Below, one piece after another: positions 1 to 64,000 of a stretch of 64,000 nt of DNA (the first letter of the stretch is position 1; every line of letters starts with the position of its first letter). Source of the DNA: Heptranchias perlo (taxonomy: Eukaryota). The stretch lies in contig NC_090340.1 in the NCBI RefSeq assembly GCF_035084215.1, forward strand, positions 5,456,001 to 5,520,000. The letters are read 5' to 3'. A program made the translations under genes and the position numbers. The notes beneath the pieces were generated by a model. It did no database searches. It was given only the letters and a program-made list of their open reading frames with translations, and was not told where the DNA came from.

Positions 1-2600
1 TTCTCAGTCGAGCAGTGGTCACCTACAGGTTGAGCGTGGAACGTGTCAAAAAATTCCTCACTCAACACAGGGGCAGCACACACGATGGGAAAATAGTCTG
101 TTTTGGGGTGATACATGGTCATTGGATTGTCCCCTATTTTCGATAAGCACGGTAAGGTGGGCCCATTCAGTGGGCTGGGGTAAAGGTTTGGATTGTCGAT
201 GCCAGGCGATGACCCACCGGTAATGCATGTCCGACATATGTAGGGCATGCAAGTCAGTATTGACCGGATTGTGGCTGGTGATAGTCGAGACCTGATCATT
301 GAACAAGGATTTAAATAGAAGCTCGTTAACAGCAGTCTCTTTGGCCGCCTTGTCGGGTTGGTTATTTTTTTATGACCCTTAACTTTTTTGATAAAACACG
401 GATGCTACGTGCCTAATAATGAACCCCACAATAGTTTAAACACCACACCAAGCACAAGAGGCTTACCATCATAAGTCCAAAGTCATCCTTTTGATACAAA
501 GGCAATGACAACGTGGTGTTAACAGCGTAGACACTGTCAGACCAGATATTAATAGGCTGGTCAGAGGTTTCAGCACAGCCGTTAACTGTGCCGTAAGTTC
601 GGCATATTGTGCCGAATGGGGCACGCACTTGTGCTGAATTACTCTATCGGAGAGGATGACAGTAAAACCGGTGCATGGTCCACTCTTGTGGAAGAACGGT
701 GATCCATCGATGTGGACATCCGATACATTTTATAAAGGCTACGTCTGGACTGGGTGGACGGCAAAGTCCAACAATGGTAGGGGACACTCATATGGCTCAC
801 CAGTGTACAAAAGCAGTTGGGGCAGGAAGGTGATCTTTTTCGGGGTGATACCGAGTCTTTGCTGTGTCAGTAGCGATGTCCAAAATCTCAGTCGGGGCAA
901 CGGAACCAAGGCGTCTCCTGGTTTCATTAACAAGTTAAGGGGTATGTATGGATAATTCAGTATCGTTGTTTGGAACCCGGTAATGTAAGTGAAGTGTTTG
1001 ACAGCCCGAAAGTTGGCCAATAAATGTCACTCACAGGGGTCATGTGTCGTTTCTACTCCAGTCAGTATTCCTGAGGAACAGCCAATGAGTAACAGCTTGC
1101 TTTGTACCCCCGGCACAAAACTGGAGGGAGGCTCCAGACCAAAAATGGTCACTAGCTCCCACCTCCAGGTGAAAGGGTTGGTCATGGTCAGGAGTGATTA
1201 AACAGGTGGCCTGCATTATCACTTCTTTTAGTTGCTGAGCTGCATTAGTATGGGACTCTGACCATCGACGTTTCACCTCATCCTTATCCCCTTTTAAACT
1301 TCATACAAGGGTTTGGCCAATACGGCAAATCGTGGAATAAAACATCTTTGATATCCCACCAGGCCCAGAAATGACCCTGGCACTGTCTTGGAAACTGGCA
1401 ACGCCAGTTGCTGAATAACGTCCACCTTATGCTGATCTCGAGTCTGTCCCGCCGCCGAGATCGAGCCTCTCAAAAATGTAACTTGCTCTTTCAGCAGTTG
1501 GGCCTTTCGAAGGTTAAGTTTAAGCCTCGCCTCACTGAACACCGTAGCAGCTCGTCGAGAAGCAAAAGGTGCTCCTCTATTGTCGTCTTCGCTAGCAGCA
1601 AATCGTCAACCTATTGTAGCAAGCCGTGAGGTTTGACGGCTTTAGCCATTTTCTTGTGGAAGATAGTTGGAGCATTGGGGAAACCCTGGTCTTGGAAAGT
1701 AAAGGCGAACTCATACATGTCTTTTTTTCTGGACCGGAATGCTCCAAAACCCGTTGGATACATCTAAGGTCGAAAAGTACTTGCAACCGGTAGGTTTCTG
1801 GAACAACAGCATTGGCGTTTCTCTAACCACCGTTGAGCAAGCAGGGGGAACTGAATTTAGTTTGTGATAGTCAATTGTTAATCGCCAGCTATCATGTGGT
1901 TTGTTAATGGGCCATATTGGGGAATTTGTGGTGAACGCGCCTGGTCTAACAACACCCTGCTGTACCAATGATTCAAGTGTACCCTTTATGTACGGATAGC
2001 TTCCAGGAGGGATGGGTACTGCTTTGCAAATAAATGTGGTGTCCATTTACAAACTCCTCCCCCTCCATCCGGCCAAAATCATGCTTACTAACCATGAATG
2101 CCGACATCTCTTTTCGCAACGCAAACTGTACTTCAGGATTCTCATGAACTGGCATCTCATACGTTTCTTGTTTCTTAATTGCGTATACCGAGTGTTCATC
2201 TGAAATTGCGCAGCAATTCATCCCGTCAGTAGTTACGGAGTTACCAGTGACATCTGTATCAAACCATAGGCATTCGTTAGCATAGTCTGTAATGACTTGA
2301 AACTGAATTAACAAATAGGTTCCCGTTATCCCTCGTTCATCGCTAGACCCCTTAGACACAGCCGTTTCAAGCGTGTACTTGAACCCCATGAGAGTCAGCC
2401 GGGTTTGGCCCAACTGGTATGCGTATTGAGCCGAACATTCAAATCCGTTCAAAAGCACGCGTGTCGGTCCCACCGCCTCATGGCGTTCAGGATGTGGGGT
2501 ATGTTAGATGGTCATCGATGACCCCGTGTCTATTAACATTAACTGCTGCTGACCCCCGTCTATAACAGCGTGACTCCCGGGTCTGGCATGGCCATCACGT
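1..2600 (-). pseudogene. pol: Retroviral pro-pol (protease, RT, tether, RNase H), disrupted
   Basis: Protease LMLIDTGS at about 2519-2540. RT motifs NSPIWPINK..WRLTIDYHKLN and YFSTLDVSNGFWSIP (1711-2046). Catalytic LLQ*VDDLLL at about 1595-1622, with Y mutated to a stop. Tether PDHDQPFHLEVGAS (1040-1276). RNase H motifs HIDGS (about 702-716), NIWSDSVYAV (about 520-550) and KVKGH (about 373-387). Confidence 0.88.
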
Positions 2601-2780
2601 CGGAACCCACTGCAGACTGTGTTGGGGAGTCAACTTCCTTCATTGACTGTCATGCCCAGTCAGGAGACGCTAGTCACGAGTTCACGGATGGAGTTGAAGG
2701 GGCTGAGGGAATTTCGCGGGTGACCACCGACACTCGTTTGGCCTGCTCGGACATGGCACTATGGGAAAGCTATTAATTTA

Positions 2781-4359
2781 TCAATTCTCAAGTCGGTGGG
2801 GGACTGGCGAGATAGTTCGTAGTGGGGGGGGGGGGTGGTCGGACCCTGATGCCTGGCCTCTCCTACCCGTTGACTCGCTTCTAGGCTGTTTACATTCCCT
2901 CGTGAAATGTCCCGTCTTGCCGCAATTATAACATAGCAGTCCCCTCTGGGGAAATCTTCCCTTCCCAAATGATTGTTTGCTGTGTCTCCTCGGACCTCCC
3001 AGCAGTGAGACAGCTTTGTTTTTACCCCGGCTAGAGAATTGGAAGATATGTGATCTCGCACCTCCTCCCTTGCTCGCACAACAGTATACCTGAGAGTAGC
3101 CCAGGCACGATCCTTTGAAACGGACCGTCCCAGAGCTTTTCTCACCATACCGTGCAGCTGATGCAAAAAACATCGTGCAGACCAGGCCCACCCCCTGACG
3201 GGTGACGCTGTCAGCTGGGTTCGCTCATAGAGATCCTAGAGGCAATTTGCGAACGCAGTGGGGTGTACGCTGGGGCCCTGCACTGTCTGTGAGCAGCTGA
3301 GCTTCAAATAGATGCTATCGATGCCCAATATATTTGTAATTTCCGTGAACAGAAGGTCTGATTTGGCATCCAGCGTGTCGGACGCCGCTGAGAGGCACGC
3401 CTTCAATTTTGCCACTGCGGCGGCCAGCAGTACCTTTTTCAGGTCACCGACATCGAACTCGGGATGACCTCCTTTAATGTCTCCCCATGCCCGTGTGATC
3501 CCGATCGAATCATCCCTTTCTTTAAAACTGCAAATTCCTCTGGCTAAGGCCAGTGCCGAATTGGGTTTTAGTGGCTCTGACTCGTGCATCGTTGTGGGAA
3601 TACCACGCTTGTTAGCGGTCGTCTGCATTGTGATCACATTGACGTGCATCGGCCCCTTCTCATCACGATTCGGATCGTAGTCCGAGTAATAGTAAGGGGC
3701 AGCTTGTCCTTCCAGCCCGTCCCAATCTAGGTCGCCTCCGTCTCCAGGCTCATGGTAACGGCTGAAACATCAGCTTTATGGTGGTCCTAGTTTGCTCTGC
3801 ACCTCGTAAATCTTGAGTTCACATTGGGTATGGTCGGCCTCTCAAGCTGGTCTAGTCATCATCTCTCTTAAAGCTCCTCTTGCATCCTCCAGCTGTCGTG
3901 CCAAGACCTCAACCTTCCTTTCTCGTTCCGTAATCTTATCCTTCATTTCGCATGACGCGACTACGGGTGAAGCTGAGACACACGCCTGTGTTTTCTGCCG
4001 CTGCAGCATACATGACATGTCCTGTGCCCTAGTGAGTTGCGACTCGATATTCTGCTTTGTCTTGCAAAGTTCTTTCTCCAGATCAAGGACTGGTCGTCTT
4101 TTTCTGACAAACTTCTTTCTCCAGCTCAATTATGAGCTGCCGACTCTTTTGCACGCAAAAGAGGGCTGCGGAATCAAACAATTGCCTACCCTTTCCTGAC
4201 TTGATTGCTTTGTCGTCCATTTGTTTCTGGATCAATGCCACCACTGCGCGGAAGCTTTTATCATTTCTGGACATGATCAACGCGACGACATCCCCCACGC
4301 AACTTATCCAATTGCTTTTGTAAGGCTTTCTCTATGTCTGTTCTCTTAGGGTCAGCCAT
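2781..4359 (-). pseudogene. gag: Retroviral gag, frameshifted
   Basis: ATG at 4359 (MADPKRTDIEKALQKQ...) lies just downstream of the PBS. It is followed by a coiled-coil-rich fragment (3842-4298), a capsid-like fragment (3236-3649), and a partial CCHC knuckle CYNCGKTGHFTREC in ORF 2781-3191. Confidence 0.8.
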
Positions 4360-4500
4360 CCTATGGGGCGCTATGACTACTGGCAGGTATACCAAAGTTG
4401 CCTGCACTTCTTCACGGTTATCATTCCTAAACCGACGTACCAGCAAAATAGGTCGGTCTTGGACCTTATGTAAAACAGAACAAACACCACTGTTAGTCAC

Positions 4501-4518
4501 GCCCTGCCACGGTCGCCA
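4501..4518 (-). promoter_or_regulatory. Primer-binding site, tRNA-Arg type
   Basis: Minus-strand TGGCGACCGTGGCAGG is complementary to a tRNA 3' end ...CCTGCCACGGTCGCCA, which resembles vertebrate tRNA-Arg(TCG). It lies directly after the LTR-terminal CA. Confidence 0.8.
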
Positions 4519-4521
4519 ATT

Positions 4522-5310
4522 TGTAGGGTATCTCTGCTCTGTCGCAATAATTAGCGTGACTCCATTATGGAACAATGGGGTTTTATTAAGCTTTATACAA
4601 GGATCAGCACTACGCGCACTTATCAGTAGTTATCAGGACAGAACAAGAGCTATAACACCAGTTCTATGCTGGGTAGAGATCGTGCTCACTTCGCACAGGA
4701 GTCGTGACAGTTTACCTCTCATTACCGTAGGCCCCAACCCTGCCTGGGGCTCCTCTGCTCCTAGGCTCCTGGCCTATTCTGATCCCGATCTTCTCCTCAA
4801 GGCTGCCTGGTATCACTCCAGGATCAACCTTTACTCCTGCCCTGGTTCTCTGGAGTCTAACTCTCGCAGTGGGTCTCTCTTTTATGCCACTTTTCAGGAC
4901 AGGCACAGGGGCTGGCATTGAAACTGAATCGGGGCCTTTCCAAAGGGCGAGGTGACCAAAACGGCGTCGAGTATCTTCTGGACAAAGGATGACGTGTTGG
5001 CCTACTACTTGTCTCTACCTTTTGCGAGCAGAAGATGATTGAATATACCTCAAGATGCCAAACATCTTAGTTGACCAATCACTGGCCTACAACGTCTAAG
5101 AAGAAGCTGCTTCCCCATCGTGTCTTGTTATGCTTCCCTCAAGGCCGAAGTCAGCAGCTTTGGGCACGTTATCTCACAATCTATGCCTGTTCTCTGGCTA
5201 ACAATTCTAAGTCCCCATTGTTAAGTTTAAAGGTGATTTTTGGAGGTTTGGACAGTTGTCTCATCTTGTGGCCACGACTGAATAACTTTGTTATAATGGC
5301 TATAATTACA
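4522..5310 (-). repeat. Putative 5' LTR of the ERV (about 790 bp)
   Basis: The minus strand starts TGTAATTA (5310) and ends CCCTACA (4522), 3 nt before the PBS. It has a TATA-like CATAAAAG at about 4879-4886 and AATAAA at 4582-4587 (minus). The 5310 boundary cannot be confirmed because no second LTR is in the window. Confidence 0.7.
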
Positions 5311-5379
5311 TCTATGTTATGAATTTCGCAATTTTGTGAATTGCATTAATGGCGAAACGCTTCTTTTCTTATACGCCCA

Positions 5380-6493
5380 ATTAATGAAGTCAATGGGAAT
5401 CAGGGGGAAAACTTTCCAGTGGCTGGAGTCATATCTAGCACAAAGGAGGATGGTAGTGGTTGCAGGAGGCCATTCATCTCACCCCCATGACATTGCTGCA
5501 GGAGTTCCTCAGGGCAGTGTCCTAGGCCCAACGACCATCAGCTGCTTCATCAATGACCTGCCCTTCATCATAAGGTCAGAAATAGGGATGTTCGCTGATG
5601 ATTGCACACTGTTCAGTTGCATTCGCAAGCACTCATATAATGAAGCAGTCAGTGCCCGCAAGCAGCAAGACCTGGAGAACATTCAGGCTTGGGCTGATAA
5701 GTGGCAAGTAACATTCGCGCTAGAGAAGTACCAGGCAATCAACATCTCCAACAAGAGAGAGTCTAACTACCACCCCTTGACATTCAACGGCATTGCCATC
5801 TCCGAATCCCCCACTATCAACATCCTGGGGGTCACCATTGACAAGAAACTTAACTGGACCAGCCACATAAATACTGTGGCTATAAGAGCGCGTCAGAGGC
5901 TGGGTATTCTGCGACGAGTGACTCACCTCCTGGCTCCCCAAAGCCTTTCCACCATCTACAAGGCATAAGCCAGGGGTGTGATGGAATACTCTCCACTTGC
6001 CTGGATGAGTGCAGCTCCAACAACACTCAAGAAGCTAGACACTATCCAGGACAATGCAGCTCACTTAATTGGCACCCCATCCACCACCCTAAACATTCAC
6101 TCCCTTCGCCACTGGCGCACTGTGGCTTCAGTGTGTACCATCCACAGGAAGCACTGCAGCAACTCGCCAAGGTTTCTTCGACAGCACCTCCCAATCTCGC
6201 GACCTCTACCACCTAGAAGGACAAGGGCAGCAGGCTCATAGGAACAACACCATCTGCACGTTTCCCTCCAAGTCACACACCACCCCAACTTGAAAATATA
6301 TCGCCGTTCCTTCATCGTCGCTGGGTCAAAATCCTGGAACTCCCTTCCCAACAGCACTGTGGGAGAACCTTCACCACACATGTTGCAGCGGTTCAAGAAG
6401 GCGTCGCACCACCACCTTCTCAAGGGCAATTAGGGATGTGCAATAAATGCAGGCCTTGCCAGCGACGCCCACATCCCATGAATGAAAAAAAAA
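5380..6493 (+). mobile_element. 5'-truncated non-LTR retrotransposon (CR1/L2 group, called 'family B' here): RT C-terminus and 3' UTR
   Basis: GVPQGSVLGP...FINDLP...MFADD in ORF 5336-5968 and MEYSPLAW in 5978-6241. The 3' end is ...CCCATGAATGAAAAAAAAA. The same family occurs at about 24.2-25.0 kb and 45.3-48.1 kb. Confidence 0.9.
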
Positions 6494-6759
6494 TGGTTTT
6501 CTAAAGCTTGACATATTCTACGTTATATGTTGCTAAACACCCTTGTGCAGGTTGGTTAGTGTATATGTGTAGTATTGATACAAAAAATGTGATCATATAA
6601 AGAGAGTAAGAGTTCCATATCAAAATACATGTGGTACAATGAGGCAAGGTGAGGTTACAACAACTGTTAATAGTCATCAGATGTATGTTTGATTAATAAA
6701 AGGGTGACTACACAAAATACACATGGGATACAGGCTTGACATGTATAGGTATAGTCTTT

Positions 6760-7345
6760 CAATGGGCAGGTACTCAAATTGGTAGGACGTAACTAGTGGT
6801 GTCTCACACGGATCTGTGCTAGGGCCTCAACTATTAACTGCATTTATTAACAGCTTAGATGACGGGATAAAGTGCCACATATCCAAGATTGCCGATGACA
6901 CAAAGATAGGCAGCATTGTAAGCAGTGTACATGGAAGGATAATATAGAGGGTGATATTAGTAGATTAAGCGAATGGGCAAAACTGTGGCAAAATGATTTC
7001 AAAGCGAGGTCACCCACTTTGGATTTAAAATCATAGATCAGATCAATTTCTAAGTGGTGAAAAGCTCGAAAAATTGAAGGTCCAAAGAGATTTAGGAGTC
7101 CATGTACATAGGTCACCAAAATATCATGGACAGGTACAAAACCTGATTAAAAAAACTAATGAAATACTGGCCTTTATATCTAGAAGACGAGAGTACAAGG
7201 GGGTAGAAGTTATGCTACAGCTATGCAAAGCCCCGATTAAGTCACACCTGGAGTATTGTGTTCAGGTCTGGGTATCGGTCATTAGGAAGGCTATATTTGT
7301 CTTGGCGGGAGTACAGTGGAAATGTACTAGAATGCTACCTATAGA
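6760..7345 (+). mobile_element. CR1 LINE fragment (RT region)
   Basis: Degenerate SKIADDTKIG, QRDLGVHVH and HLEYCVQVW motifs. Confidence 0.8.
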
Positions 7346-10300
7346 ATCATAGAATCAAACGAAGGTAACAGCATGGAAGGAATCTATTCAGGCCATCGAG
7401 TCCGTGCCGGCTCTGTGCAAAGCAATCCAGCTAATCTCACTCCCCCGCTCTTTCCCGGTAGCCCTGAAAAATGTTCCTTCAATACTTATGCAGCTCCCTT
7501 TTAAAGGCCATTATTGAATCTGCCTCCACTACCCCCTCAGGCAGTGCATTCCAGATCCTAAACACTCGCTGTGTAAAATAGTTTTTCCTCGTGTCACCTT
7601 TGGTTGTTTTACCAAACACCTTACATCTATGTCCTCTAGTCCTTCCGCCAATCGGAACAGTTTCTCTCTATCTATTCTGTCTAGACCCTTCATGATTTTG
7701 AATACCTCTATCAAATCTCCTCCCAACCGTCTCTGTTCCAAGAAGAACAACCTCAGCTTCTCTAGTCTACCAACGTAACTAAAGTCCCTCATCACTAGAA
7801 TCATTCTAGTAAACCTCTTCTGCACTATTTCAAAGGCTTCACATCTTTCCTGAAGCGCGGTGCCCAGAACGGGACACAATACTCCAGGTGAGGCCGAACC
7901 AGTGTTTTATAAAGCTTCATCATGACTTATTTGCTTTTATAATCTATGCCACTATTTATAAAGCCCAGGATCCCGGATGCTTTTTTATCCACTTTCTTAA
8001 TCTGCCAACTTCAACGATTTGTGCACATATACCCCCAGATCTCTCTGTTCATGTACCCCTTTTAGAGTTGTGCCCTTTAATTTATATTGCATCTCCTAGT
8101 TCTTCCTACCGAAATGTATCAATTCGCATTTTTTCGAGTTAAATTTCATCTGCCATGTGTCCTCCCATGCTCCCAGCCTATCTCTATCCTCTTGAAATCT
8201 ATCACTATCCACCGCACTGTTGACTGCCCTTCCAAGTTTTGTGTCATCTGCAAATTTTGAAATTGTGTCATGCACACCCAAGTCCAAGTCATTAATATAT
8301 ATCAAGAAAAGCAATGGTCCTAAAACTGATCCTTGGGAAACACAACCGTAAACCTCCCTCTAGTCGGATAAAAAAACCGTTCAACACTGATCTGTTTCCT
8401 GTCCCTTAGCCAATTCTGTATCCATGTTGTTAATGCCCCCTTTATTCCATGAGCCGCAATCTTGATGATAAGCCTACCATGTGGCACTTTATCAAGCGCC
8501 TTTTGGAAATCCATATACACCACTTCAACTGCATTGCCATCATCTGCCCTTTCTGTTACCTCATCAAAAAACACTTTCACGTCAGCTAAACACAATTGCC
8601 TTTACCAATTCCGTGCAGGCTTTCCCTAATCAATCCAACCCCATCCAAGTGACTGTTGATTCTGCCCGGTTTATCATCTGTAAAAGTATACCCACCAATG
8701 ATGTTAAAACTGAATGGACTATAGTTGCTTGGTTTATCCATACAACTTTTTTGAACAAGGGTGTAACATTTGCAATTCTCCAGTCCTCTGGAACTACCCC
8801 CGTATCTATTGATGTTTGCAAGATTATGGCCAGTCCCTCTGCAATTTCCGCCTTACGTCCCTCAGCAGCCAAGGATGCATCCCATCCAGACCGGGTGACT
8901 TATCTACTTTAAGTACAGCTAGCCTTTTAATTCCCTCTTCTTCATCGATTTTTAGCCATCCATGATCTCAACTATATCTTCCTTTACTGAGACTGCGGCA
9001 GCATCTTCTTCCTAGGTAAAGATAGATGCAAAGTATTCATTTTGTACCTCAGCCATCCCCCCTGCCTCCATGAGTAAATCTCCTTTACGGTCCCTGATCA
9101 GCCCCGCACCTCGTCTTACTACCCGTTTACTCTTTACATGCCTGTAGAATACTTTTGGATTCCCTTTTAGGTTGGCCGCCAGTCTATTCTCATACTCTCT
9201 CTTTGTCCCCCTTATTTCTTTTTGCACTTCCACTTTGAACTTTATATATTCTGCCTGGTTCTCAATTTTGTTATCAACCTAACATCAGTCATGCCCACCA
9301 TTTTTCAATGTCACCTTACTCACTATTTCCTTTATCATCCAGGGAGCTCTGGCTCTAGTTGCTTTACATTTCTGCCTCATGGAATGTGTCTGGAATGTAC
9401 CCGAACCATTTCCTCCTTAAAGACCACCGACTGTTCAATTTCAGATTTGCATCCTAATCTTTGATTCCAATTTACCCCGGCCAGATCTGTTCTCATCCCA
9501 TTGAAATTGCCTCTCCTCCAATTGATTATTTTTACTTTAGAGTGGTCCGTGTCCTTTTCCATCGCTATTCTAAAACTTATGATACTATGATCGCTGCTCA
9601 CTTAATGCTCTCCCACTGAAACTTGCTCCACTTGGCACACCTTATTCCGTAGAACCAAGTCCAGCAATGCCTCCTTCTCGGTGGGCCGGAAACGTACTGT
9701 TTAAAAAACGTATCCTGGACATATTTCAAAAATGCTTCCCCCTCTGTTCCCCTTATATTAGGATAGTTGAAGTCCCCAGTTCGCACTACGTTCTAGCTTT
9801 TGCACCTCTCAATAATTTCCCTGCAAATGTGCTCCTCTATTTCATTCCCACTAGTTGGTGGCCTATTGACACATCTTTTATTTATTAACTCTAACGAAAT
9901 TGATACTGTCCTTGACCACTCCAAGACATCCTCTCTCCCCAGACGGCAATATTCTCCTTAATCAACACTGCCACCCACCCTCCACCCCCTTTATAACCTT
10001 CCCTATCTTTCCTGAACACCTTGTATCCAGAAATGTTTAGTACACAATCCTGCCCTTTTTTGAGCCAGGTCTCTGTTATCGCCAGGACATCGTATTCCCA
10101 TGTAACTATTTGCTAATGCAGCTCACCAACCTTGTTTCCCATGCTTAGTGCGTTTAAACACATGCTCTGCAATCCAGTCTTAGACTTACTTTTACTCTCG
10201 CTAAGTCTGATTCCACCTAATGCTGTACTATTACTTGCTTTGGTGCTACTTTTCTCCCCCGATCCTTTGTGTCCCTTTTATCTTCTTCCCATTTCTGCAT

Positions 10301-10860
10301 CGTGGTGCCCATCCCCCTGCCAAATTAGTTTAAACCTTCCCCCACAGCACAAGCGAACCTCCCCGCGAGGACATTGGTCCCAGTTCCGTTGAGGTGCAAC
10401 CCATCCGGCATGTACAGGTCCCACCTTCCCCGGAACTGGTCCCAAATGCCCATGAATCTAAAGCACTCCCTCCTGCACCATCTCTCCAACCACGCATTTA
10501 TCTGCTCTATCTTTCTATTTCTATGCTCATAAGCGCGTGGCACCTGGAGTAACATGGTGATTACTACCTTTGTGATCCTGTTTGTTAACCTCTTTCGAAA
10601 CTCCTTAAAATCTGCCTAGAAGGACCTCATTCCTCTTTCTACCAATGTCATTGGTGCCAATATGAACCACGACCTCTGGCTGTGCACCCTCCACCCCCCC
10701 CCCCCCCCCCGAGAATGTTCTGCACCACTCAGTGACATCCTTGATCCCAGCGTCAAGGAGGCAATATATCATTCTGGAATCACGTCTGCGGCTGAAGAAA
10801 CGCATGTCTGCTCCCCTAACTCTACATTCTCCTATCACTATTGTTCTCCTGACCTTTCCC
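7346..10860 (-). mobile_element. Near full-length decayed CR1 LINE with an ORF1 SGNH/GDSL esterase remnant and ORF2 (APE endonuclease plus RT)
   Basis: ORF1 motifs VVVHIGTNDIG (10605-10860) and WDLYMPDGLHLNGTGT (10325-10555). APE motifs GDFNYP and SSDH. RT motifs VPEDWRIANVTPLFKK, YMDFQKALDKVPH and SKFADDTKLG. The TTCTATGA-type tail is at about 7346-7357. Confidence 0.9.
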
Positions 10861-10869
10861 CTTCCCGGA

Positions 10870-11222
10870 GGGAGGAGAGCACAATGCAGGTCCAAATATG
10901 CAGAGGGGAATACAATGCAGGGATAATGGTATGAGGGGAAAGAGGAGACCACAATGCAGGTATTATGGTGAAGAGGAGAGCACGATGCATCTGTAATGGG
11001 GAAGGAGAGAACTATGCAGGTATAGTGGTGAGGAGAGTGTGATGCAGGTCTAAGCGGGAGAGGAGAGCACAATGTGGGTATAGGGGGATGAGGAGAGCAT
11101 TATGCAAGTGTTAGCAGGGAGCGAAGAGAACAATGCAGGTATAACGGGGAGAGGAGAGCATGATGCAGATGTAAGGAGTGGGGAGACGAGCGAGAGACCC
11201 ATGTCTTATGTAAGGAGAGGAG
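10870..11222. repeat. Purine-rich minisatellite, unit about 29-30 bp (left part)
   Basis: Degenerate tandem copies of approximately GAGGGGAGAGGAGAGCACGATGCAGGTATA. Confidence 0.85.
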
Positions 11223-11235
11223 AACCCGATAGCCC

Positions 11236-13012
11236 CAATTCACAGTTTATGGACTTCTTTGTCACAAAGATTTACACCGTCCGTTCAGCTGCCTCTGCTG
11301 CTTCCCTCCGTTCCACCAGCCTGCCAAGCCAAACTTCCCCTAAAGCTGCCCCCTGCCCTAGCCCTGAACTCGCATATTTCTCTATTTTCTCTCCTATCTC
11401 CCCTCATGCCCTCTCCGAGCTCATCCTGACCATGGGACCCATCTGCTCCTCCCTCGACCCTATTCCCACCAAACTGCTGACATTCCTGGCCCTCATGTTA
11501 GCTATTGTTAAGAGTTCCCTCTCCTGCGGTAATGACCCCTCACCTTCAAATCAGCTATCATCACCCCCCTCCTCAAAGAACCGACCCTTGACCCATCTGT
11601 CCGTGCAAACTTTTGCCCCTTCTCCAACATCCCTTTCCTCTACAATGTCCTTGAATGTGTTGTCGTCTCCCAAATCAGTGCCCATCTTTCCCGCAACACC
11701 ATTGTTGAATGCATCCAAACAGGTCTCCGCCCCTGCCTCAGTGCTGAAATGACCCATATCAAAGTCACAAATGACATTCAATACGACTGTGACCATGGGA
11801 AATTATCCCTCTTCGTCCTTCTCGACATGTCTGCAGCCGTTGACACGGTTGATCACACCACTCTCGTCCAAAGCCTCCCATCCATCGTCCAGCTGAATTG
11901 GACTGCCCTCGCCTGGTTCCATTCTTATACATCCTGTCGTTGAAAGAGAATCACCTGCAATGGTTTCTCTTCCCACTCCTGCACCGTTACCTCTGGAGTT
12001 CCAAATGGATCTATCCTTGGCCCCCTTCTATTTCTCATCTACTTGCTGCCACTTGGCGATATCATCTGTAAATTCAATGCCAGATTCTACATTCACGTTG
12101 ATGACATCCAGTTCTACCTCCACACCTCTCTAGATCCCTCCACTGTCTCTCATTTGTCACACTACCTCTCTGACATCCAGTACTGGATGAGCAAAACATT
12201 CCTCCAACTAAATATTGGGAAGACCAAAGCCATTACCTTTGATGGCCACCGCAAACTCAGTTCCATAGCCACTGGCTCCATCCCTCTCCATGGCCACTGT
12301 CTAACGCTGATCCAGACCGTTCGCAACCTGGGCGTTCTATTTGATCCTGAGATAAGCTTCTGACCGCATATCCGATCCATCATCAAGATCGCTTACTTTA
12401 ACCTCCATAACATCACCAGTCTCCACCTTTGCATTAGCTCATCTGCTGCTGAAACCCTCACCCATGTCTTTGTTACCTTTAGACTCGATTATTCTAACGC
12501 TCTCCTGGCTCCCATCTTCCACCCTCCATCAACTTGAGCTCATCTAAAATTCTGCTGCCAATATGGTAACTCGCACCAACTCCCGTTCTCCTACTAGAAC
12601 TGTGCTCGCTGACCTACATTGGCTCCTGATCTGGGAACGCATCGATTTTAAAATTCTCTTCCTTGTTTTCAAATCCCTCAATGGCCTCACCGCTGCTTAT
12701 ATTTGTGACCTCCTTCAGCCCTGCAACCCTCCGAGATCTCTGCGCTCCTCCAATTCTTGCCTCTTGGGTATCCCCGATTTTAATCGCTCCACCATCGGCG
12801 GCCGTGCCTTCAGCTGCCTCGTCCCTAGCCTCTGCAATTCTCTAGCTCTCTCTTCTTTTCGGAGGCTCCTACCTCTTTGACCAAGCTTTGGTCAGCTGTC
12901 CTAATATCTCCTTATTAGGCTGAGTGTCAATTTGTTTGTTTAAGAACGCTCCTGCCAAGGGCGTTGGGACGTTTTATTACGTTAAAGGCGCGATATAAAA
13001 TGTACGTTTTTG
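11236..13012 (+). mobile_element. L2-clade LINE, 5'-truncated, inserted into the minisatellite
   Basis: LDPIPTKLL, DHGKLSLFVLLDMSAAVDTVDH, HVDDIQFYL, VRNLGVLFD and LADLHWL motifs. The 3' end TACGTTAAAGGCGCGATATAAAATG is typical of fish L2. Confidence 0.88.
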
Positions 13013-13019
13013 TTTATGC

Positions 13020-13471
13020 AGTTCTCGGGAAGGTGGAGGAAAGTGCGATGCTGGTATAGCGGGGAGCGGGGAACACGATGCAGGTATAAGGAGAAGAAGA
13101 GAGCACAATACATGTGTAAGAGGTAAAGGGGAGCACGAAGCAGATATCAGTGGGCAGAAGAAAACACAATGCAGATCTAAGGGAACTTGAGAGCGGGATG
13201 CAGGCATGAGGGGAGAGGAGCGCACGATGCAGGTATAGGGGTGAGAAGGGGGACAGGAGATCGCTATGCAGGTATAAAAGGGAAAGGAGAGCACGGTGCA
13301 GGAATAAAGGGGTGAGCAAAGCACGATGCATTTATGAGGAGAGAGGGAGAACAATGCAGATATAAACAGTGCGAGGAAAGAACGATGAAGGTATAAGGGG
13401 GAGAGGAGAGCACGATGCCGGTATGTAAAAGAGGGGGGGGGTGAGTACACTACGCAGGTATAAGGGGGAGA
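13020..13471. repeat. Purine-rich minisatellite, unit about 29-30 bp (right part)
   Basis: Same GGAGAGCACGATGCAGGTATA unit as 10870-11222. Confidence 0.85.
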
Positions 13472-14239
13472 AATTACTCACCTGAGGAGGCCGCTCAATA
13501 ATGGCGTGCTCTCCAAATCCTCTCGAACAATTGATTGTGCAAGTTCGCAAATACGCAGTTAAACCCCCAAATCAAAAATTTGCTCACATTGGTTAGCCGG
13601 CGGTTTGGCAGGTGCAAATTAAAAGGGTACTTACGCTACAATCTATAAAATCAGGAAACATTCGTAAACTTACTCATCTGCGCAGCTGGAACAAAGATGC
13701 TTCTGTCACCAAAAAGTATACTGGAAAATATTGTCCCTGCACTACCTATAAAAAAAGCGCGGTGACTGTTATTGACTGTGAAATAACAAAAAATTGAATT
13801 TTTAAATCGTGGAAGGTCAAATAACAATTATTTTAATGTTATTTGATCATTAAAAACATTTTTTAAAAATTCAAAATTTTGAATTTTTTTTTAACTTTTA
13901 ACTTTAATGTCATTAAATTAAATCAGTTGTTTCGCTTTTTATAACAAGTTATGTAGAATTTTTATTTACACTAACATAGACTAGTTCACTTCAAATGAAT
14001 GAATTTTATTTGCCTGCTTTTGGAAGTGACTTCTCTTCTTGATAAATTCGGTAGGCTTCCATTCCCACATTGTCTATCTGTACGAAGGAAGATGCGTTGA
14101 TATCACAGCGCTGAACGGAGAAAAAGATACAATGGACGAAGTGGACGTCGGAGACCTTGAGGTAAGTATTTTCGTCGCCTTTGTCCGCAGGATGTGCGGA
14201 CAGCCTTGCCACGCCGATCGGAGCAAGTTCCGACCTATT

Positions 14240-16910
14240 AATGTCCTACACTTGGGTGTAGAGGGTATAATTTCAAACTTTGCAGATGACACGTAACTCG
14301 GAAATATAGTGAACAATGTGTAACATAGACCAGGAGACATAGACAGATTGGTGAAATGGGCAGGCATATGGCAGATGAAATTTATGCAGAAATATTTTTC
14401 TATCAGTCTTCACAGAAGATGACACAAAAAGTATACCAGAAACAAGGAGGAACCAAGGGGCTAACGAAAGTGAGGAACTTAAATTAATTATTATCAGTAG
14501 AGAAAAAAGTACTTGAGCAACCAATGGGACTAAAAGCCGATAAATCCCCTGGGCCTGATGGCCCAAACCTGAGGGTTCCAGAGGAGGTGGCTACAGAGAT
14601 AGTGGATGCACAGGTTATCATGTTCCAAAATTCCCTAGAATCTAGGATGGTCCCAGTGGATTAGACGGTAGCAAATGTAACCCCGCTATCCAAAAAGGAG
14701 GGAGAGATAGAACAATGAACTACAGGCCAGTTAACCTGACAGCAGTCGTCGGGAAAATGCTGGTATCCGTTATTAAGGAAGTGGTTACAGGGCACTTAGA
14801 ACATCGTAATATGATTAGGCAGTGTCAGTATGAGCTTATGAAAGGGAAATCATAATTAACAATTTTATTAACATTTTTTGAAGATGTAACGAGCAGAGTA
14901 GGTAAAGGGGAACCAATGGATGTAATATATTTAGATTTTCAGAAGACATTTGATGAGGTGCACATAAAAGGTTGTTACGCAAGATAAGGGCTCATGGGGT
15001 TGGGGATATCATATAAACATGGATAGAGGATTGGTTCATGGACAGAAAACATAGAGTAGGGATAAACGGGTCATTTTCAGGTTATCAGGCTGTCCCTAGT
15101 GGGGTACCACAATTATCGATGATTGGGCTTCAGCTATTTACAATCTATATTAGTAACTTGGATGAAGGGACCGAGTGTAGTGTAACCAAGTTTGCTGATG
15201 ATACAAAGCTAGTTGGGAAAGTAAGCTGTGAGGAGAACACAAAGAGTCTGCAAAGGTATATAGACATGTTAAATGAGTGGCCAATAAGGGAGCAGATGGA
15301 GTATAATGTGAGGAAATGTGAAGTTAATCACGTTGGTAGGAATAATAGAAAAACAGAATATTTGTTTAAATGGTGAGAAACTATTAAACATTGGTTTCCA
15401 TGGAGACTTGGGTGTCCTGGTATAAGAAACACAAAAAGTTGCATGCAGGTCCAGCAAGCAATTGGGAAGGCAAATGGCATGTTGACCTTTATTGCAAGGT
15501 GGTTGGTGTACAAGAGTAAGGAAATCTTACTGCAATTGTGCAAGGCTTTGCTGAGAACTCACCTGGAGTACTGTGTACAGTTTTGGTCTCCTTACCTAAG
15601 GAAGGATATAGTTGCCTTAGAGGCGGTGAAATGAAGATTCACTAGATTGATTCCTGGCATGAGCGGATTGTCCTCTGAGGAGAGGTTGAGTAGAATGGCA
15701 TTACACTCTCTGGAGTTTAGAAGAATGAGAGGTGATCTCATTGAAACATATAATGTTCTGAGGGGGCTTGACAGGGTCGAGGCTGAGAGGTTGTTTCCCG
15801 TGGCCGGAGTCTAGAACTAGGGGACATAGTCATAGGATAAGGGGTCGGCCATTTAACACTGTGATGAGGAGCCATTTCTTCACTAGGAGGTTTGTGAATC
15901 TTTCGAATTCTCTACCCCAGAGAGCTGTGGATGCTGAGTCGATGAGTATATTCAAGGCTGAGATAGAGAGAATTTTGAACTCTCGGGGAAACAAAGGAAA
16001 TGGGGATTGGGCAGGAAAGTGGAGTTGAGGTTGAAGATCAGCCATGATCTTATTGAATGCCGGAGCAGGCTCGAGGGGCCGTATGGCCTAATCCTGCTCC
16101 TATTTCTTATGTTCTCACGTTCTTACGTATGAAGTGATGCATTTTGGTAGGTAGAACGAGGAGAGGCAATATAAACTAAATGTTTCAATTTCAAAGGGGG
16201 TGCAGGAACAGAGAGACCTGGGGCTGTACATACACAATTCTTTGAAGGCGGAAGGACAATTTCAGAAGGCTGTTGAAAGAAGCATATGGGATCTTGGGCG
16301 TTATCAATAGAGGCATAGAGTACAAAAGCAAGGAAGATACGCTAAACTTTAATAAAACACTGGTTAGACCTCAGCTGGAGTATTGTGTTCAATTCTGGGC
16401 ACCAAACTTTAGGAAGGATGTCAAGGCCGAAGAGAGGGCGCAAAGTGGATTTACTAGGTTGGTGCCAGGGATAAGGGAGTTCAGTTCCGTAGAGAGACTG
16501 AAAAAGCTGGGGTTGTTCTCCTCAAAACAGAAAAGGTTTAAGGGGAGATTTGATAGAGGTGTTCAAAATCATGAACGCTTTTGATAGAATGAATAAGGAG
16601 AGATTGTTCCCAGTGGCAGAAGTGTCAGTAAGCAGAGGACACAGATTTAAGGTGATCGGCAAAAAAGCCAGAGCCGACACGAGGAAAAGCTTATTTATGC
16701 AGCGAGTAATAACCTGGACTGCACTGCCTGAAAGAATCGTTGAAACAGAGTCAATAGTAACTTTCAAAAGGTAATTGGATAAATATTTGAAGGAAAACAT
16801 TTAGACGGCTATGGGGAAAGAACAGGGGAATGGGCCTAATTGGATAGTTCTTTCAAATTGACGACACTGGCACTACGGGGTGAATGGCCTTATCCTGTGC
16901 TTACTATAAT
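14240..16910 (+). mobile_element. Nested CR1 LINEs: the outer copy (14240-14390 plus 16127-16910) is interrupted by an inner copy (about 14390-16125)
   Basis: The outer copy breaks after ...WQMKF (14385) and resumes at ...EVMHFGR (16130). The inner copy carries RT motifs TKFADDTKLVG and HLEYCVQFWSP and has its own 3' end (...CTCCTATTTCTTATGTTCT). Confidence 0.85.
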
Positions 16911-19900
16911 ACTAGGTTCGAATCCATTCATGACCTTGTCCTTCATTATATCTGGAACCTACTGCAAGTTTACAAGTCCTCCTCTCTGAAAAGAAAATTT
17001 CCATGTGTTTTGTTCACACTGTCTCCATTGTCGTTCGTGCCTTCAGCTATCTTAACGCCGTCTTAAGTACTCCTTATTTAGCTCGACGTCTTCTGTATTA
17101 AGTCTCTGTTAATCATGTTTTAGCCTTTCACATACATTGGGGTGGTTCCTGTCCCTTTTTACACATGCAATAGTGTTCTTTTGTCGACTCTGATTTTTTT
17201 TTTACATTTTAAATGTTTTAAAATACTGACTGACGATTACTTATGTGTCTCGTTGCATTTCCTCTACGTTTTATTCCTTTCTCAGTTGTGCGAGAGACCG
17301 TCTAGTTTCATTAATATTTCTAAATGATGTCACACTTTGTAAATTGTTATGTAACAAGTTCACGTATCAAATCTGAGAACTTTAAATTAATAAAACAAAG
17401 TCCTGAGGGTAAAAAAACCTAACTTGTTTTGAAAGGTAGGTTATGAACAGGCTAATACTAGTATTATAAACACAGCAAGATATATTACTTGCAGGCACAC
17501 GTGACTTAATATGATTCTTTGCAAACAACCCTAAGCTTTTAGTTTTGTCTTTATCGTAAAATACAACGAAGGACAGCAACCGATGGTTGTGTAATGCCAC
17601 TAAAATACCCGGACTACAGAAACCACCTGAACAGCAGCTTGTTGTGCAACACGCCCTATTAAACCGAGCATGAAAGGAAATTGAAACATTCAGAGGTCAC
17701 CTCAGGCCAACAACTGCAAAAAGGAGTTTCGCAATTTCACACGTTTACACATGCCGAATTTGACAAGATAAACATTACAACAGGTTGCCTGTGAATTCAA
17801 GTATATTGAATTAGATCCGTACGTTTTAACTTTATGGAACGTAAAGGTAAGAATGTTTTATGTTAGCTAGAAAACTATGTAGCACAATATGTAATTTTGA
17901 GGCTAAGATACACGATGATGTACGGGAAGTTTATTGAAACAAGGGCACTTTAGAGTTGAAAGGACACGATTGGACTGGGTGTAGATGGAAGAACGTCCTC
18001 AATGACCGAAAATGTGGTCCGTTAGAAGGACTATTTTGCTTATTCAGGAATTACACTTTAGTTCTCCCCAATTCCGGGCAGGCGTCTGGGAAGCACGTAA
18101 AAATTGTAAGCGGTACATGTTCTTGTTCGCTGGAGAAGTGGGAAGGTTTTCTTTCATTAGGAAGACGTGAGCGCCCGGGAGACTGGGGTATATCACTGTG
18201 GAGCGAAAGTTTTAAAAGGAAAAAATCAGGTGACAGAATGAAAGCCACACCAAAAAAAAAAGATTAGCTGGTATTTCAATGTTGCTGTGGGCAAATTGGC
18301 TGCAGTGATTGTCAGTATGATTACAGCATCGAACTTCAGTAAGTAATAGACTGACGGTAAATTCCATGAAAAAGCATTATATCAGTTTTCTCTCCCTCTC
18401 GTTTCATCTGTCCTCTATGAACCTAGAAATAATAATTATAAATCAAAATAACCATGAAAGCTTAGCCACTGGAATATTCAAGTCAGAAGGCAGCAATGTG
18501 TTTTAATGGCGAAGGGGCGAAGGTGGGAGCAGACACCTGCATATATAGTAAAAGATTTAAATAATGTAGTTGTGAAAGGCATTAGTTTGTGATATGTGTG
18601 AGTGAGTGGAGTTCAAAATACATGTGCTAGACTTGCTAGGATTTAGCAAATGAAACTAAGTGACGACTTCCCGCTAACTATTAACACCAAACAAGATGAT
18701 TATAAATCATCGCTCAAACCAGCCCAGCAGTGGAAATCACCGAAAACAATACGATAGCCTCTGAAAATAATGAGCTACACAAAGTCATAAAGACTCAGCA
18801 TTCTACACTAATTTGAGACATAGATGTTACTCGCTGCACTAGTTTAAGATTTGAAAGTTTCAACCTTCATAAACGAAAAGATTTCGGGCAATGAACCAAC
18901 TGAGAAGTCACGTGAACAGAAGCAGCTCATCGAGTCCAGAAAACAGATTTGAGAATAAGCTGATTTTTATAACTGTTTATGGAGCAGAGTTCCAACCATC
19001 TAAAGTAAATTATCATCGGGGTATTAACTAAAAGACATTTGAGTTGCACTACATCGTTTTAGTACCGTTACTGATTGTGTTTTATTCTGAATCCCTATCA
19101 CTATGTCGTGTACTATCATATTGGTTTAACGTATTGGCAATACATTCCACAGCGGTTCTCCCGATCTCCTGGGAAATGAAGAATAATGGACAACCAGTAG
19201 CGGTACCTCCTAATGCCGAAACTAACGAGGCTTTGTTATATGAAGGGAAACATTTCAACCGTATAAATGAGTCGAAATAGCGCTCAGACATGAAGCTCAA
19301 TAACCAGATTCATAAGGGAAGTAAATATCCTATCACTTTAAATTTCTGATTTTAGCTGGATATTAAGCTAGCCTTGGGACCTTTCTTCCTCTAACTAAAT
19401 TATATATATTTGTTAATGCTTCTTGTTGGTGAAACGGCCCACGCTGCAACATATCGCTCACAGCAATTTTCAACAAGGAAGTTATTATAAAGTAAGTGAA
19501 AACATTTTCTGATTGGAATCAGTGCATGGCCTATGCTAATAAACATTGGAGTTTGCATGATTGCAGCACAATATTTCCACAGGTTTCACATCATTTTAGT
19601 ATTCATTTGAAGTTGCCAGTCTAAGAGTTTGAATTGTGAATATTGAAGAGTTTCGGGAGATATTGGAAACATTCTGCAGTCGCTTGCTCTTCCACCCAGG
19701 GAAAACCTGAAACGCGCTTTGGAGTGGAATTCCACGGGTTTTCTCCCTATCTGCCGCCGGAACTTCGGGAGAAACTCTGGAATTCCAGACGATTCGCTAT
19801 TTTGATAACTTGCACTTGTACCACATCACGAGTCAGGAGGCCGATCACTGGGAGTTTCAGTTGGAGCTGGTGCCATCGGAGTTATTCCACAGGCCGTGAC

Positions 19901-21098
19901 ACACACGTTCCCTCGTCGACGGAGCATTGTGCCCACTCCCTTGCACAGATGCAAAACTACACTCGCTGCGGGCTAATTTTACTTTAAGATTGAATCCTTT
20001 CCGCACAATATTAAAAAAACCTAAATATCACTTAGTGGAAACAAACAGGTTAATACTTTTGTAAAACTGCAGATTGCGGACTTATAGATAAACGGACTAA
20101 GGTATCTTAACTGCTCTTATATTAAAACGTAGTTCCACGTCATAAGTTTATTTAGTGCCAAAAATATTTTACCGCTATTTTAGACACAGCCTTGCGTCTT
20201 CTTGGCCTTATCCTGCAGGTGGAGGGCATTTCACACTGTTGTCATCAGTGTGCAAAGGAGGCAGTTCGGAACCGGACTGACGTCTAATACTGTCACTTTA
20301 GCACTGAATCTGATGTGCCTCTAGCCGCCAAGTGCAAAATAAAATGACTTATATTCTTAGACCAAATGTTGCACACGCGGTAAAAAAAATCCCGTTCTGT
20401 TATACACTGCAGAGGAGATTAAGATTGTGAAGAAACCACTGCTATAGAATAAACAGACGGCAAGGAGCATGCGTCCACTCTTGGGAAAATTATAAATCAA
20501 GGCTATAGCGAGGAACCAATAGGATTATTGCAACAATAACATAATTTTAAAAATAGCCACCATTAAGGGGGCAAATATTAATACATCATAACCTTACCCA
20601 ACAAAAGAATCCCATGAAGCAACTAGTTCCCTTAACCCAACAGTAAACAAAATATCATCAGAAAATTATTTCGAGGTTCGATACGGTTATTACATCTGCT
20701 ATCGCAATACCTTCTCTCTCACAATCAAGTCATGCTATCAAGCCACGTAATGGTGGCTATATCCACCAATCCTTTGGATTTCATCGTTTCCAAGTTCTGT
20801 TTCATGCACAGAACTAGCAAGATAAACAAGCCGTTTATTGTGATCCTCTCCAGAAAAAAACAATAGACCATCTAATAGATTCTTCAGAATGAATTAGTTC
20901 AAAAATTACTGAAGGCCTGCAATATTCGCCCTTCGTGGCGAGTGCAGAAACCATGAACCATGGACGTGTTAGCTCATGTACAATTTTATTCAGCTCCCCT
21001 TTTTTGTTATAAATGCAGCCTACTAATTCCTGTTCCCGTGTCTGCTCATAGCCAAACCCGCAGATCTTAATCTAAAGCCCATGCTTTTCTCCACTCCG

Positions 21099-21167
21099 CA
21101 ATTAAACAGTCATGTGATATCTGACCTCACAGATAAGCATGAGATTTTACTAGACACACAGCCGCCC
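21099..21167 (+). promoter_or_regulatory. Conserved proximal promoter block of receptor gene copy 1
   Basis: The 26-bp CAATTAAACAGTCATGTGATATCTGA is identical at 50739-50764 and contains an E-box (TCATGTGA). ACACAGCCGCCC (GC box) is also shared. The block lies about 70-135 bp upstream of the ATG. Confidence 0.6.
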
Positions 21168-21235
21168 GTTCCCCAAACTTTCAAGCATTCCATTCTCATT
21201 CGCAGCGTGTGATCTACCGTAATTCATCGCTCGAT

Positions 21236-21290
21236 ATGTTTCTGAGTGGAGCTCTTTTGGGCATGTGTTTCCTGGGCATTTTCAATCGAG
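21236..21290 (+). CDS. Copy 1 exon 1, signal peptide (MFLSGALLGMCFLGIFNR)
   Basis: ATG plus a hydrophobic 18 aa, with phase-1 donor G|GTAGAT conserved in copy 2. Too short for the ORF track. Confidence 0.8.
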
Positions 21291-24200
21291 GTAGATTTCT
21301 ATTTTTTTTTGTTATAAATTAACCTTTCACAAACTTTCCTGAACAAGATACAACACATGAAGTCGATCTTATAGTTGATATAAAATGGAGCAATGTTTTG
21401 GTGCTTTAATTTGATGTAATTTTAGCATGTGATGTGATTGTCAGACGGAAACAATTGGACGAACAAAGTGATGTTATTCATGTTAATTCAGCCAGGAAAC
21501 ACTTTCAGGAACTGGAGAATCATTCTAATAGTTAGGAACATAGAATTATTAATTTACCAATGAACTCGACGCACGTTATTATTTTGGTCGTGCAGATCAC
21601 TTCCCTATATATGAATTATTTAACCTGAGTGCGCATCTTTTGTTGATAGTTACTGTGGACATTTCGGGCAAGGTGATGCCAGGCATTGTACAAAAGACGG
21701 CGCTCAGAGGTACAAAGGTTACCTTCCGATGTCCTTTCCCCTTCGATCTCGATCATTCAAACATAATCCTTTACTGGTGGAGAGATGGTAATAAGACCTT
21801 CCTACAAGAAGACAGCAGAAAACAGTTCATTGTAAAGAAAGGCGGTGCCTACCTTCACCTCCTGAATGTGAGTGTCCCGGACGCCGGAACGTATTTCTAT
21901 GTAGCCAAATATCAGGATAAAACGGTTGTAAAAGGAACTGGTGTGCAACTTGTTGTATATGGTAAGTGTCGCTGGAATTGGACAGGTGAAGCGTTTAGTC
22001 GCGCTGAAGCTGTGGTTGATATTCAAACCGCGTTTAGCAAAGAATTTCAACATGAAAATGTCCTATTAATAAAAAGGTACAGCTTTCTACTTGTTCATAA
22101 AAATACGGAAACATTCCCAGTTCAAGAATCTCTGAAGAATGTGACGACTGACGCATGACATGAATTGTGATTTAATTTTGTGTTTATGAAGGAAAGTCAT
22201 CTCGAGGCTGAAGGCTAAGGCGCTTTTTCAATTATTGCACCCACTGCCTAAAAGAATAGTATTGATATTATTCGCAGTGTTATGCTTAAAGGCCCAATAC
22301 CTTATTTGGAAAGAACAGGGAAATTCCCATTCCAGTCATTTAGACGGCGCGCTTCCAGTTTCTGCCATGCAGGTAAAGTTCCTGAACAGCCGTTCGGCAG
22401 AACTAGTGAAATGCACCCGTTAAAGTAAGTGCCGCCGTCCAGCCACAGGTTCGAAGTCGATCCGCTCCGCACATAAGATGAAAATGTTCTTCATGTAACA
22501 ACAGAAGGCGTCCTGTACAGCAGTTCAACTATATCAGGTCGATTCGAACAGATTGGTATGAAAAAGCACAGCCTCGCTGTTGCAAATCTGTGTTGTTAAA
22601 TCTAACGGTGATGCGTCATTACAACAGGAGCGGAACTCGGAAAATAACGTGTGGAGAATCAATGGAGAAAAATCTAGATTGGGCTCCAGTCAGGATCAAT
22701 AATTATCATCGATACAACTACGATGCCACGAAACAACTGTTGATTATTTTATGAAAACGGATAGGATAGAGAATAAGTGTAGAAAATATTTTGCTTCATC
22801 TCTTTTTGCTCTTTTCCATTTAGTTGGCCCCGTTCCCCTGAAGATTGTCTCCACGGCATCCGAAGGGGCTTCATCTGCTTCTCTGCGGCTCCAGTGCAGA
22901 ACGGCTCCTTTTTACCCAAAGGATTTTAACCTCACCTGGCATAAAAATGGTACCGAAATTGTGACTGGATTTAGAACTGAACAACAGGCAAACACAGAGG
23001 GACTGTATGAAGTTATCAGCTCCTTACAAGAGATACGGCCAATCCAGCGCGGCACTGTTTATACCTGTCAAGTATATCACGTTTCAAACTCAATACCAGC
23101 AAATGTCAACTATACTGTTGGCAACGAAGGTAACATTATAGCATACTTGGTACTTTTATGTTGCCTGGTCACGCAGTAGTCGAATTTCCATTGCAGATAC
23201 TGTGGGATGCGTTTATTGTAATTGATTTGCATATTATTATGTCATCTTCGAAATCCACAAGCAGTTTAGAAATGTGCACAGCAATAATATAGCACGAATC
23301 ATGGGTCGGGAAGGATTCAACGTTCCAAAGTTAAATTAATGGAACACCGCTAATTAAAGTTTAAAGTCAGGCACAATATTAAAATGTATAGAGAGTTGAA
23401 AACAGCGGGCTGAGGCTACTGCGAAGAAGACTGTAAACAATTTCAAGAGGATGTAGGCAGCTCAGCAGATTTAGCAGAATCAACTCGGATGAAATTGCAT
23501 GCGTAAATATAAGAGGCGATATCGTTTGGTAGGATGAATGACAGCTCATACATGACAAATGGGGAAAAATAAATGAGTTAAATAGCTGAGCGATTCAGGG
23601 GTCGGGTCCATAAATATTTAAAAGTGTCAGGACAATAAAGCTGGGGAAAGTACCTTTTAGAAATCGGGACTTAGGGTTTAAAGGCAATGAGTTAACGCTA
23701 AACCGATACACATCGTCGGTTAGACTGTATTTAGAATATTGTGTTTATATTTGGGCAACTTACTGTGTGAATAATATTAAGAACATAGATAAAATATTTT
23801 TACTGAAGTAGTGTCAAGGATGCAGCATATCAGTTAAAAGGGGAAACAAAGAGATAAGGAGGGGCTTCATATCCTCGAATGGAGAAAGTTAAGAAGAGAT
23901 CTGCTTGAGATGTTCAAGACTTCGAAGGAGAAATGGAAAAAAAAATCTGATCAGTGAATCGGTTACCAGATGGCATACATTTAGGGTCATTACCAAAAGG
24001 AGGCAGGGAGCGGATATGGTTATTTTTTTTACCGACAACCATAGGAATTGTATGAAGTTCTCAGCTGCTTCCAGCAACCTGTAAAGAGCGGGATAGTTCA
24101 TACGTTTCTAGTTGCTCCTGATTCTCTCCCAATTCCAGCCAGTCTCAGCGACGCTGTTAACAACAAATGCAATGTTCAGACATACAGCACAATGAGAATG

Positions 24201-25605
24201 TCGCGGGTTTGGGAGGTGCTGTCAACGAAGAATTACCAAGATGCTGCAGTGCATCCTATGGATGGTACACACTGCAACCACAGTGCGCCGGTGGTGAAGT
24301 GAGTGAATGTTTAGGGTGGTGGATGAGGTGCCAATCAAGTGGGCTGCTTTGTCCTGGATGGTATCAAGCTTCTTGAGTGTTGTTGGAGCTCCACTCATCC
24401 AGGCAAGTGGAGAGTATTCCATCACACTCCTGACTTGTGACTTGTAGATGGTAGAAAGGCTTTGGGGAGTCACTCGGCGAGACACTCGCTGCAGAATACC
24501 GAGCCTCTGACCTGCATTATAGCCACAATATTTATGTGACTGGTCCAGTTAAGAGTCTGGTCAATGGTGAACCCCAGGATGTTGATGGCTGGGGATTCCA
24601 CGATGGTAATGCCGTTGAATGTCAAGGATTGGTGGTTAATCTCTCTCCTGTTGGAGATGGTCATTGTCTGGCGCGAATGTTACTTGCCACTGATCAGCCC
24701 AAGCCTGGACCCTGTCCAGGACTTGCTGTATGTGGGCACAGACTGCTTCATTATCTGAGTGGTTACAAATGGAACTGAACACTGTCCAATCATCAGTGAA
24801 CATCCCCATTTCTGATCTTATGTTGGAGGGAAGGTCATTGATGAAGCAGCTGAGGATGGTTGGACCCAGGACACTGCCCTGAGGAACTCCTGCAGCAATA
24901 TCCTGGGGCTGAGTTGATTGGCCTCCAACAACCACTAACATCTTCCTTTGCTGCAGTTGAAACAGAAAAGTCGCAGTGGCGACTGCTGTTTGAAATAGGA
25001 ACGCCGAAATACGGCATTAGAGGCAGCTGGACGCTTGGTCAGGGAAAACAGTGCAAGGAAATTCAAGAATGTTATGCTTTTCCAACCTGGTCAGATCCAG
25101 CACTAGTTCTATCCAAATTTAAGATCGCATTCCATTAATTGGCTGCGAATTTTTTTCCTCGCTCCTATAAATTCGCTTCGAAAGGTATCGTTTGATCATT
25201 GTATCTGGAGACTTTCTAATTATTTAAATGTTTTCTTTAGATTTTATTTATAGTATCGCTAAAAAACAAGAGAGGGAAAAAATATTTACAAATCTATCAC
25301 GATTTGATACAGTACTCAGAGGAATTCTTTACTCAGTGTGCTTTAACTTCAAAAGAAGATCCTGTGCGAGATTATATTGTATATCAAAGAAAGTATAAAC
25401 CGTCAAAGTTAAATTGTTTCGCATGTGTCCAGAAGAAAAAAATATAATCTTTTTGAAATGGTTTCTGGTTGTTTGCTGTACTTTTTTTCCAGATTACCAT
25501 TCTGTCCGCCCTGTCCACCTAATGTATCGATCCATAGTTGGGATATTGGTAATTATTCTACTAACGATGATCATCCTCAACCATGTTACATCAGATAACC
25601 TCTAA
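21236..25605 (+). CDS. Ig-superfamily receptor, copy 1 (leader-VJ-C1-TM, 261 aa); join(21236..21290,21650..21961,22824..23129,25493..25605)
   Basis: Four exons of 55+312+306+113 = 786 nt are joined by phase-1 GT-AG introns and stay in frame. Exon lengths are identical in the paralog at 50874-55691. The V domain lacks its second canonical Cys, so function is less certain than for copy 2. Confidence 0.88.
21650..21961 (+). CDS. Copy 1 exon 2, V-type Ig domain with germline J-like G strand
   Basis: Acceptor TGATAG; motifs VTFRC, LYWWR, LHLLNV, DAGTYFY and KGTGVQLVV; donor G|GTAAGT. Confidence 0.92.
22824..23129 (+). CDS. Copy 1 exon 3, C1-set Ig domain
   Basis: LQCRTAPFYPKDFNLTW...GLYEVISSL...YTCQVYH carries the C1 hallmarks FYP and YxCxVxH. 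Pyrimidine tract plus TAG acceptor; G|GTAACA donor. Confidence 0.93.
23385..24110 (+). mobile_element. Old, heavily degraded CR1 fragment in intron 3 of copy 1
   Basis: Residual similarity to the CR1 RT C-terminus (for example TTAGAATATTGTGTTTATATTTGG, about LEYCVxxW). Confidence 0.55.
24190..24955 (-). mobile_element. Family B LINE fragment in intron 3 of copy 1
   Basis: GVPQGSVLGPTILSCFINDLPS and MEYSPLAWMSGAPTTLKKLD; homologous to 5380-6493. Confidence 0.9.
25493..25605 (+). CDS. Copy 1 exon 4: stalk, transmembrane helix with Arg, short tail
   Basis: Acceptor TTTTTTTCCAG; DYHSVRPVHLMYRSIVGILVIILLTMIILNHVTSDNL*; a donor GTAAGA lies 2 nt after the stop. Confidence 0.88.
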
Positions 25606-25754
25606 ATGTAAGAGATTTTCAAAGCACAATTATAATCTTAAACAACATTTTTCAATTTATAACATAGAAGGAATGTGTGACATATGATTATCAATTCTAG
25701 CGATTACTATTCAGTAAACACAAAATGACGACATAATGAGACATGCCTTGTATC

Positions 25755-28700
25755 CGTAGGATCATACAGCGCAGAAGGAGGCCATTCCAACCAACGATCC
25801 TTTTTCGGTACTTTGATAGAACTATGCAATTAGTCCCACTCTCCTGGTCTTTCTCCATAGCCCTGCATTTTTTTTCTTTTTCAATTATTTATTCAATTCC
25901 CTTTTGAAAGTTAATAATGAGTATGTTTCCACCGCCCTTGTAGGCAATGCAGTCCAGATAAAAGAAAACGCACTGTGTAAAGAAAAAACTCATCATTCCC
26001 TCTGGTTCTCGAGCCTCGCCATATAACTGAAGTCCCCCGTACCTGGTATAAGTTTAGTCAATCTCTTCTGCACTCTCTGCAAGGCATTGACATTCTTCCT
26101 AACGTGTGGTGCCCAGAATTGGACACAATACTCCAGGTTTAGCCTCACCAGTGATTGATAAATGCTTTGTATATCTCCAAAAATCCGTTATGCTTCATTT
26201 ATGCCATACCAATTTCTGTATTAAATTTCAGCTGGAAGTTATTCCTGTTTTTCAGTTATTCTGCATATAACACTTACCAGTCCTGGATTCGATACCAAAT
26301 TGTAATTCACTTCACGGGGTATACCACTAGGCTCCTCCTTCTCCGTGCGGTTCCAAAATCCCTTGATTCCCTTACAGTACAAAATCTATCGATCTCAGCT
26401 TTGAATGTGCGAATCGACTCAACAGCCAAAGCCCTCGGCGGTAGAGAATTCCAAAGATTCACAACCATCTGAGTAAAGAAATTCCTCCTCATCTCAGACT
26501 TAAATGGCTGACCCCTTATCCTGAGACTATGCTTCCTATATCTAGACTGTCCAGCAAGGGAAAACAGCCTTTCAACATCTACCCTATCAAATCCTCTAAG
26601 AATTTTATGCATTTCAATGTGATCACCTCTCATTCTTCTAAACTCCAGAGAATTTTACTCAATCTCGCCTCATACGAAAACCCTCTGATCACAGGGATCA
26701 ATCTAGTGAAACTACATTGTACCGCTTCTAAAGCAGATATATCGTTCCTTAGGTAAGGACACCAAACCCGTACACAGTAATCCAGGTTTGGTCTCATCAA
26801 AGCCCTGGACAATTGTAGCAAGACTTTTTTACGCTTGTACTCCAACCCCATTGCAATAAAGGCCAACGTACCATTTGACTTCCTAATTACTTGCTGTACC
26901 TATATGTGAACGTTTTGTGTTTCGTGTGCAAGGACACACAAATCTCTCTGAACACCAACATTTAATAGTTTCTCACCATTTAATAACATTCTGTTTTTCT
27001 ATTCTTCCTACATAAGTGAATAAACTCAATCTCCCCACATTACACTCCATCTATCACATTCTTACCAAATCACTTAATCTGTCTATATCACTTTTCAGAA
27101 TCTTTGTGTCATCCTCACAGCTTACTTTCCCACCTAACTTTGTATCGTGGATGCGAGGTGTATCGAGGAAACTATTCTTCCGTCAGTTGCTGGATATATT
27201 GCTCGATTGGTGAAGGGGCCTGAGATTGACCGACTAAGTCGACCGTGTTTTTGTAATAAAATAGTGTTGGTTCAATATTTTTCATTGCTTACTTTCCTGT
27301 TCCAAACTTTTCAAACGTTTTTTCTTACATAATTACAAATTTCTTGACAGCTGTGCTCAGAATTTCGCAGATTCTGCATTTTTCTTCCATGGGCTTTACA
27401 CCTTCAGGGCCATATACAAACGATATGGAATTTTAGGATAGAAAGTTCCACACATTTGACAGGAGACCCCCTTGCAATAAAGTCCAACATACCATTTGCC
27501 TTCCCAATTGCTTGCTGTACCTGCATGTTAACTTTCCGTGCTTCGCATACATGGACGCCCGACTCTTTCTCAACACCAATATTTAATAGTTTCTCACCAT
27601 TTAAAAAACATATTTTGTTTTTCCATTCTTCCTACCAAAGGAATAACCTCGCATTTCCGCATGTTATACTCCATCTGCCACCTTCTTGCCCACTTACTTA
27701 ACCTCACTATTTCCCTTTGCAGATTCTTTGTGTCCTCCTCACGGCTTGCTTTCCCACCTAGCTTTTTATCGTCAACAAACTTGGATAAATTATACTCGGT
27801 CCATTCATTTGAATCATTAATATAGATTGTAAATAGCTGAGGCACAACACTGATCTTTGCTGCTCCCCACTATTTACAGCCTGCCCATCAGAAATTGACC
27901 CGTTTATTCCTACTCTATCTTTTCTGACAATTAACCAATCCTCCATTCATGCTAATATATTACGCATAACTCCATGAACCCTTATCTTGTGTAACAATCT
28001 TTTGTATGTCAGCTTATTAAATGCCTTCTGAAAATTCAAATAGGCGAAATCCACTCGTTCCCATTTATCTACCCTGCTAGTTAAATTCACAAATAAGTCA
28101 TAGATTTTTTCATAAAACCATGTTTGACTCTGTCTAATCATATTATGATTTTCTAAGTGCCCTGTTACCACTCCCTTAATAATGGATTCCAGAATTTTCC
28201 AGACGACTGATGTCAGGCCAACTGGCCTGAATTTCCCTGTTTTCTCTCTCCCTCTTTTCTTGACTAGCGGTGCTGCATTTCCTATCTTACAATCCGCTGG
28301 GTCCGTTCTCGAATCTAGAGAATTTTCGAAGATCACAACTAATGTGTGTAACATCTCTGCAGCCACCTCTTTTAGAACCCTAAGATGTAGGACATAATGT
28401 CCAGGAGATTTGTCGTCATTTTGTCCCATTAATTTCTCCAGTACCTTTCATTTACTAATATTAACTACTTTAAGTTCCTCACTCTCATTAGATCATTGGT
28501 TCCCCATAATTTCTGGTATGATTTTGTGTCTTCGATTGCGAAGACAGATACTAAATATTTGTTTAACATCTCTGTCATTGCCTTATTCTCCATCATAATT
28601 TCTCCTGTCTCAGCCACTAAGGGACCCACGTCTACTTTCGCTACTCTCTTCCCTTTTACATACTTGTAGAAGCTCTTACAATCTGTTTCATATTTCTTGC
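25755..28700 (-). mobile_element. Cluster of CR1 fragments (about 25755-26155, 26330-27145, 27465-28700)
   Basis: RT and C-terminal motifs RNFFTQMVVNLWNSLP, LDYCVRVW, SKFVDDKKLGG and FRPVGLTSVV. Confidence 0.85.
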
Positions 28701-29335
28701 ACGTTTACGAGAGCATGACAGCGAGTGATCTCCGGTGGACTGTGAAGCTCATCGTGAAAGAGTACAGTTCACTGAGATTACAAAAAGTAAATTTCATTAA
28801 CGGTTGAATTTATTCCTTGAATATGGGATGGACTTTTGTTACCTTGATACAATTGCCATTACTGATGAAGTATCATAAATTGTGGCCCCTAGTTTCCGTG
28901 GCAACGATTTTATTCCTGATTTCTCTCCAACCCCGGTGCAAGTTCCAACAAAACCGCGCACACGCGGTTTACACCGATGCTCTTCAGTTCTGCCGTCTCC
29001 TCTCAAATTTGGGTCCGGCTTTCAGAAGAACTGCCCGACATTTTAGGACCTTTCTATCCTGAAATTCCAAATCCTTTGTACACTGCTGTGAATGTGTAAA
29101 AGTCTGTCGAAGAATAATGCGGTATCTGGGAGATTCACCACAGCTATCAATATTTTTTTTAATTAGACAAGACAAAACGTTTGAAAAGTTGGAACAGGAA
29201 AGTAAGCAATGAAAATAATGACCTAACTCTATTTTGTTAAAAAATCACGGTCAATTAAGTCGGAAAAACTCAGGTCCCCTTCACCAATCTAGCAATAAAT
29301 CTGGCAATTAACGGTGGAATCGTTTCCTCGATACA
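27159..29335. repeat. Inverted repeat pair with arms of about 300 bp (about 27159-27456 and 29039-29335)
   Basis: TGTATCGAGGAAAC...CATTGCTTACTTTCCTGTTCCAA...AGGATAGAAAG is matched in reverse complement by CTTTCTATCCT...TTGGAACAGGAAAGTAAGCAATG...GTTTCCTCGATACA. The arms have diverged. Confidence 0.85.
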
Positions 29336-29504
29336 GAGGGGATTTAAATGCTAATGAATGTCACTTCAATCAGACCAGACGAATTATTTTTGAATGATTA
29401 TATCAATACACTTGGCAGGTGAACATCATTGGCTCAGGCAATGAATCGTAGTTTGGTGTTAAGGTTTGATATATGTAACTTACAAAAGGATTGTTTATTT
29501 CCAG

Positions 29505-29613
29505 ACGATTTGATGCTGATGAAAACCACGGCTTAGAATACTCCAAGAGTTAACATGAAAAGGCAATTTCTCAGCAACGAAGAGAATCACAATATTTGAA
29601 CGTGACCGGTTAG
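29505..29613 (+). pseudogene. Candidate vestigial cytoplasmic-tail exon with tyrosine motifs
   Basis: Acceptor TTTATTTCCAG. The phase-2 frame reads RFDADENHGLEYSKS*HEKAISQQRRESQYLNVTG*. AATAAA follows at 29821 and 29887. Confidence 0.5.
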
Positions 29614-31049
29614 GATGGATCCTCGAAACGGCCGCAATCCCTTATAACTTGAATCGGATCATGTAATGGACGTCAATGTTGGAGTAAATCTGGTCTGTAT
29701 GTTGTTAAAAAAGTGACCGCCAGTAACAGTCCGCCAGCATATGAAAATGTTCCTCAATTTTATTGAAAAAGCTTCAGAAAGGGTTTTCTGGTTGCTATGT
29801 TTCAACACACTTTACATTTAAATAAACTGACTACTACTGTCAGGCCTACACTGAAATGTATGTGGCGACAGCATTAATTTAATTGAAATAAAATGATCCA
29901 ATGCTTGGTTATACAATAAGCGGCAGATTGAATATTTCAGAGAAATTTGAAAAGTACAGTTGCAGATTATTTCTTGTGCGAAGTTTAATCGTAAATGGGA
30001 TAACTCGGAATAGGTTTATCAAATTTCCCAATATGTATAAAAGTAAAAAGCCAAGATCTATTCATTGGACTTCACAAGACGAGTGCACATCGTTTTATAG
30101 AAGGTCTTCTTGTCGTTGCCACCATTTACAGAGACGAGTGGCCTACGGTTTGGGAAGCACAGCTGCTCTATATGCAAATGGGGAAATATTGGATTTGCCG
30201 TTGATGGTAAAGGTGCAGATTAGTTGAATACGCCGATGTATGCCTGGCTAAGACAGTTTTACAAATAGGCACATTGTACAAATAGCCGAATTTTTGAATG
30301 CGGAAACTACTTCAATTGTCATTCATTATGGTCAACATGCAGTGCTGTGTGAAAATTCAAACTGGATCTGTGTGCCATAATCATAGATACAAAATGGTCA
30401 TGCCTAGCAAAAAACAATATTTGTTTGTGTCCTGTGTTGTGTGGATTGATCAGGATTGAAAAATGGAGGTTAGGCGTGAAAAGGTGAAAAGATGAAATTG
30501 GGAGCAACATTTTTCATTGCCCAATGTCTCGTCAGTAGACCATGAAAGTACATTCTGATCGTACCAAGATAGTAGGGCTATCATGAAATTAGATTTGATT
30601 AGTATAACCTGATCTGTCACACTGCCTGCCGATGTTACCGTGCACGTTAGGCACTCATTTCCTCTCCTTTGAGTCCAGCGAACGGTAAGTTCTTGGACAC
30701 AACAGGCATGAATAATGGTTCAGACTTGGGTGTGAGTATGATTTTGGGTGATAATGTAAAACGGACGACATCATGGAGAGGAACATGTGGAGAGATGTGT
30801 AACGTGCGGCTGAATCGATATCGCCCGATTTACACTATCAACTCCTTCAGTGGCAAAATGCTGACTTGGACGTTTTGGAAGAGGGTAACCTGGGCATCGC
30901 TTAAGTCTCACGAGGACAGGTTGCATAAACTTGCTTTGTATTGGTGTGAGTTTAAACGTTGAGGGCTTATTTAATTGATGCGTTTAAAATCATGAAGGGA
31001 TTCAATAGGGTAGATACTGATAAGTTATTTCCTCTGGTGGGGTTTGTTG

Positions 31050-33185
31050 ACCTCCTTCCTTCTATGGTTCACCATAACCGCTTCGAGTAAGTTCGAGACA
31101 CTTGATAGTTGAATAATCGGAACAGACTGTGGATTGTGTATACAGTATAGGCTTGAGATGCTCTTCCGACAGTTGGGTCAAGGACATTATCTTCTTCTTT
31201 ACCCAGCAACAAAGGGTTAACATGATAATCAATAACAGGATCTGTAAACTCACGATGCAAACGATGGGGTGCAAAACATTATTTGAAACTCCAGGCTAAC
31301 GCAGTCAAACCGAGCAACGACTACCACTGTGGCTGCTTAATATCATGTTCTATTCTCCTTTGGATCAACCGTATCTGATCTAAGTCGTCTTTAGTTTCCA
31401 AATGAGACTTCCAATCAATATCATTTAACTTATCCAATTCCTTCTTCACATGCTCAATATCTGTTAATTGGCTTGATATTTAGTCCCATATCCGCATTAA
31501 TAATCGAATAGTAATAATCCCCTACAGTCTTATTCCAATTAAAGCATTGTGCAACAGAGAACGAGGAACACTCACATATGCATATCGAACATAGCGTGCA
31601 CAAAACAATACATATGGTATAGTCTGACAATCGATCATATCGATGGCTACATTATAACACTTGGTTCTGAAGTATAACAGTCTATGTTCAGCATAAAATA
31701 ACATGGGCCTCACTCGTTTCCGCAAATGGGTTACAGTCACCCGAGTTACGTCCTCCCTTGTAGGCTGAATGGTTGGAAAGCATATCCATTTAAAGTAATT
31801 ATCCAGGCAACTTGTCACATGATACTGTGAAAAACTGCCTGTTGTGGTAGCAATGTCTGATCCCCAGCCTTTTTGGTCCGTAAAAATGTATCGGAAACCC
31901 CGTATTATCAGTCCTACATCAACGTATGGTTATAGCATTTCTTGGGTACCACACTGTGGAATTCACCAGAATTTTTATTTCCGTGCACAATCAGAACTGT
32001 AGAACACAGGAGGGTGAATTATCAATCGCAAACTGGCTAACGTTACTAGAGAGTTGACTCCGAACACAATAGGGTAGGCGAATGCTTGTGGTCTGTTGTA
32101 GCAACATTTTGTAGCTATCCATGATAACTTGTGTACCGAGACAGACGACAACCCAAGATACCTGCTTAGAAGGGTTAAAGAATTCGGAGTCAATGATCTC
32201 CATATTTTCCCATAAACCCTGTGATTCAGTCATTGACATGTTTACAAGCTCATGAGCCATGTCTGATTCAGCCCGGGGGGCACCTTTAATAGAGTAGACA
32301 ATTGCTCGTAGATCTTTACTCAAAGCTTGTAGTTGTTTCGCTAGGACCTCATTACTCATAGCATTAAGCGATGCCGTTCCCAGTCCTACTCCGGTCGCTA
32401 GGGTGTCCAGAAGATCACGTTTTACCCTAATTTGAACGCTGGATAAGGAATGTGAACAATTAACACACTTCCATGACACATCAAACAAAGAAATGGATAA
32501 GAAGCATGCACTATTTTCCAACACATAACTTGATACAATATACGATTCAGGTGGAGCAACGAAAAAATAAGACCTGACCTGATTTGGGCCACGCACATGT
32601 CGCGCGATGGCATTGTTGTACCACTTCCCGGTACAGCAGTAGTGTAGGTATCCACATTAGGGCAGCGCAAAGGGTTCACACTTATGGAGCCGACATCCTT
32701 TTACCTGCTGTTCCACACAGCATGTCAGGACAGTGGAAGTGTTACACATAACCTCCCAATATTGCCTGTGCACGTATGTGAAGTAAATACAGATATTCAC
32801 GGCAATATTCCACTGTTGGTTGAAAAATGTGTACGCGTCAGAGGTTTTATTATCATGCCACCACGCAGTGAGCAATACAATGAGGATGGTTCCATCATCA
32901 GCCAGTCACCAGACCACACCACATGGAGCCGGGCCCTTTTTGTGAACGATCTCATAATGGACATTTATTGTAACCAATCATAATAACCCCTACATTCCTC
33001 AGTGTACAGCTGAATAGACCGTACATGGGACAGTCTTCTTCGTATACGTATCAAGCCTGAATCGTTAATTAATTTACACCATTAGCATCCTGGCCTAAAT
33101 ACAACAGTAAGATAACACTCTCCTCGCATTTCCTTTTTGAAAGGATCTTGAGCCTGCCGTCCACAACTGATCTGTTGATTGTCAA
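31050..33185 (-). pseudogene. env: Orphan endogenous retroviral envelope (class I fusion protein), disrupted
   Basis: Furin site RVKR (32417-32428), then the fusion-peptide-like DLLDTLATGVGLGTASLNAM and a heptad (EVLAKQLQALSKDL). A Cys-rich ectodomain follows, then a second heptad (HVKKELDKL...IRLIQRRIEHD), W*SLLG and the TM LHPIVCIVSLQILLLIIMLTLCCWVKKK. Several frameshifts and stops. Confidence 0.85.
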
Positions 33186-33224
33186 AACATCTCACCGAGC
33201 CATTATACCAATGCAAAGTCTAAT

Positions 33225-33325
33225 TTCCCACTCCAGAGACTTGAGCACATAATCTCGGCTGACACTCCAGAGGAGTACTGAGGGAATGCTGCACTGTCCG
33301 AGGTGCCGTCTTTCTGGATGAGACA
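33225..33325 (+). mobile_element. Deu-domain SINE fragment (AmnSINE1/SacSINE1-like)
   Basis: GACTTGAGCACATAATC...AGTACTGAGGGAATGCTGCACTGTCCGAGGTGCCGTCTTTCTGGATGAGAC resembles the DeuSINE core. Recognised from memory, not aligned. Confidence 0.65.
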
Positions 33326-33327
33326 CA

Positions 33328-33805
33328 CGAACATACAAATTAAGAGCAGGAGTAGGCCATTCGGCCCCTCGAGCCTGCTCCGCCATTTGATAAGATCATA
33401 GCTGATCTGATTTTGTCCTTTACCCTACTTTCTCGTCTACCTACTATAAACTTTGACTGCCTTGTTAATAAGGAATCTATCTAACTCAGCCTTAAAAATA
33501 ATCAATGATCCTACCTCCACCGCTCTCTGGGCAAGACAGTTCCTCAGACTCACCACACCCTGAGTGAAAAAAAATTCTGCTCATCTCCGTCTTAAACGGG
33601 AGACCCCTTATTTTTAAACTGTGGCCCCTAGTTCTAGTCTCTCCCACAAGTGGAAACATCCGCGTCGCATCTAACCCTTCTTGTCTCCTCAGGATCTTAT
33701 ATGATTCAATAAGATCACCGCTCATTCTTCTAAATTTCAATGTATACAGGCCCAACTTGTCCAATCTTTCCTCATAAGATAACCCCTCATCACAGGAATT
33801 AGTCC
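33328..33805 (-). mobile_element. CR1 LINE 3' fragment
   Basis: LGLYTLKFRRMSGDLIESYKI...TRGHSLKIRG, with a 3' UTR like that at 16020-16115. Confidence 0.85.
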
Positions 33806-34738
33806 AGCTGGATATTTATTTGATTGGCTGCCCATTGTGGAGTGATTTTGGCGCGGAAAAACTGAATGAGATGCTATGGTAATATCAAAGGCATGAAATT
33901 AGCCTTTAAAAAAACTATAGCTGAATTGTCCTTTGAAAACAATTTGTGCCTGGAATTTTCGCGAGGACTCTCCAGATCTCTAGGGTCGGAGATCAGCGAA
34001 ACTCCCAAGAAGTGGTACAATTCGCAAATAAAAATTGAAGCAAAAAAGGCTAAGGTGTATTTAAAATGAAATATCTTACATGAGTTCAGCTATTAATTTA
34101 TGGTCGTGACAGAAAAGTAATTTCCAATAAATGAATGTGATAACATTTATCAAATTAACGGGTTGACGGGCCCCTCACATTTTTGTAACTATCCTTCCTG
34201 TAAAATAAATGTCCAAATAACCTCATTGCAGTGAACCTGTGGAAAATAATTGGTAAGCGTTCCTTCATAGTATACATTTTACTATTCTACTCGTTGGAAT
34301 GTTAGATCTGTTCCAGTATCGTTCCATTCAAGAAAGTGATCTAAGTGTCTATTCTCCTTTGCAAAGATGAACCATTGTTGCGATTTATTTTGAGAAACGC
34401 AGACCTGATAGTAAATAAACGTCAAATTTTACAGCTTTAAGAACACGGGATCCTTAAAAATTAATGTGCGTCCCATCGGTATCCTGTCCATACCCTAAAG
34501 AACACGAAATCACCCCTGGTGAACAGAGACAACATTTGATAATTGCCGTTTTCGCAGTTTCTCTGTCATTTATACCGATCTCAACAGATTCGGGGTAAGA
34601 ATGGTAATAGTCTTATGGGATTTCATTGCTTGGGTTTATGAACGCACTGCATAAGTTTTTTTCTTGCAGGAACACAATCCACTCACATTTCCGTAGGGGC
34701 TTCGCCGATCTCCCGCCGTAATTTAGATGGATCAAGTC

Positions 34739-34904
34739 ATTTTAAATGTGCGATAATGTAAATCGGGCGATATCGTACGGCCCGCCGGTCAGAAACCTAA
34801 CTGGATTTCCTTTTCCATTGAAGTCAATGATAGGAAAATGCGACGAGGTGTACAGCAGGTGACCGATCCCATATCGCATGATTTACATTATCACTAAAGT
34901 TAAA
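34739..34904. mobile_element. Palindromic MITE-like element; paralogous copy at about 59419-59581
   Basis: GATAATGTAAATC (34752-34764) and GATTTACATTATC (34880-34892) are perfect inverted repeats around a CATTGAAGTCAATG centre. Confidence 0.7.
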
Positions 34905-34944
34905 ATCATCCGATGATCGGCAGAAACCCTAGAAAGTTGGTGTT

Positions 34945-36580
34945 AGAGACCAAGTTTGGGAAATAAATATTCCAGGATACTTGACATTCCGAAAAGTCAG
35001 GCAGAGTGGAAAAGGAAGGATTGTAGCCCTGATAATAAAGGATGACATAAATACAATGGTGAGAAAGGATCTTGGCTTGGATGATCAGAAGTAGAATCCC
35101 TATGGGGTGGAAATAAGAATTAATTATGGGCAGAAAACACTGGTGGGTGTAGGCTCCCAAATAGCAAGTATACCGTTGGACAGAGTATTAATCAAGAAAT
35201 GGTAGGAGCTTGTAACAAAGGTAATGCAATAATCACGGGTGACTTTAATCTACATATAGACTGGACAAATCAAATTGATAAATGTAGTCTGGTGGGTGAG
35301 TTCATGGAATGCATTCGAGACAGTTTTCTAGAACAATACATAATGGAACCAAGCAGGGAACAGGGGATTTTAGATCTTGTACTGTGTAATGAGACACGAT
35401 TAATTAGTAAACTCACAGTAAAGGGTCTCCTGGTGCAGAGTGATCAGAAAGTAATAGCATTTCACATTGAGTTTGTGAGTGACCTACTTAAGTCCGAAAC
35501 TAGAGACTTAAACGTAAATAAAGTCAATTACATAAGTACGTGGGGCGAGTTGGCAAAGGTAGACTGGGAAATCAGATTAAAGGGTATGACGGTATATAAG
35601 TAATTGTAAACATTTAAATAAATATTTCACTATTCTCAATACATACACATTCCTTGAGAAATTAAAACTCCACGTCAAAAGTGATTCATCCTTGGCTGAC
35701 TAAAGAAGTTAAGGATCGTATTAGATTAAAAGAAGAGGCCTATCATGTTGTCAAGAACATTAGCAACCTGAGGATTGGGCGAGTGATAAAAAAGGGAGAA
35801 CATAGAATGTGAAAGCAAACTAGCACGAAATATAAAAACGGATTGTAAGAGCTTCGACAAGTATGTAAAAAGGAAGAGATTAGCAAAAGTAAACGTTGGT
35901 CCCTTAGAGGCTGAGACAGGAGAAATTATAATGGGGAATCAGAAAATGGCAGAGGCGTGAAACAAATATTTTGGACCTGTCTTCACAGCAGACGACACAA
36001 GAAGCATACCAGATAAAGTGGGGAACCAAGGGACTATTAAGAGTAAGGAACTTAATATAATTAATATCAGTAGAGGAAAAGCACTTGAGAAATTGTTGGG
36101 AATAAAAGCCGATAAATTGTTTGGACTCATGGCCTACGTCCTAGGGTTCTAACAGAGGTGGCTGCAGATATAGTGGATGCATTGGTTGTGATCTTCCAAA
36201 TTTCCCTAGATTCTAGAGCAGTTCCAGGCAATAAATGCAACCCCACTATACAAGAAAGGAGAGAGAAAACAGGGAACTACAGATGGTAGCCCGACAACAA
36301 TCGTCGGGAAAATACTGGAATCCATTATTAAGGAAGTGGTAACAGGGCACTTAGGATATCATAATATGATTGGGCAGAGTCAACCTGGTTTATTGAAAGG
36401 GAAATCGTGTTTGGCAAACTTATTAGAGTTTTTTGAGGATGTAACTAGCAGTGTAGATAAAGTGGAAGAAATGGATGTTTTATATTTGGATTTTCAAAAG
36501 GCATTCGATAAGGTGCTACATACAAGGTTGTTACCGAAGATAAGGACTCATAGGGTTGTGGGTAATATATTAGAATATAA
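34945..36580 (+). mobile_element. CR1 LINE ORF2 fragment (APE through RT N-terminus)
   Basis: IITGDFNLHIDW, ILDLVLCN, GKSCLANLLEFFE and YLDFQKAFDKV motifs. Confidence 0.88.
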
Positions 36581-37944
36581 AGGCCTAGGAAATGGTTCAG
36601 AACATGGGCATTAGGTTGATGCCTAGTCGGTCCGTAGTTACGATAATAGTGTTGAGGAGATGGGTGTTTTTATAATAGAAAGGTGTTTGCTTTGGGAAGA
36701 TTTGATTCATGTCTTTAAATAATGAAAGAATCCGATTTGGTCCATTTGGATAGGCTATTGGAGTTACACAAGTTCGTAACGCCCAAGGGACCTGTGTAAG
36801 TTTCACCCGAGTAGAAACATGTTAGATACCTGGTGGTATTTATTTTCAAAGAATCGTCAACGTTTGAAACACGTTGTGGAATGATTACGACAGTATGTAA
36901 CTGGCATTGGGGAGCTGCTGCTCTATTCCTGTCCTTCAAGTTCGCATGTTCGACTTCTAATACAGTAATGGCCCTATATCAAAGTCTGACAATTACTCAT
37001 GAACTGCTACTGAGCAATATATTCTCAAATTTCCTCGGGAGCTCTGCTCCAAGCGCGAGGACCAGCATTGATGCAGGTACTGGTAGAACAGAGTCCTTGA
37101 TAGGTGGATCATTTTTTCATGTGGGGTTCACAATCTCCCGCCTTAATATTGCTGGAAATTCCGGAAGAACGTCGGAAGCGATCCAGACAACCACCACGTA
37201 GATCACAGGCGTTTGCAAATCCATCAGGCAGTGTCTTATACTGGCAGCAAACTCTATCATTTATCCGCCAGCTCCATTTCTTCTGGTATACCTAATTGTC
37301 AATCTACACTTCCTACAATTCAACTTGCAGTTAACCAGAAAAAAATTGGAAGGCTGCAGCAGAGTGACTATTTGGAACTTTTCTGTCCAGATCAGTGAAT
37401 TTGAAAGTAGAGGTCTGGACCAACCGAACGCTTCCTTTGCTTATAGGCAGTGCAACGTGGCCTAGAGAGAGTAAAAGACTGAGCTTTCTTGAGTTCAGGG
37501 CACGCCTCGGACAGAACTTCTGCACATCTCATCTGTGACTTTTTTAATGCAGATGTTTATTCATCTAGAAATCTCCAGCTATCCCAGAAAAAAAAACTAA
37601 CACCTTCAATTCATTTGGGGCACACTAGAAGTCCATTTTTGACGCATGTATCCAATTGATTAATTGACCCTCCCCGTTAAATGATAATCTGTTAAACACC
37701 TATATCCTGTCCAGTGACGGAAAGTCTGTTATTTTTGTGCTCTTCAAACTGAGGGACGTTATTACTCAGAAATCCCGTTCAATTCTAGTCATCTGACGTC
37801 AGCATTAAGCACTCTCGTGTCAGGTGCAGCACAGGTAGATGGGCAGTAGACTGTTCCCTACTCTGCTACAAGCTCCAAAAACCGCCGCATTTTTTTATCC
37901 TTATTATTTATCAAACGAACAGATGTCAGGATAGTCTCCATTCG

Positions 37945-38845
37945 CCTCATTCTTCCTTCCAAAATGCATCATTTCATACTTCTCTGCATTAAATGTCATT
38001 TGCCACGTGTCTGCCCATTTAACCAGGCTGCCTATGTCCTCCTGAAGTCTTTTACTAACCTCCTCACTGTTTGCTACATTTCTAAGATTTGTTTCACCTG
38101 CAAACTTTGAAATCCAGGTCATTAATATATAGCAGAAGAGCAGTGATCCTAATACCTAACATTGGGCACCACTATATACTTCCCTCACGTCTGATAAAAC
38201 AACCGTTGAACACTACTCTCTGCTGTCTGTCTCTAAGACAAATTCGTATCCATGCTGTCGCTGCCCGCATAATCCATTTTGTGGCAATTTATCAAAAAAC
38301 GTATGTACGTCCATATACAACGTCAACTGCACTACCTTGGTCAAAAGCCTCCGTTATTTCATTGAAGAACTCAATTCAATAAGTCAGGCACGGTTTGCCT
38401 TTAGCAAATGTGCGTTAGTTGTCATTTATTGGCTGTCATTTGTTAAGCCATGTTTTTCTAATCGACAATTAATTTTGTCCCGAATTATGGTCTAAAGATG
38501 TTTCCCCACCACCGACATTAGGCGGACTGGTCTATGTTTACCTGGTCTATGTATCTCCCCTTTTTTTGACCAGAGATTAAACATTTGCAGTCCTCCCGTC
38601 CGTGTATGCACTCCCATATCCAAGAAAGTGTTCCACTTGTCCCACTTCATTCTCTAGAACTAGATCCAGCAGTTCATCCTTCATGGTTGGGCGGTAACCA
38701 CATTGATCAGGAACGTTCTCCTGTACACTTTTCAGAGTCTCCTCCTCGTCCTTGCCCTTTACACTGTTTCCTCCCCACAATGTATATGAGGATAATTGCA
38801 ATCTCCATTATCACTACTCTATTGTTGCTACATCTTTCTGAAATA
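37945..38845 (-). mobile_element. Degraded CR1 fragments
   Basis: SKFAGETNL...WADTWQMTFNAEK and ELLDLVLENEVGQV motifs. Confidence 0.75.
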
Positions 38846-39399
38846 TGATGAACAATTCACATGAGTTGCAGGAATCCAAATACGCAGGACAAAGTCGTAT
38901 CCTTATCAGTAATAGTAGTCGGAGGCAGTACAGATGTCATTCCTTTGCTTCCGTTCATCACTTTGTTAAGTAGTTAATTTCTCTTGCCACAAAATGGCCG
39001 CTCCATGGAAGTTTATGTCTGAACTCAGAAGCCCCAGTTGTTACCAAAAAAAGCAGCCGCATCCAGGATGTCTAGGTATTCTGCATTATCAGGCTTCGTG
39101 CCGCAGTAATCTATTGCTTTTGCGTTTTTGTCACCAGGTACTGCTCCCCTTTACATGGCCCGCTCAGCAATAAGTCAATGATTTGAGGATCCACTGGCAC
39201 AGACAAAAAATTAGAGAATCCGCCACCGCTTTTATTTGATGGGTGGCAGGTGAAGGGACTTCAAGATAGGTTTATGTAACATTAATTTACAAATTATTAA
39301 TTTATTGTTTTAAATTCTTCTTTCTCACATACTTCGCCAATTACTAATTAAAGTGAGTTGCAGTCTCCAACTGAGTAACGCCTTATATTGAGTATGCTG

Positions 39400-39945
39400 T
39401 AATCTGATAAACCTCCGTATGGAAATATCGCTAATCAGCCACCCTCCATTCTTTTCGCGTTAATTCTGAGTCCGTGCTCCTTGTTACCAGAGAATCTGTC
39501 ATTACTCTCCATAACAGAAGCTTTCGATAACTTTTAAAGGCTCCATTAGGTCTTTGTCAATCTTCCCTGTTCCGCTGGAGAAAACGCTCACCTGAATCGT
39601 TCTTCATAGGTCCAAACCCGTATTCCTCACAGCACTCTACAAAAACCTTGTTTGTCCTCTCACAATGGCAACAACACACTTTGCAATAATGGAATTGCCT
39701 GAACAGCACGCAATGCTCCAAATCATAGAATGATAGAATAATACAGCACGGCAGGAGACCATTCTGCCCAACTTGCCTGTGCTGGCTCTTAGAAAGAGCT
39801 ATCCAATTAGTCCCAATCCCCTGCCCTTTCCCCATACCCCTGCAATTTTTTCCACCTCAGCTATTTCTACAATTCCCTTTTGAAGGTTTCTATCGAATCT
39901 TCTTCCACCACAAAGTCTGGCAGTGCATTCCAGATCATAACAAGC
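39400..39945 (-). mobile_element. CR1 3'-end fragments
   Basis: WNALPDFVVEEDSIETFKREL and a CR1 3' UTR with an (ATTCTATG)-like tail at about 39721. Confidence 0.7.
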
Positions 39946-39959
39946 ATATGGCATTGGAA

Positions 39960-42900
39960 AGAGAAAACAAGTTCAAAAAGGATTGGGAGAGAAAGATAGC
40001 GCTCGAATAAGAAATAGTACGATATTAGGTGGGAGCAGATTAAGACGGAGTACAAGAAAGGCTAAGATTGGTTTAACGAGCATGTGTGTAAACGCATTAA
40101 GCAGGATAAATAAGATTGGAGAGCCGCAAGTGCAATTAACTACTTGGGAATATGAAGTTGTGGCGATAACGGAGACCTGGCTCAAAAAAGGGCAGGATTG
40201 GGTTCTAAATATTCATGGATACAAGGTGTTCAGGAAAGATAGGGAAGGAAATAAAGGAGGGATGGCAGTATTTATTAACGAGAACATTGCAATGCTTGAG
40301 GAAAAGGATGTCCTGGAGGGGTCAAGGACAGGGTCTAATTGGTTAGAATTAAAAACAATAGAGGGCCATTAAACGACTGGGTGTTAGCTACAGGCAACCA
40401 ACTAGTGGGAAGGATACAGAGGAGCAACTTTGTACGGAAATTAGAGAGGTGCAAAAGCCATACTGTTGTGATAAGGGGGGACTTCAACTATCCCAACATA
40501 GACTGGGATAGTACTAATATAAGGGGCAAAAAGGGGAAGGAAATTTGAAATGTGTTCAGGAGAACTTTCTTTACCAGTACATCATTACGTTTCCAGCCCA
40601 ACAATGAAGGAGGCATTGCTGTATTTGGTTCTGGGAATGAGGCGGGCCAAATGCAGTAAGAGTCAGAGGGGGAACATTTAGGGAAGAGCGAGCGTAGTAT
40701 CATAACGTTTGGTATTGCTATGGGAATGCACATGGACCACTCTAAAGTACAAATACTCAATTGGAGGAGGGCCAATTTCAGTGGGATGAGAACAGCTCTG
40801 GACCGGGTAAATTGGAATCAAAGATTGGCAGACAAAACTGTAATAAGTGGACATTAAAGAGGTCATGGTTCGGGTACAGTCTAGGCACATTCCCACGAGG
40901 CAGAAAGGTATGGTAACTAAAGCCAGAGCTCCCTGGATGACAAAGGAGATAGTGGCTAACGTGAAACGGAAAAAAGAGACGAATGGCAGATGTCAGGTTG
41001 ATAACACATGTGAGGACTAGGCAGAATATAGAAAGTTCAGAGGGGAAGTGAAAAAGGAAATAAGAGGGGCAAAGGGAGAGTATGAGAATAGACTGGCAGC
41101 CAACATAAAAGGAAATCCAATAGTTTTCTACAGCCATGTAAACAGTAAACGGGTAAAAAGAGGACGGGTGGGGCCGAACAGGGACCATAAAGGAGGTGTA
41201 CTCATGGAGGAAGAGGGAATGGCTGAGGTATTAAATGAATACTTTGCATCTGTCTTTATCAAGGAAGAAGATGCCGCCACACTCTCAGTAAAGGAAAATA
41301 TAGTTGAGATACAGGATAGCTAAAAATTAATAAAAAGAGGTACTTTAAAGGTTAGCTGTACTTAAAGTAGATAAGTCATTCTGTCCGGTTGGGATGCACC
41401 CTAGGCTGCTGAGGGAAGTGAGAATGGAAATTGCAGAGGTACTGGCCATAATCGTGCAAACATCGGTAGATACGGGGGTGTTTCTTCCATAGGCATGTAA
41501 GCAGTAAACGCATAATAAGAGGAGTGTTGGGGCCAATTAGGGACCAAAAAGTGATCTACTCATGGAGGCAGAGGGCGTCGCTGAGGCACTAAATGATTTC
41601 ATTGCATCTGTCTTTACGAAGGAAGAAGACGCTGTCAGAGTCTCAGTAAAGGAAGATGTAGTTGAGATGCCGGCGGGAGTAAAAATCGATAATGAGGAGG
41701 TAATAGAAAGGCTGGCTGTACATAAACTAGATAAGTCACCCAGTGCGAATGGGATGCATCCGAGGTTGCTGAGAAAAGTACGGGTGGAAATTGCGCAGGT
41801 GCTGCCCATATTTTTCGAAAACATCTTAGATACGGGGGTGGTGCCAGCGGATTGGAGAATTGAAAATGTTCCACCATTATTCAAAAAAGGGTGCAAGGAT
41901 AAACGCAGCAACTACAGTTTAACCTCGGTGATGGGGAAGCTTTTAGAAACGATAATCTGGGACAGAATTCGCAGTAGCTTGGACAAGTGTGGATTGATTA
42001 GGGAAAGCAGCACGGATTTGTTAAAGGCTAATCGTGTTTAACTAACTTGCTGGAGTTTTTAGATGAGGTAACAGAGAGGGTCAATGAAGGCAATGCAGTT
42101 GATGTGGTGTATGTGGACTTTGAAAAGGCGTTTGATAAAGTGCTGTATAATAGGCTTGCCATCAAGATTCAAGCCCATGGAATAAAAGGGGCATTAGCAG
42201 CATGGAAGCGGAATTGGCGAAGTAACAGGGATTAGAGAGTGGTGGTGAAGGTCTGTTTTTCAGACTGGAGGGAGGTGAATCATAGAATCATAGAACATTT
42301 ATGGCACAGAAGGAGGTTATTCGGCCCATCGTGTCCGAGCCGGCCGAAAATGAGCCACCCAGCCTAATCCCATTTTCCAGCACTTGGCCCATAGCCTTGA
42401 AGGTCGTAGCACTTTAGTTGAACATCCAGGTACTTTTTAAATGAGTTGAGGGTTTCTGCCTCTAACACCCATTCAGGCACTATGTTCCAGACAACTATCA
42501 CCCTCTGGGTGATTTTTTTTCTGCAACACCCCTCCAGTCCTTCTACCAATTACTTTGAATCCATTCGCCCTGGTTATTGACCTCACTGCTAAGGGAAATA
42601 GGTTCTTCATTTCCACTCTATCTAGGCCCCTCATAATTTTGTACACATCAATTAATTCACCTCTCAGCCTCCTCTGTTCCAAAGAGAACAAGCCCAGCCT
42701 ATCCAATCTTTCCACATAGCTAAAATTTTCAGCCCTGGCAACATTCTTCTAAATCTCCTCAGTACCCCATCTAGTGCAATTACAACCTGCCTGTAATGTG
42801 GTGACCAGAACTGTGCACAGTACTCAAGCTAAGGCCTAGCTAGTGTTTGATACAGTTGCAGCATAACCTTCCTGCTCTTATATTTTGTGCCTAGGCTAAT

Positions 42901-44748
42901 AAAGGAAAGTATTCCATATGCCTTCTTAACCAACTTATCTACCTGTCATACTACCTACAAGGATCTGTAGACATGCATTCCAATGTCCCTCTCTTTTTCT
43001 ACACCTTTCAGTATCCTCCCATTTATTGTGTACTCCCTTGCCTTGTTTGCCCTCCCCAATCACATTACCTTACAATTCTCCGGATTGAATTCCATTTGCC
43101 ACTTTTCTGCCCACCTGATCACTCCATTGATATCGTCCTGCAGTCTATAGCTTTCTTCCTCACTATCAACCACACAAACATTTTTTGTATCATCTGCAAA
43201 CTTCTTAATCCTGCACCCTACATTTAAGTCCAAATCATTAAAATATATCACAAAAAGCAAGGGACAGAGTACTGAGCCCTACAGAACCCCAATGGAAACA
43301 GCCTTCCAGTCACATAAACACCCGTCGACCATTAACCTTTACTTTCTTCCACAGAGCCAATTTTGGATCCAACTTGCCACTCTCCCTTGGATCCCATGGG
43401 CTTGTACTTTTTTAACCAGTCTGCAACGTGGGACCTTGTCCAAAGCCTGGTAAAAATCCATGTGGACTACATCAAATGCACCACCCTCATCGACCCTCCG
43501 TGTTATCTCCTCAAGAAATTCAATCAAGTTAGTTAGACACGACCTTCTCTTACCAAATCCATGCTGCCTGTCCTTGATTTCCCCATGCCTTTCTGAGTGA
43601 TTGTTTAAACTGTCCCTCGGAATCGATCCCAACAATTTGCCCACAACCGAAGTTACACTGACTAGCCTGTAATCACTCGGTCCATCCCTCGCTCCCTTTT
43701 TAAACAATGGTACAGCATTAGAAGTCCTCCAAACCTTCATGACGAGCGGTGTTCCCCAGGGGTCGGTACGAATACCACTGCCTTTCTTGTTATATATTAA
43801 TGACTTGGACTTGAGTGTACAGGGCATAATTTCCAAATTTGCAGATGAAACAAAAGTTGGAAGTGTAATAAACAGTGAGGAGGATAGTGATAGATTTCAA
43901 GGGGATATAGACAGGCTGGTGGCATGGGCGGAGATGTGGCAGATGAAATTTAATGCAGAAAAATGCGAGATTTTATATTTCGGTAGGAAGGAAGAGGAGA
44001 GGCAATATGAACTAAAGATCACAATTCTAAAAGTGGTACAGGAACAGGGCGATTTGGGGGGATATGTACACAAATCTTTGAAGATGGTCGGGCAGGTTGA
44101 GAAAGCAGTTAAAAAATCACACGGAATCCTGGGTTTTATAAATGGAGGTATAAAATACAAAAGCAAAGAAGTCATGATGAACCTTTACAAAACACTGGTT
44201 CGACCACAACTGGAGTATTGTGTCCAATTCAGGGCACTGCACTGTAGGAAAGATGTGAAGGCCTTAGAGAGGGTGCAGAAGAGATTTACTCGAATGATTC
44301 CAGGGATGAAGGGCGTTAGTTACGTGGATATACTGGAGAAGCTGGCGTTGTTCTCTTTGAAGCAGGAAAGGTTGAGAGGAGATTTGATAAAGGTATTCAA
44401 AATCATGAAAGGCCTAGACAGAGTAGATAGAGAGAAACTATTCCCATTGGTGGAAGGGTCACGAATAAGAGGACATGGAATTAAGCTGATTGACAAAGGA
44501 ACCTAAGCTGACATGAAGAAACACTTTTTCACACAGCGAGTGGATAGGATCTAGAATACACTGCTCGAGGGGGTGGGGAAGGCATATTCAATCATGGCTT
44601 TCAAAAGGGAACTGGATAAATACATGAAAGGAAATAAAAAATTGCAGTGCGATGGGTAAAGGGCAGGGGAGTTGGACTTGCTGGATTGCTCTTGAATAGA
44701 GCCGAATGGCCATCTTCCGTGTTGTAACCTTTCTATGATTCTATGATT
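39960..44748 (+). mobile_element. Composite CR1 LINE (APE plus RT; internal duplication or two fused copies), interrupted by an antisense CR1
   Basis: VVAITETWL, GDFNYPNIDW, VPADWRIENVPPLFKKG, and a 255-aa RT C-terminal ORF at 43739-44506. Tail TTCTATGATTCTATGA at about 44731-44746. Confidence 0.9.
42279..43738 (-). mobile_element. CR1 LINE nested antisense inside the 39960-44748 CR1
   Basis: It has its own tail (ATCATAGAATCATAGAA at 42279) and RT motifs RSCLTNLIEF and KKFADDTK. The host sequence resumes at SGVPQGSV (43739). Confidence 0.88.
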
Positions 44749-45289
44749 TTATGGCTTAGCATAACGGCCTTACTGTTGTATTCAATGCCTCTATTTATAA
44801 AGGATCTCGTACGCTTTTTTAACAGCCTTCACAAGTTGTCTTACTACTTCAAAGATTTGTGTACGTACACACCCAGGCCTCTCTCTTCCTGCACCTTCTT
44901 TAAAACTATACTTTTTAGTTTATATTGCATATCCTCATTCTTCAAATGTGATTTGTATGATGTCTTGTTCAAGTTTAAAATTGTTTTGCTTCTTTTATAT
45001 TTAGTTATCTAATAAATGAAACAAAAATCTACATTTTTACCTTTTTCACCGCCTTTTCTCTCTGTACTTCAAACTTCTAAGTATTACATGGGTGCCTCCA
45101 ACTGGATGCTCACTCAAATTTCCTATTTGTGGTCCGGATGCATGCAATTTTACCCGGAAAACACAAAGATAAACATTTACCACAAATAATTTTTGAAAGG
45201 TATTCTGTTAATAAATTTATAATATTAGATTATTAACAGAATAAAAGAACAAACCTAGTGCAGTCGACACTATTACGTCCTCCTCACAA

Positions 45290-48113
45290 ACTCGAGGGGA
45301 AGTTTGCAACAATTGGGAGAGCTGTCACACAGACCAGTCAAGCAACAGTCTGACATAGCCATACGCACAGAATCATATCTTTCAACCAAAGTCCCAGACT
45401 CCTCCATCACCATCCCTGTACATGACATGTCCCACCGGCAGGACAGCCCCACCAGAGGTGGTGGTACAATTATATGCAGTCAAGAGGGAGTGGCACTGGG
45501 AGTCATCAACATTGACATCGGACCCCATGAAGTCTCATGGCTTCATGTCAAACATGGGCAAGGAAACCTCCTGCTGATTACCAACTACCGCCCTCCCTCA
45601 GCTGATGAAAGAGTACTCCTCCATGTTGAGCAAAATTTGGAGGAAGCACTGAGGGTATCAATGACACAGAATGTACTCTGGGTGGGGGACTTCAATGCCC
45701 ATCACCAAGAGTGACTCGGTCGCACCACTACTGACTGAGCTGGTCGAGTCCTGAAGGATATAGCTGCCAGACAGGGCCTGCGGCAGGTGGTGAGCGAACT
45801 AACATGAGGGGAAAACCTAATTGACCTCGACTACATCAATCTACCTGTAACAGATGCTTCTGTCCATGACAGTATTGGTAGGAGTTATCACCGGACGGTC
45901 CTTGTGAAGACGAAGTCCCATCTTCACACTGAACACACCATCCCAATGTCTTGTGTGGCACTACCATCGTGCTAAATGGGATAGATTCAGAACAGATCTT
46001 GCCGCTCATAACTGGGCATTGACGAGGCACTGTAGGGCATCAGCAGCAGCATAATTGTTTCCATCACAATCTGTAACGTCATGGCACGGCATATCCCTCA
46101 CTCTACCATTACCAACAAGCCAGGAAATCAACCTCAGTTCAATGAGGAGTTTGGGTGAGCATACCAGGAGCAACACCAGGCGTACCTAAAAATGAGGTGC
46201 CAACCTGCTGAAGCTACAACACAGAACAATATACATGCTAAACAGCGGAACCAGTATGCTACAGACACAGCTAAGTGATCCCACAACCAACGGATGAGAT
46301 CAAAGCTCTGAAATCCTGCCATATTCAGTCGTGAATGGTGGCAGACGAATAAGCAACTAACGGGAGGAGGAGGCTATGTGAACACCCCCATCCTCAATGA
46401 TGGCAGAGCCCAGCACGTGAGTGCAAAAGGCATGACTGAAGCGCTTGCAACTATCTTCAGCCAGCAGTGCCGAGTGGACGATCCATCTCGGCCACATCTG
46501 GAGATCCCCACCATCACAGAAGTCAGTCTTCAGCTAATTCGATTTAATCCACGTGATATCAAGGCACGGCTGAGTGCACTGGATACAGCAAAGACTATGG
46601 GCACCGAAAACATAACGGCTGTAGTTCTGAAGACTTGTGCTCCAGAATTAGCCACTCCTCCAGCCAAGCTGTTCCAGTACATCTAAAACACTGGCATCAA
46701 ACCGACAAAGTGGAAATTTTGCACAAGTACGTCCTGTCCACAAAAAGTACGACAAATGCAATCTGGCCAATTACTGCCCCATCAGTCTACTCACAACCAT
46801 CAGCAAAGTGATGGAAGGTGTCGTTGACAACGCTATCAAGCGGCACTTACTCACCAATAACCTGCCGGCTGATGCTCAGTTTGGGTTCCGCCAGGACCAC
46901 TCGGCACAAGACTTCATTACAGACTTGGTCCAAACATGGACAAAAGAGCAGAATTCCAGAGGTGAGGTGAGAGCAATTCCATTTGACACCAAGGTAGCAT
47001 TTTACCGAGTGTAGCAGCAAAGAGCCCTGGTAAAATTGATGTCAATGCGAATCAGGGGGAAAACTCTCCAGTGGCTGGAGTCATACCGAGCACAAAGGAA
47101 GTTGGTATTGGTTGTTGGAGGCCAATCATCTCAGCCTCAGGACATTGATGCAGGAGTTCCTCAGGGCAGTGTCCTAGGCCCAACCACCTACAGCTGCTTC
47201 ATCAATGACCTTCCCTCCTTCATAACTTCTGAAGTGCGGTTGTTCACTAATGATTGCACAGTGTTCAGTTCCATTCGCAATGCCTCAGATAATGAAGCAG
47301 TGCAGCAAGAGCTTGACAACATTCAGGTTTGGGCTGATAAGTGGCAAGAACATTCACGCCAGAAAAGTTCCAGGCAATGCCCATCTCCAACAACATTGAG
47401 TCTAACACCTCCCCTTGACATTCAACCTCGTTACCATCACCGAAACACCAACATCAACAACCTGCGGGTCATCATTAACCAGAAACGCAACTCGTCCAGC
47501 CACATTAATACTGTGGCTACAAGAGCAGGTCAAAGGCTGGGTATTCTGTGACGAGTCACTCATCTTCTGACTCCCCAAAGCATTTCCACCATCCACAAGG
47601 TACAAGTCAGGAGTGTGATAGAATACTCTCCACTTGCCTGGATGAGCGCTGCTGCAACAACACTCAAGAAGCTCGACACCATCCAGGTCAAAGCAGCGCG
47701 CTTGACTGGCACCACACCTACTGCCTTAAACATTCACTCCCTCCACCACCGACGCACCGTGGCTGCACTGCGCACCATCTACAAGATGCACTGCAGCATC
47801 TCTCCAAAGCTTCTTCGACAGCACCTCCCAAACCAGCGACTCTACCACCTAGAAGGTTAAGGGTAGCAGGCACATGGGAACAGCACCGCTTGCACGTTCC
47901 CCTCCAAGCCACACACCATCCTGACTTGGAAATATATCGCCGTTCCTTCGCTGGGTCAAAATCCTGGAACTCCCTGCTTAACAGCACTGAGGGAATACTT
48001 TCACCACACTTGGTTCAAGAAGAAGGCTCACCACTATCGTCTCTAGGGCAATTAGGGATGGGCAATAAATGTTGGCCTTGCCAGCGACACCTACATTCCA
48101 TGAATGAATAAAA
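45290..48113 (+). mobile_element. Family B LINE, nearly complete but disrupted ORF2 (APE plus RT)
   Basis: TESYL, YRPPS, VGDFNAHH, QFGFRQDHS and GVPQGSVLGP motifs; 3' end CCATGAATGAATAAAAA. Confidence 0.9.
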
Positions 48114-49662
48114 ACAATTATAAATACACCATAAAACCTTAAATTCTGGCACAACCGAGTTAACATAATTTCATTAAACAACACTGACCTTGCGGTTTGG
48201 TACTTACACACAAAATGCAAAAATGAACACTCAACGGCTGTAATGCTACTGACCTAACATGAACCACAGGAACCATCCGCACAACAGCGTGTTGTGCATC
48301 ATGTCCTATTCAGCCGAGCATAAAAGCAAATGGAAAAATTGTAGAACTGATCTGTGGTCAACAAGTGCAACTTTTTCCACTAGGGCTTTCACACTGTTTC
48401 TCGTTGATTGATATTGTTATTTGTCAAGCTAAGCGTTATAAAAGTTCAGACTTCCAGCTTTTGCAGATTTTTTCGTGAAATTGGATAATAGCCAACGCTC
48501 TTTACAGCCAATAACAAAATAAACTGGATCTTCTCCTGATGCGAAATGTTAATGCAATACTAAGCTCAGCTCAGCCAATAGCGCCGGTTTGGTGAATTAT
48601 GTGCAACAGACTGGAGCCATCTCTGATTCACGACTTCACTTTCTTGGGGAAACGGCCTATTGCTTCTGTGACCCTCATAATGTCGGAGCTGATGAGTGTT
48701 TGCTGTGGAAAATGAAAGATTCACGGTGGATTTCTCAGTGGTTCCTGGACAAGATTCGCCAAAGTTAAAGGGGAGTTGGGAAGAAACGCTGCGGAAATTC
48801 CAGCTGAGTAAAATGAAACAAACGCCCAAGAACGGTTTCTCGGCGACACTGATTAACTATAAGGACCATAATTTCCAATAATTATCAATATTGTATTATT
48901 TTATGTCCATGCACAATAACCCATTTCATAAGGCAAGTATTTTTGGGATATAAATTTGTGATTTAATCAGTTTTAAATTTGTGATTTATGTCAGTTGCTA
49001 AATTAGCCTTGGGATCTTCCTATCCCCAACTGAATTGAGAATTTCTTTATTTTGTCTTCTTGATGAAACGGCGACGTTGGCATGTATCATTGACAGGAAA
49101 TTGTAGATATAAATGTTCAATGAAATGTTAACCAAATATCTGTATTGTCCTTGGGAACCTGCTAAAATAATAAGCGATAGAATTTCCGCGGGGCTTCCGC
49201 CGATATTCCCCCAAAGTTACAGTGCGATATGGGGGGACAAAACCGTGAAAATGCGCCCCCATTTTCATGTTGGGATTATCTACTATGGGGTGATTTGAAT
49301 TTCGGGCGATCGTGTACAAAGATTAACACTTCTTAAACTGCAGAGCAGGGAGTGTTAGACAAGCGGGCAAAAGTGACTCAACAGCGATCCATCTTCAACC
49401 CAATTTTGCTCCAATAGTTTCTTTAGTGTCCAGGAGAACCTACCGATTTTTTTCACCCAGACTCAGCGGACTGGTTCTCCAGGTCGAATGAATCACACTC
49501 TCAAACTATTTGTCTTCCGTGAGCTCTCGAGTTAATTCAGAACCTGACTGACGAGTTATAATGCCACTTTATCACTGAATCTAATGTAACAGTAGCCTTA
49601 GAGTTCCCAAGAAAATGACGAATATTCATTGTACATAAAATGCCCTCAAATGTATAAAAGTA

Positions 49663-50279
49663 TACATTGGCGAGACCATGCAGACGCTGCGACAACGGAT
49701 GAACGGTCACCGCGCAACAATCGCCAAACAGGAGGGTTCCCTCCCAGTCGGGGAACACTTCAGCAGTCATGGACATTCATCCACCGACCTTCGGGTAAGC
49801 GTACTCCAAGGCGGCCTTCGAGACACACGACAACGCAAAATCGTCGAGCAGAAATTGATAGCCAAGTTCCGCACCCATGAGGACGGCCTCAACCGGGATC
49901 TTGGGTTCATGTCACGCTACACGTTACCCCACCAGCGAACAAATGTTATCTGTTTTTAATATAATGGGTCATTTGCTGGCTTTCTCTGCCTTCCGGATGT
50001 TTCTGCCTCTCTCTGTGTTTTTTCCTGTTTGTTTTTTTGTTGAATGTGTATTCGGGGGTTCTGCAGGTGACACCTCTCTGTCTGAACACGGTTATTGCCT
50101 TGGCAACGGGCAGTTGCAGGGGCATTCTGTAAACACCATGTATTGTTCTATATGTATAAATGCGTAGGCTTCGAGGAGCTCCTGAACATTTACCTGAGGA
50201 AGGAGGAAGCCTCCGAAAGCTTGTGAATTTAAAATAAAATTGCTGGACTATAACTTGGTGTTGTAAAATTGTTTACAAT
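49663..50279 (+). mobile_element. 5'-truncated Penelope-like element (GIY-YIG endonuclease C-terminus) with a 12-bp TSD
   Basis: YIGETMQTLRQRMNGH...PVGEHF...EQKLIAKF...GLNRD, flanked by TGTATAAAAGTA at 49651-49662 and 50280-50291. Confidence 0.88.
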
Positions 50280-50738
50280 TGTATAAAAGTAACCCGAAGA
50301 TAAATTTGAAACTGTACACAGATATTCCATTCGCGACCGAATTACCTCCTATCGCAAAATTGAATCGTTCTATCAAGTCATGGAACTGTAGGTCTATCCC
50401 CCAAACTATGGGACGCCCTCGCTCCAAATTGTGTTTGCTACACGACTTAGCCGTATAGATAGGACTTTTAGAACTCAGGCGATCCTCTTCAGGTCAACTA
50501 TAGTCTCAATAAACAGATGCTGCAGAATCAATTAGTTCTAAAAACACGGAAGACATACAATATTCGTCCCTCGTGGCTGGTAAAGAAATTTTGATTTGTG
50601 GACTTGTAAGCTCCATATACAATTTTAAAAAGCTCCACGGTTTTTGATATTAATACAGCCTCCTGGTTTCTGCTACCGTTTTTGCTCACAACTGCACCCG
50701 AAGTTCGTACCGTAAACGACATGCATTTCTCCAATCCA

Positions 50739-50805
50739 CAATTAAACAGTCATGTGATATCTGATGACACATAATTTTGAGATCATAATCGATACACAGC
50801 CGCCC
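50739..50805 (+). promoter_or_regulatory. Conserved proximal promoter block of receptor gene copy 2
   Basis: Identical 26-mer with the TCATGTGA E-box, plus a GC box, shared with 21099-21167. Confidence 0.6.
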
Positions 50806-50873
50806 ATTCCTCAAACCTTCCTCCATACTGTTTTAATTCACAGCGGATAATCTACCGTATTTCATTGCTCAAT

Positions 50874-50928
50874 ATGTTTATGAGTGGGTCACTTTGGCGC
50901 ATATATTTCCTGGGCATTTTCTATCCTG
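50874..50928 (+). CDS. Copy 2 exon 1, signal peptide (MFMSGSLWRIYFLGIFYP)
   Basis: Homologous to 21236-21290; donor G|GTAGAT. Confidence 0.8.
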
Positions 50929-53900
50929 GTAGATTTTTATTTTTATTCTAATATATTAATCGTTGCTGAGCAAGACACCACACTTGAAATTGATCTAATA
51001 GTTGACGTGCAGTCGGATATTGCTTTTTGCTGGTTTAATTTGATTTAATTTTTTGAAGTCATGTGTCTCTTGCCGCATGTAAAATCTAGATGAGAACGCT
51101 AATGTTATTTATGGTAATTGAATGGGGAAACACATTTTGGATCTGGAGAATAATTATGATAGTTAGTTAATTCCTAATGTACCCATGGACTGGATGCGCG
51201 ATAATATTTTGGTGGTGCATATCATCTTTCGCATATATTAATTACTTAATCAGTGTGTCTCCTTTTTTGATAGTTGCTGTGGACACTTCGGGCAAGGTAA
51301 CTCCGGGTATTGTACAAAAGAAGGCGCTCAGAGGTACAAACCTTATGTTGCAATGCCCTTTCCCTTTCGACCTCGATCATTCAAACGTAAATGTTTACTG
51401 GTTTAGAAAGGATAGCGAAACCCTCCTGCAAGATGATAGCAGAAAACAGTTTCACATAAAGAAAGGCGGCGCCTACCTTCACCTCCTGAATGTGACCGTC
51501 CTGGACTCCGGAATTTATCAGTGTGTAGCCAAAGATAAGGATCGAACGGTTGGAAAAGGAACTTTTGTACAAGTTGTTGTATATGGTAAGTGTCGGTGGA
51601 ACTGGAATCGGGAAGAGTTTATTTGGTGTCGATATTCATACTACGTTTAACAAGGAATTTCAATAAGAAAATGCCTTGTCTATAAAACAGTACAGCTTTC
51701 ATAATTGTTTATAACGACACGTGTTCAAAAATAAAGAAACTTTCCCAGTTCCAGAGTCTCTGAAAAAATGTGAAAAATGACCGAAATCTCCAATTGTGAT
51801 TAAATGTTATGTTTATCAAGGAAAGTAAATTCAAGGCTGGGAACCAAAACGCTTCTTTTCAATTTTAGCACTAAGGCCCAGTGTCTTATTTGGACATTTA
51901 TACGGTGCGCTTCCAGTTTCTGCGATCCAGATACAATTCCTGGATCGCTGTTCGGTGGAACTGGCAAGACGCATACCATAAAGCTGGTCCCGTAGTCCAG
52001 ATGGAGGGTCCGAAATCGCTCCTTTCATGTCCAGATGGAGAAAAAGTTGTCCATGTAACCACAGAACGCGACCTGTACTGTTGCAGCAGTTTAATAACAG
52101 AATGCCGATTCGAACACATTGATACGAATAAAAAGAGACCTAATATTCGAAATAAATGCTGTTAAATATAACAATGATACGCCAGTACCGTAGAAGAGAA
52201 AGTTCGGGAAATAACGTCTCTAGATGGATTTAAGAATATTACAGAGAGTTACGTAGAATGTACAGCACAGAAACAGACCATTCGGCCGAACAGCTCCATG
52301 CCGGTGTTTATGCTGCACATGAGCCTCCTCCCTCCCTACTTTATCTACTCCTATCAGCATATTATTTTAATCTGTTCTCCCTTGTGTGTTTATCTAGCTT
52401 CCCCTTAAATGCATCTACGTTCGTAACCTTACCTATTCCTTTTAGTGGTGATGTCCACATTGTAACCACTCTCTGGATAAACATGTTTCTCCTGAATTGC
52501 CATTTGGATTTATTAATGACTATATGATATTTATGGCACCTAGTTCTGGTCTCAACCTTAAAGACCTCTATCGAATCACTCCTTAATCTTCTATTTTCAG
52601 AAGAAAAGAGCGCCAGCTTGCTCAATCTATCCCGATAGGTATAACCTCTCAGTTCTGTTATAGTCCTAGTAAATATTTTTAAACGTTCTCTAGTGCCTCT
52701 ATATACTTTTTATAATATGGAGACCAGAACTGTTCACAGTACTCCAAGTGCGGCGTAAACAAAGTTCTATACAAGTTTAACATAACTTCTCTGTTTTTCA
52801 ATTCTATCTCTCGAGAAATGAACCCCTGAGCTTGGGTTGCTATTGCTATGGCCTTATTAACCTGAATCGCTACTTTTTATTGATTTGTGTATCTGTACCC
52901 CCAGGTCCCTCAGCTCCTCAACCCCATTTAGATTCTTGCTGTTCAAGCAGTATGTGCCCCCTTATTCTTCCTACCCAAATATAATACTTCACACTTATCT
53001 ATATTTATATTCATTCCCCCAATTACACACTTATTCTGCCAGTTTATTAATGTTCTCCTGCATTTTGACGCAGTTCTCCTCTGTATTGACCATACCTCCC
53101 AATTTGGTGTCATCCGCAAATTTTAAAATTGTACCCGTGACACGTTCCCTGGATTTGTTCTATCTGCCTTTTTTAAAGATAGGAATCACATTAACTGTCC
53201 ACCAGTCCTCTTGAACAAATCACTTTTCTATTGAATTTTTAAACATATGTAATAGTGCCTCTGCTATCTGTTCCCTAACTTATTTTAATATGCGTGGATG
53301 CAATCCATCCAGACCAGGGGATTTACCCTTTGTAGGTTTGATTAGTTTATCAATTATCTCCCCCCATTCTATCTTAAATGTCTTCATATCCTTTTTGGTC
53401 TCTTGTTCTAATGCCATGCCCGCCACATTAGTCTCCCCGGTAAACACCGAGGCAACATAATTATTTAATATTTGTGGCACTTCACTTTCATTACCTGTGA
53501 GGTTTTCGTTTGTATCCCTTAGTGGCCTTATCCCTATCATGGTTTTTCTTTTGTTATTTACGTATGTGTAGAATACTTTACAATTTCTTTTTATATTCTT
53601 TGATAATTTAATTTCATAGTTTATCTTTGCCTTCCTAATTGTTTTCCTTAAACTCTTTCCTACCCTTTTTGTATACCCCTTTGTCATCCTCTCCTTTGTT
53701 GTTGGTGTGCTTAGTGTATGCCGTTTTCTTAGTTTCAACGTTGCCCTTATTTATTTATTCATCCATGGTGTATCAATACTTGTAAGTTTGAGCTTGCTTT
53801 TTCGTGGGATATATTTCTCTTGGACGCTTTTGGTCACCGTTAGAAATGTTTCCCACTGCTGTTCTAGTTATTTGTTTATTAGTAAGCTTTTCCAATTTAT

Positions 53901-55691
53901 TTTTCCTAGTGTCATTCTCATCCCTTGAAAATCAGCACTTTTTCCAATTTATTCCTTTGTTTTTTCTCTTACTTTTATCGTTCTCAATCTTTACCTTAAA
54001 TCTTATTATGTTGTGATTGATATTGCCTAGATATTGCCCGATGCTTACGTTTCCTATCTGTTCTGTTTCATTTCCCATTACGAGATCCAGCAGTGCTTCC
54101 TCCTTTGTTAGGCTTTTTACCTAGTGGATAAGAAAGGAGTCCTACAAATATTGTAAAAACTCAATTCCCTCTACACTTTTACCTACCTCATGGCAGATTA
54201 TTAGGGGATAGTTGAAATCTCCCATGATTATTATTCTACATAAATATAAGATAATAATTAAGAAATCCAATAGGGAATTCCAGGGAAACTCCTTTACTCA
54301 TTTTACATCTTTCCTTACACATTTCGTCCTCCAACTCCTTTCCACTATTAGGTGGTTTGTAGTATATGCCTGTTAGAGTGATCGATTCCTTCTTATCTTT
54401 CATTTCAATCCTTATGGATTCTGCTTCTATCCTTGCATATAACAGTAATATGCCAATAGTGTAGAAGACGAAGTTCGGGAAATGATTTCTGTAGATACAG
54501 TGAATAAAATTTAGTTTAGGCTACATTCAAGATAAATAATGATTGTCCGTACAACTACAATGCCCGGACGCAGGCACCGGTTAATTTTTGAGAAAAAAAT
54601 AGCAGACCATATACGGGTCAAATATTCTTCTTTATCTATTTTTGCTCGTTTCCGTTTAGCTGTCCCCGTTCCCTTGAAGATTGTCTCCACACCACCCGAA
54701 CGGACTTCATCTGCTTCTCTAAGACTCCAATGCAGAACAGCTCCTTTTTATCCGAAGGACTTTAACCTCACCTGGCATGAAAATGGTACCGAAATTGTGA
54801 CAGGAATTGAAACTGAACAACAGGCAAAGACAGAGGGACTGTTTGAAGTTATCAGCTACTTAGAAGTGACAGACCCAATCGAACGCGGCACTGTTTACAC
54901 CTGTCAAGTGTATCACGATTCAATCTCAATTCCAGCAAATGCCAACTACACCGTTGCTAACGACGGTAATATTATAGAACACGTGGTTCTTTTATCGATT
55001 TCAGAGATTCATTACCCAGTAATCGAGTTTCCATCAGAGATAATGGGTACAATCAAAAATATGTGGAAAGTGTTTACTGCAGTTGTTTGCATATCATTCT
55101 GTCACTTCCGAAGTCCAGTTTTACTTCAGCTCCCATGTGATGATTCCCATTCCGTTGGGCATTAGGATCTGATGAGGAATAAGTTGGTCGCAAGCAGTTT
55201 AGGTAATAGTGGACGCCAGTCCACATCGTAGTTTCCATAATTCACTCCATAACTAGCATAATAAGCAAGGAAAATAATGAGATAAATTAACACAGCGATA
55301 GATTGGACAGAAGAACCAAGTGATAATAAATAACATTAAATGCAAAATCCTATTCCATACTAAATCCTAGTCACACATCATCCCTGACGTCGCTGACCTA
55401 CATTGACTTCCAGTCCTCCAATGCCTCAATTTTTAAAAAATCATCTTCGTAATCAAAGCCCTGGATGGCCTCACCCCTCAATATCTCTATTTCTCTTTCC
55501 TGAAGAAACAATATCACCAGATTGATATGGTCTCAGGTTATGAGCTATGCATCATTGATTACCTTTTACCTTTTCCAGATTATCGCTCTGCCCTCCCCGT
55601 CCACCTGATTTATCGATCCACAGTGGGGGTACTGGTAATTATTCTACTAATGATGATCATCTTCAACCATGTTTCATCAGATAACATCTAA
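50874..55691 (+). CDS. Ig-superfamily receptor, copy 2 (leader-VJ-C1-TM, 261 aa), apparently intact; join(50874..50928,51274..51585,54660..54965,55579..55691)
   Basis: Exons of 55+312+306+113 nt, all joined by phase-1 GT-AG introns, in an open frame. All four canonical Ig Cys and both core Trp are present. Confidence 0.92.
51274..51585 (+). CDS. Copy 2 exon 2, VJ-type V domain
   Basis: LMLQC, VYWFRK, DSGIYQC and VGKGTFVQVVV (GxGT motif); TAG acceptor and GTAAGT donor. Confidence 0.93.
52240..54436 (-). mobile_element. CR1 LINE inserted in the V-C intron of copy 2
   Basis: GKSPGLDGLHPRILK and RRNMFIQRVVTMW motifs, with an APE GDFNYP remnant near 54210. Absent from the copy 1 intron. Confidence 0.85.
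54660..54965 (+). CDS. Copy 2 exon 3, C1-set Ig domain
   Basis: LQCRTAPFYPKDFNLTW...YTCQVYH; TTTAG acceptor and G|GTAATA donor. Confidence 0.93.
55579..55691 (+). CDS. Copy 2 exon 4: stalk, TM with Arg, short tail
   Basis: Acceptor CTTTTCCAG; DYRSALPVHLIYRSTVGVLVIILLMMIIFNHVSSDNI*; donor AG|GTAAGA 2 nt after the stop. Not in the ORF track. Confidence 0.88.
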
Positions 55692-57589
55692 AGGTAAGAA
55701 CATTTTAAAAAAATTATAATCATGAACAGCATTTTTTCAATTTATAACATGGAAGGAATATGTGACATTTTATTTCTCAATTCAAGAGATTATTACCTGA
55801 TAAACACACAATAATGAAATACGATGACAAAATCCAGGCTGTGCTATTAGGGCCGCAGTGTAATGCTGCCTTAACGGTACGTAAAATCGGCTTTTACTTT
55901 GCCCTCAGATTCATGGCCTTACCAGCATCCATTAAAGAGACAAGCTGTGCACGACTTGTTAGCAGTCGGTTCTGCGCCATTTATGCCATCCTATGTTCTC
56001 TATTAAATTATAGCCTGTATCTTATTTTTATTTTCAGTTATTCTATATCTAACCAATTCCAATGCCAGAATTAGATATCCGTTTGTGATTCACTTCAGGA
56101 TACACAATGGACCTAAAATTCCGTTGGATTACCACCAGCTTCTCGCGGGGGAACGGTGCAATTGCCATAAAAATTGCATACATTCAGAAAACGACCATTT
56201 GCACCGTTTCTGCGTGCTTCAACAGTGAACAGGTACAGGAGCAACAGTTGAACAACTACTGCGGTAGGAGCTCCTCCAAAAATGAGCACTTCGATACGTC
56301 ACTTCTGTACTTTGGCAAAAAGACAATCGTTGATGAGAAGATACAGAACCTCGACACATCATTCGACACATTACTCGTTGTGATAACAGCTCAACGCAGC
56401 ACCTGTTACCGCAACGATCGACACCATACTTCTAGACGGCTGCCTTGATGTTTAATGTAGGTTGTCTGTGCTACTTGCTTTTGCTTTACGTCTGCTTGTA
56501 GGAATCGGGTAGACAGTCCACGTATTAATTGAATTGCTTCATGCTTATGTGCACGTTTTTTTTAAATCATTAAATAATCGCTTTGATTAATGTACCTATT
56601 GTGTAAGCGTGCATTTCTTTGCGTGGGTTATTGTCCAGGTCCACGAATCTCAGGGAAAGACCCAAATTTCCCTACACAGTTCTGGTCTCCATATTATAAA
56701 AAAAAAGTGTATAGTGGCACTGGAGGAGTTTTAAAAAGATTTACTAGGATGATACAAGATATCAGTTCGCCGATTCGGGGTATCATTCCTTTTCTGTTCT
56801 TTGCCTTTAAAAAATCTGGGTAATCTATCAGTGTTACCTACCCCAATAAAATTAATGGCTGGTTTATCTATTCTAACCCTTGGCTCAACTAATTTAAATG
56901 CTCCCAAAAGGCTACCTCAAAATTCTCGGATATCTGTGCATCACGAAGTTAAGATGGAGGCCATCTCTCCGAAAAAGCTTATCCTGCCGCTGAAAAAATC
57001 CCCAGTTTTCTATAATTGTATGTTTCTCCCTTTTACAGAGATCGCCGAGCTACAGGTTGAGTCCGATGATTCAGCGGTTCCTTTCGGCAGCATTGGAAGA
57101 AAGTTAGGCGTGAAAAGATTAAAGGATGTAATGAGTATAACATTTACCATCGGCCAAAATCTGGTCACTAATCCATGAAAGGAAGTTATGCTCTTGAGCC
57201 AAAATTGTAGGGCTTCATGAAATTGAATTTGATTAGCCTTATCTCCTTGGTCACACTGCCTGTCGATGATACCGTAAGTTCCCATTCCTCTCCTTTGAGC
57301 CCAGCGAACAGTAAGCACGTTGGCGCAACAGTCAAAAATAAGGGTTAAAACATTTTGGGAGCAATATTAACTGTGGGTGATAATGTAAAACCTGAATATC
57401 ATTGAAATGAAATTGAGAAGAATTGAATAAAGAGCGCCAAAATCGAAACGGCTCGTTTTACATAATCAACCAAACTCAAAATTACTTCCGTTAATTCGGG
57501 TCTGCGCCCACATTTCGATGCGCACGGCTCCCGTTCTGTTGCTACTTGGATGATTTGGGAGAGGACAACCTGGCCATGGCGAGGCCTCA

Positions 57590-57875
57590 CGAGGATAGAT
57601 TATATAATCTTGATTTTTATTGGCCTGCGTTTCGAACGATGAGAGCTTATTGAATAGAGGTGCTTAAAATGATCAAAGGGTTCGATCGGGTAGCTATTCC
57701 CTCTGGTAGAGGAATCCAGAATAACAAGACGCAATCTCGGCCATTCAGGAGTGTAATCGGGAAGTACATTCTCACACGAATGATAGTGAAAATCAGGAAT
57801 TCTCTCCCTCGAAAGGCTTTGACCGCTGGGCCAACTTAAATTTTTAAGACTGAGATCGACAGGTTTTTATTAGTT
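57590..57875 (+). mobile_element. Old CR1 3' fragment shared with the duplicate unit (homolog at about 30905-31043)
   Basis: CTCACGAGGATAGATT...AAAATGATCAAAGGGTTCGAT...CCTCTGGT matches 30907-31038. Confidence 0.65.
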
Positions 57876-60800
57876 AAGTGTATCCAGCATGACAACAAAT
57901 TTTAAAGTTGGAGAGAGCTTTGAAAATAGGTGTAATGATCCAGTACACATTATGGATGTTGATATTATAAACTGTGCTACCTTCGTTGCTTATGATTCGA
58001 TGCCTCAAGTCCACCAGAGAAAAAACAGACCACCAAAAAGTACACTCTAAAATTAACAGAGAATCATTAGTATATTTATAACATTTCGTGTATATACCTT
58101 TCATCAGACATACCTGAAATGTCATATCATGCATTTTCCTTTTATCACTGGTTACTGGCCTGCTGTGTATTTCCAGTATTTCTTGTTTTAAGTGAGATAT
58201 GAAGCGTTTGAATTTTAATATATTTTATTGTACTCGGGGAATTCTGCTTATTTGGAGACAATATGTGTATTATGAGAGACAATGACAATTAATGTAATCA
58301 AATCTGCTTCTGGACACAGCTCCAGACGAGGAGGGTGTGATCCTTTGATCAAGAGTGCAAGATGCTCAAACAGTTACCGAAAATCTCTGATAAGTTTGTG
58401 GCCTCACAACTGTCAATGTTGCCCCAAGGGTGGAAAGATAGAAACTGCAAACATCCAACCAGTCAATCATTCACGGAGACGGCTGTTCAACGGTGAGTGA
58501 ATTACATTGCAGTGCGGCATAGCACAGAGGGGGAGGGGGCATCTAAAGAGCTGAATAATTCTTTGATTGATAGCCTGTTGTTGAGTGGTTTTGGCACGGA
58601 AAAAACTGAGTGAGATCTGGCAATGCTTTGGCAATGGTAAAGGTCTGAAATCGGCATAAAAAATTGCAGCTGAATTGTCCTTTGAAAACTATATACGCCT
58701 GGAATTTCTGCCGATGTCTTCGGTCCAAGGTCAGCAATAACACTCACGAAACGGCATAGTTCAGAACTAAAAACTAAAGCAAATAGGCTAAGGTGCACTT
58801 TAATACGAAAAATCTTCCACCTGTTTACCTACTCACTTATGATAATGCAAGAAAAGCTATTTCAAATAAATGAATGTAATAACATTTATTAAATTGGACA
58901 TTTATATTTTTGTACCTATCATTACAGTAGTATATATGTGAAATTACGCTCAGTGCAATGGGTCTGTGGAAAATAGTTGGTAACACTTCCTTTCTAGTGT
59001 GCATTTTACTTCTGCACATGTTGGAATGTTAAGTCCGCTGATGTGATTTCATTTAAGAAAATGATCGAAGTGGCTTTTGTAAAGATCAACCGTTGGGATT
59101 TAATTTGAGAAACGCAGGACTGTTCCTAAAAAATCAACATCAAGTTTTACAGTTTTAACTACGCTGACGCCTTAAAAATCCACGGCCAACCGCTTGTATC
59201 CTATGGTGATTTCACAGAACACCGATGCAAATACCTGAAGAATGGTGACAACGTTTGATAATGGCCGTTTACGCAGTTTCGCTGTAAGAGTCATACGTGA
59301 TTTCCAAGCCTGAATTTATGACCGCCCTGCGCATTTTTTTTCTTGAAGGAACGCAATCTATTCACATTTTCCTGAGGGTTCAGCAGATCTTCCGCCACAA
59401 CTTCGGTGGGTGGAGTAATTTTAATTTGGCGATAATGTAAATCGGGCGATATCGGATCGGCCGCTGATTATACACCTAGCTGGATTTTCTTTTCCATTGA
59501 AATCAAAGAAAGAAAATTCAGGAAGTGTGCAACAGGCGGCCGCTCCGATATCGCATGATTTGCACTATCCCAAAAGCTAATATTACCTCTATGATGGACA
59601 GAAAACGAGAGAACTGAGGTGGCCATTTCCGGTTGAAGAGATTTTTCCGATATCTCCCAAAAGTTAGGCCTTAAATTCTTCCGCCCTGTACATTAATAAT
59701 TAACCAATCTAAAAATATCAAATATATATTATCATAGAAATGATTCGTCGGGGTTTAGATCCAGTGAGGGAGTTCTTTTCTCCAAATAAGGGGTAAGATT
59801 CGTGCGCTATTTGCATTTAATTGGTAAGCTAGTTGAGAAACTATTCATAATAAATATTTTTAAATATTTAATTTCAACGCCCCCGCCCCCCCTCCACGAA
59901 CAATGGGGCGAATTTCCGAGGTGTTAACAGTTCCCACAATTCAACGTGTGTCATCCAGGTGATTAGGCCACTCAGGGACACAGGACCATGAATTTTGTTA
60001 AAGTGCAGTCATGTGAATTTGAACACTTGCTGCAAAAGTGAAGGTTGAAGTGCCTGTATTTGTTTTATAAATTTGCACTAAACAGGTGAACTTTTTGCTA
60101 AGGGCTAAGCTGCTGTAACGCAACCTGCGAGCTAAGTGGGAGAACATAACGCTATCATCCACAGCACTTGATTCTCTGAAGTTCATTAGGGTATAAGTTC
60201 ATGCTGGGTGGTAGTGCAAAACGGGTTGCGATTCATTCTTGCCAGTTTTACACTACCGCTGAAGACGATTTTACACCGTATATTATCGAAATAATGCTCG
60301 GACTCGCGCTAACTTTAGTCATTTACCCAAGACGATCGGGAGAAAGCCCACGAAAATTCACGTCCGTTGTCTTCTGAAAATTCAAATGACCTGTATAATG
60401 TTTTTGAAGTAGGAAAAAAAATCATAGAATAAGGGGTCACCAGCAGACAGTATCTGAGCACAGGACATTGCGAAATGTATAGTTGCACAAAAGATAAGAT
60501 TTATTTGAAGGATGTGGTAAAAGTATGTTACGGATATATTGGGCAACATCTGTAAAAAATACGTTTCGGCTTACACAGGGCTTGCAGAGATCAAATGAAT
60601 TAGTAAAAGCAATGAAAGCGATATACGGCTGCCCATGACTAATATTAAATGGACACAGGCTGATAGACAACCAATTGCGGCTTGAAAGCTTTGTCATAAA
60701 CCTGCTAAATAGTTTAGTTCAGTCTAACTTTGAGAGTGCTATTTTTGTCTGCAACTTTTTTCAGGTCTTGTCGCTAGTTTTCACAGCACTTACTTACTAT

Positions 60801-61524
60801 CGCCCATCGGAAAATAGGAATTCCTGGATGAAAAAAATAACAGGGTCCATCGAATTCTTCTTCCACCCTGGTAGTCGCATGATACCATTATAATGGAGTT
60901 GCTAACTAATCATGCCAATCAAACTCTATCAATAAGTCTATAACAGACCCAGACATGAGGCGAGAAAAACACCAGTTTTGGGAACCGTAGTTCCAAAATC
61001 ACCTCTTCCTACCAAGAATGCTACACTTAACTATCAAATTGTCTCCTCTCAAATTACTCATGTCGTATATTTCTAAAGTTTATTTTCTCAAAGAAATGGA
61101 TCAAACTTGCATTTGCATGAAGCAACTCTTTCTGCTTAGATCGAGTCCCTGGAAGCCGGTTTCATAGATTTCGCCCACTCAAATAATATTTCCACGGTAT
61201 AGTTTTGTATTTACCCCCTCTCAGGGCAAAGAGAGTGAAGAGTGACAGGCTAGAGCAAGAACACCAAGATCAACTTACACACACCAACAAGTTTGAAGCA
61301 CTGGCCCCCTGTGGAAAGGATGCTGACTCATACCAAGACCATCAAATCGACTACAACGGCACTAATAACCTGAAGTGGGTGAAGGGGAATTTTATCAATT
61401 CAGAACGGTTGTAGCAGAGTCAGAGAGGTTAGGTGTTCTTATTTATAATTTACTCATCAAATTAATGGGGTTGGTAAATATTGACTATCAAGCGTCACGT
61501 ATTTATGAAGTATACAGTACATTT

Positions 61525-64000
61525 CATAGAATCATAGAATCATAGAAGTTACAACATGGAAACAGGCCCTTCGGCCCAACATGTCCATGTCGCCCAGTTT
61601 ATACCACTAAGCTAGTCCCAATTGCCTGCACTTGGCCCATATCCCTCGATACCCATCTTCCCCATGTAACTGTCCAAATGCTTTTTAAAAGACAAAATTG
61701 TACCCGCCTCTACTACTGCCTCTGGCAGCTCGTTCCAGACACTCACCACCCTTTGAGTGAAAAAATTGCCCCTCTGGATCCTTTTGTATCTCTCCCCTCT
61801 CACCTTAAATCTGTGCCCCCTCGTTATAGACTCCCCTACCTTTGGGAAAAGATTTTGACTATCGACCTTATCTATGCCCCTCATTATTTTATAGACTTCT
61901 ATAAGATCACCCCTTAACCTCCTACTCTCCAGGGAATAAAGTCCCAGTCTGTCTAACCTCTCCCTGTAAGTCAAACCATCAAGTCCCGGTAGCATCCTAG
62001 TAAATCTTTTCTGCACTCTTTCTAGTTTAATAATATCCTTTCTATAATAGGGTGCCCAGAACTGTACACAGTACTCCAAGTGTGGCCTCAGCAATGCCCT
62101 GTACAACTTCAACAAGACATCCCAACTCCTGCATTCAATGTTCTGACCAATGAAACCAAGCATGCTGAATGCCTTCTTCACCACCCTATCCACCTGTGAC
62201 TCCACTTTCAAGGAGCGATGAATCTGTACTCCGAGATCTCTTTGTTCTATAACTCTCCCCAACGCCCTACCATTAACGGAGTAGGTCCTGGCCCGATTTG
62301 ATCTACCAAAATGCATCACCTCACATTTATCTAAATTAAACTCCATCTGCCATTCATCGGCCCACTGGCCCAATTTATCAAGATCCCGTTGCAATCCTAG
62401 ATAACCTTCTTCACTGTCCACAATGCCACCAATCTTGGTATCATCTGCAAACTTACTAACCATGCCTCCTAAATTCTCATCCAAATCATTAATATAAATA
62501 ACAAATAACAGCGGACCCAGCACCGATCCCTGAGGCACACCGCTGGACACAGGCATCCAGTTTGAAAAACAACCCTCGACAACTACCCTCTGTCTTCTGT
62601 CGTCAAGCCAATTTTGTATCCAATTGGCTACCTCACCTTGGATCCCATGAGATTTAACCTTATGTAACAACCTACCATGCGGTACCTTGTCAAATGCTTT
62701 GCTGAAGTCCATGTAGACCACGTCTACTGCACAGCCCTCATCTATCTTCTTGGTTACCCCTTCAAAAAACTCAATCAAATTCGTGAGACATGATTTTCCT
62801 CTCACAAAACCATGCTGACTGTTCCTAATTAGTCCCTGCCTCTCCAAATGCCTGTAGATTCTGTCCCTCAGAATACCCTCTAACAACTTACCCACTACAG
62901 ATGTCAGGCTCACTGGTCTGTAGTTCCCAGGCTTTTCCCTGCCGCCCTTCTTAAACAAAGGCACAACATTTGCTACCCTCCAATCTTCAGGCACCTCACC
63001 TGTAGCGGTGGATGATTCAAATATCTCTGCGAGGGGACCCGCAATTTCCTCCCTAACCTCCCATAACGTCCTGGGATACATTTCATCAGGTCCCGGAGAT
63101 TTATCTACCTTGATGCGCGTTAAGACTTCCAGCACCTCCCTCTCTGTAATATGTACACTCCTCAAGACATCACTATTTATTTCCCCAAGTTCCCTAACAT
63201 CCATGCCTTTCTCAACCGTAAATACCGATGTGAAATATTCATTCAGGATCTCACCCATCTCTTGTGGTTCCGCACATAGATGACCTTGTTGATCCTTAAG
63301 AGGCCCTACTCTCTCCCTAGTTACCCTTTTGCACTTTATGTATTTGTAGAAGCTCTTTGGATTCACCTTTGCCTGATCTGCCAAAGCAATCTCATATCCC
63401 CTTTTTGCCCTCCTGATTTCTCTCTTAACTCTACTCCGGCAATCTCTATACTCTTCAAGGGATCCACTTGATCCCAGCTGCCTATGCATGTCATATGCCT
63501 CCTTCTTATTTTTGACTAGTGCCTCAATCTCCCGAGTCATCCAAGGTTCCCTACTTCTACCAGCCTTGCCCTTCACTTTATAAGGAATGTGCTTACCCTG
63601 AACCCTGGTTAACACACTTTTGAAAGCCTCCCACTTACCAGACGTCCCTTTGCCTGCCAACAGACTCTCCCAATCAACTTCTGAAAGTTCCTGTCTAATA
63701 CCATCAAAATTGGCCTTTCCCCAATTTAGAATTTTAACTTTTGGGCCAGACCTATCCTTCTCCATAGCTATCTTAAAACCAATGGAATTATGATCACTGG
63801 TCCCAAAGTGATCCCTCACTAACACTTCTGTCACCTGCCCTTCCTTATTTCCCAAGAGGAGGTCAAGTTTTGCCCCCTCTCTAGTCGGGCCATCCACATA
63901 CTGAATGAGAAATTCCTCCTGAATACACTCAACAAATTTCTCTCCATCCAAGCCCCTAATGCTATGGCTGTCCCAGTCAATGTTGGGAAAGTTAAAGTCC
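61525..64000 (-). mobile_element. Young CR1 LINE with uninterrupted ORF2; continues beyond the right edge
   Basis: A 779-aa open frame (61612-63951) with the APE C-terminus (LDLLL, GTSDH) and a complete RT (NYRPVSLTS, YMDFSKAFDKVPH, GVPQGSVLGP, SKFADDTK). The (TTCTATGA)n tail is at 61525-61547. Confidence 0.96.
61612..63951 (-). CDS. CR1 ORF2 endonuclease/reverse transcriptase (5'-partial in this window)
   Basis: As above; no stops or frameshifts over 2.3 kb. Confidence 0.92.
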   Translation of the reverse strand: MDGEKFVECIQEEFLIQYVDGPTREGAKLDLLLGNKEGQVTEVLVRDHFGTSDHNSIGFKIAMEKDRSGPKVKILNWGKANFDGIRQELSEVDWESLLAGKGTSGKWEAFKSVLTRVQGKHIPYKVKGKAGRSREPWMTREIEALVKNKKEAYDMHRQLGSSGSLEEYRDCRSRVKREIRRAKRGYEIALADQAKVNPKSFYKYIKCKRVTRERVGPLKDQQGHLCAEPQEMGEILNEYFTSVFTVEKGMDVRELGEINSDVLRSVHITEREVLEVLTRIKVDKSPGPDEMYPRTLWEVREEIAGPLAEIFESSTATGEVPEDWRVANVVPLFKKGGREKPGNYRPVSLTSVVGKLLEGILRDRIYRHLERQGLIRNSQHGFVRGKSCLTNLIEFFEGVTKKIDEGCAVDVVYMDFSKAFDKVPHGRLLHKVKSHGIQGEVANWIQNWLDDRRQRVVVEGCFSNWMPVSSGVPQGSVLGPLLFVIYINDLDENLGGMVSKFADDTKIGGIVDSEEGYLGLQRDLDKLGQWADEWQMEFNLDKCEVMHFGRSNRARTYSVNGRALGRVIEQRDLGVQIHRSLKVESQVDRVVKKAFSMLGFIGQNIECRSWDVLLKLYRALLRPHLEYCVQFWAPYYRKDIIKLERVQKRFTRMLPGLDGLTYRERLDRLGLYSLESRRLRGDLIEVYKIMRGIDKVDSQNLFPKVGESITRGHRFKVRGERYKRIQRGNFFTQRVVSVWNELPEAVVEAGTILSFKKHLDSYMGKMGIEGYGPSAGNWD

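What the first reader, a model, noticed from the sequence alone, without database searches (positions are those of the whole stretch)
21236..55691. Tandem pair of non-rearranging, antigen-receptor-like VJ-C1-TM genes
Seen in the sequence: two spliced genes with identical exon sizes (55/312/306/113 nt) encoding leader, V, C1, TM and a tail of about 9 aa. The V exon already contains a J-like G strand (copy 2 VGKGTFVQV, copy 1 VVKGTGVQL) and ends directly in a GTAAGT donor, with no RSS heptamer-nonamer. Established: C1-set domains are largely confined to Ig, TCR, MHC/b2m, tapasin, SIRP and a few B7-family members such as B7-H6. Germline VJ-C1 genes are discussed as relics of the pre-RAG antigen-receptor ancestor. 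Inference: this is a small multigene family of innate, TCR-chain-shaped receptors, probably in a cartilaginous fish. I cannot assign it to a named gene.
Basis: partly seen in the sequence, partly recalled or inferred. Interest (0 to 1): 0.9.

Follow-up and report, generated by a model that had tools for sequence, protein, structure and literature searches.

The report
Shark SIRP-like V-C1 receptor pair
Two neighbouring, intact shark genes encode short-tailed surface receptors with one antibody-like variable and one constant domain; they belong to a large, apparently undescribed family of inhibitory and activating-type immune receptors in sharks, rays and chimaeras, and they do not rearrange.

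Summary
Both copies have the exon structure 55/312/306/113 nt, all in phase 1, with GT/AG splice sites. There is no RSS after the V exon. Pfam assigns the domains to V-set and C1-set. Spliced contigs from a public run show all three junctions of copy 2.

The genome is Heptranchias perlo. RefSeq already models both genes as 261-aa proteins, with automatic names only ("NCR3LG1-like" and "uncharacterized").

The pair is not a small family. It belongs to a chondrichthyan-wide multigene family of V(J)-C1-TM receptors. Most members carry ITIM-rich tails that align collinearly with the four-tyrosine tail of SIRP-alpha. A minority, including this pair, have a basic residue at the outer end of the TM segment, a [D/N]H motif at the inner end, and almost no tail.

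My best reading is that these are tail-less, probably adaptor-coupled (activating) members of a SIRP-like paired-receptor family. Ectodomain comparisons do not resolve the family's nearest relative. Profile, structure and tree tests place it about equally far from SIRP, B7-H6, UrIg2 and Ig lambda.

Unchecked first-stage notes of this scan describe similar V(J)-C1-ITIM genes at many other places on the same chromosome.

I found no paper describing the family. Verdict: a new variant of a known kind, of moderate interest.

The parts
21236..21290 (+). Copy 1 leader exon (ATG, 18 codons plus 1 nt, phase 1)
   Evidence: Sequence and GT donor. The translation equals residues 1-18 of RefSeq protein P0002.
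21650..21961 (+). Copy 1 V(J) exon, 312 nt. Lacks the second canonical Cys (TAT at 21898-21900). J-like VVKGTGVQL. Ends in a GTAAGT donor.
   Evidence: Pfam V-set 26.3 bits. Equals residues 20-122 of P0002. No RSS.
22824..23129 (+). Copy 1 C1-set exon, 306 nt (YTCQVYH hallmark)
   Evidence: Pfam C1-set 44.7 bits. Equals residues 124-224 of P0002.
25493..25605 (+). Copy 1 stalk/TM/tail exon up to the stop codon (PVHLMYRSIVGILVIILLTMIILNHVTSDNL*)
   Evidence: 81.8-83.7% nt identity to the copy 2 TM exon and its flank. Sequence read. Equals residues 226-261 of P0002.
50874..50928 (+). Copy 2 leader exon
   Evidence: An RNA-type contig joins 50927 to 51273, GT..AG.
51274..51585 (+). Copy 2 V(J) exon, 312 nt. 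Both canonical Cys present. J-like VGKGTFVQV.
   Evidence: Pfam V-set 34.1 bits, I-set 29.8 bits. In the AF2 model the G strand is interrupted at the GKG motif and no C'' strand is present. Joints at both ends.
54660..54965 (+). Copy 2 C1-set exon, 306 nt
   Evidence: Pfam C1-set 52.9 bits. A contig covers the whole exon and carries 29 and 30 nt of the V and TM exons at its two ends.
55579..55693 (+). Copy 2 stalk/TM/tail exon. The CDS ends with TAA at 55689-55691. The exon is spliced onward from a donor at 55693/55694.
   Evidence: Contigs in two runs cover 55578-55694 and continue for 147-166 nt that lie outside the stretch laid. AF2 places the TM helix at residues 232-259.
20688..21235 (+). 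Upstream flank of copy 1, conserved with 50323-50873 of copy 2 (part of a 72% identical block). Presumed promoter/5' UTR region.
   Evidence: blastn block 20688-22240 against 50323-51871. The function is an inference only.

Best explanation
The two genes are tail-less members of a large multigene family of germline-joined V(J)-C1-TM immune-type receptors. The family is found throughout cartilaginous fishes.

Most family members are inhibitory-type. They have a hydrophobic TM segment and a long tail with several ITIM-like tyrosines arranged as in SIRP-alpha.

This pair is the other type. It has an Arg at the outer end of the TM helix, a conserved [D/N]H at the inner end, and 8-9 cytoplasmic residues. 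I infer that the two proteins sit on leukocytes as type I membrane proteins, bind a ligand through the compact V domain, and signal through an ITAM adaptor recruited by the TM arginine. That would make them the activating partners of ITIM-bearing siblings that have similar ectodomains.

Shown here: the gene structure, intact reading frames, spliced transcripts of copy 2, family membership, and purifying selection since the duplication.

Inferred: surface expression on immune cells, adaptor coupling, and ligand binding.
For: Structure and domains.

Spliced contigs show all three junctions of copy 2.

Family:
- HMMER profile search gave 1650 hits at E<=1e-3 and 81 at E<=1e-30. About 60 are single-stretch V-C1-TM proteins of 220-450 aa.
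- All 37 named proteins checked with strong scores are chondrichthyan: sharks, skates, rays and Callorhinchus.
- Five further family proteins are encoded on the same 66.5-Mb chromosome (P0013, P0014, P0033, P0157, P0176). One is the ITIM-bearing P0014, whose accession number directly follows that of copy 2.
- The GxG J motif, both Cys pairs and YxCxVxH are nearly invariant across the family.

Paired types:
- Tails with LTYAAL / TVYAQT / TEYAEL repeats contrast with the basic-TM...[D/N]H short-tail type. The second type recurs on at least four ectodomain clades of the tree (P0001-4, P0011, P0012, P0036, P0066) and in P0052, which is not in the tree.
- P0001 and P0002 sit in a clade of 13 (100% SH-aLRT) that mixes ITIM-bearing and tail-less members from sharks and batoids.

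SIRP link:
- The best non-chondrichthyan hit of the family profile is rodent SIRP-alpha, E=3e-38.
- SIRP-alpha V-C1 ranks fourth in the PDB profile search, 113 bits.
- BLASTP aligns the tail of a chimaera member collinearly with all four SIRP-alpha tyrosine motifs.
- Shuffle tests of tail alignments gave z = 8-11.6 for seven of the 15 members tested.

Selection between the two copies: dS is about 0.3; dN/dS is 0.58 for V and 0.36 for C1; pooled Fisher p=0.0006.
Against: - Adaptor coupling is inferred from the sequence alone. The Arg lies at the very edge of the TM helix, not inside it.
- In the same clade, the same Arg-type TM occurs in Chiloscyllium P0004 together with a C-terminal ITIM-like VGYDAL. 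The TM type therefore does not strictly mean 'activating'.
- Both Heptranchias copies end in a TAA 2 nt before a donor that is still used. The short tail may therefore be a truncation of a longer-tailed form.
- Copy 1 lacks the canonical V disulfide and the first Gly of the J motif.
- Expression of copy 1, the tissue and the cell type were not tested.
- Ectodomain comparisons do not favour SIRP. Per-domain HMM scores outside the family are 30.7 bits or less for V and 35-51 bits for C1, and they are similar for SIRP-alpha, frog NCR3LG1-like and a multi-C1 shark protein.
- The structural aligner ranks human B7-H6 first: Z 15.1 and 26% identity, against SIRP-gamma Z 13.3 and 19%.
- The C1 tree leaves the sister group unresolved.
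Confidence: 0.6

Rival explanations
1. The genes are shark homologues of B7-H6 (NCR3LG1). They would then be V-C1 ligands displayed to NKp30-type receptors, not receptors themselves.
For: - RefSeq's automatic name for copy 2 and for several family members.
- The VIA-align search without Foldseek ranks human B7-H6 (4zso_E) first: Z 15.1, rmsd 3.0 over 182 residues, 26% identity.
- The best matches of the V exon to chains holding a single Ig domain in the PDB are PD-L1 V domains.
- The extended two-domain geometry matches ICOS-L, TM 0.55-0.67.
- A frog 'NCR3LG1-like' protein scores 50 bits on the family C1 HMM.
Against: - Family tails carry SIRP-alpha-like ITIM arrays, and a separate class has a basic-TM segment. 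These are receptor features.
- No B7-H6 chain appears among the 60 best PDB profile hits, whereas SIRP-alpha, UrIg2 and Ig chains do.
- Z values are nearly tied and depend on the predicted interdomain angle.
- In the C1 tree, frog 'NCR3LG1-like' and frog 'SIRP-beta-like' proteins group with each other, not with the shark family. The automatic names are therefore not informative.
Confidence: 0.12
2. The family is a direct surviving relative of the pre-RAG two-domain VJ-C1 antigen-receptor precursor. It would then be closer to Ig/TCR/UrIg than to SIRP or B7-H6.
For: - The family profile aligns in one stretch over FR3, J and C of an Ig lambda chain (70 bits). UrIg2 is the second-best PDB hit, 130 bits.
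- The leader is split, and the GxG G-strand motif is nearly invariant.
- The top Foldseek hits are Fab light chains, UrIg2 and TCR chains.
- A two-domain VJ-C1 precursor is explicitly postulated in PMC12227049 (Fig. 2 legend).
Against: - The V domain is compact, lacks C'', and scores almost as well as I-set.
- By itself the V exon finds no Ig or TCR V domain among its 60 best PDB hits.
- C1 scores to a multi-C1 shark protein, SIRP-alpha and frog proteins are all alike.
- The tree is unresolved.
- Linkage to the MHC or to the antigen-receptor complex was not tested. Unchecked scan notes place B2M, MHC class I genes and an IgM cluster on other sequence pieces.
Confidence: 0.12
3. One or both genes are decaying, truncated copies of an inhibitory receptor and have no function of their own.
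For: - The stop codon lies 2 nt before a donor that is still spliced to downstream exon(s).
- Clade relatives P0003 and P0004 read on into longer tails.
- Copy 1 has lost the second V-domain Cys and the first Gly of the J motif.
Against: - Both reading frames are intact after dS of about 0.3.
- dN/dS is below 1, pooled Fisher p=0.0006.
- All splice sites are intact.
- Copy 2 is transcribed and correctly spliced.
- Copy 1 has the shorter terminal branch of the two (0.15 against 0.22).
- The TM type is conserved across several ectodomain clades.
Confidence: 0.1

Closest known systems
SIRP family (SIRP-alpha, -beta, -gamma)
   Same: - An N-terminal V domain with a J-like G strand, followed by a true C1-set domain (PMC2785349).
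- Inhibitory members whose four tail tyrosine motifs align collinearly with those of SIRP-alpha.
- Sibling genes with a basic TM residue and almost no tail.
- Clustered multigene organisation.
- SIRP-alpha is the best named non-chondrichthyan hit of the family profile.
   Different: - One C1 domain instead of two. A skate member has two, but they are near-identical recent duplicates.
- A compact V domain without C''.
- Only about 19-30% identity.
- An Arg at the edge of the TM segment. SIRP-beta1 is known to have a mid-membrane Lys (my own knowledge, not tested here).
- The C1 domains form their own clade and are not nested in SIRP.
- A 2026 survey dates the SIRP family to Tetrapoda (PMC13262535).
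B7-H6 (NCR3LG1)
   Same: - The same V + C1-like + TM layout and phase-1 exon plan.
- Best structural-alignment match to the predicted ectodomain: Z 15.1, 26% identity.
- The source of RefSeq's automatic name.
   Different: - B7-H6 is a ligand with a different tail.
- It is not among the top 60 PDB profile hits.
- This family has ITIM arrays and basic-TM forms, which are typical of receptors.
UrIg / UrIg2 (non-rearranging shark VJ-C1 genes, PMC12227049)
   Same: - A germline-joined VJ exon with a split leader, followed by C1-set domains, in elasmobranchs.
- The UrIg2 V-C1 region is the second-best PDB profile hit.
   Different: - UrIg and UrIg2 have three to eleven C domains, form disulfide-linked homodimers, and are single genes expressed mainly in liver or gill.
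- Here there is one C1 domain, no stalk Cys in this pair, and a large multigene family with signalling tails.
Ig light chains and TCR chains
   Same: V-J-C1 order. The profile alignment runs continuously through FR3, J and C-lambda. The fold matches.
   Different: - No RSS, and V and J lie in one exon.
- The V domain is short.
- The CDR3-equivalent loop is fixed and short.
- There is no evidence of chain pairing.
Paired innate IgSF receptor families (NITR of bony fish, KIR/LILR, CHIR) and chicken PRARP. Compared from my own knowledge; the PRARP paper was not held.
   Same: Clustered, fast-evolving families. Each mixes ITIM-bearing members with charged-TM, short-tailed members that have similar ectodomains. 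NITR and PRARP also have a J-like V domain.
   Different: NITR, KIR and LILR have I- or C2-type membrane-proximal domains, not C1-set.

Membership tests
SIRP family | N-terminal V-set domain with a J-like G strand | tested here: met
   Pfam V-set 26-34 bits. The GxG motif is nearly invariant in the family. In the AF2 model the G strand is interrupted at GKG. However, the domain lacks C'' and scores nearly as well as I-set.
SIRP family | Two membrane-proximal C1-set domains | tested here: not met
   There is one C1-set domain, 45-53 bits. The family HMM finds a single C1 in almost all members. The two C1 domains of the skate member P0010 are near-identical recent duplicates.
SIRP family | Inhibitory members with the four-tyrosine ITIM tail of SIRP-alpha | tested here: met
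   Met for the family: the alignment is collinear and shuffle tests gave z = 8-11.6 for seven of the 15 members tested. Not met for this pair, which has only 8-9 tail residues.
SIRP family | Activating members with a basic TM residue and a short tail | tested here: met
   There is an Arg at the outer end of the predicted TM helix and the tail is NHVSSDNI. Adaptor binding itself was not tested.
SIRP family | Phylogenetic nesting with SIRP domains | tested here: inconclusive
   The family C1 domains form one clade (98% SH-aLRT) on a long stem. The positions of SIRP-alpha D2 and D3 are unresolved long branches. Per-domain scores are similar to those of other families.
SIRP family | Binding of CD47, and conserved synteny with the SIRP cluster | not testable with these tools
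The scan notes contain no marker genes of the human SIRP region.
B7-H6 / B7 family | V domain plus a B7-type C domain | tested here: inconclusive
   The C domain scores 53 bits as C1-set but only 23 bits as the CD80-like and BTN-like C2-set models. B7-H6 is the top structural match, Z 15.1, yet it is absent from the top 60 sequence-profile hits.
B7-H6 / B7 family | Acts as a ligand of NKp30 | not testable with these tools
   No binding assay was possible. The family tails look like receptor tails.
Rearranging antigen receptors (Ig/TCR) | V and J in separate segments flanked by RSS | tested here: not met
   The J-like strand is part of the V exon, which ends in a GTAAGT donor. No heptamer or nonamer is present. 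The RNA joins V directly to C1.
UrIg / UrIg2 | A VJ domain followed by three or more C1 domains, forming a disulfide-linked homodimer | tested here: not met
   There is a single C1 domain, and this pair has no Cys in the stalk. The dimer prediction gave no verdict.
Paired activating/inhibitory IgSF receptor families (generic) | Closely related ectodomains on ITIM tails and on charged-TM short tails, encoded in one gene cluster | tested here: met
   The clade of 13 mixes both types. Both tail and TM classes are present. Several members lie on one chromosome.

The most novel reading that the evidence does not exclude
The family to which this pair belongs is the living two-domain VJ-C1-TM lineage postulated as the precursor of UrIg and of the rearranging antigen receptors. 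It would then be the sister of Ig/TCR/UrIg, not of SIRP or B7-H6. The SIRP-alpha tail module would already have been attached to such a receptor in the gnathostome ancestor.
Probability: 0.12. Interest if true: 0.85.

Novelty: new variant of a known kind. Interest (0 to 1): 0.5.

Why it matters
C1-set domains mark the antigen-recognition machinery of jawed vertebrates. Non-rearranging VJ-C1 genes (SIRP, UrIg, UrIg2) are the main clues to what the RAG transposon invaded (PMC2785349, PMC12227049).

This family is large and is present across all sampled chondrichthyan groups. It has a V(J)-C1 ectodomain and a SIRP-alpha-type four-tyrosine tail. That would move a SIRP-like signalling module back to the base of jawed vertebrates, whereas a recent survey dates the SIRP family to tetrapods (PMC13262535).

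It would also give sharks a candidate paired inhibitory/activating receptor system of the kind that KIR, LILR and NITR provide in other vertebrates.

The two genes in this window are only the tail-less members. The value lies in the family, which exists so far only as automatic gene models with inconsistent names.

Tried and rejected
- Homodimer prediction of the P0001 ectodomain. It returned no verdict (score 0.00), which is no evidence either way.
- tblastn of the cytoplasmic tails of relatives (P0003, P0004, P0005) against the window, to find the exon(s) downstream of the stop. Nothing significant was found. Paralogue-conserved blocks downstream did not identify the exon either.
- The look-up of encoding contigs for the neighbouring gene.
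- Three papers were not held: PMC10530332 (UrIg 2023), PMC3709836 (B7H6/NKp30 2012), and the chicken PRARP paper.
- Literature searches for a description of this shark family found none.
- Only copy 2 was laid, so copy 1 expression is untested.
- Rejected as family assignments: tapasin-related, MHC class II beta and Ig lambda. These are automatic names carried by individual family members.
Searches used single exons by reference, or an open reading frame with the 'region' option. After that I used the database proteins P0001 and P0002, whose segments match each exon translation.


Full report
**The observation**

The window holds two genes on the + strand with the same four coding exons.

| Exon | Copy 1 | Copy 2 |
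|---|---|---|
| Leader | 21236-21290 | 50874-50928 |
| V | 21650-21961 | 51274-51585 |
| C1 | 22824-23129 | 54660-54965 |
| TM | 25493-25605 | 55579-55691 |

The exon sizes are 55/312/306/113 nt. All introns are phase 1, with AG acceptors and GT donors. tblastn with each exon finds no third copy in the window.

Pfam calls the second exon V-set (26 and 34 bits, with I-set close behind) and the third exon C1-set (45 and 53 bits, against 23 bits or less for the B7-type or butyrophilin-type C2-set models).

The J-like strand lies inside the V exon: VGKGTFVQV in copy 2 and VVKGTGVQL in copy 1. The V exon ends in GTAAGT, and no heptamer or nonamer follows it.

Copy 1 has Tyr (TAT at 21898-21900) where the second canonical V cysteine should be. 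It has also lost the first Gly of the GxG motif.

The rest of the window consists mostly of reverse-transcriptase fragments of LINE-like elements.

**Transcripts**

I laid contigs of three runs from one sample on 50800-55800. They contain the joints 50927/51273, 51584/54659 and 54964/55578, each with GT..AG ends. One contig holds the whole C1 exon and has 29 and 30 nt of the V and TM exons at its two ends. All three junctions of copy 2 are therefore used.

Three further points came from the same call:
- A V-to-TM joint (51584/55578) skips the C1 exon. Because every exon is phase 1, this isoform stays in frame.
- The TM exon does not end the mRNA. Contigs run to 55694 and continue for 147-166 nt that lie outside the stretch laid. 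The TAA at 55689-55691 therefore sits 2 nt before a donor that is in use.
- The contig differs from the window at 51404 and 51455. Both differences are non-synonymous (F62L and H79Q).

**Identity of the genes**

I searched exon by exon, by reference, and did not join the exons myself. Both domains found two 261-aa RefSeq proteins of Heptranchias perlo on a 66.5-Mb chromosome:
- P0001 (XP_067853505, "natural cytotoxicity triggering receptor 3 ligand 1-like") is copy 2.
- P0002 (XP_067853503, "uncharacterized protein") is copy 1.

Each exon translation is a contiguous block of these proteins.

Close relatives exist in Scyliorhinus torazame, Chiloscyllium punctatum and Heterodontus francisci.

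**The family**

A profile of five proteins, searched against 1.84 billion representatives, gave 1650 hits at E<=1e-3 and 81 at E<=1e-30. About 60 of these are single-stretch V-C1-TM proteins of 220-450 aa.

All 37 named proteins that I looked up with strong scores come from sharks, skates, rays or the chimaera Callorhinchus. Their automatic names are inconsistent: SIRP-alpha-like, SIRP-beta-1-like, NCR3LG1-like, tapasin-related-like, Ig lambda-like, CD276 homolog, and even MHC class II beta-like.

Five further members lie on the same H. perlo chromosome. One is the ITIM-bearing P0014, whose accession number directly follows that of copy 2. First-stage notes of this scan, which are unchecked, list similar genes from about 2.2 Mb before this window to 10.1 Mb beyond it.

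Across 66 aligned members, these residues are nearly invariant or invariant: the V cysteines, the C-strand Trp, the YxC motif, the GxG motif, and the C1 hallmarks including YxCxVxH.

**Two signalling types**

Most members have a TM segment of the LIAGCAGG...LLLLIIIGK type. Their tails are long and carry repeated LTYAAL / TVYAQT / TEYAEL motifs.

A minority have an Arg or Lys at the outer end of the TM segment, about 19 hydrophobic residues, a [D/N]H at the inner end, and a short tail. This group includes the present pair.

The second TM type recurs on at least four ectodomain clades of the tree.

P0001 and P0002 lie in a clade of 13 representatives with 100% SH-aLRT support. It includes sharks and batoids and mixes ITIM-bearing with tail-less members. 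This is the pattern of a paired-receptor family.

Since their duplication, the two copies have diverged to dS of about 0.3. dN/dS is 0.58 for V and 0.36 for C1, and the pooled Fisher test gives p=0.0006. At least one copy, and probably both, has therefore stayed under constraint.

**Comparison with known families**

SIRP. The family profile's best named hit outside chondrichthyans is rodent SIRP-alpha, at E=3e-38. BLASTP aligns a chimaera member with SIRP-alpha through C1, TM and the whole tail. All four tyrosine motifs fall in the same order and at similar spacing. Shuffle tests of the tail alone gave z = 8-11.6 for seven of the 15 members tested.

Ig and UrIg2. In the PDB profile search, the best hit is a modelled antibody chain (2rcj_C, deposited as IgA1 heavy chain). 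Its best-aligned stretch reads as lambda light-chain FR3-J-C and matches the profile in one piece (70 bits). UrIg2 is next (130 bits), and SIRP-alpha ranks fourth (113 bits, V plus D2). No B7-H6 chain appears in the top 60.

Predicted structure. The AlphaFold2 model has mean pLDDT 87. It shows a V domain without a C'' strand, a G strand interrupted at GKG, a C1 domain with a D strand, and a TM helix at residues 232-259. Foldseek returns Fab light chains, ICOS-L, UrIg2 and TCR chains. The Foldseek-independent aligner puts human B7-H6 first (Z 15.1, 26% identity), with SIRP-gamma at Z 13.3. Many rows in that list are nearly tied.

Per-domain scores and tree. Per-domain HMM scores outside the family are low and similar to one another. 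V scores are 30.7 bits or less. C1 scores are 35-51 bits for frog NCR3LG1-like, SIRP-alpha D3 and a multi-C1 shark protein. A C1 tree makes the family one clade (98%) on a long stem and does not resolve its sister group.

My conclusion is that this is a distinct chondrichthyan lineage of the VJ/C1 group. It is SIRP-like in its tail and in its paired organisation. Its ectodomain is about equally distant from SIRP, B7-H6-like, UrIg and Ig.

**Mechanism**

I take the pair to be tail-less members that signal through an ITAM adaptor recruited by the TM arginine. They would be the counterparts of ITIM-bearing siblings.

That step is inferred. Three observations weaken it:
- The Arg lies at the edge of the helix.
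- A Chiloscyllium relative combines the same TM type with a C-terminal ITIM-like motif.
- The stop codon before a donor that is still used suggests that the short tail arose by truncation.

**Literature**

- SIRP-alpha's V-C1-C1 ectodomain has long been read as a link to antigen-receptor precursors (PMC2785349).
- UrIg and UrIg2 are the described non-rearranging shark VJ-C1 genes, and a two-domain VJ-C1 ancestor is postulated for them (PMC12227049; PMC10751288).
- A 2026 survey dates the SIRP family to Tetrapoda (PMC13262535).

I found no paper describing this shark family. Three relevant papers were not held.

**Limits**

- The dimer prediction gave no verdict.
- Copy 1 expression, tissue distribution, adaptor binding and the ligand are all unknown.

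**Verdict**

The genes are already modelled in RefSeq. The family is a new variant of a known kind, SIRP-like paired V-C1 receptors, and is of moderate interest.

Noticed in passing
window 51584 to 55578 (joint): Contigs of run X1 join the V exon directly to the TM exon and skip the C1 exon (depth 15, against 25 for V-to-C1). All exons are phase 1, so this isoform would encode an in-frame V-TM protein.
   Followed up: partly
window 55689-55694: The stop codon TAA lies 2 nt before a GT donor that is used. Contigs in two runs continue for 147-166 nt beyond 55694, on sequence outside the stretch laid. The downstream exon(s) were not located. Copy 1 has the same TAA at 25603-25605.
   Followed up: partly
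window 51404 and 51455: The spliced contig differs from the window at two V-exon positions (T>G and C>A). Both changes are non-synonymous (F62L, H79Q). This may be allelic variation in the V domain.
   Followed up: partly
window 21898-21900: Copy 1 has TAT (Tyr) in place of the second canonical V-domain cysteine, which is at least 90% conserved in the family. Its J-like motif has also lost the first Gly. Even so, its terminal branch is shorter than that of copy 2.
   Followed up: partly
window 61612-63951 (-), 43739-44506 (+), 5336-5968 (+), 47036-47551 (+): Open reading frames with reverse-transcriptase (RVT_1) matches, one of them 779 aa long. LINE-like elements fill most of the space between and around the two genes.
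   Followed up: partly
window 31991-32596 (-): This 201-aa ORF lies inside the stretch that another first-stage note calls an orphan retroviral env. Pfam found no family for it.
   Followed up: partly
window 29505-29613: Another first-stage note calls this stretch a fossil ITIM exon behind copy 1. tblastn with the tails of relatives gave no significant match here, and blastn found no counterpart behind copy 2.
   Followed up: partly
proteins P0010 (Amblyraja radiata) and P0174 (Hemiscyllium ocellatum): One skate family member has two near-identical C1 domains (V-C1-C1), arising from a recent internal duplication. One shark gene model reads V-C1-V-C1, which may be two neighbouring genes merged by the annotation.
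   Followed up: partly
proteins P0123 and P0139 (frogs): In the C1 tree, frog proteins automatically named 'SIRP-beta-1-like' and 'NCR3LG1-like' group with each other. The two automatic names do not separate real lineages there.
   Followed up: no

Follow-up and report, generated by a model that had tools for sequence, protein, structure and literature searches.

Two genes lying in tandem in a 64,000-nucleotide stretch of Heptranchias perlo DNA (the window) are probably activating members of a paired-receptor family of cartilaginous fish, and a transmembrane (TM) arginine, Arg237, is predicted to pair with an ITAM adaptor, for which FcR-gamma or CD3-zeta is the likeliest candidate. An initial annotation of this DNA had proposed adaptor-coupled activating receptors, and the proposal went some way towards being borne out. 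Coupling of this kind is likely because Arg237 falls within a predicted membrane helix and because, across the branches of the family, a recurring arginine-bearing TM module goes with short tails whereas uncharged relatives with similar ectodomains carry ITIM-like tails.

Two tandem genes and their surroundings

When the window was compared with itself, two alike blocks were seen about 30 kb apart amid LINE-type repeats, and a motif scan returned only two sites, HLMYRSIVGILVIILL from position 25516 (copy 1) and HLIYRSTVGVLVIILL from 55602 (copy 2), both on the + strand. Splice signals give each gene four coding exons (leader, V, C1 and TM) separated by introns that are all phase-1. The two products, 261 amino acids each, are identical at 188 of 261 positions (72%), and a homology search revealed that they match two Heptranchias perlo RefSeq proteins letter for letter: XP_067853503, named ‘uncharacterized’, for copy 1 and XP_067853505, named ‘NCR3 ligand 1-like’, for copy 2. 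For the pair, dN/dS was 0.58 in the V domain, 0.36 in C1 and 0.54 in the TM exon, all below 1 in what is a single comparison.

Contigs from three runs of one sample (X1-X3, presumed to be RNA) were aligned to 20900-35500, a region that covers copy 1 only. In X1 and X2, contigs link the leader with V, V with C1, C1 with TM (23129/25493) and TM with a 3' exon (25607/29505), each at GT..AG, and the TM exon was recovered with 0 other letters in contigs of two of the three runs; none of copy 1's exon joints was seen among the contigs of X3, which has no bearing on expression. The two copies are thus a real, spliced gene pair, with splicing confirmed for copy 1. The span 25493-25605 opens with base 1 of a phase-1 exon, preceded by the acceptor ttttttccag, and closes with the stop codon; a GT donor follows at 25608. 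Since a GT donor lies two bases past the TAA in both copies, an extra coding exon had to be excluded. The joint from 25607 to 29505 places the stop of copy 1 before the last junction seen, so that the exon at 29505 is untranslated, and a tblastn search downstream with the tails of relatives found no coding tail exon of the catshark type. Behind copy 2, no homologue of the untranslated exon of copy 1 was found.

Table 1 Exons of the two genes, in window positions
Feature	Position	Strand	Basis
Copy 1 exon 1, leader; hydrophobic sequence predicted to be a signal peptide	21236..21290	+	Run X2 contigs splice it to V
Copy 1 exon 2, V-set and J-like GTG in one exon	21650..21961	+	PF07686, 9e-06; contig with 0 other letters
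Copy 1 exon 3, C1-set domain	22824..23129	+	PF07654, 1.8e-11; spliced contigs
Copy 1 exon 4, stalk DYHSVRP, predicted TM with Arg237 (25528-25530), 8-residue tail, TAA at 25603-25605	25493..25607	+	Motif scan; spliced contigs
Copy 1 exon 5, 3' untranslated, end approximate; AATAAA at 29821 and 29887	29505..29892	+	Joint 25607 to 29505, GT..AG, in X1 and X2
Copy 2 exon 1, leader	50874..50928	+	Matches XP_067853505
Copy 2 exon 2, V-set with the canonical Cys46 and Cys102	51274..51585	+	PF07686, 3.3e-08
Copy 2 exon 3, C1-set domain	54660..54965	+	PF07654, 4.8e-14
Copy 2 exon 4, stalk, predicted TM with Arg237 (55614-55616), 8-residue tail, TAA, then GT donor	55579..55693	+	Motif scan; splice signals

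If the coding frame of copy 1 is followed past its stop, the exon at 29505-29760 reads LEYSKS-stop, which resembles the end of the catshark isoform P0007 (LEYSES-stop), a likeness matched in score by 22 of 3000 random windows. The same interval holds SQYLNV and PAYENV between stops, and is possibly a decayed tail with tyrosine motifs. Remnants of the family, V-like and C1-like but degenerate, lie at 18119-18223 and 24009-24182, the latter inside intron 3 of copy 1. Non-coding blocks, too, are conserved between the copies (30469-31016 with 57103-57696 and 33806-34926 with 58549-59604, 67-69% identical), and one such block has, near 30660-30690, a short acceptor-donor-like stretch at which no splice joint is listed. 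On the minus strand, a 221-aa open stretch at 31994-32656, in which RVKR is followed by a hydrophobic segment, looks env/fusion-like by eye and has no meaningful Pfam match; three adjoining open stretches of 158-177 aa at 1976-3769, with no Pfam family above the cut-off, are possibly a mobile element; and a 795-aa LINE-type endonuclease/reverse transcriptase frame (PF00078, 2.8e-34) at 61615-63999 is open to the window end. No marker gene of MHC or antigen-receptor linkage was recognised within the 64-kb window.

Ectodomain, predicted membrane helix and tail

Pfam identified a V-set and a C1-set domain in both products. The V exon includes a J-like motif, G114-x-G116 in copy 1 and G112-x-G114 with Phe116 in copy 2, and GxG recurs in 60 of the 70 rows of the family alignment. 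In copy 1, the F-strand cysteine is replaced by Tyr102 (TAT at 21895-21897, against TGT in copy 2), which leaves Cys46 unpaired. The contigs carry the same Tyr102 letters; the cysteine is kept in 68 of the 70 rows, and copy 1 alone has tyrosine among those covering the position. Without its V-domain disulfide, copy 1 may be impaired.

A sequence-profile search of the PDB placed Ig heavy chains, UrIg2 and SIRP-alpha/gamma nearest to these proteins. By fold, B7-H6 (Z 15.1, rmsd 3.0, 182 aligned) shared the top place with other B7/BTN/MHC chains; the top Foldseek rows were ICOS-L, and the ESM Atlas returned generic V-C1 clusters only. Neither the profile nor the fold matches fix the orthology of the two genes. 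The matches to B7-H6 and ICOS-L, together with automatic names that include ‘NCR3 ligand 1-like’, speak for a different view of these proteins, in which they do not signal, being B7-H6/butyrophilin-like ligands or decoys that compete with ITIM-bearing relatives, and in which the arginine is merely the outer membrane boundary. We consider this unlikely.

In copy 1 the best 19-residue hydropathy window (239-257, 2.54) omits Arg237, as a boundary residue would lead one to expect, with windows that include it narrowly lower at 2.46; in copy 2 the best 19-residue window includes it. The best 21-residue window, 232-252, includes Arg237 in both copies, as does the single helix at 232-259 that AlphaFold predicted from a 70-row alignment (mean pLDDT 88, and 80-96 over 231-250), in which Arg237 is the sixth residue. 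This agrees with the initial annotation, which had placed an arginine near the outer TM end in both copies and had left the boundaries to prediction. In the arginine class of the family described below, just 16 uncharged residues follow the arginine, where the uncharged core of the 62 ‘other’ rows has a median length of 22, and the five residues before the arginine are apolar, with a Kyte-Doolittle mean of +1.82 that compares with -0.54 in the matching stretch of ‘other’ rows, so that a helix of normal length must contain the arginine. Arg237 is predicted to lie inside the membrane helix, near its outer end, and the fixed 16-residue spacing and the apolar residues before it exceed the needs of a boundary residue, which argues against non-signalling ligands or decoys.

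The arginine codon is CGA in both copies. Past the hydrophobic stretch there are eight residues, NHVTSDNL and NHVSSDNI in the two copies, which are Tyr-free as previously stated, while the length given then, about nine, was slightly too high. The stalk, about 10 residues long, begins its exon with DYH in one copy and DYR in the other, and no cysteine occurs between Cys204 of the C1 F-strand and the C terminus of either product, as had also been claimed. The two proteins therefore offer no candidate stalk cysteine for a TCR-type disulfide, which is not a family trait: catshark relatives (Scyliorhinus P0005, P0009 and P0010, with catshark proteins reading GCHFVLPVHLIYR) carry a cysteine at the Tyr226 position, and the Heterodontus relatives P0003 and P0011 have DC there. 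Moreover, tails of 26-51 residues are found in catshark and bamboo shark relatives, one of them ending in the ITIM-like VGYDAL. In the sequences compared, then, neither the missing stalk cysteine nor the very short tail is common to all close relatives, and the earlier suggestion that these receptors are not disulfide-linked dimers holds for the stalks of the two window copies and does not extend to relatives in catshark and horn shark. When the copy 2 ectodomain was modelled as a homodimer, with the alignment not used, the score was 0.00, which is evidence neither way.

With a VJ domain in one exon, followed by C1, an arginine-bearing TM and a minimal tail, the proteins look like antigen-receptor chains. 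The frequent GxG and the presence of UrIg2 among the top PDB profile matches point the same way, and from these features the two genes might be taken for germline chains of TCR type, forming dimers and assembling with CD3. We regard this as very improbable: the stalk is short and without cysteine, the commonest form of the family has an ITIM-like tail of its own, and no lysine stands five residues past the arginine, where TCR-alpha/delta TM segments have one. TCR chains have split V/J segments, a stalk cysteine, and arginine plus lysine in the TM; the window genes, with VJ in one exon, no stalk cysteine and no TM lysine, were not placed among them.

The V-C1 family and the spread of its arginine module

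Among 61 profile-search matches at E<=1e-30, the named species were all sharks, rays and chimaeras bar a weakly matching salmon protein whose architecture differs, one or two of the rows having no visible species. The family set comprised 133 parsed rows, 94 of them with a TM and 83 after removal of near-copies; left out were 39 rows scored as ‘no TM’ (partial models and some real TM proteins under threshold) and six without a parsed C1. Fifteen of the 83 rows belong to a TM class of the form R-x16-[D/E/N/V]-H, whose tails have a median length of 14 residues, and 62 to a mostly uncharged ‘other’ class with a median tail of 84.5 residues, bearing in mind that short tails in automatic gene models can be model truncations. 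Two or more ITIM-like motifs were found in none of the 15 module rows and in 32 of the 62 ‘other’ rows (Fisher p=2e-4, a value that overstates independence, the rows being automatic gene models of sequences related to one another), and one such motif in two of the module rows. Six further rows have an arginine in a different TM and no ITIM-like motif, and there is no central Lys-type TM class among the 83. Although the module class was picked by its R, spacing and H, positions that were not picked are conserved as well (Ile+15 in 15/15, Leu+6 and Leu+11 in 14/15, Ile-2 in 12/15), and by this measure the arginine module is homologous across the rows, not merely pattern-picked.

Judged by its sequences, the family has a paired-receptor organisation, in which related ectodomains are joined either to a charged TM and short tail or to a neutral TM and ITIM tail. 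The same organisation is described for the Xenopus XFLs (PMC2413239) and for bird CHIR/TILR (PMC3601082) in the parts of these papers available. The split between the two kinds is not clean: P0012 combines a TM arginine with a tail ending in ITIM-like VGYDAL, and P0024, left out as ‘no TM’, has YR and a long tyrosine-bearing tail, so that both look bifunctional. In P0038, a relative from H. perlo, the module has glutamine in place of arginine, a substitution that favours proteins that do not signal.

Automatic names scatter the family among SIRP-like, tapasin-like and B7-H6-like proteins. The window contains two tandem genes and two remnants, matches within one species nearly all list the same longest contig, and the other H. 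perlo relatives looked up have nearby accession numbers, those of the ITIM-type relatives flanking both genes on either side. This suggests that family members may form one cluster within a species.

A quick IQ-TREE tree built from 69 ectodomains puts the arginine module on at least six separate branches. On this tree the module needs eight changes, at least six of which are forced by strongly supported branches. The clade that contains the window genes (SH-aLRT 100) holds five module rows, three other-Arg rows and two neutral ITIM rows; for P0177, in this clade, ectodomain identity is 67-68%, and ectodomain pairs with differing TM types reach 82-91% identity. As the Callorhinchus protein P0185 carries the module, the module is older than the chimaera-elasmobranch split. 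That it has been kept in sharks and in a chimaera, and on several branches of the ectodomain tree, again argues against a mere boundary residue in ligands or decoys, as do the close pairs P0011/P0003 and P0186/P0037, in each of which a glycine close to the start of the TM is exchanged for arginine and the tail is shorter.

Outer-end arginines and shorter tails also occur with neutral-type TM exons, in P0003/P0011, P0037/P0186, P0052/P0198, P0033, P0101, P0004 and P0180. These are scattered over the tree and form a second route to a TM arginine, as if activating forms had arisen repeatedly from inhibitory ones through an outer-end arginine in a neutral-type exon.

Candidate adaptors and relation to known receptors

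According to the available parts of two papers, the FcR-gamma-docking TM type is marked by NxxR, a DYT start and an acidic C-end (PMC6557307), and FcR-gamma partners have an arginine near the N-terminal end of the TM, NxxR, and TM and tail in one exon (PMC2413239). In the window genes, the arginine is near the N-terminal end within the helix predicted by hydropathy and AlphaFold, and in copy 1 the short tail is contained in the TM exon, spliced contigs placing the stop in exon 4. The exon starts DYH and DYR have DY but not Thr, and the +17 position is Asn in both window copies and D/E in 10 of the 15 module rows. The Asn of NxxR, three residues before the arginine, is absent, being Leu in both copies and Asn in only 1 of 15 module rows, a deviation that counts in favour both of non-signalling proteins and of signalling through another adaptor. 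On these comparisons the arginine TM would work like the NxxR type, without being filed as a member of it.

The available text of PMC6514059 describes a TM arginine in NKp46 and NKp30 with CD3-zeta/FcR-gamma, which confirms the precedent invoked by the initial annotation, and a lysine in NKp44 with DAP12. Receptors of the NxxR type are often surface-expressed without FcR-gamma (PMC6557307, available part), as is Xenopus XFL1.7 (PMC2413239, available part), and reaching the surface without an adaptor would therefore not disprove the adaptor model. CD3 chains are reported in sharks (PMC6795676, in the part available); no sequence or report of a shark FcR-gamma was found in the literature searched, and the one file searched of the elephant shark genome supplement gave no match for SIRP, FCER1G, DAP12 or CD247. 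A profile of the TM module built from six sequences returned chance matches only against the PDB (best E 0.38), with no immune receptor among them.

It is conceivable, but rather improbable, that the receptors activate through DAP12, DAP10 or a shark-specific chain, the mammalian Arg-versus-Lys rule not being transferable. Zebrafish Nitr9 has a TM arginine, yet prefers Dap12, and in NKG2D and Nitr9 the arginine is paired with DAP10 or Dap12, which lends weight to another adaptor here. With no central Lys-type TM class among the 83 rows, any DAP12 coupling in the family would have to use the arginine. However, a sixth-place arginine in the predicted helix 232-259 corresponds to the position in FcR-gamma partners (PMC2413239), and the DY exon start and the acidic C-end of relatives fit the FcR-gamma TM type (PMC6557307), as far as the available parts of both sources go. 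We therefore retain adaptor-coupled activation, which we judge quite likely from the sequences, with FcR-gamma or CD3-zeta, by analogy, as its somewhat probable partner. In such receptors, Arg237 would pair with the TM aspartate of the adaptor; ligand binding by the V domain would cluster the receptor, upon which the adaptor ITAM would be phosphorylated and a Syk-family kinase recruited. ITIM-bearing relatives would counteract the signal on similar ligands, and recombination within a tandem cluster may have moved the arginine TM exon between ectodomains.

The NxxR-type FcR-gamma partners (LILRA, GPVI, OSCAR, FcalphaR, NKp46 and Xenopus XFL TM1) share with this family an N-terminal TM arginine, a DY exon start, a short tail in the TM exon, an acidic C-end (in most relatives here) and ITIM-bearing counterparts (PMC6557307, PMC2413239, available parts). 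Unlike them, the window genes lack Asn at -3 and have a VJ plus C1 ectodomain, not one of C2/FcR type. The distance from DY to the arginine also seems longer than in mammalian NxxR receptors. SIRPs are similar in having a VJ-type V followed by C1 and activating members paired with inhibitory ones, the top of the PDB profile list includes SIRP-alpha and SIRP-gamma, and many relatives are automatically named SIRP-like. However, the SIRP ectodomain is V-C1-C1, whereas here a single C1 exon is spliced straight to the TM exon, and SIRP-beta1 has a central lysine for DAP12, in contrast to the outer arginine and absence of TM lysine seen here. B7-H6 (NCR3LG1) and tapasin-like V-C1 proteins share the extended V-C1 fold, but not the J-like GxG, the multigene paired organisation or the charged TM without a tail. 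In non-rearranging VJ-C1 genes (PRARP, UrIg/UrIg2), the VJ domain is likewise in one exon, with a C1 as in UrIg; non-avian PRARP also carries C1. UrIg, a secreted protein, contains three C1 domains and UrIg2 nine (PMC12227049, available part), unlike the single C1 and membrane anchor of the present genes. NKp30/NCR3 has a TM arginine (PMC6514059, available part), but no C1. The MDIR family was considered and rejected, since MDIRs are CD300/TREM/pIgR-like in the available part of PMC3031540 and these genes carry C1.

The literature searched, whose coverage of the likeliest sources is incomplete, yielded no description of this V-C1 family, and the cluster is not described in the parts seen of PMC12227049, PMC10751288, PMC11599192, PMC13262535 and PMC3031540. 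The signalling principle is known; the family and its TM variant appear undescribed. Since pairing of a TM arginine with an ITAM adaptor is a textbook mechanism, the arginine alone would be ordinary. What is added is a large family of sharks, rays and chimaeras with activating- and inhibitory-type forms on antigen-receptor-like VJ-C1 ectodomains, which touches on the innate activating receptors of cartilaginous fish and on the germline precursors of Ig and TCR, and which supplies named genes and one testable residue, Arg237. More tentatively, cartilaginous fish may carry an expanded, undescribed cluster of VJ-C1 paired receptors in which the R-x16-DH exon is their form of the LILRA/GPVI/NKp46 FcR-gamma-docking TM exon, repeatedly shuffled onto new ectodomains. 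If this were true, the module would date to the jawed-vertebrate ancestor, sharks would have a candidate KIR/LILR-like receptor system, and a VJ-C1 chain would be wired to an ITAM adaptor without rearrangement.

Follow-up and report, generated by a model that had tools for sequence, protein, structure and literature searches.

Several described receptor systems resemble the genes analysed here. SIRP receptors have a three-domain V-C1-C1 ectodomain, and the transmembrane (TM) segment of SIRP-beta carries a lysine. NKp30 (NCR3) combines a VJ domain with a TM arginine, and receptors of this type pair through the arginine with an ITAM adaptor, while B7-H6 (NCR3LG1) has a V-C1 ectodomain. The available part of a study of KIR describes how activating receptors arose from inhibitory ones by acquisition of a TM charge and a stop codon inside the ITIM, and then spread by recombination of the signalling domain (PMC2213150). 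In sharks, the non-rearranging VJ-C1 genes UrIg and UrIg2 begin with an unsplit VJ exon followed by C1, as set out in the accessible portions of two reports (PMC12227049, PMC10751288).

The window, a 64-kb stretch of Heptranchias perlo DNA, contains two tandem genes, each consisting of signal-peptide, V-set, C1-set and TM exons. A protein search identified them as annotated Heptranchias perlo proteins (copy 1, P0002; copy 2, P0001). In copy 1, on the plus strand, the coding part of the signal-peptide exon (21236-21290) was located by tblastn of P0002 and has a recognizable splice donor. The V-set exon (21650-21961, Pfam) ends in a J-like last strand and is spliced to the C1-set exon (22824-23129; Pfam, E 1.8e-11), which is spliced on both sides and has a phase-1 donor. 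The exon for the stalk and TM segment (25493-25607) encodes an arginine at the outer edge of the membrane span and terminates at a TAA (25603-25605), followed two nucleotides on by a phase-2 donor (TAA AT/GTAAGA, donor after 25607). Copy 2, also on the plus strand, spans 50874-55693 (signal exon ~50874-50927, V ~51273-51584, C1 ~54659-54964), and its Arg-TM exon at 55579-55693 has the same TAA and donor (TAA AG/GTAAGA, donor after 55693). The phase-2 donor that the original prediction placed 2 nt after the TAA in both TM exons is thus confirmed. Both proteins carry the TM arginine and terminate at the TM exon without a tyrosine tail. A G-x-G-T strand lies inside the V exon, so that each gene has a J-like V domain plus a C1-set domain recognized by Pfam.

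The V exon of copy 1 encodes a tyrosine in place of the second canonical cysteine (DAGTYFY), a position occupied by cysteine in 15 of the 15 other V rows. RNA contigs match this exon without differences, the tyrosine included. The expressed copy 1 protein may lack the V-domain disulfide and may therefore be impaired. The intron between the C1 and TM exons of copy 1 holds a decayed piece of a second C1 exon (24040-24170, plus strand; blastn E 4e-4), which could hint, though only suggestively, at a former V-C1-C1 form or at a local duplication. Elsewhere in the window, positions 1-5000 of the minus strand contain broken gag- and pol-like frames, apparently of an LTR retrotransposon, and LINE remnants were recognized by eye across much of the remainder.

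The segment of interest lies downstream of copy 1, across a 3.9-kb intron, where an acceptor (...TTTATTTCCAG/A) opens at 29505. Its transcription was assessed with contigs of four runs from one sample, the RNA nature of which is presumed except for the spliced contigs. Contig X1 rec 1 joins V to C1 across the intron, and X3 rec 17 joins C1 to TM and leaves the genome exactly at 25607, where 25 unaligned letters follow; because these exons are joined across introns, the contigs contain copy 1 mRNA. X2 rec 12 begins at 29505 with 23 unaligned letters and X3 rec 22 begins at 29504 (a G) with 12, and the letters that precede 29505 in contigs starting at or beside the acceptor do not fit the intron. 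X1 rec 7 (29589-29866) has a depth of 47.9, compared with 41.2 for the C1 contig rec 3 and 3.5-5.6 for three intron pieces. Contig cover reaches 29866 at C1-exon-like depth, with nothing in the bin that follows. The segment very likely represents the genuine last exon of the expressed copy 1 gene, untranslated behind the stop. This terminal exon, now 3' UTR, spans 29505-29910 on the plus strand (contigs X2 rec 12, X3 rec 22, X4 rec 30 and X1 rec 7), its 29910 end being an estimate from the second of two AATAAA signals (29821-29892, plus strand; at 29821 and 29887). We infer the 25607-29505 splice junction from the contig ends at both sites.

The acceptor, the phase-2-compatible frame with its translation and the AATAAA signals are all present as originally described. 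The start of the segment also stands; its end had been placed too early, as the frame runs to the TGA at 29764-29766 and contig cover to 29866. As to whether 29505 serves as an acceptor in RNA, contigs do start at or beside it and break at 25607, and these ends strongly suggest the junction. A repeat origin was rejected: by blastn the segment is single copy in the window, and its contig depth is low compared with thousands at repeats. A search of Rfam over 25400-31500 gave no matches. The exon had been reported missing from copy 2, and this was borne out in two ways. A blastn search (word 7) with 29351-29950 found no other copy in the window, copy 2 included, and collinear anchors (26184-26314 with 55966-56097, and 30469-31016 with 57103-57696) enclose 4.15 kb in copy 1 versus 1.0 kb in copy 2. 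The copy 2 interval that has no terminal exon, 56098-57102, is the counterpart of copy 1 26315-30468.

Protein searches for relatives yielded 16 clusters (members listed for 10, the other six having a single member) with 26 proteins, all from sharks and rays; an Atlas search of P0002 returned only generic V-C1 clusters (SIRP-like, tapasin-related and B7-like). Trees and identity tables omitted P0014 and P0015, each of which is missing a domain, and redundant isoforms, and comprised 17 and 16 rows. One group is of inhibitory type, with an uncharged TM segment and ITIMs such as LTYAAL and LVYAAV (P0007, P0008 and its isoforms, P0011, P0012, P0013 and P0026, from horn, zebra and epaulette sharks). 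The other group has an arginine at the TM edge and short tails. A paired family, as the original prediction proposed, is therefore represented by ITIM-bearing siblings in other sharks. The inhibitory sibling expected nearby was found neither in the window nor among the matches from Heptranchias perlo, which account for two of the 16 clusters. P0026 (epaulette shark) seems to be a model fusing two neighbouring genes; the second of these, in its second half, is a divergent V-C1-TM gene with LIYTSV, ~23-35% identical to the domains in the window, and suggests a further subfamily that is absent from it. Among rays and sawfish, P0004, P0009, P0010, P0024 and P0025 form another Arg-TM type (WIVRG), whose tails are very short; in P0010 and P0024 the protein stops directly behind the TM segment, possibly by independent truncation.

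Five catshark and bamboo-shark models (P0005, P0006, P0019, P0020 and P0021) share the TM exon of the window and read through the TAA position into a further exon, here called exon A, which is ~86 nt long and in the bamboo-shark models is entered in phase 2 and left in phase 1. Because the same TM exon is open at the TAA in all five, the stop is derived and the arginine is older, in agreement with the proposal that the stop was a later change. The TM exon is 61-73% identical to those of the Arg-TM relatives and 19-28% identical to all others. The proposed conversion of an inhibitory receptor into an activating one by the stop is not supported; given an old Arg-TM exon so distant from the inhibitory TM segments, the stop shortened a receptor that was already of activating type. 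Exon A was sought in the window by tblastn and a frameshift-tolerant scan, with nothing above background; one candidate, near 56100 / 26318, found no support. When exon A was compared with the first exon of the inhibitory tails, none of 12 pairs was significant, and no homology between them is claimed.

In their V domains, copies 1 and 2 come nearest to the ITIM-type horn-shark receptors P0007 (77%) and P0008 (67%; 87/94 in the V tree), the ectodomain trees being mostly without resolution. Compared with P0003 and P0005-P0008, V is closest to the ITIM-type horn-shark receptors, and C1 and TM are closest to the Arg-TM relatives. Judged from these sequence affinities, the discordance suggests that V exons were exchanged between paired receptors.

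A homolog carrying the segment as coding sequence, sought in the original prediction, was found in one catshark isoform model, P0017 (XP_038662040.1; isoform X3), which skips the TM exon and ends in EDYVPIKRRHLEYSES-stop. The catshark peptide end was scored as back-translated DNA with one indel allowed. At the acceptor plus two nucleotides it scores 35. Among 7915 AG-anchored sites two, 29505 being one of them, reach this value, as did one of 20000 shuffled peptides in one run and none of 20000 in another. The family has 21 distinct C-termini, and the remaining 20 score 28-32 in the 29505 exon. The matching region, 29505-29553 on the plus strand, requires one 1-nt indel and ends at a shared stop (29551-29553). 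The window exon reads GLEYSKS-stop, and its phase-1 frame starts DLMLMK. In an unanchored frameshift scan the match was the highest on the plus strand, below three minus-strand peaks, and 19 of 1000 shuffles equalled it in the unanchored shuffle test. The link comprises 16 residues of one predicted TM-skipping isoform and compares a catshark peptide with the DNA of the window.

Since catshark ...HLEYSES-stop matches the exon at the acceptor with the same stop, LEYSxS-stop looks ancestral. By this comparison the 29505 exon likely once encoded the end of a short tail lacking an ITIM, as in the catshark gene model. The match therefore implies entry in phase 1, a 1-nt deletion in Heptranchias perlo and a shared stop after LEYSxS; the phase-2 frame then likely owes its start (RFDADENHG) to chance, and SQYLNV is placed downstream of the old stop. 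The reading we favour, with a confidence slightly above even, is that the segment is the first part of a spliced terminal exon that now serves as 3' UTR. In this reading the expressed gene encodes a V-C1 receptor that ends at the Arg-TM segment and would likely signal through an ITAM adaptor, and the exon was likely once the end of a short non-ITIM tail.

Several observations would suit an exon that was always plain 3' UTR, the catshark reading being an exon-skipping accident and the tyrosine motifs products of chance. None of the TM-containing models seen uses the exon as coding sequence, and in P0019, the TM isoform of S. canicula, the stop falls within exon A. Stops have a random density, and hexamers of the ITIM type are frequent. 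DNA changes slowly in sharks, which could by itself preserve the catshark match. However, entry in phase 1 fits the phase-1 exit of exon A, as deduced from P0006 versus P0021, and in the second half of the catshark match five of six residues and the stop agree. We regard a purely untranslated past as unlikely.

The end of P0017 is also similar to the stalk encoded by the TM exon (DY-x6-HLxY; 25 of 20000 shuffles). This likeness keeps alive another origin, in which the segment served a secretory form and may have arisen long ago by duplication of the beginning of the TM exon; C1 (or V) spliced to it in phase 1 would yield a soluble decoy. P0017 is exactly such a soluble model. X3 rec 22, which starts at 29504, could have been spliced from a different upstream exon than that for the TM segment, one ending in G. 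Against such an origin, the P0017 end fits the TM exons poorly in DNA scoring (28 and 26 versus 35), blastn gave no link between 29505 and the TM exons, and in the single contig, among those listed, that spans the C1 donor, this donor goes to the TM exon. This origin appears very improbable.

The original prediction held that the exon is the relic of a two-ITIM tail, cut off by the TM stop, with an inhibitory receptor becoming an activating one as a result. LEYSRV and SQYLNV were claimed for one tail, and the two prove incompatible: with one A deleted LEYSRV appears, but translation then runs on as ...NMKRQFLSNEENHNI-stop, which puts SQYLNV out of frame, whereas in the unedited phase-2 frame SQYLNV is the sole fit to the ITIM consensus. 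Such hexamers are easily found: the three frames of the 3.9-kb intron contain 11, and of the window's 519 acceptor-like sites, 20 have one when read in the phase-2 frame. A second ITIM can be gained by a 1-nt deletion at only 2 of these 519 sites (29505 and one other), so the LEYSRV/SQYLNV recipe is uncommon and not unique. Three stops in 86 codons are ordinary, as 4948 of 12750 frames have three or fewer.

Comparison with actual inhibitory tails gave no further support. None of six matched the exon in any of three frames in a shuffle test (best, 55 of 1000 shuffles), tblastn with tails from 15 homologs placed none at 29505, and nothing in the exon matches the LTYAAL-type tails that inhibitory receptors of this family have in other sharks. 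The catshark counterpart has LEYSES-stop in place of LEYSRV, and SQYLNV falls downstream of the shared stop. The Arg-TM exon, moreover, is common to two other shark orders and distant from the inhibitory TM segments. What can be said for a two-ITIM origin is that SQYLNV meets the consensus in the phase-2 frame, that the recipe is rare, that the TM stop is derived, that ITIM siblings exist, and that the available part of the KIR study describes such conversions (PMC2213150). In addition, the Arg-TM receptor P0006 of the bamboo shark ends in VGYDAL, an ITIM-consensus hexamer, which counts against the reading favoured here; the last exon of P0006 (AL-stop) is unlike the 29505 exon, and P0021, another model of the same gene, lacks VGYDAL. 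The exon is not supported as a fossil two-ITIM tail, the motifs do not hold up, and a stop-driven conversion is held to be most improbable.

The frame of the catshark match continues past the shared stop (29554-29766, plus strand) with SQYLNV at 29587-29604, YENV at 29740-29751 and two more stops between; the same stretch holds LYVV. YxNx binds GRB2/GADS and YxxM binds PI3K, according to the available part of PMC11599192. There are 13 instances of YxNV in 128000 codon positions, and two YxN[VLI] within 86 codons were found in 14 of 12750 frames, at four loci including that of 29505. Scarcity of this kind, in the LEYSKS frame fixed independently by P0017, would accord with an exon that is the remnant of a longer tyrosine tail reaching 29766. 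Such a tail, with Grb2-type YxN and possibly a YxxM of PI3K type where it begins, would have belonged to an older Arg-TM receptor with two signals, truncated at LEYSxS and, in a second step, at the TM exon. At the position of the I in catshark YVPI the window has ATG, although YVPM itself is in no sequence. Three stops are at chance level, and YxN[VLI] follows C1 in none of the 26 family proteins. The 86-codon read-through had no phmmer match at E 0.001 among 1.84 billion representatives, a weak sign of absence because one representative stands for each 50% cluster. As the motif was picked after the sequence had been seen, a longer tail is graded as doubtful. In its full form the proposal is that the exon preserves a two-layered decayed tail of an ancient shark VJ-C1 receptor, which would have signalled through an ITAM adaptor via the TM arginine and through its own Grb2/PI3K-type tyrosines (YxN twice, YxxM at the start), and which was cut in steps while V domains were exchanged with ITIM siblings of an apparently undescribed SIRP-like paired family; we likewise give this only a small chance.

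Under the favoured reading of a former short tail, the old exon order would have been C1, TM, exon A and the 29505 exon. The TAA presumably arose in the TM exon before copies 1 and 2 split, or was copied between them. We infer that exon A was lost, no trace of it having been found in the window. The 29505 exon would then have suffered the 1-nt deletion in copy 1 and been lost from copy 2. The product is predicted to be a V-C1 receptor with almost no tail, the arginine of which would pair with an ITAM adaptor such as FcR-gamma or CD3-zeta, and its mRNA would take the 3' UTR and poly(A) site from the 29505 exon. Nonsense-mediated decay follows a 50-55 nt rule. A stop only 2 nt ahead of the final junction should let the mRNA escape decay, which would not happen with the ~86-nt exon A kept; such escape would favour loss of exon A. 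Pairing in this family likely came about by the joining of similar V-C1 ectodomains to two old and different TM/tail modules, and not by a recent stop-codon switch.

Taken by itself, the terminal exon is a modest instance of coding sequence becoming 3' UTR. The family is more useful: non-rearranging VJ-C1 receptors in sharks and rays with two signalling modules, one an Arg-TM segment with a short tail and the other an uncharged TM segment with LTYAAL-type ITIMs, in which V does not follow the TM type. A literature search, with subscription papers and preprint supplements mostly outside its scope, found no account of a shark VJ-C1 paired family, and one supplement file of an elephant-shark paper (PMC3964593) contained no matches for SIRP, B7H6, NCR3, ITIM or CD47. 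If real, the family would extend SIRP/KIR-style paired-receptor evolution to cartilaginous fish and provide candidates for shark NK or myeloid receptors.

The two genes show traits of paired receptors, namely an arginine in the TM segment without a tyrosine tail and siblings in other sharks with a similar ectodomain, an uncharged TM segment and ITIMs. They resemble SIRP-alpha and SIRP-beta in their J-like V plus C1, and several relatives are named SIRP-like by NCBI. In a PDB search SIRP-alpha (2wng) matched over C1 at E 7e-14, but Ig heavy chains score as well as or better than SIRP, so the matches are generic. The LTYAAL motifs of the siblings resemble the ITIMs of SIRP-alpha. Unlike SIRP, the shark gene splices one C1 to TM, and its membrane charge is Arg where SIRP-beta has Lys. 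The VJ domain with a TM arginine is shared with NKp30, which, unlike the shark genes, has no C1, and the V-C1 ectodomain is shared with B7-H6. The NCBI label of copy 2, NCR3LG1-like, is automatic, and no B7-H6 chain was among the best 60 of 1812 matches in the PDB search.

UrIg and UrIg2 share the unsplit VJ exon followed by C1, with only a generic C1 match here (E 1.6e-12). In contrast to the single C1 of the present genes, UrIg2 has nine C1 domains (available part of PMC12227049), and the accessible portions of the two UrIg papers describe no one-C1 paired family (PMC12227049, PMC10751288). Hominoid short-tailed KIR and activating Ly49 likewise combine a basic residue in the TM segment with a stop that cuts off the tail, and their later swaps of signalling domains onto other ectodomains fit the discordance between V and TM in the shark genes. 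Their activating signalling domain, however, nests within the inhibitory lineage, from which 5-7 nucleotide changes separate it, and the stop falls inside an ITIM, as the available part of the study has it (PMC2213150). The shark Arg-TM exon is only 19-28% like the inhibitory TM segments, and the lost tail is without a shown ITIM. By analogy, the shark genes would fit the second step of KIR evolution, domain recombination, and not the first, stop conversion. They may work as SIRP or KIR paired receptors do, but they have neither the V-C1-C1 ectodomain of SIRP nor the many C1 domains of UrIg.

Follow-up and report, generated by a model that had tools for sequence, protein, structure and literature searches.

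Structure of the Locus and Its Two Genes

The window, by which we mean the whole 64-kb stretch of DNA analysed, carries two related genes on its forward strand: gene A and, approximately 30 kb downstream from it, gene B, whose second exon encodes the short V domain that is our main subject. Gene B comprises four coding exons (leader, VJ, C1, and transmembrane, TM), all of them canonical phase-1 exons, and its 261-aa product is identical to XP_067853505, a Heptranchias perlo protein labelled in RefSeq as 'NCR3 ligand 1-like' (NCR3LG1-like). The features of the two genes, with the evidence for each, are:

18137..18214, + strand: likely third V exon, now a decayed remnant (E-F strands), upstream of gene A; weak match to the family V profile (10 bits, iE 0.003), with stops around it
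21236..21290, + strand: gene A (tandem paralog, XP_067853503/P0002), leader exon; splice sites and translation
21650..21961, + strand: gene A, VJ exon; 68% identical to the gene B V, second Cys replaced by Tyr
22824..23129, + strand: gene A, C1 exon; 79% identical to the gene B C1
25493..25607, + strand: gene A, TM exon; TM Arg and short tail, as in gene B
50874..50928, + strand: gene B, exon 1, with the ATG and leader (55 nt, phase 1); splice sites, and translation equal to XP_067853505/P0001
51274..51585, + strand: gene B, exon 2, an unsplit VJ-type Ig domain with a short C-D link; Pfam, RefSeq match and model, spanned in its entirety by the X1 contig
54660..54965, + strand: gene B, exon 3, a C1-set Ig domain; Pfam C1-set 52.9 bits, joined to the TM exon in the X1 and X4 contigs
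55579..55693, + strand: gene B, exon 4, with stalk, TM helix, tail of about seven residues and stop; translation, model helix 232-259, contig joints
56099..56521, + strand: gene B, 3' UTR exon, covered as far as 56521; linked to the TM exon by a GT..AG joint in the X1 and X4 contigs

The single C1 exon of gene B is spliced to the TM exon, and in the protein Arg237 lies near the N-terminal end (top half) of the TM helix (residues 232-259). Both the C1-TM and the TM-3' UTR joints occur at GT..AG boundaries in the X1 and X4 contigs. These are the joints listed for H. perlo contigs, leader-V and V-C1 not being among them; a V-C1 joint is present in a contig of run X3, from another organism. That the four contig runs are RNA is only a guess, and three of them (X1, X2, and X4) derive from one sample, possibly the source of the RefSeq annotation. 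The X1 contig spans the entire V exon, with 52 further 5' letters lying outside that alignment. It differs from the window in this exon at positions 51404 (Phe44 to Leu) and 51455 (His61 to Gln), both nonsynonymous, and the X1 C1 contig shows no differences. The two V-exon differences reflect an allele or a close paralog, and are too few to call a polymorphism focused on V.

Gene A lies within a collinear duplicated block (~17400-34900 versus ~48100-59600), 67-82% identical with non-coding stretches included. Among the 91 family members aligned (see below), it is the only one in which the second canonical V Cys is replaced, here by Tyr; its ORF and its other exons are intact. The substitution may have produced either a V domain lacking the disulfide or an early stage of decay. 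The dN/dS values between genes A and B (0.58 for V, 0.36 for C1) do not indicate net positive selection. The degenerate V remnant upstream is consistent with birth-and-death turnover. Elsewhere in the window, the reverse strand carries broken LTR-retroelement-like ORFs at 1294-5014, which contain a zinc knuckle (Pfam zf-CCHC, 29.3 bits) and match RT weakly, and an open stretch of 221 codons at 31991-32656 with a hydrophobic Gly-rich segment, which is env-like by eye and has no Pfam match.

A Germline V Domain Predicted to Lack C''

The V exon of gene B measures 312 nt, is flanked by an AG acceptor and a GT donor, and is in phase 1 at both ends. Pfam assigns it nearly tied scores as V-set (34.1 bits) and I-set (29.8 bits), and its translation matches the V part of XP_067853505 at 100% identity; on these grounds, we take it as a real Ig exon. 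The sequence-only reading had described the domain as unusually compact, counting 55 residues between the two Cys (exon positions 28 and 84) and 14 residues from Trp43 to Arg57, and our recount agrees with both figures. Its further proposal of a germline-encoded receptor also stood, the gene being a non-rearranging one: the G strand is encoded within the V exon, no RSS adjoins it in a scan of both strands of the 64-kb window, and the contig runs unbroken across it. The sole RSS-like match in the window lies in intron 3, with three mismatches and an 11-bp spacer. The FG loop consists of 10 germline residues from the Cys to the position equivalent to the J-Phe.

Two AlphaFold models (pLDDT 88.9 and 88.4) contain strands A', B, C, a C' of two residues, D, E, F, and a split G, and lack C''. 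The domain is thus predicted to have the topology A'-B-C-(C')-D-E-F-G without C'', and the minimal V-like fold without C''/CDR2 that had been suggested from the sequence is borne out in the models, with no sign of the normal C' and C'' strands that would have spoken against it. A predicted topology of this kind (A'BCC'DEFG, with a short C' and no C'') is also I-set-like. The V-type frame of gene B itself is degenerate: V-x-Q-x-P is missing, the model has no A strand, and the second Gly of GxG is replaced by Phe.

We compared the Cys spacing with that of other Ig domains. Hand counts from alignments gave 65 for SIRP-alpha d1 and 63 for a V-kappa; with group labels assigned in this analysis, the spacing is 64 in a bird TCR-gamma-like V, 71 in an NITR-like V, and 67-71 in B7-H6-like V domains. 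For VNAR, the Cys22-Cys83 spacing is given as 60. Among I-set-like domains, of which 633 were taken from 38 giant multi-Ig proteins, the median is 49 (quartiles 48-53), with 25% of the domains in the range 53-59. The domain under study is therefore shorter than VNAR and within the upper I-set range. Turtle multi-V proteins, at 59-62, provide other examples of short VJ-like domains, indicating that the shortening recurs.

A Clustered Gene Family of Cartilaginous Fishes

A profile search returned 57 proteins, 51 of them at E<=1e-48 and all labelled as shark, ray, or chimaera (Callorhinchus), the other six being at E>=1e-9. A search with representatives gave a list of 150 proteins, in which giant multi-Ig proteins were numerous; of 20 representatives looked up, the 16 at family level all proved chondrichthyan, and of the remainder three came from turtles and one from a lungfish. 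Counting named rows only, relatives are found in 17 species, each a shark, a ray, or a chimaera, and there is no bony-vertebrate label among the named family-level matches. Within one species, members cluster on one contig. Six lie on a 66.5-Mb contig in H. perlo, including the ITIM-type P0079, whose accession (XP_067853506) is the next after XP_067853505. Automatic names are inconsistent (SIRP-like, tapasin-related, NCR3LG1-like, IgL-like, MHC II-like), and have obscured a large clustered VJ-C1 family that extends across sharks, rays, and a chimaera. No earlier description was found in the literature searched (papers and supplements), and key papers outside that reach could list these genes; such a family of chondrichthyan VJ-C1 paired receptors has apparently not been described before.

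We aligned the 91 members that have both V and C1; fragments, fused models, and forms with V only were set aside. Nearly all members have one C1. The Cys spacing falls between 53 and 59 in all 88 members scorable for both markers: 53 (28 members), 55 (13), 57 (2), 58 (44), and 59 (1). The Trp-to-Arg distance is either 14 (n=38) or 16 (n=50). The short V domain is a family trait, not a peculiarity of gene B, and since the spacing is common to the aligned members, it is not an error of the H. perlo assembly. Intact ORF, splicing, and this family-wide spacing together rule out an assembly artefact or a pseudogene. Among the models left out, P0018, P0119, P0156, P0163, and P0175 have the V joined straight to a TM segment with an ITIM-like tail, without C1, which suggests exon-skipped isoforms.

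Across the alignment, the D-x-G-x-Y-x-C motif is kept, as are the D-strand Arg (83 of 91 members) and, with it, the F-strand Asp. At the start of the V domain, the three residues of V-x-Q-x-P are conserved in 74/85, 72/83, and 71/83 members, respectively; at its end, those of G-x-G-x-x-L-x-V are conserved in 85, 83, 76, and 87 of the 91. The latter motif agrees with the J consensus quoted in PMC11599192, save for the Phe. By our inferred mapping of positions, neither Phe nor Trp ever occupies the J-Phe equivalent; 54/91 members have Asn there, and the position forms an N-x-S/T sequon in 48/91. This makes pairing of the VH/VL type unlikely, and the single V domain would then bind its ligand without such a partner.

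With the family V profile, the lowest-scoring member obtains 87 bits, versus 47-54 for the turtle multi-V proteins and 38.6 for the best I-set domain; the NITR-like V reaches 32.6, B7-H6-like V domains at most 28 (both labels assigned here), and a lungfish SIRP-like V 22.8. A V-domain tree built by a quick method (20 family and 29 outgroup rows) did not separate the deep relationships, and the TCR-gamma-like and NITR-like rows formed long branches. Its rows included no VNAR, NKp30, UrIg, or PRARP, and the pattern used did not pick up the lungfish SIRP-like V. Only generic Ig clusters were obtained from ESM Atlas, and a PDB search with a turtle multi-V protein named no family.

Probable Activating and Inhibitory Forms

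A TM segment could be called in 74 of the 91 members, leaving 17 models without one. ITIM-like motifs are present in 2 of the 24 members with a TM Arg and in 29 of the other 50 (Fisher p 3.8e-5, a value that overstates the case because the rows are related), and the median tail is 17 aa in the Arg-TM class versus 78.5 aa in the others. These TM calls come from a crude classifier, and the Arg assigned to at least P0003 and P0016 looks to be wrong. Among the non-Arg members, 21 have no ITIM-like motif, and many of these may be truncated models. The Arg and ITIM classes interleave on a quick tree of the ectodomains (91 rows). In one ray species, the ITIM-bearing P0029 and the Arg-bearing P0037 are 93% identical in V and 94% in C1. 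In many non-Arg members the TM segment begins with a Cys, one residue after the position of the activating-type Arg; it is possibly a site of disulfide formation or acylation.

CD89 couples to FcR-gamma through an Arg close to the top of its TM segment, and the coupling of NKp30 and NKp46 to zeta/gamma through such an Arg is assumed in the same source (PMC13107469). Given this precedent, the TM Arg and short tail of gene B, and its ITIM-like relatives, we infer that gene B is activating and is paired with inhibitory paralogs. Family members likely serve as immune receptors, some activating and others inhibitory, and on account of the two classes the family is a strong candidate for a paired-receptor complex of shark NK or myeloid cells. 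As for the exon itself, we consider it probable that it encodes the unsplit, N-terminal VJ domain of a clustered four-exon leader-VJ-C1-TM gene whose protein is an activating innate receptor with an FcR-gamma/CD3-zeta-type adaptor on its TM Arg. In such a mechanism, the Arg of gene B would recruit the adaptor to give an activating signal. The ITIM-bearing paralogs would be paired with the Arg form and recognize the same or similar ligands, and by analogy with SIRP-type receptors the paired forms may have to do with a self marker versus a pathogen mimic.

Resemblance to VNAR

The sequence-only reading had compared the domain to shark VNAR. VNARs are indeed among its best structural matches, and this part of the proposal stood; special kinship did not follow, given the tied scores, an identity of 17-25% to VNARs, and the absence of VNAR among the listed matches of sequence searches with family queries. 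A wide structural search of the V model placed a skate VNAR first (8ht3, Z 12.8, rmsd 1.8, 88 residues aligned), tied with domains of BARF1, titin, and contactin. In a second search, VNAR or NAR titles accounted for 18 of the best 50 rows, all of which have Z between 12.0 and 13.0; they are headed by a TCR-complex chain/TCR V-alpha (13.0) and V-lambda (12.9), with FGFR2 (12.8) and titin (12.3) also among them. Foldseek ranked CRTAM, neuregulin, ICOS-L, and titin first. In sequence, the best single-domain matches listed are TCR-alpha, PD-L1, and CD79b; titin, contactin, and DCC head the searches with scores that are sums over many domains. A plain I-set fold had been put forward as one outcome that would refute the reading, and it does not discriminate, since VNAR is itself described as I-set-like in topology (PMC8470474). 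With a topology common to VNAR and I-set domains, the fold cannot show kinship.

Gene B shares with VNAR (8ht3, 2i24) a predicted short C', a direct C'-D link, and the lack of CDR2/C'', and VNAR is in the top tier of its structural matches. The genes, however, are built differently. VNARs arise by V(D)J rearrangement and carry a long and diverse CDR3, and IgNAR has three or five C1 domains, as described in the sources consulted; gene B has one unsplit V exon with no RSS, 10 germline residues in the FG loop, and one C1, so it is not an IgNAR. The Cys spacing also differs (60 in VNAR versus 55). A germline-joined IgL or IgNAR was considered as well and rejected, as there is no J-Phe, no RSS, and a TM exon after a single C1.

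Could the compact V nonetheless share ancestry with the V domains of VNAR and NAR-TCR, the family being their non-rearranging sister? The common predicted topology, the VNAR entries in both structural searches, and the fact that the named family members, like IgNAR, are all chondrichthyan would agree with this. We regard it as improbable, in view of the ties of Z with TCR V-alpha, V-lambda, FGFR2, and titin, the low identity, the best single-domain sequence matches lying elsewhere, the recurrence of shortening in turtle multi-V proteins, and a gene architecture that is different throughout. A wider version of the idea, in which the cluster preserves a two-domain VJ-C1 receptor of the pre-RAG precursor type, its V is the germline sister of VNAR, and the compact fold predates rearrangement rather than resulting from deletion in a TCR or Ig V, appears to us quite unlikely too. 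The structural ties, the 17-25% identity, the lack of a VNAR among the sequence matches listed, and the turtle multi-V proteins as the best outside match favour convergence: the likeness to VNAR is likely convergent rather than inherited, with C''/CDR2 probably lost by the ancestor of the family in an event separate from that in VNAR. Having another CDR2-less V domain from chondrichthyans makes it possible to test whether the VNAR fold had a single or a repeated origin.

Relationship to Known Receptor Systems

The closest parallels to the family come from several systems at once. Like SIRP-alpha, -beta, and -gamma (2wng, 4i2x), its members have a germline V with a J-like G strand followed by a C1-set domain; they form clusters of paired receptors, some with ITIMs and others with a charged TM (a likeness at the level of motifs, the charge in the family being Arg); and the family profile matches SIRP over the full length of V+C1. 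Unlike SIRP, which has two C1 domains, gene B and its relatives have one, their V domain is 6-12 residues shorter, the residue near the top of the TM segment is Arg rather than Lys, and the lungfish SIRP-like V scores poorly. SIRP-beta has a TM Lys and couples to DAP12. NKp30/NCR3 resembles gene B in its germline VJ domain and in having a TM Arg within the helix's top half. It differs in that NKp30 is not known to carry a C1, gene B having a C1 exon. The matches listed in structural searches of the V model include no NKp30, which says little either way. The NITRs, as far as described in the sources consulted, have a germline VJ and a multigene activating/inhibitory design; the V that we labelled NITR-like has a spacing of 71 and a score of 32.6 bits, unlike the family.

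In gene architecture, the family recalls the non-rearranging VJ-C1 genes. UrIg and UrIg2 have an unsplit VJ, with three C1 domains in the secreted UrIg and nine or more in UrIg2 (PMC12227049), and PRARP and tetrapod VJ-C1 genes are mentioned as non-rearranging VJ-C1 genes in PMC10751288. An unsplit VJ exon, a leader intron, and C1 are common to this class and gene B, which also consists of a single-exon VJ, a C1, and a TM. The differences are the three or more C1 domains of UrIg and UrIg2 versus one, a UrIg2 V whose N-terminal half barely aligns, and the multigene, two-domain nature of the shark family, with its Arg/ITIM classes and short V. A two-domain VJ+C1 layout has been posited as the precursor of antigen receptors (PMC12227049, Fig. 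2), and gene B corresponds to it, and intact single-exon VJ genes are sought as kin of the gene into which the RAG transposon moved. Over V+C1, the family profile scores SIRP-alpha at 66.1 bits, Ig light chains at 67.3 and 68.9, and UrIg2 at 56.1, which we take as a tie; the best isolated C1 among the four alignments shown is SIRP-alpha d3 (47.9 bits). The best reading is that the family works like the paired receptors of the SIRP/NITR type and has the build of the non-rearranging VJ-C1 class.

Three other identities were weighed against this. The family could be the chondrichthyan ortholog of SIRP in a one-C1 form, with a CD47-like self ligand and a short V due to a lineage-specific deletion, in which case SIRP-type paired receptors would date to the gnathostome ancestor. 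The profile does align across the entire V+C1 of SIRP-alpha, whose d3 is the best isolated C1; a J-like V, a C1, and paired signalling are present, and RefSeq often labels members SIRP-like. Ig light chains score equally over V+C, however, the lungfish SIRP-like V falls below the turtle multi-V proteins and even some I-set domains, there is one C1 rather than two with a spacing of 53-59 rather than 65, and the TM Arg contrasts with the Lys/DAP12 type of SIRP-beta, so that we find orthology rather unlikely. The RefSeq label 'NCR3LG1-like' would instead make the protein a B7-family-type ligand and not a signalling receptor. The ectodomain model indeed matches B7-H6 best (Z 15.1, rmsd 3.1, 182 residues aligned), tied with ICOS-L (14.5) and followed by butyrophilin (14.1) and PD-L2 (13.9), and PD-L1 is among the best single-domain sequence matches. 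This identity has little probability in our view: the V domains labelled here as B7-H6-like have spacings of 67-71 and at most 28 bits versus the family minimum of 87, a division into Arg and ITIM classes and a J-like strand with GxG suit receptors, and little can be read from the V-C angle of a predicted monomer. An origin without V ancestry, in which a common I-set adhesion domain was shuffled onto a C1 exon, would account for the I-set-like topology, for titin, contactin, and DCC at the head of the sequence searches, for the close Pfam scores, and for a spacing within the I-set range. We hold it to be very unlikely, as those top scores are multi-domain sums, the best single I-set domain obtains 38.6 bits versus 47-54 for the turtle VJ domains, and both V-x-Q-x-P and the J-like G-x-G-x-x-L-x-V are kept.

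In the gene table of sawfish chromosome 34 (MHC), which we consulted by names only, NCR3 is present and no SIRP-like or tapasin-related name occurs, SIRP-like being how the sawfish family member is named; MHC linkage of the family, judged indirectly from these sawfish gene names, may be unlikely. The turtle multi-V receptors (P0136, P0170, and P0172) give the best V match outside cartilaginous fishes and resemble the family in their spacing of 59-62 and their GxG strand, but they lack a C1 and have at least four V domains. All three are automatically misnamed, and a tail with a tyrosine motif is seen in P0172.
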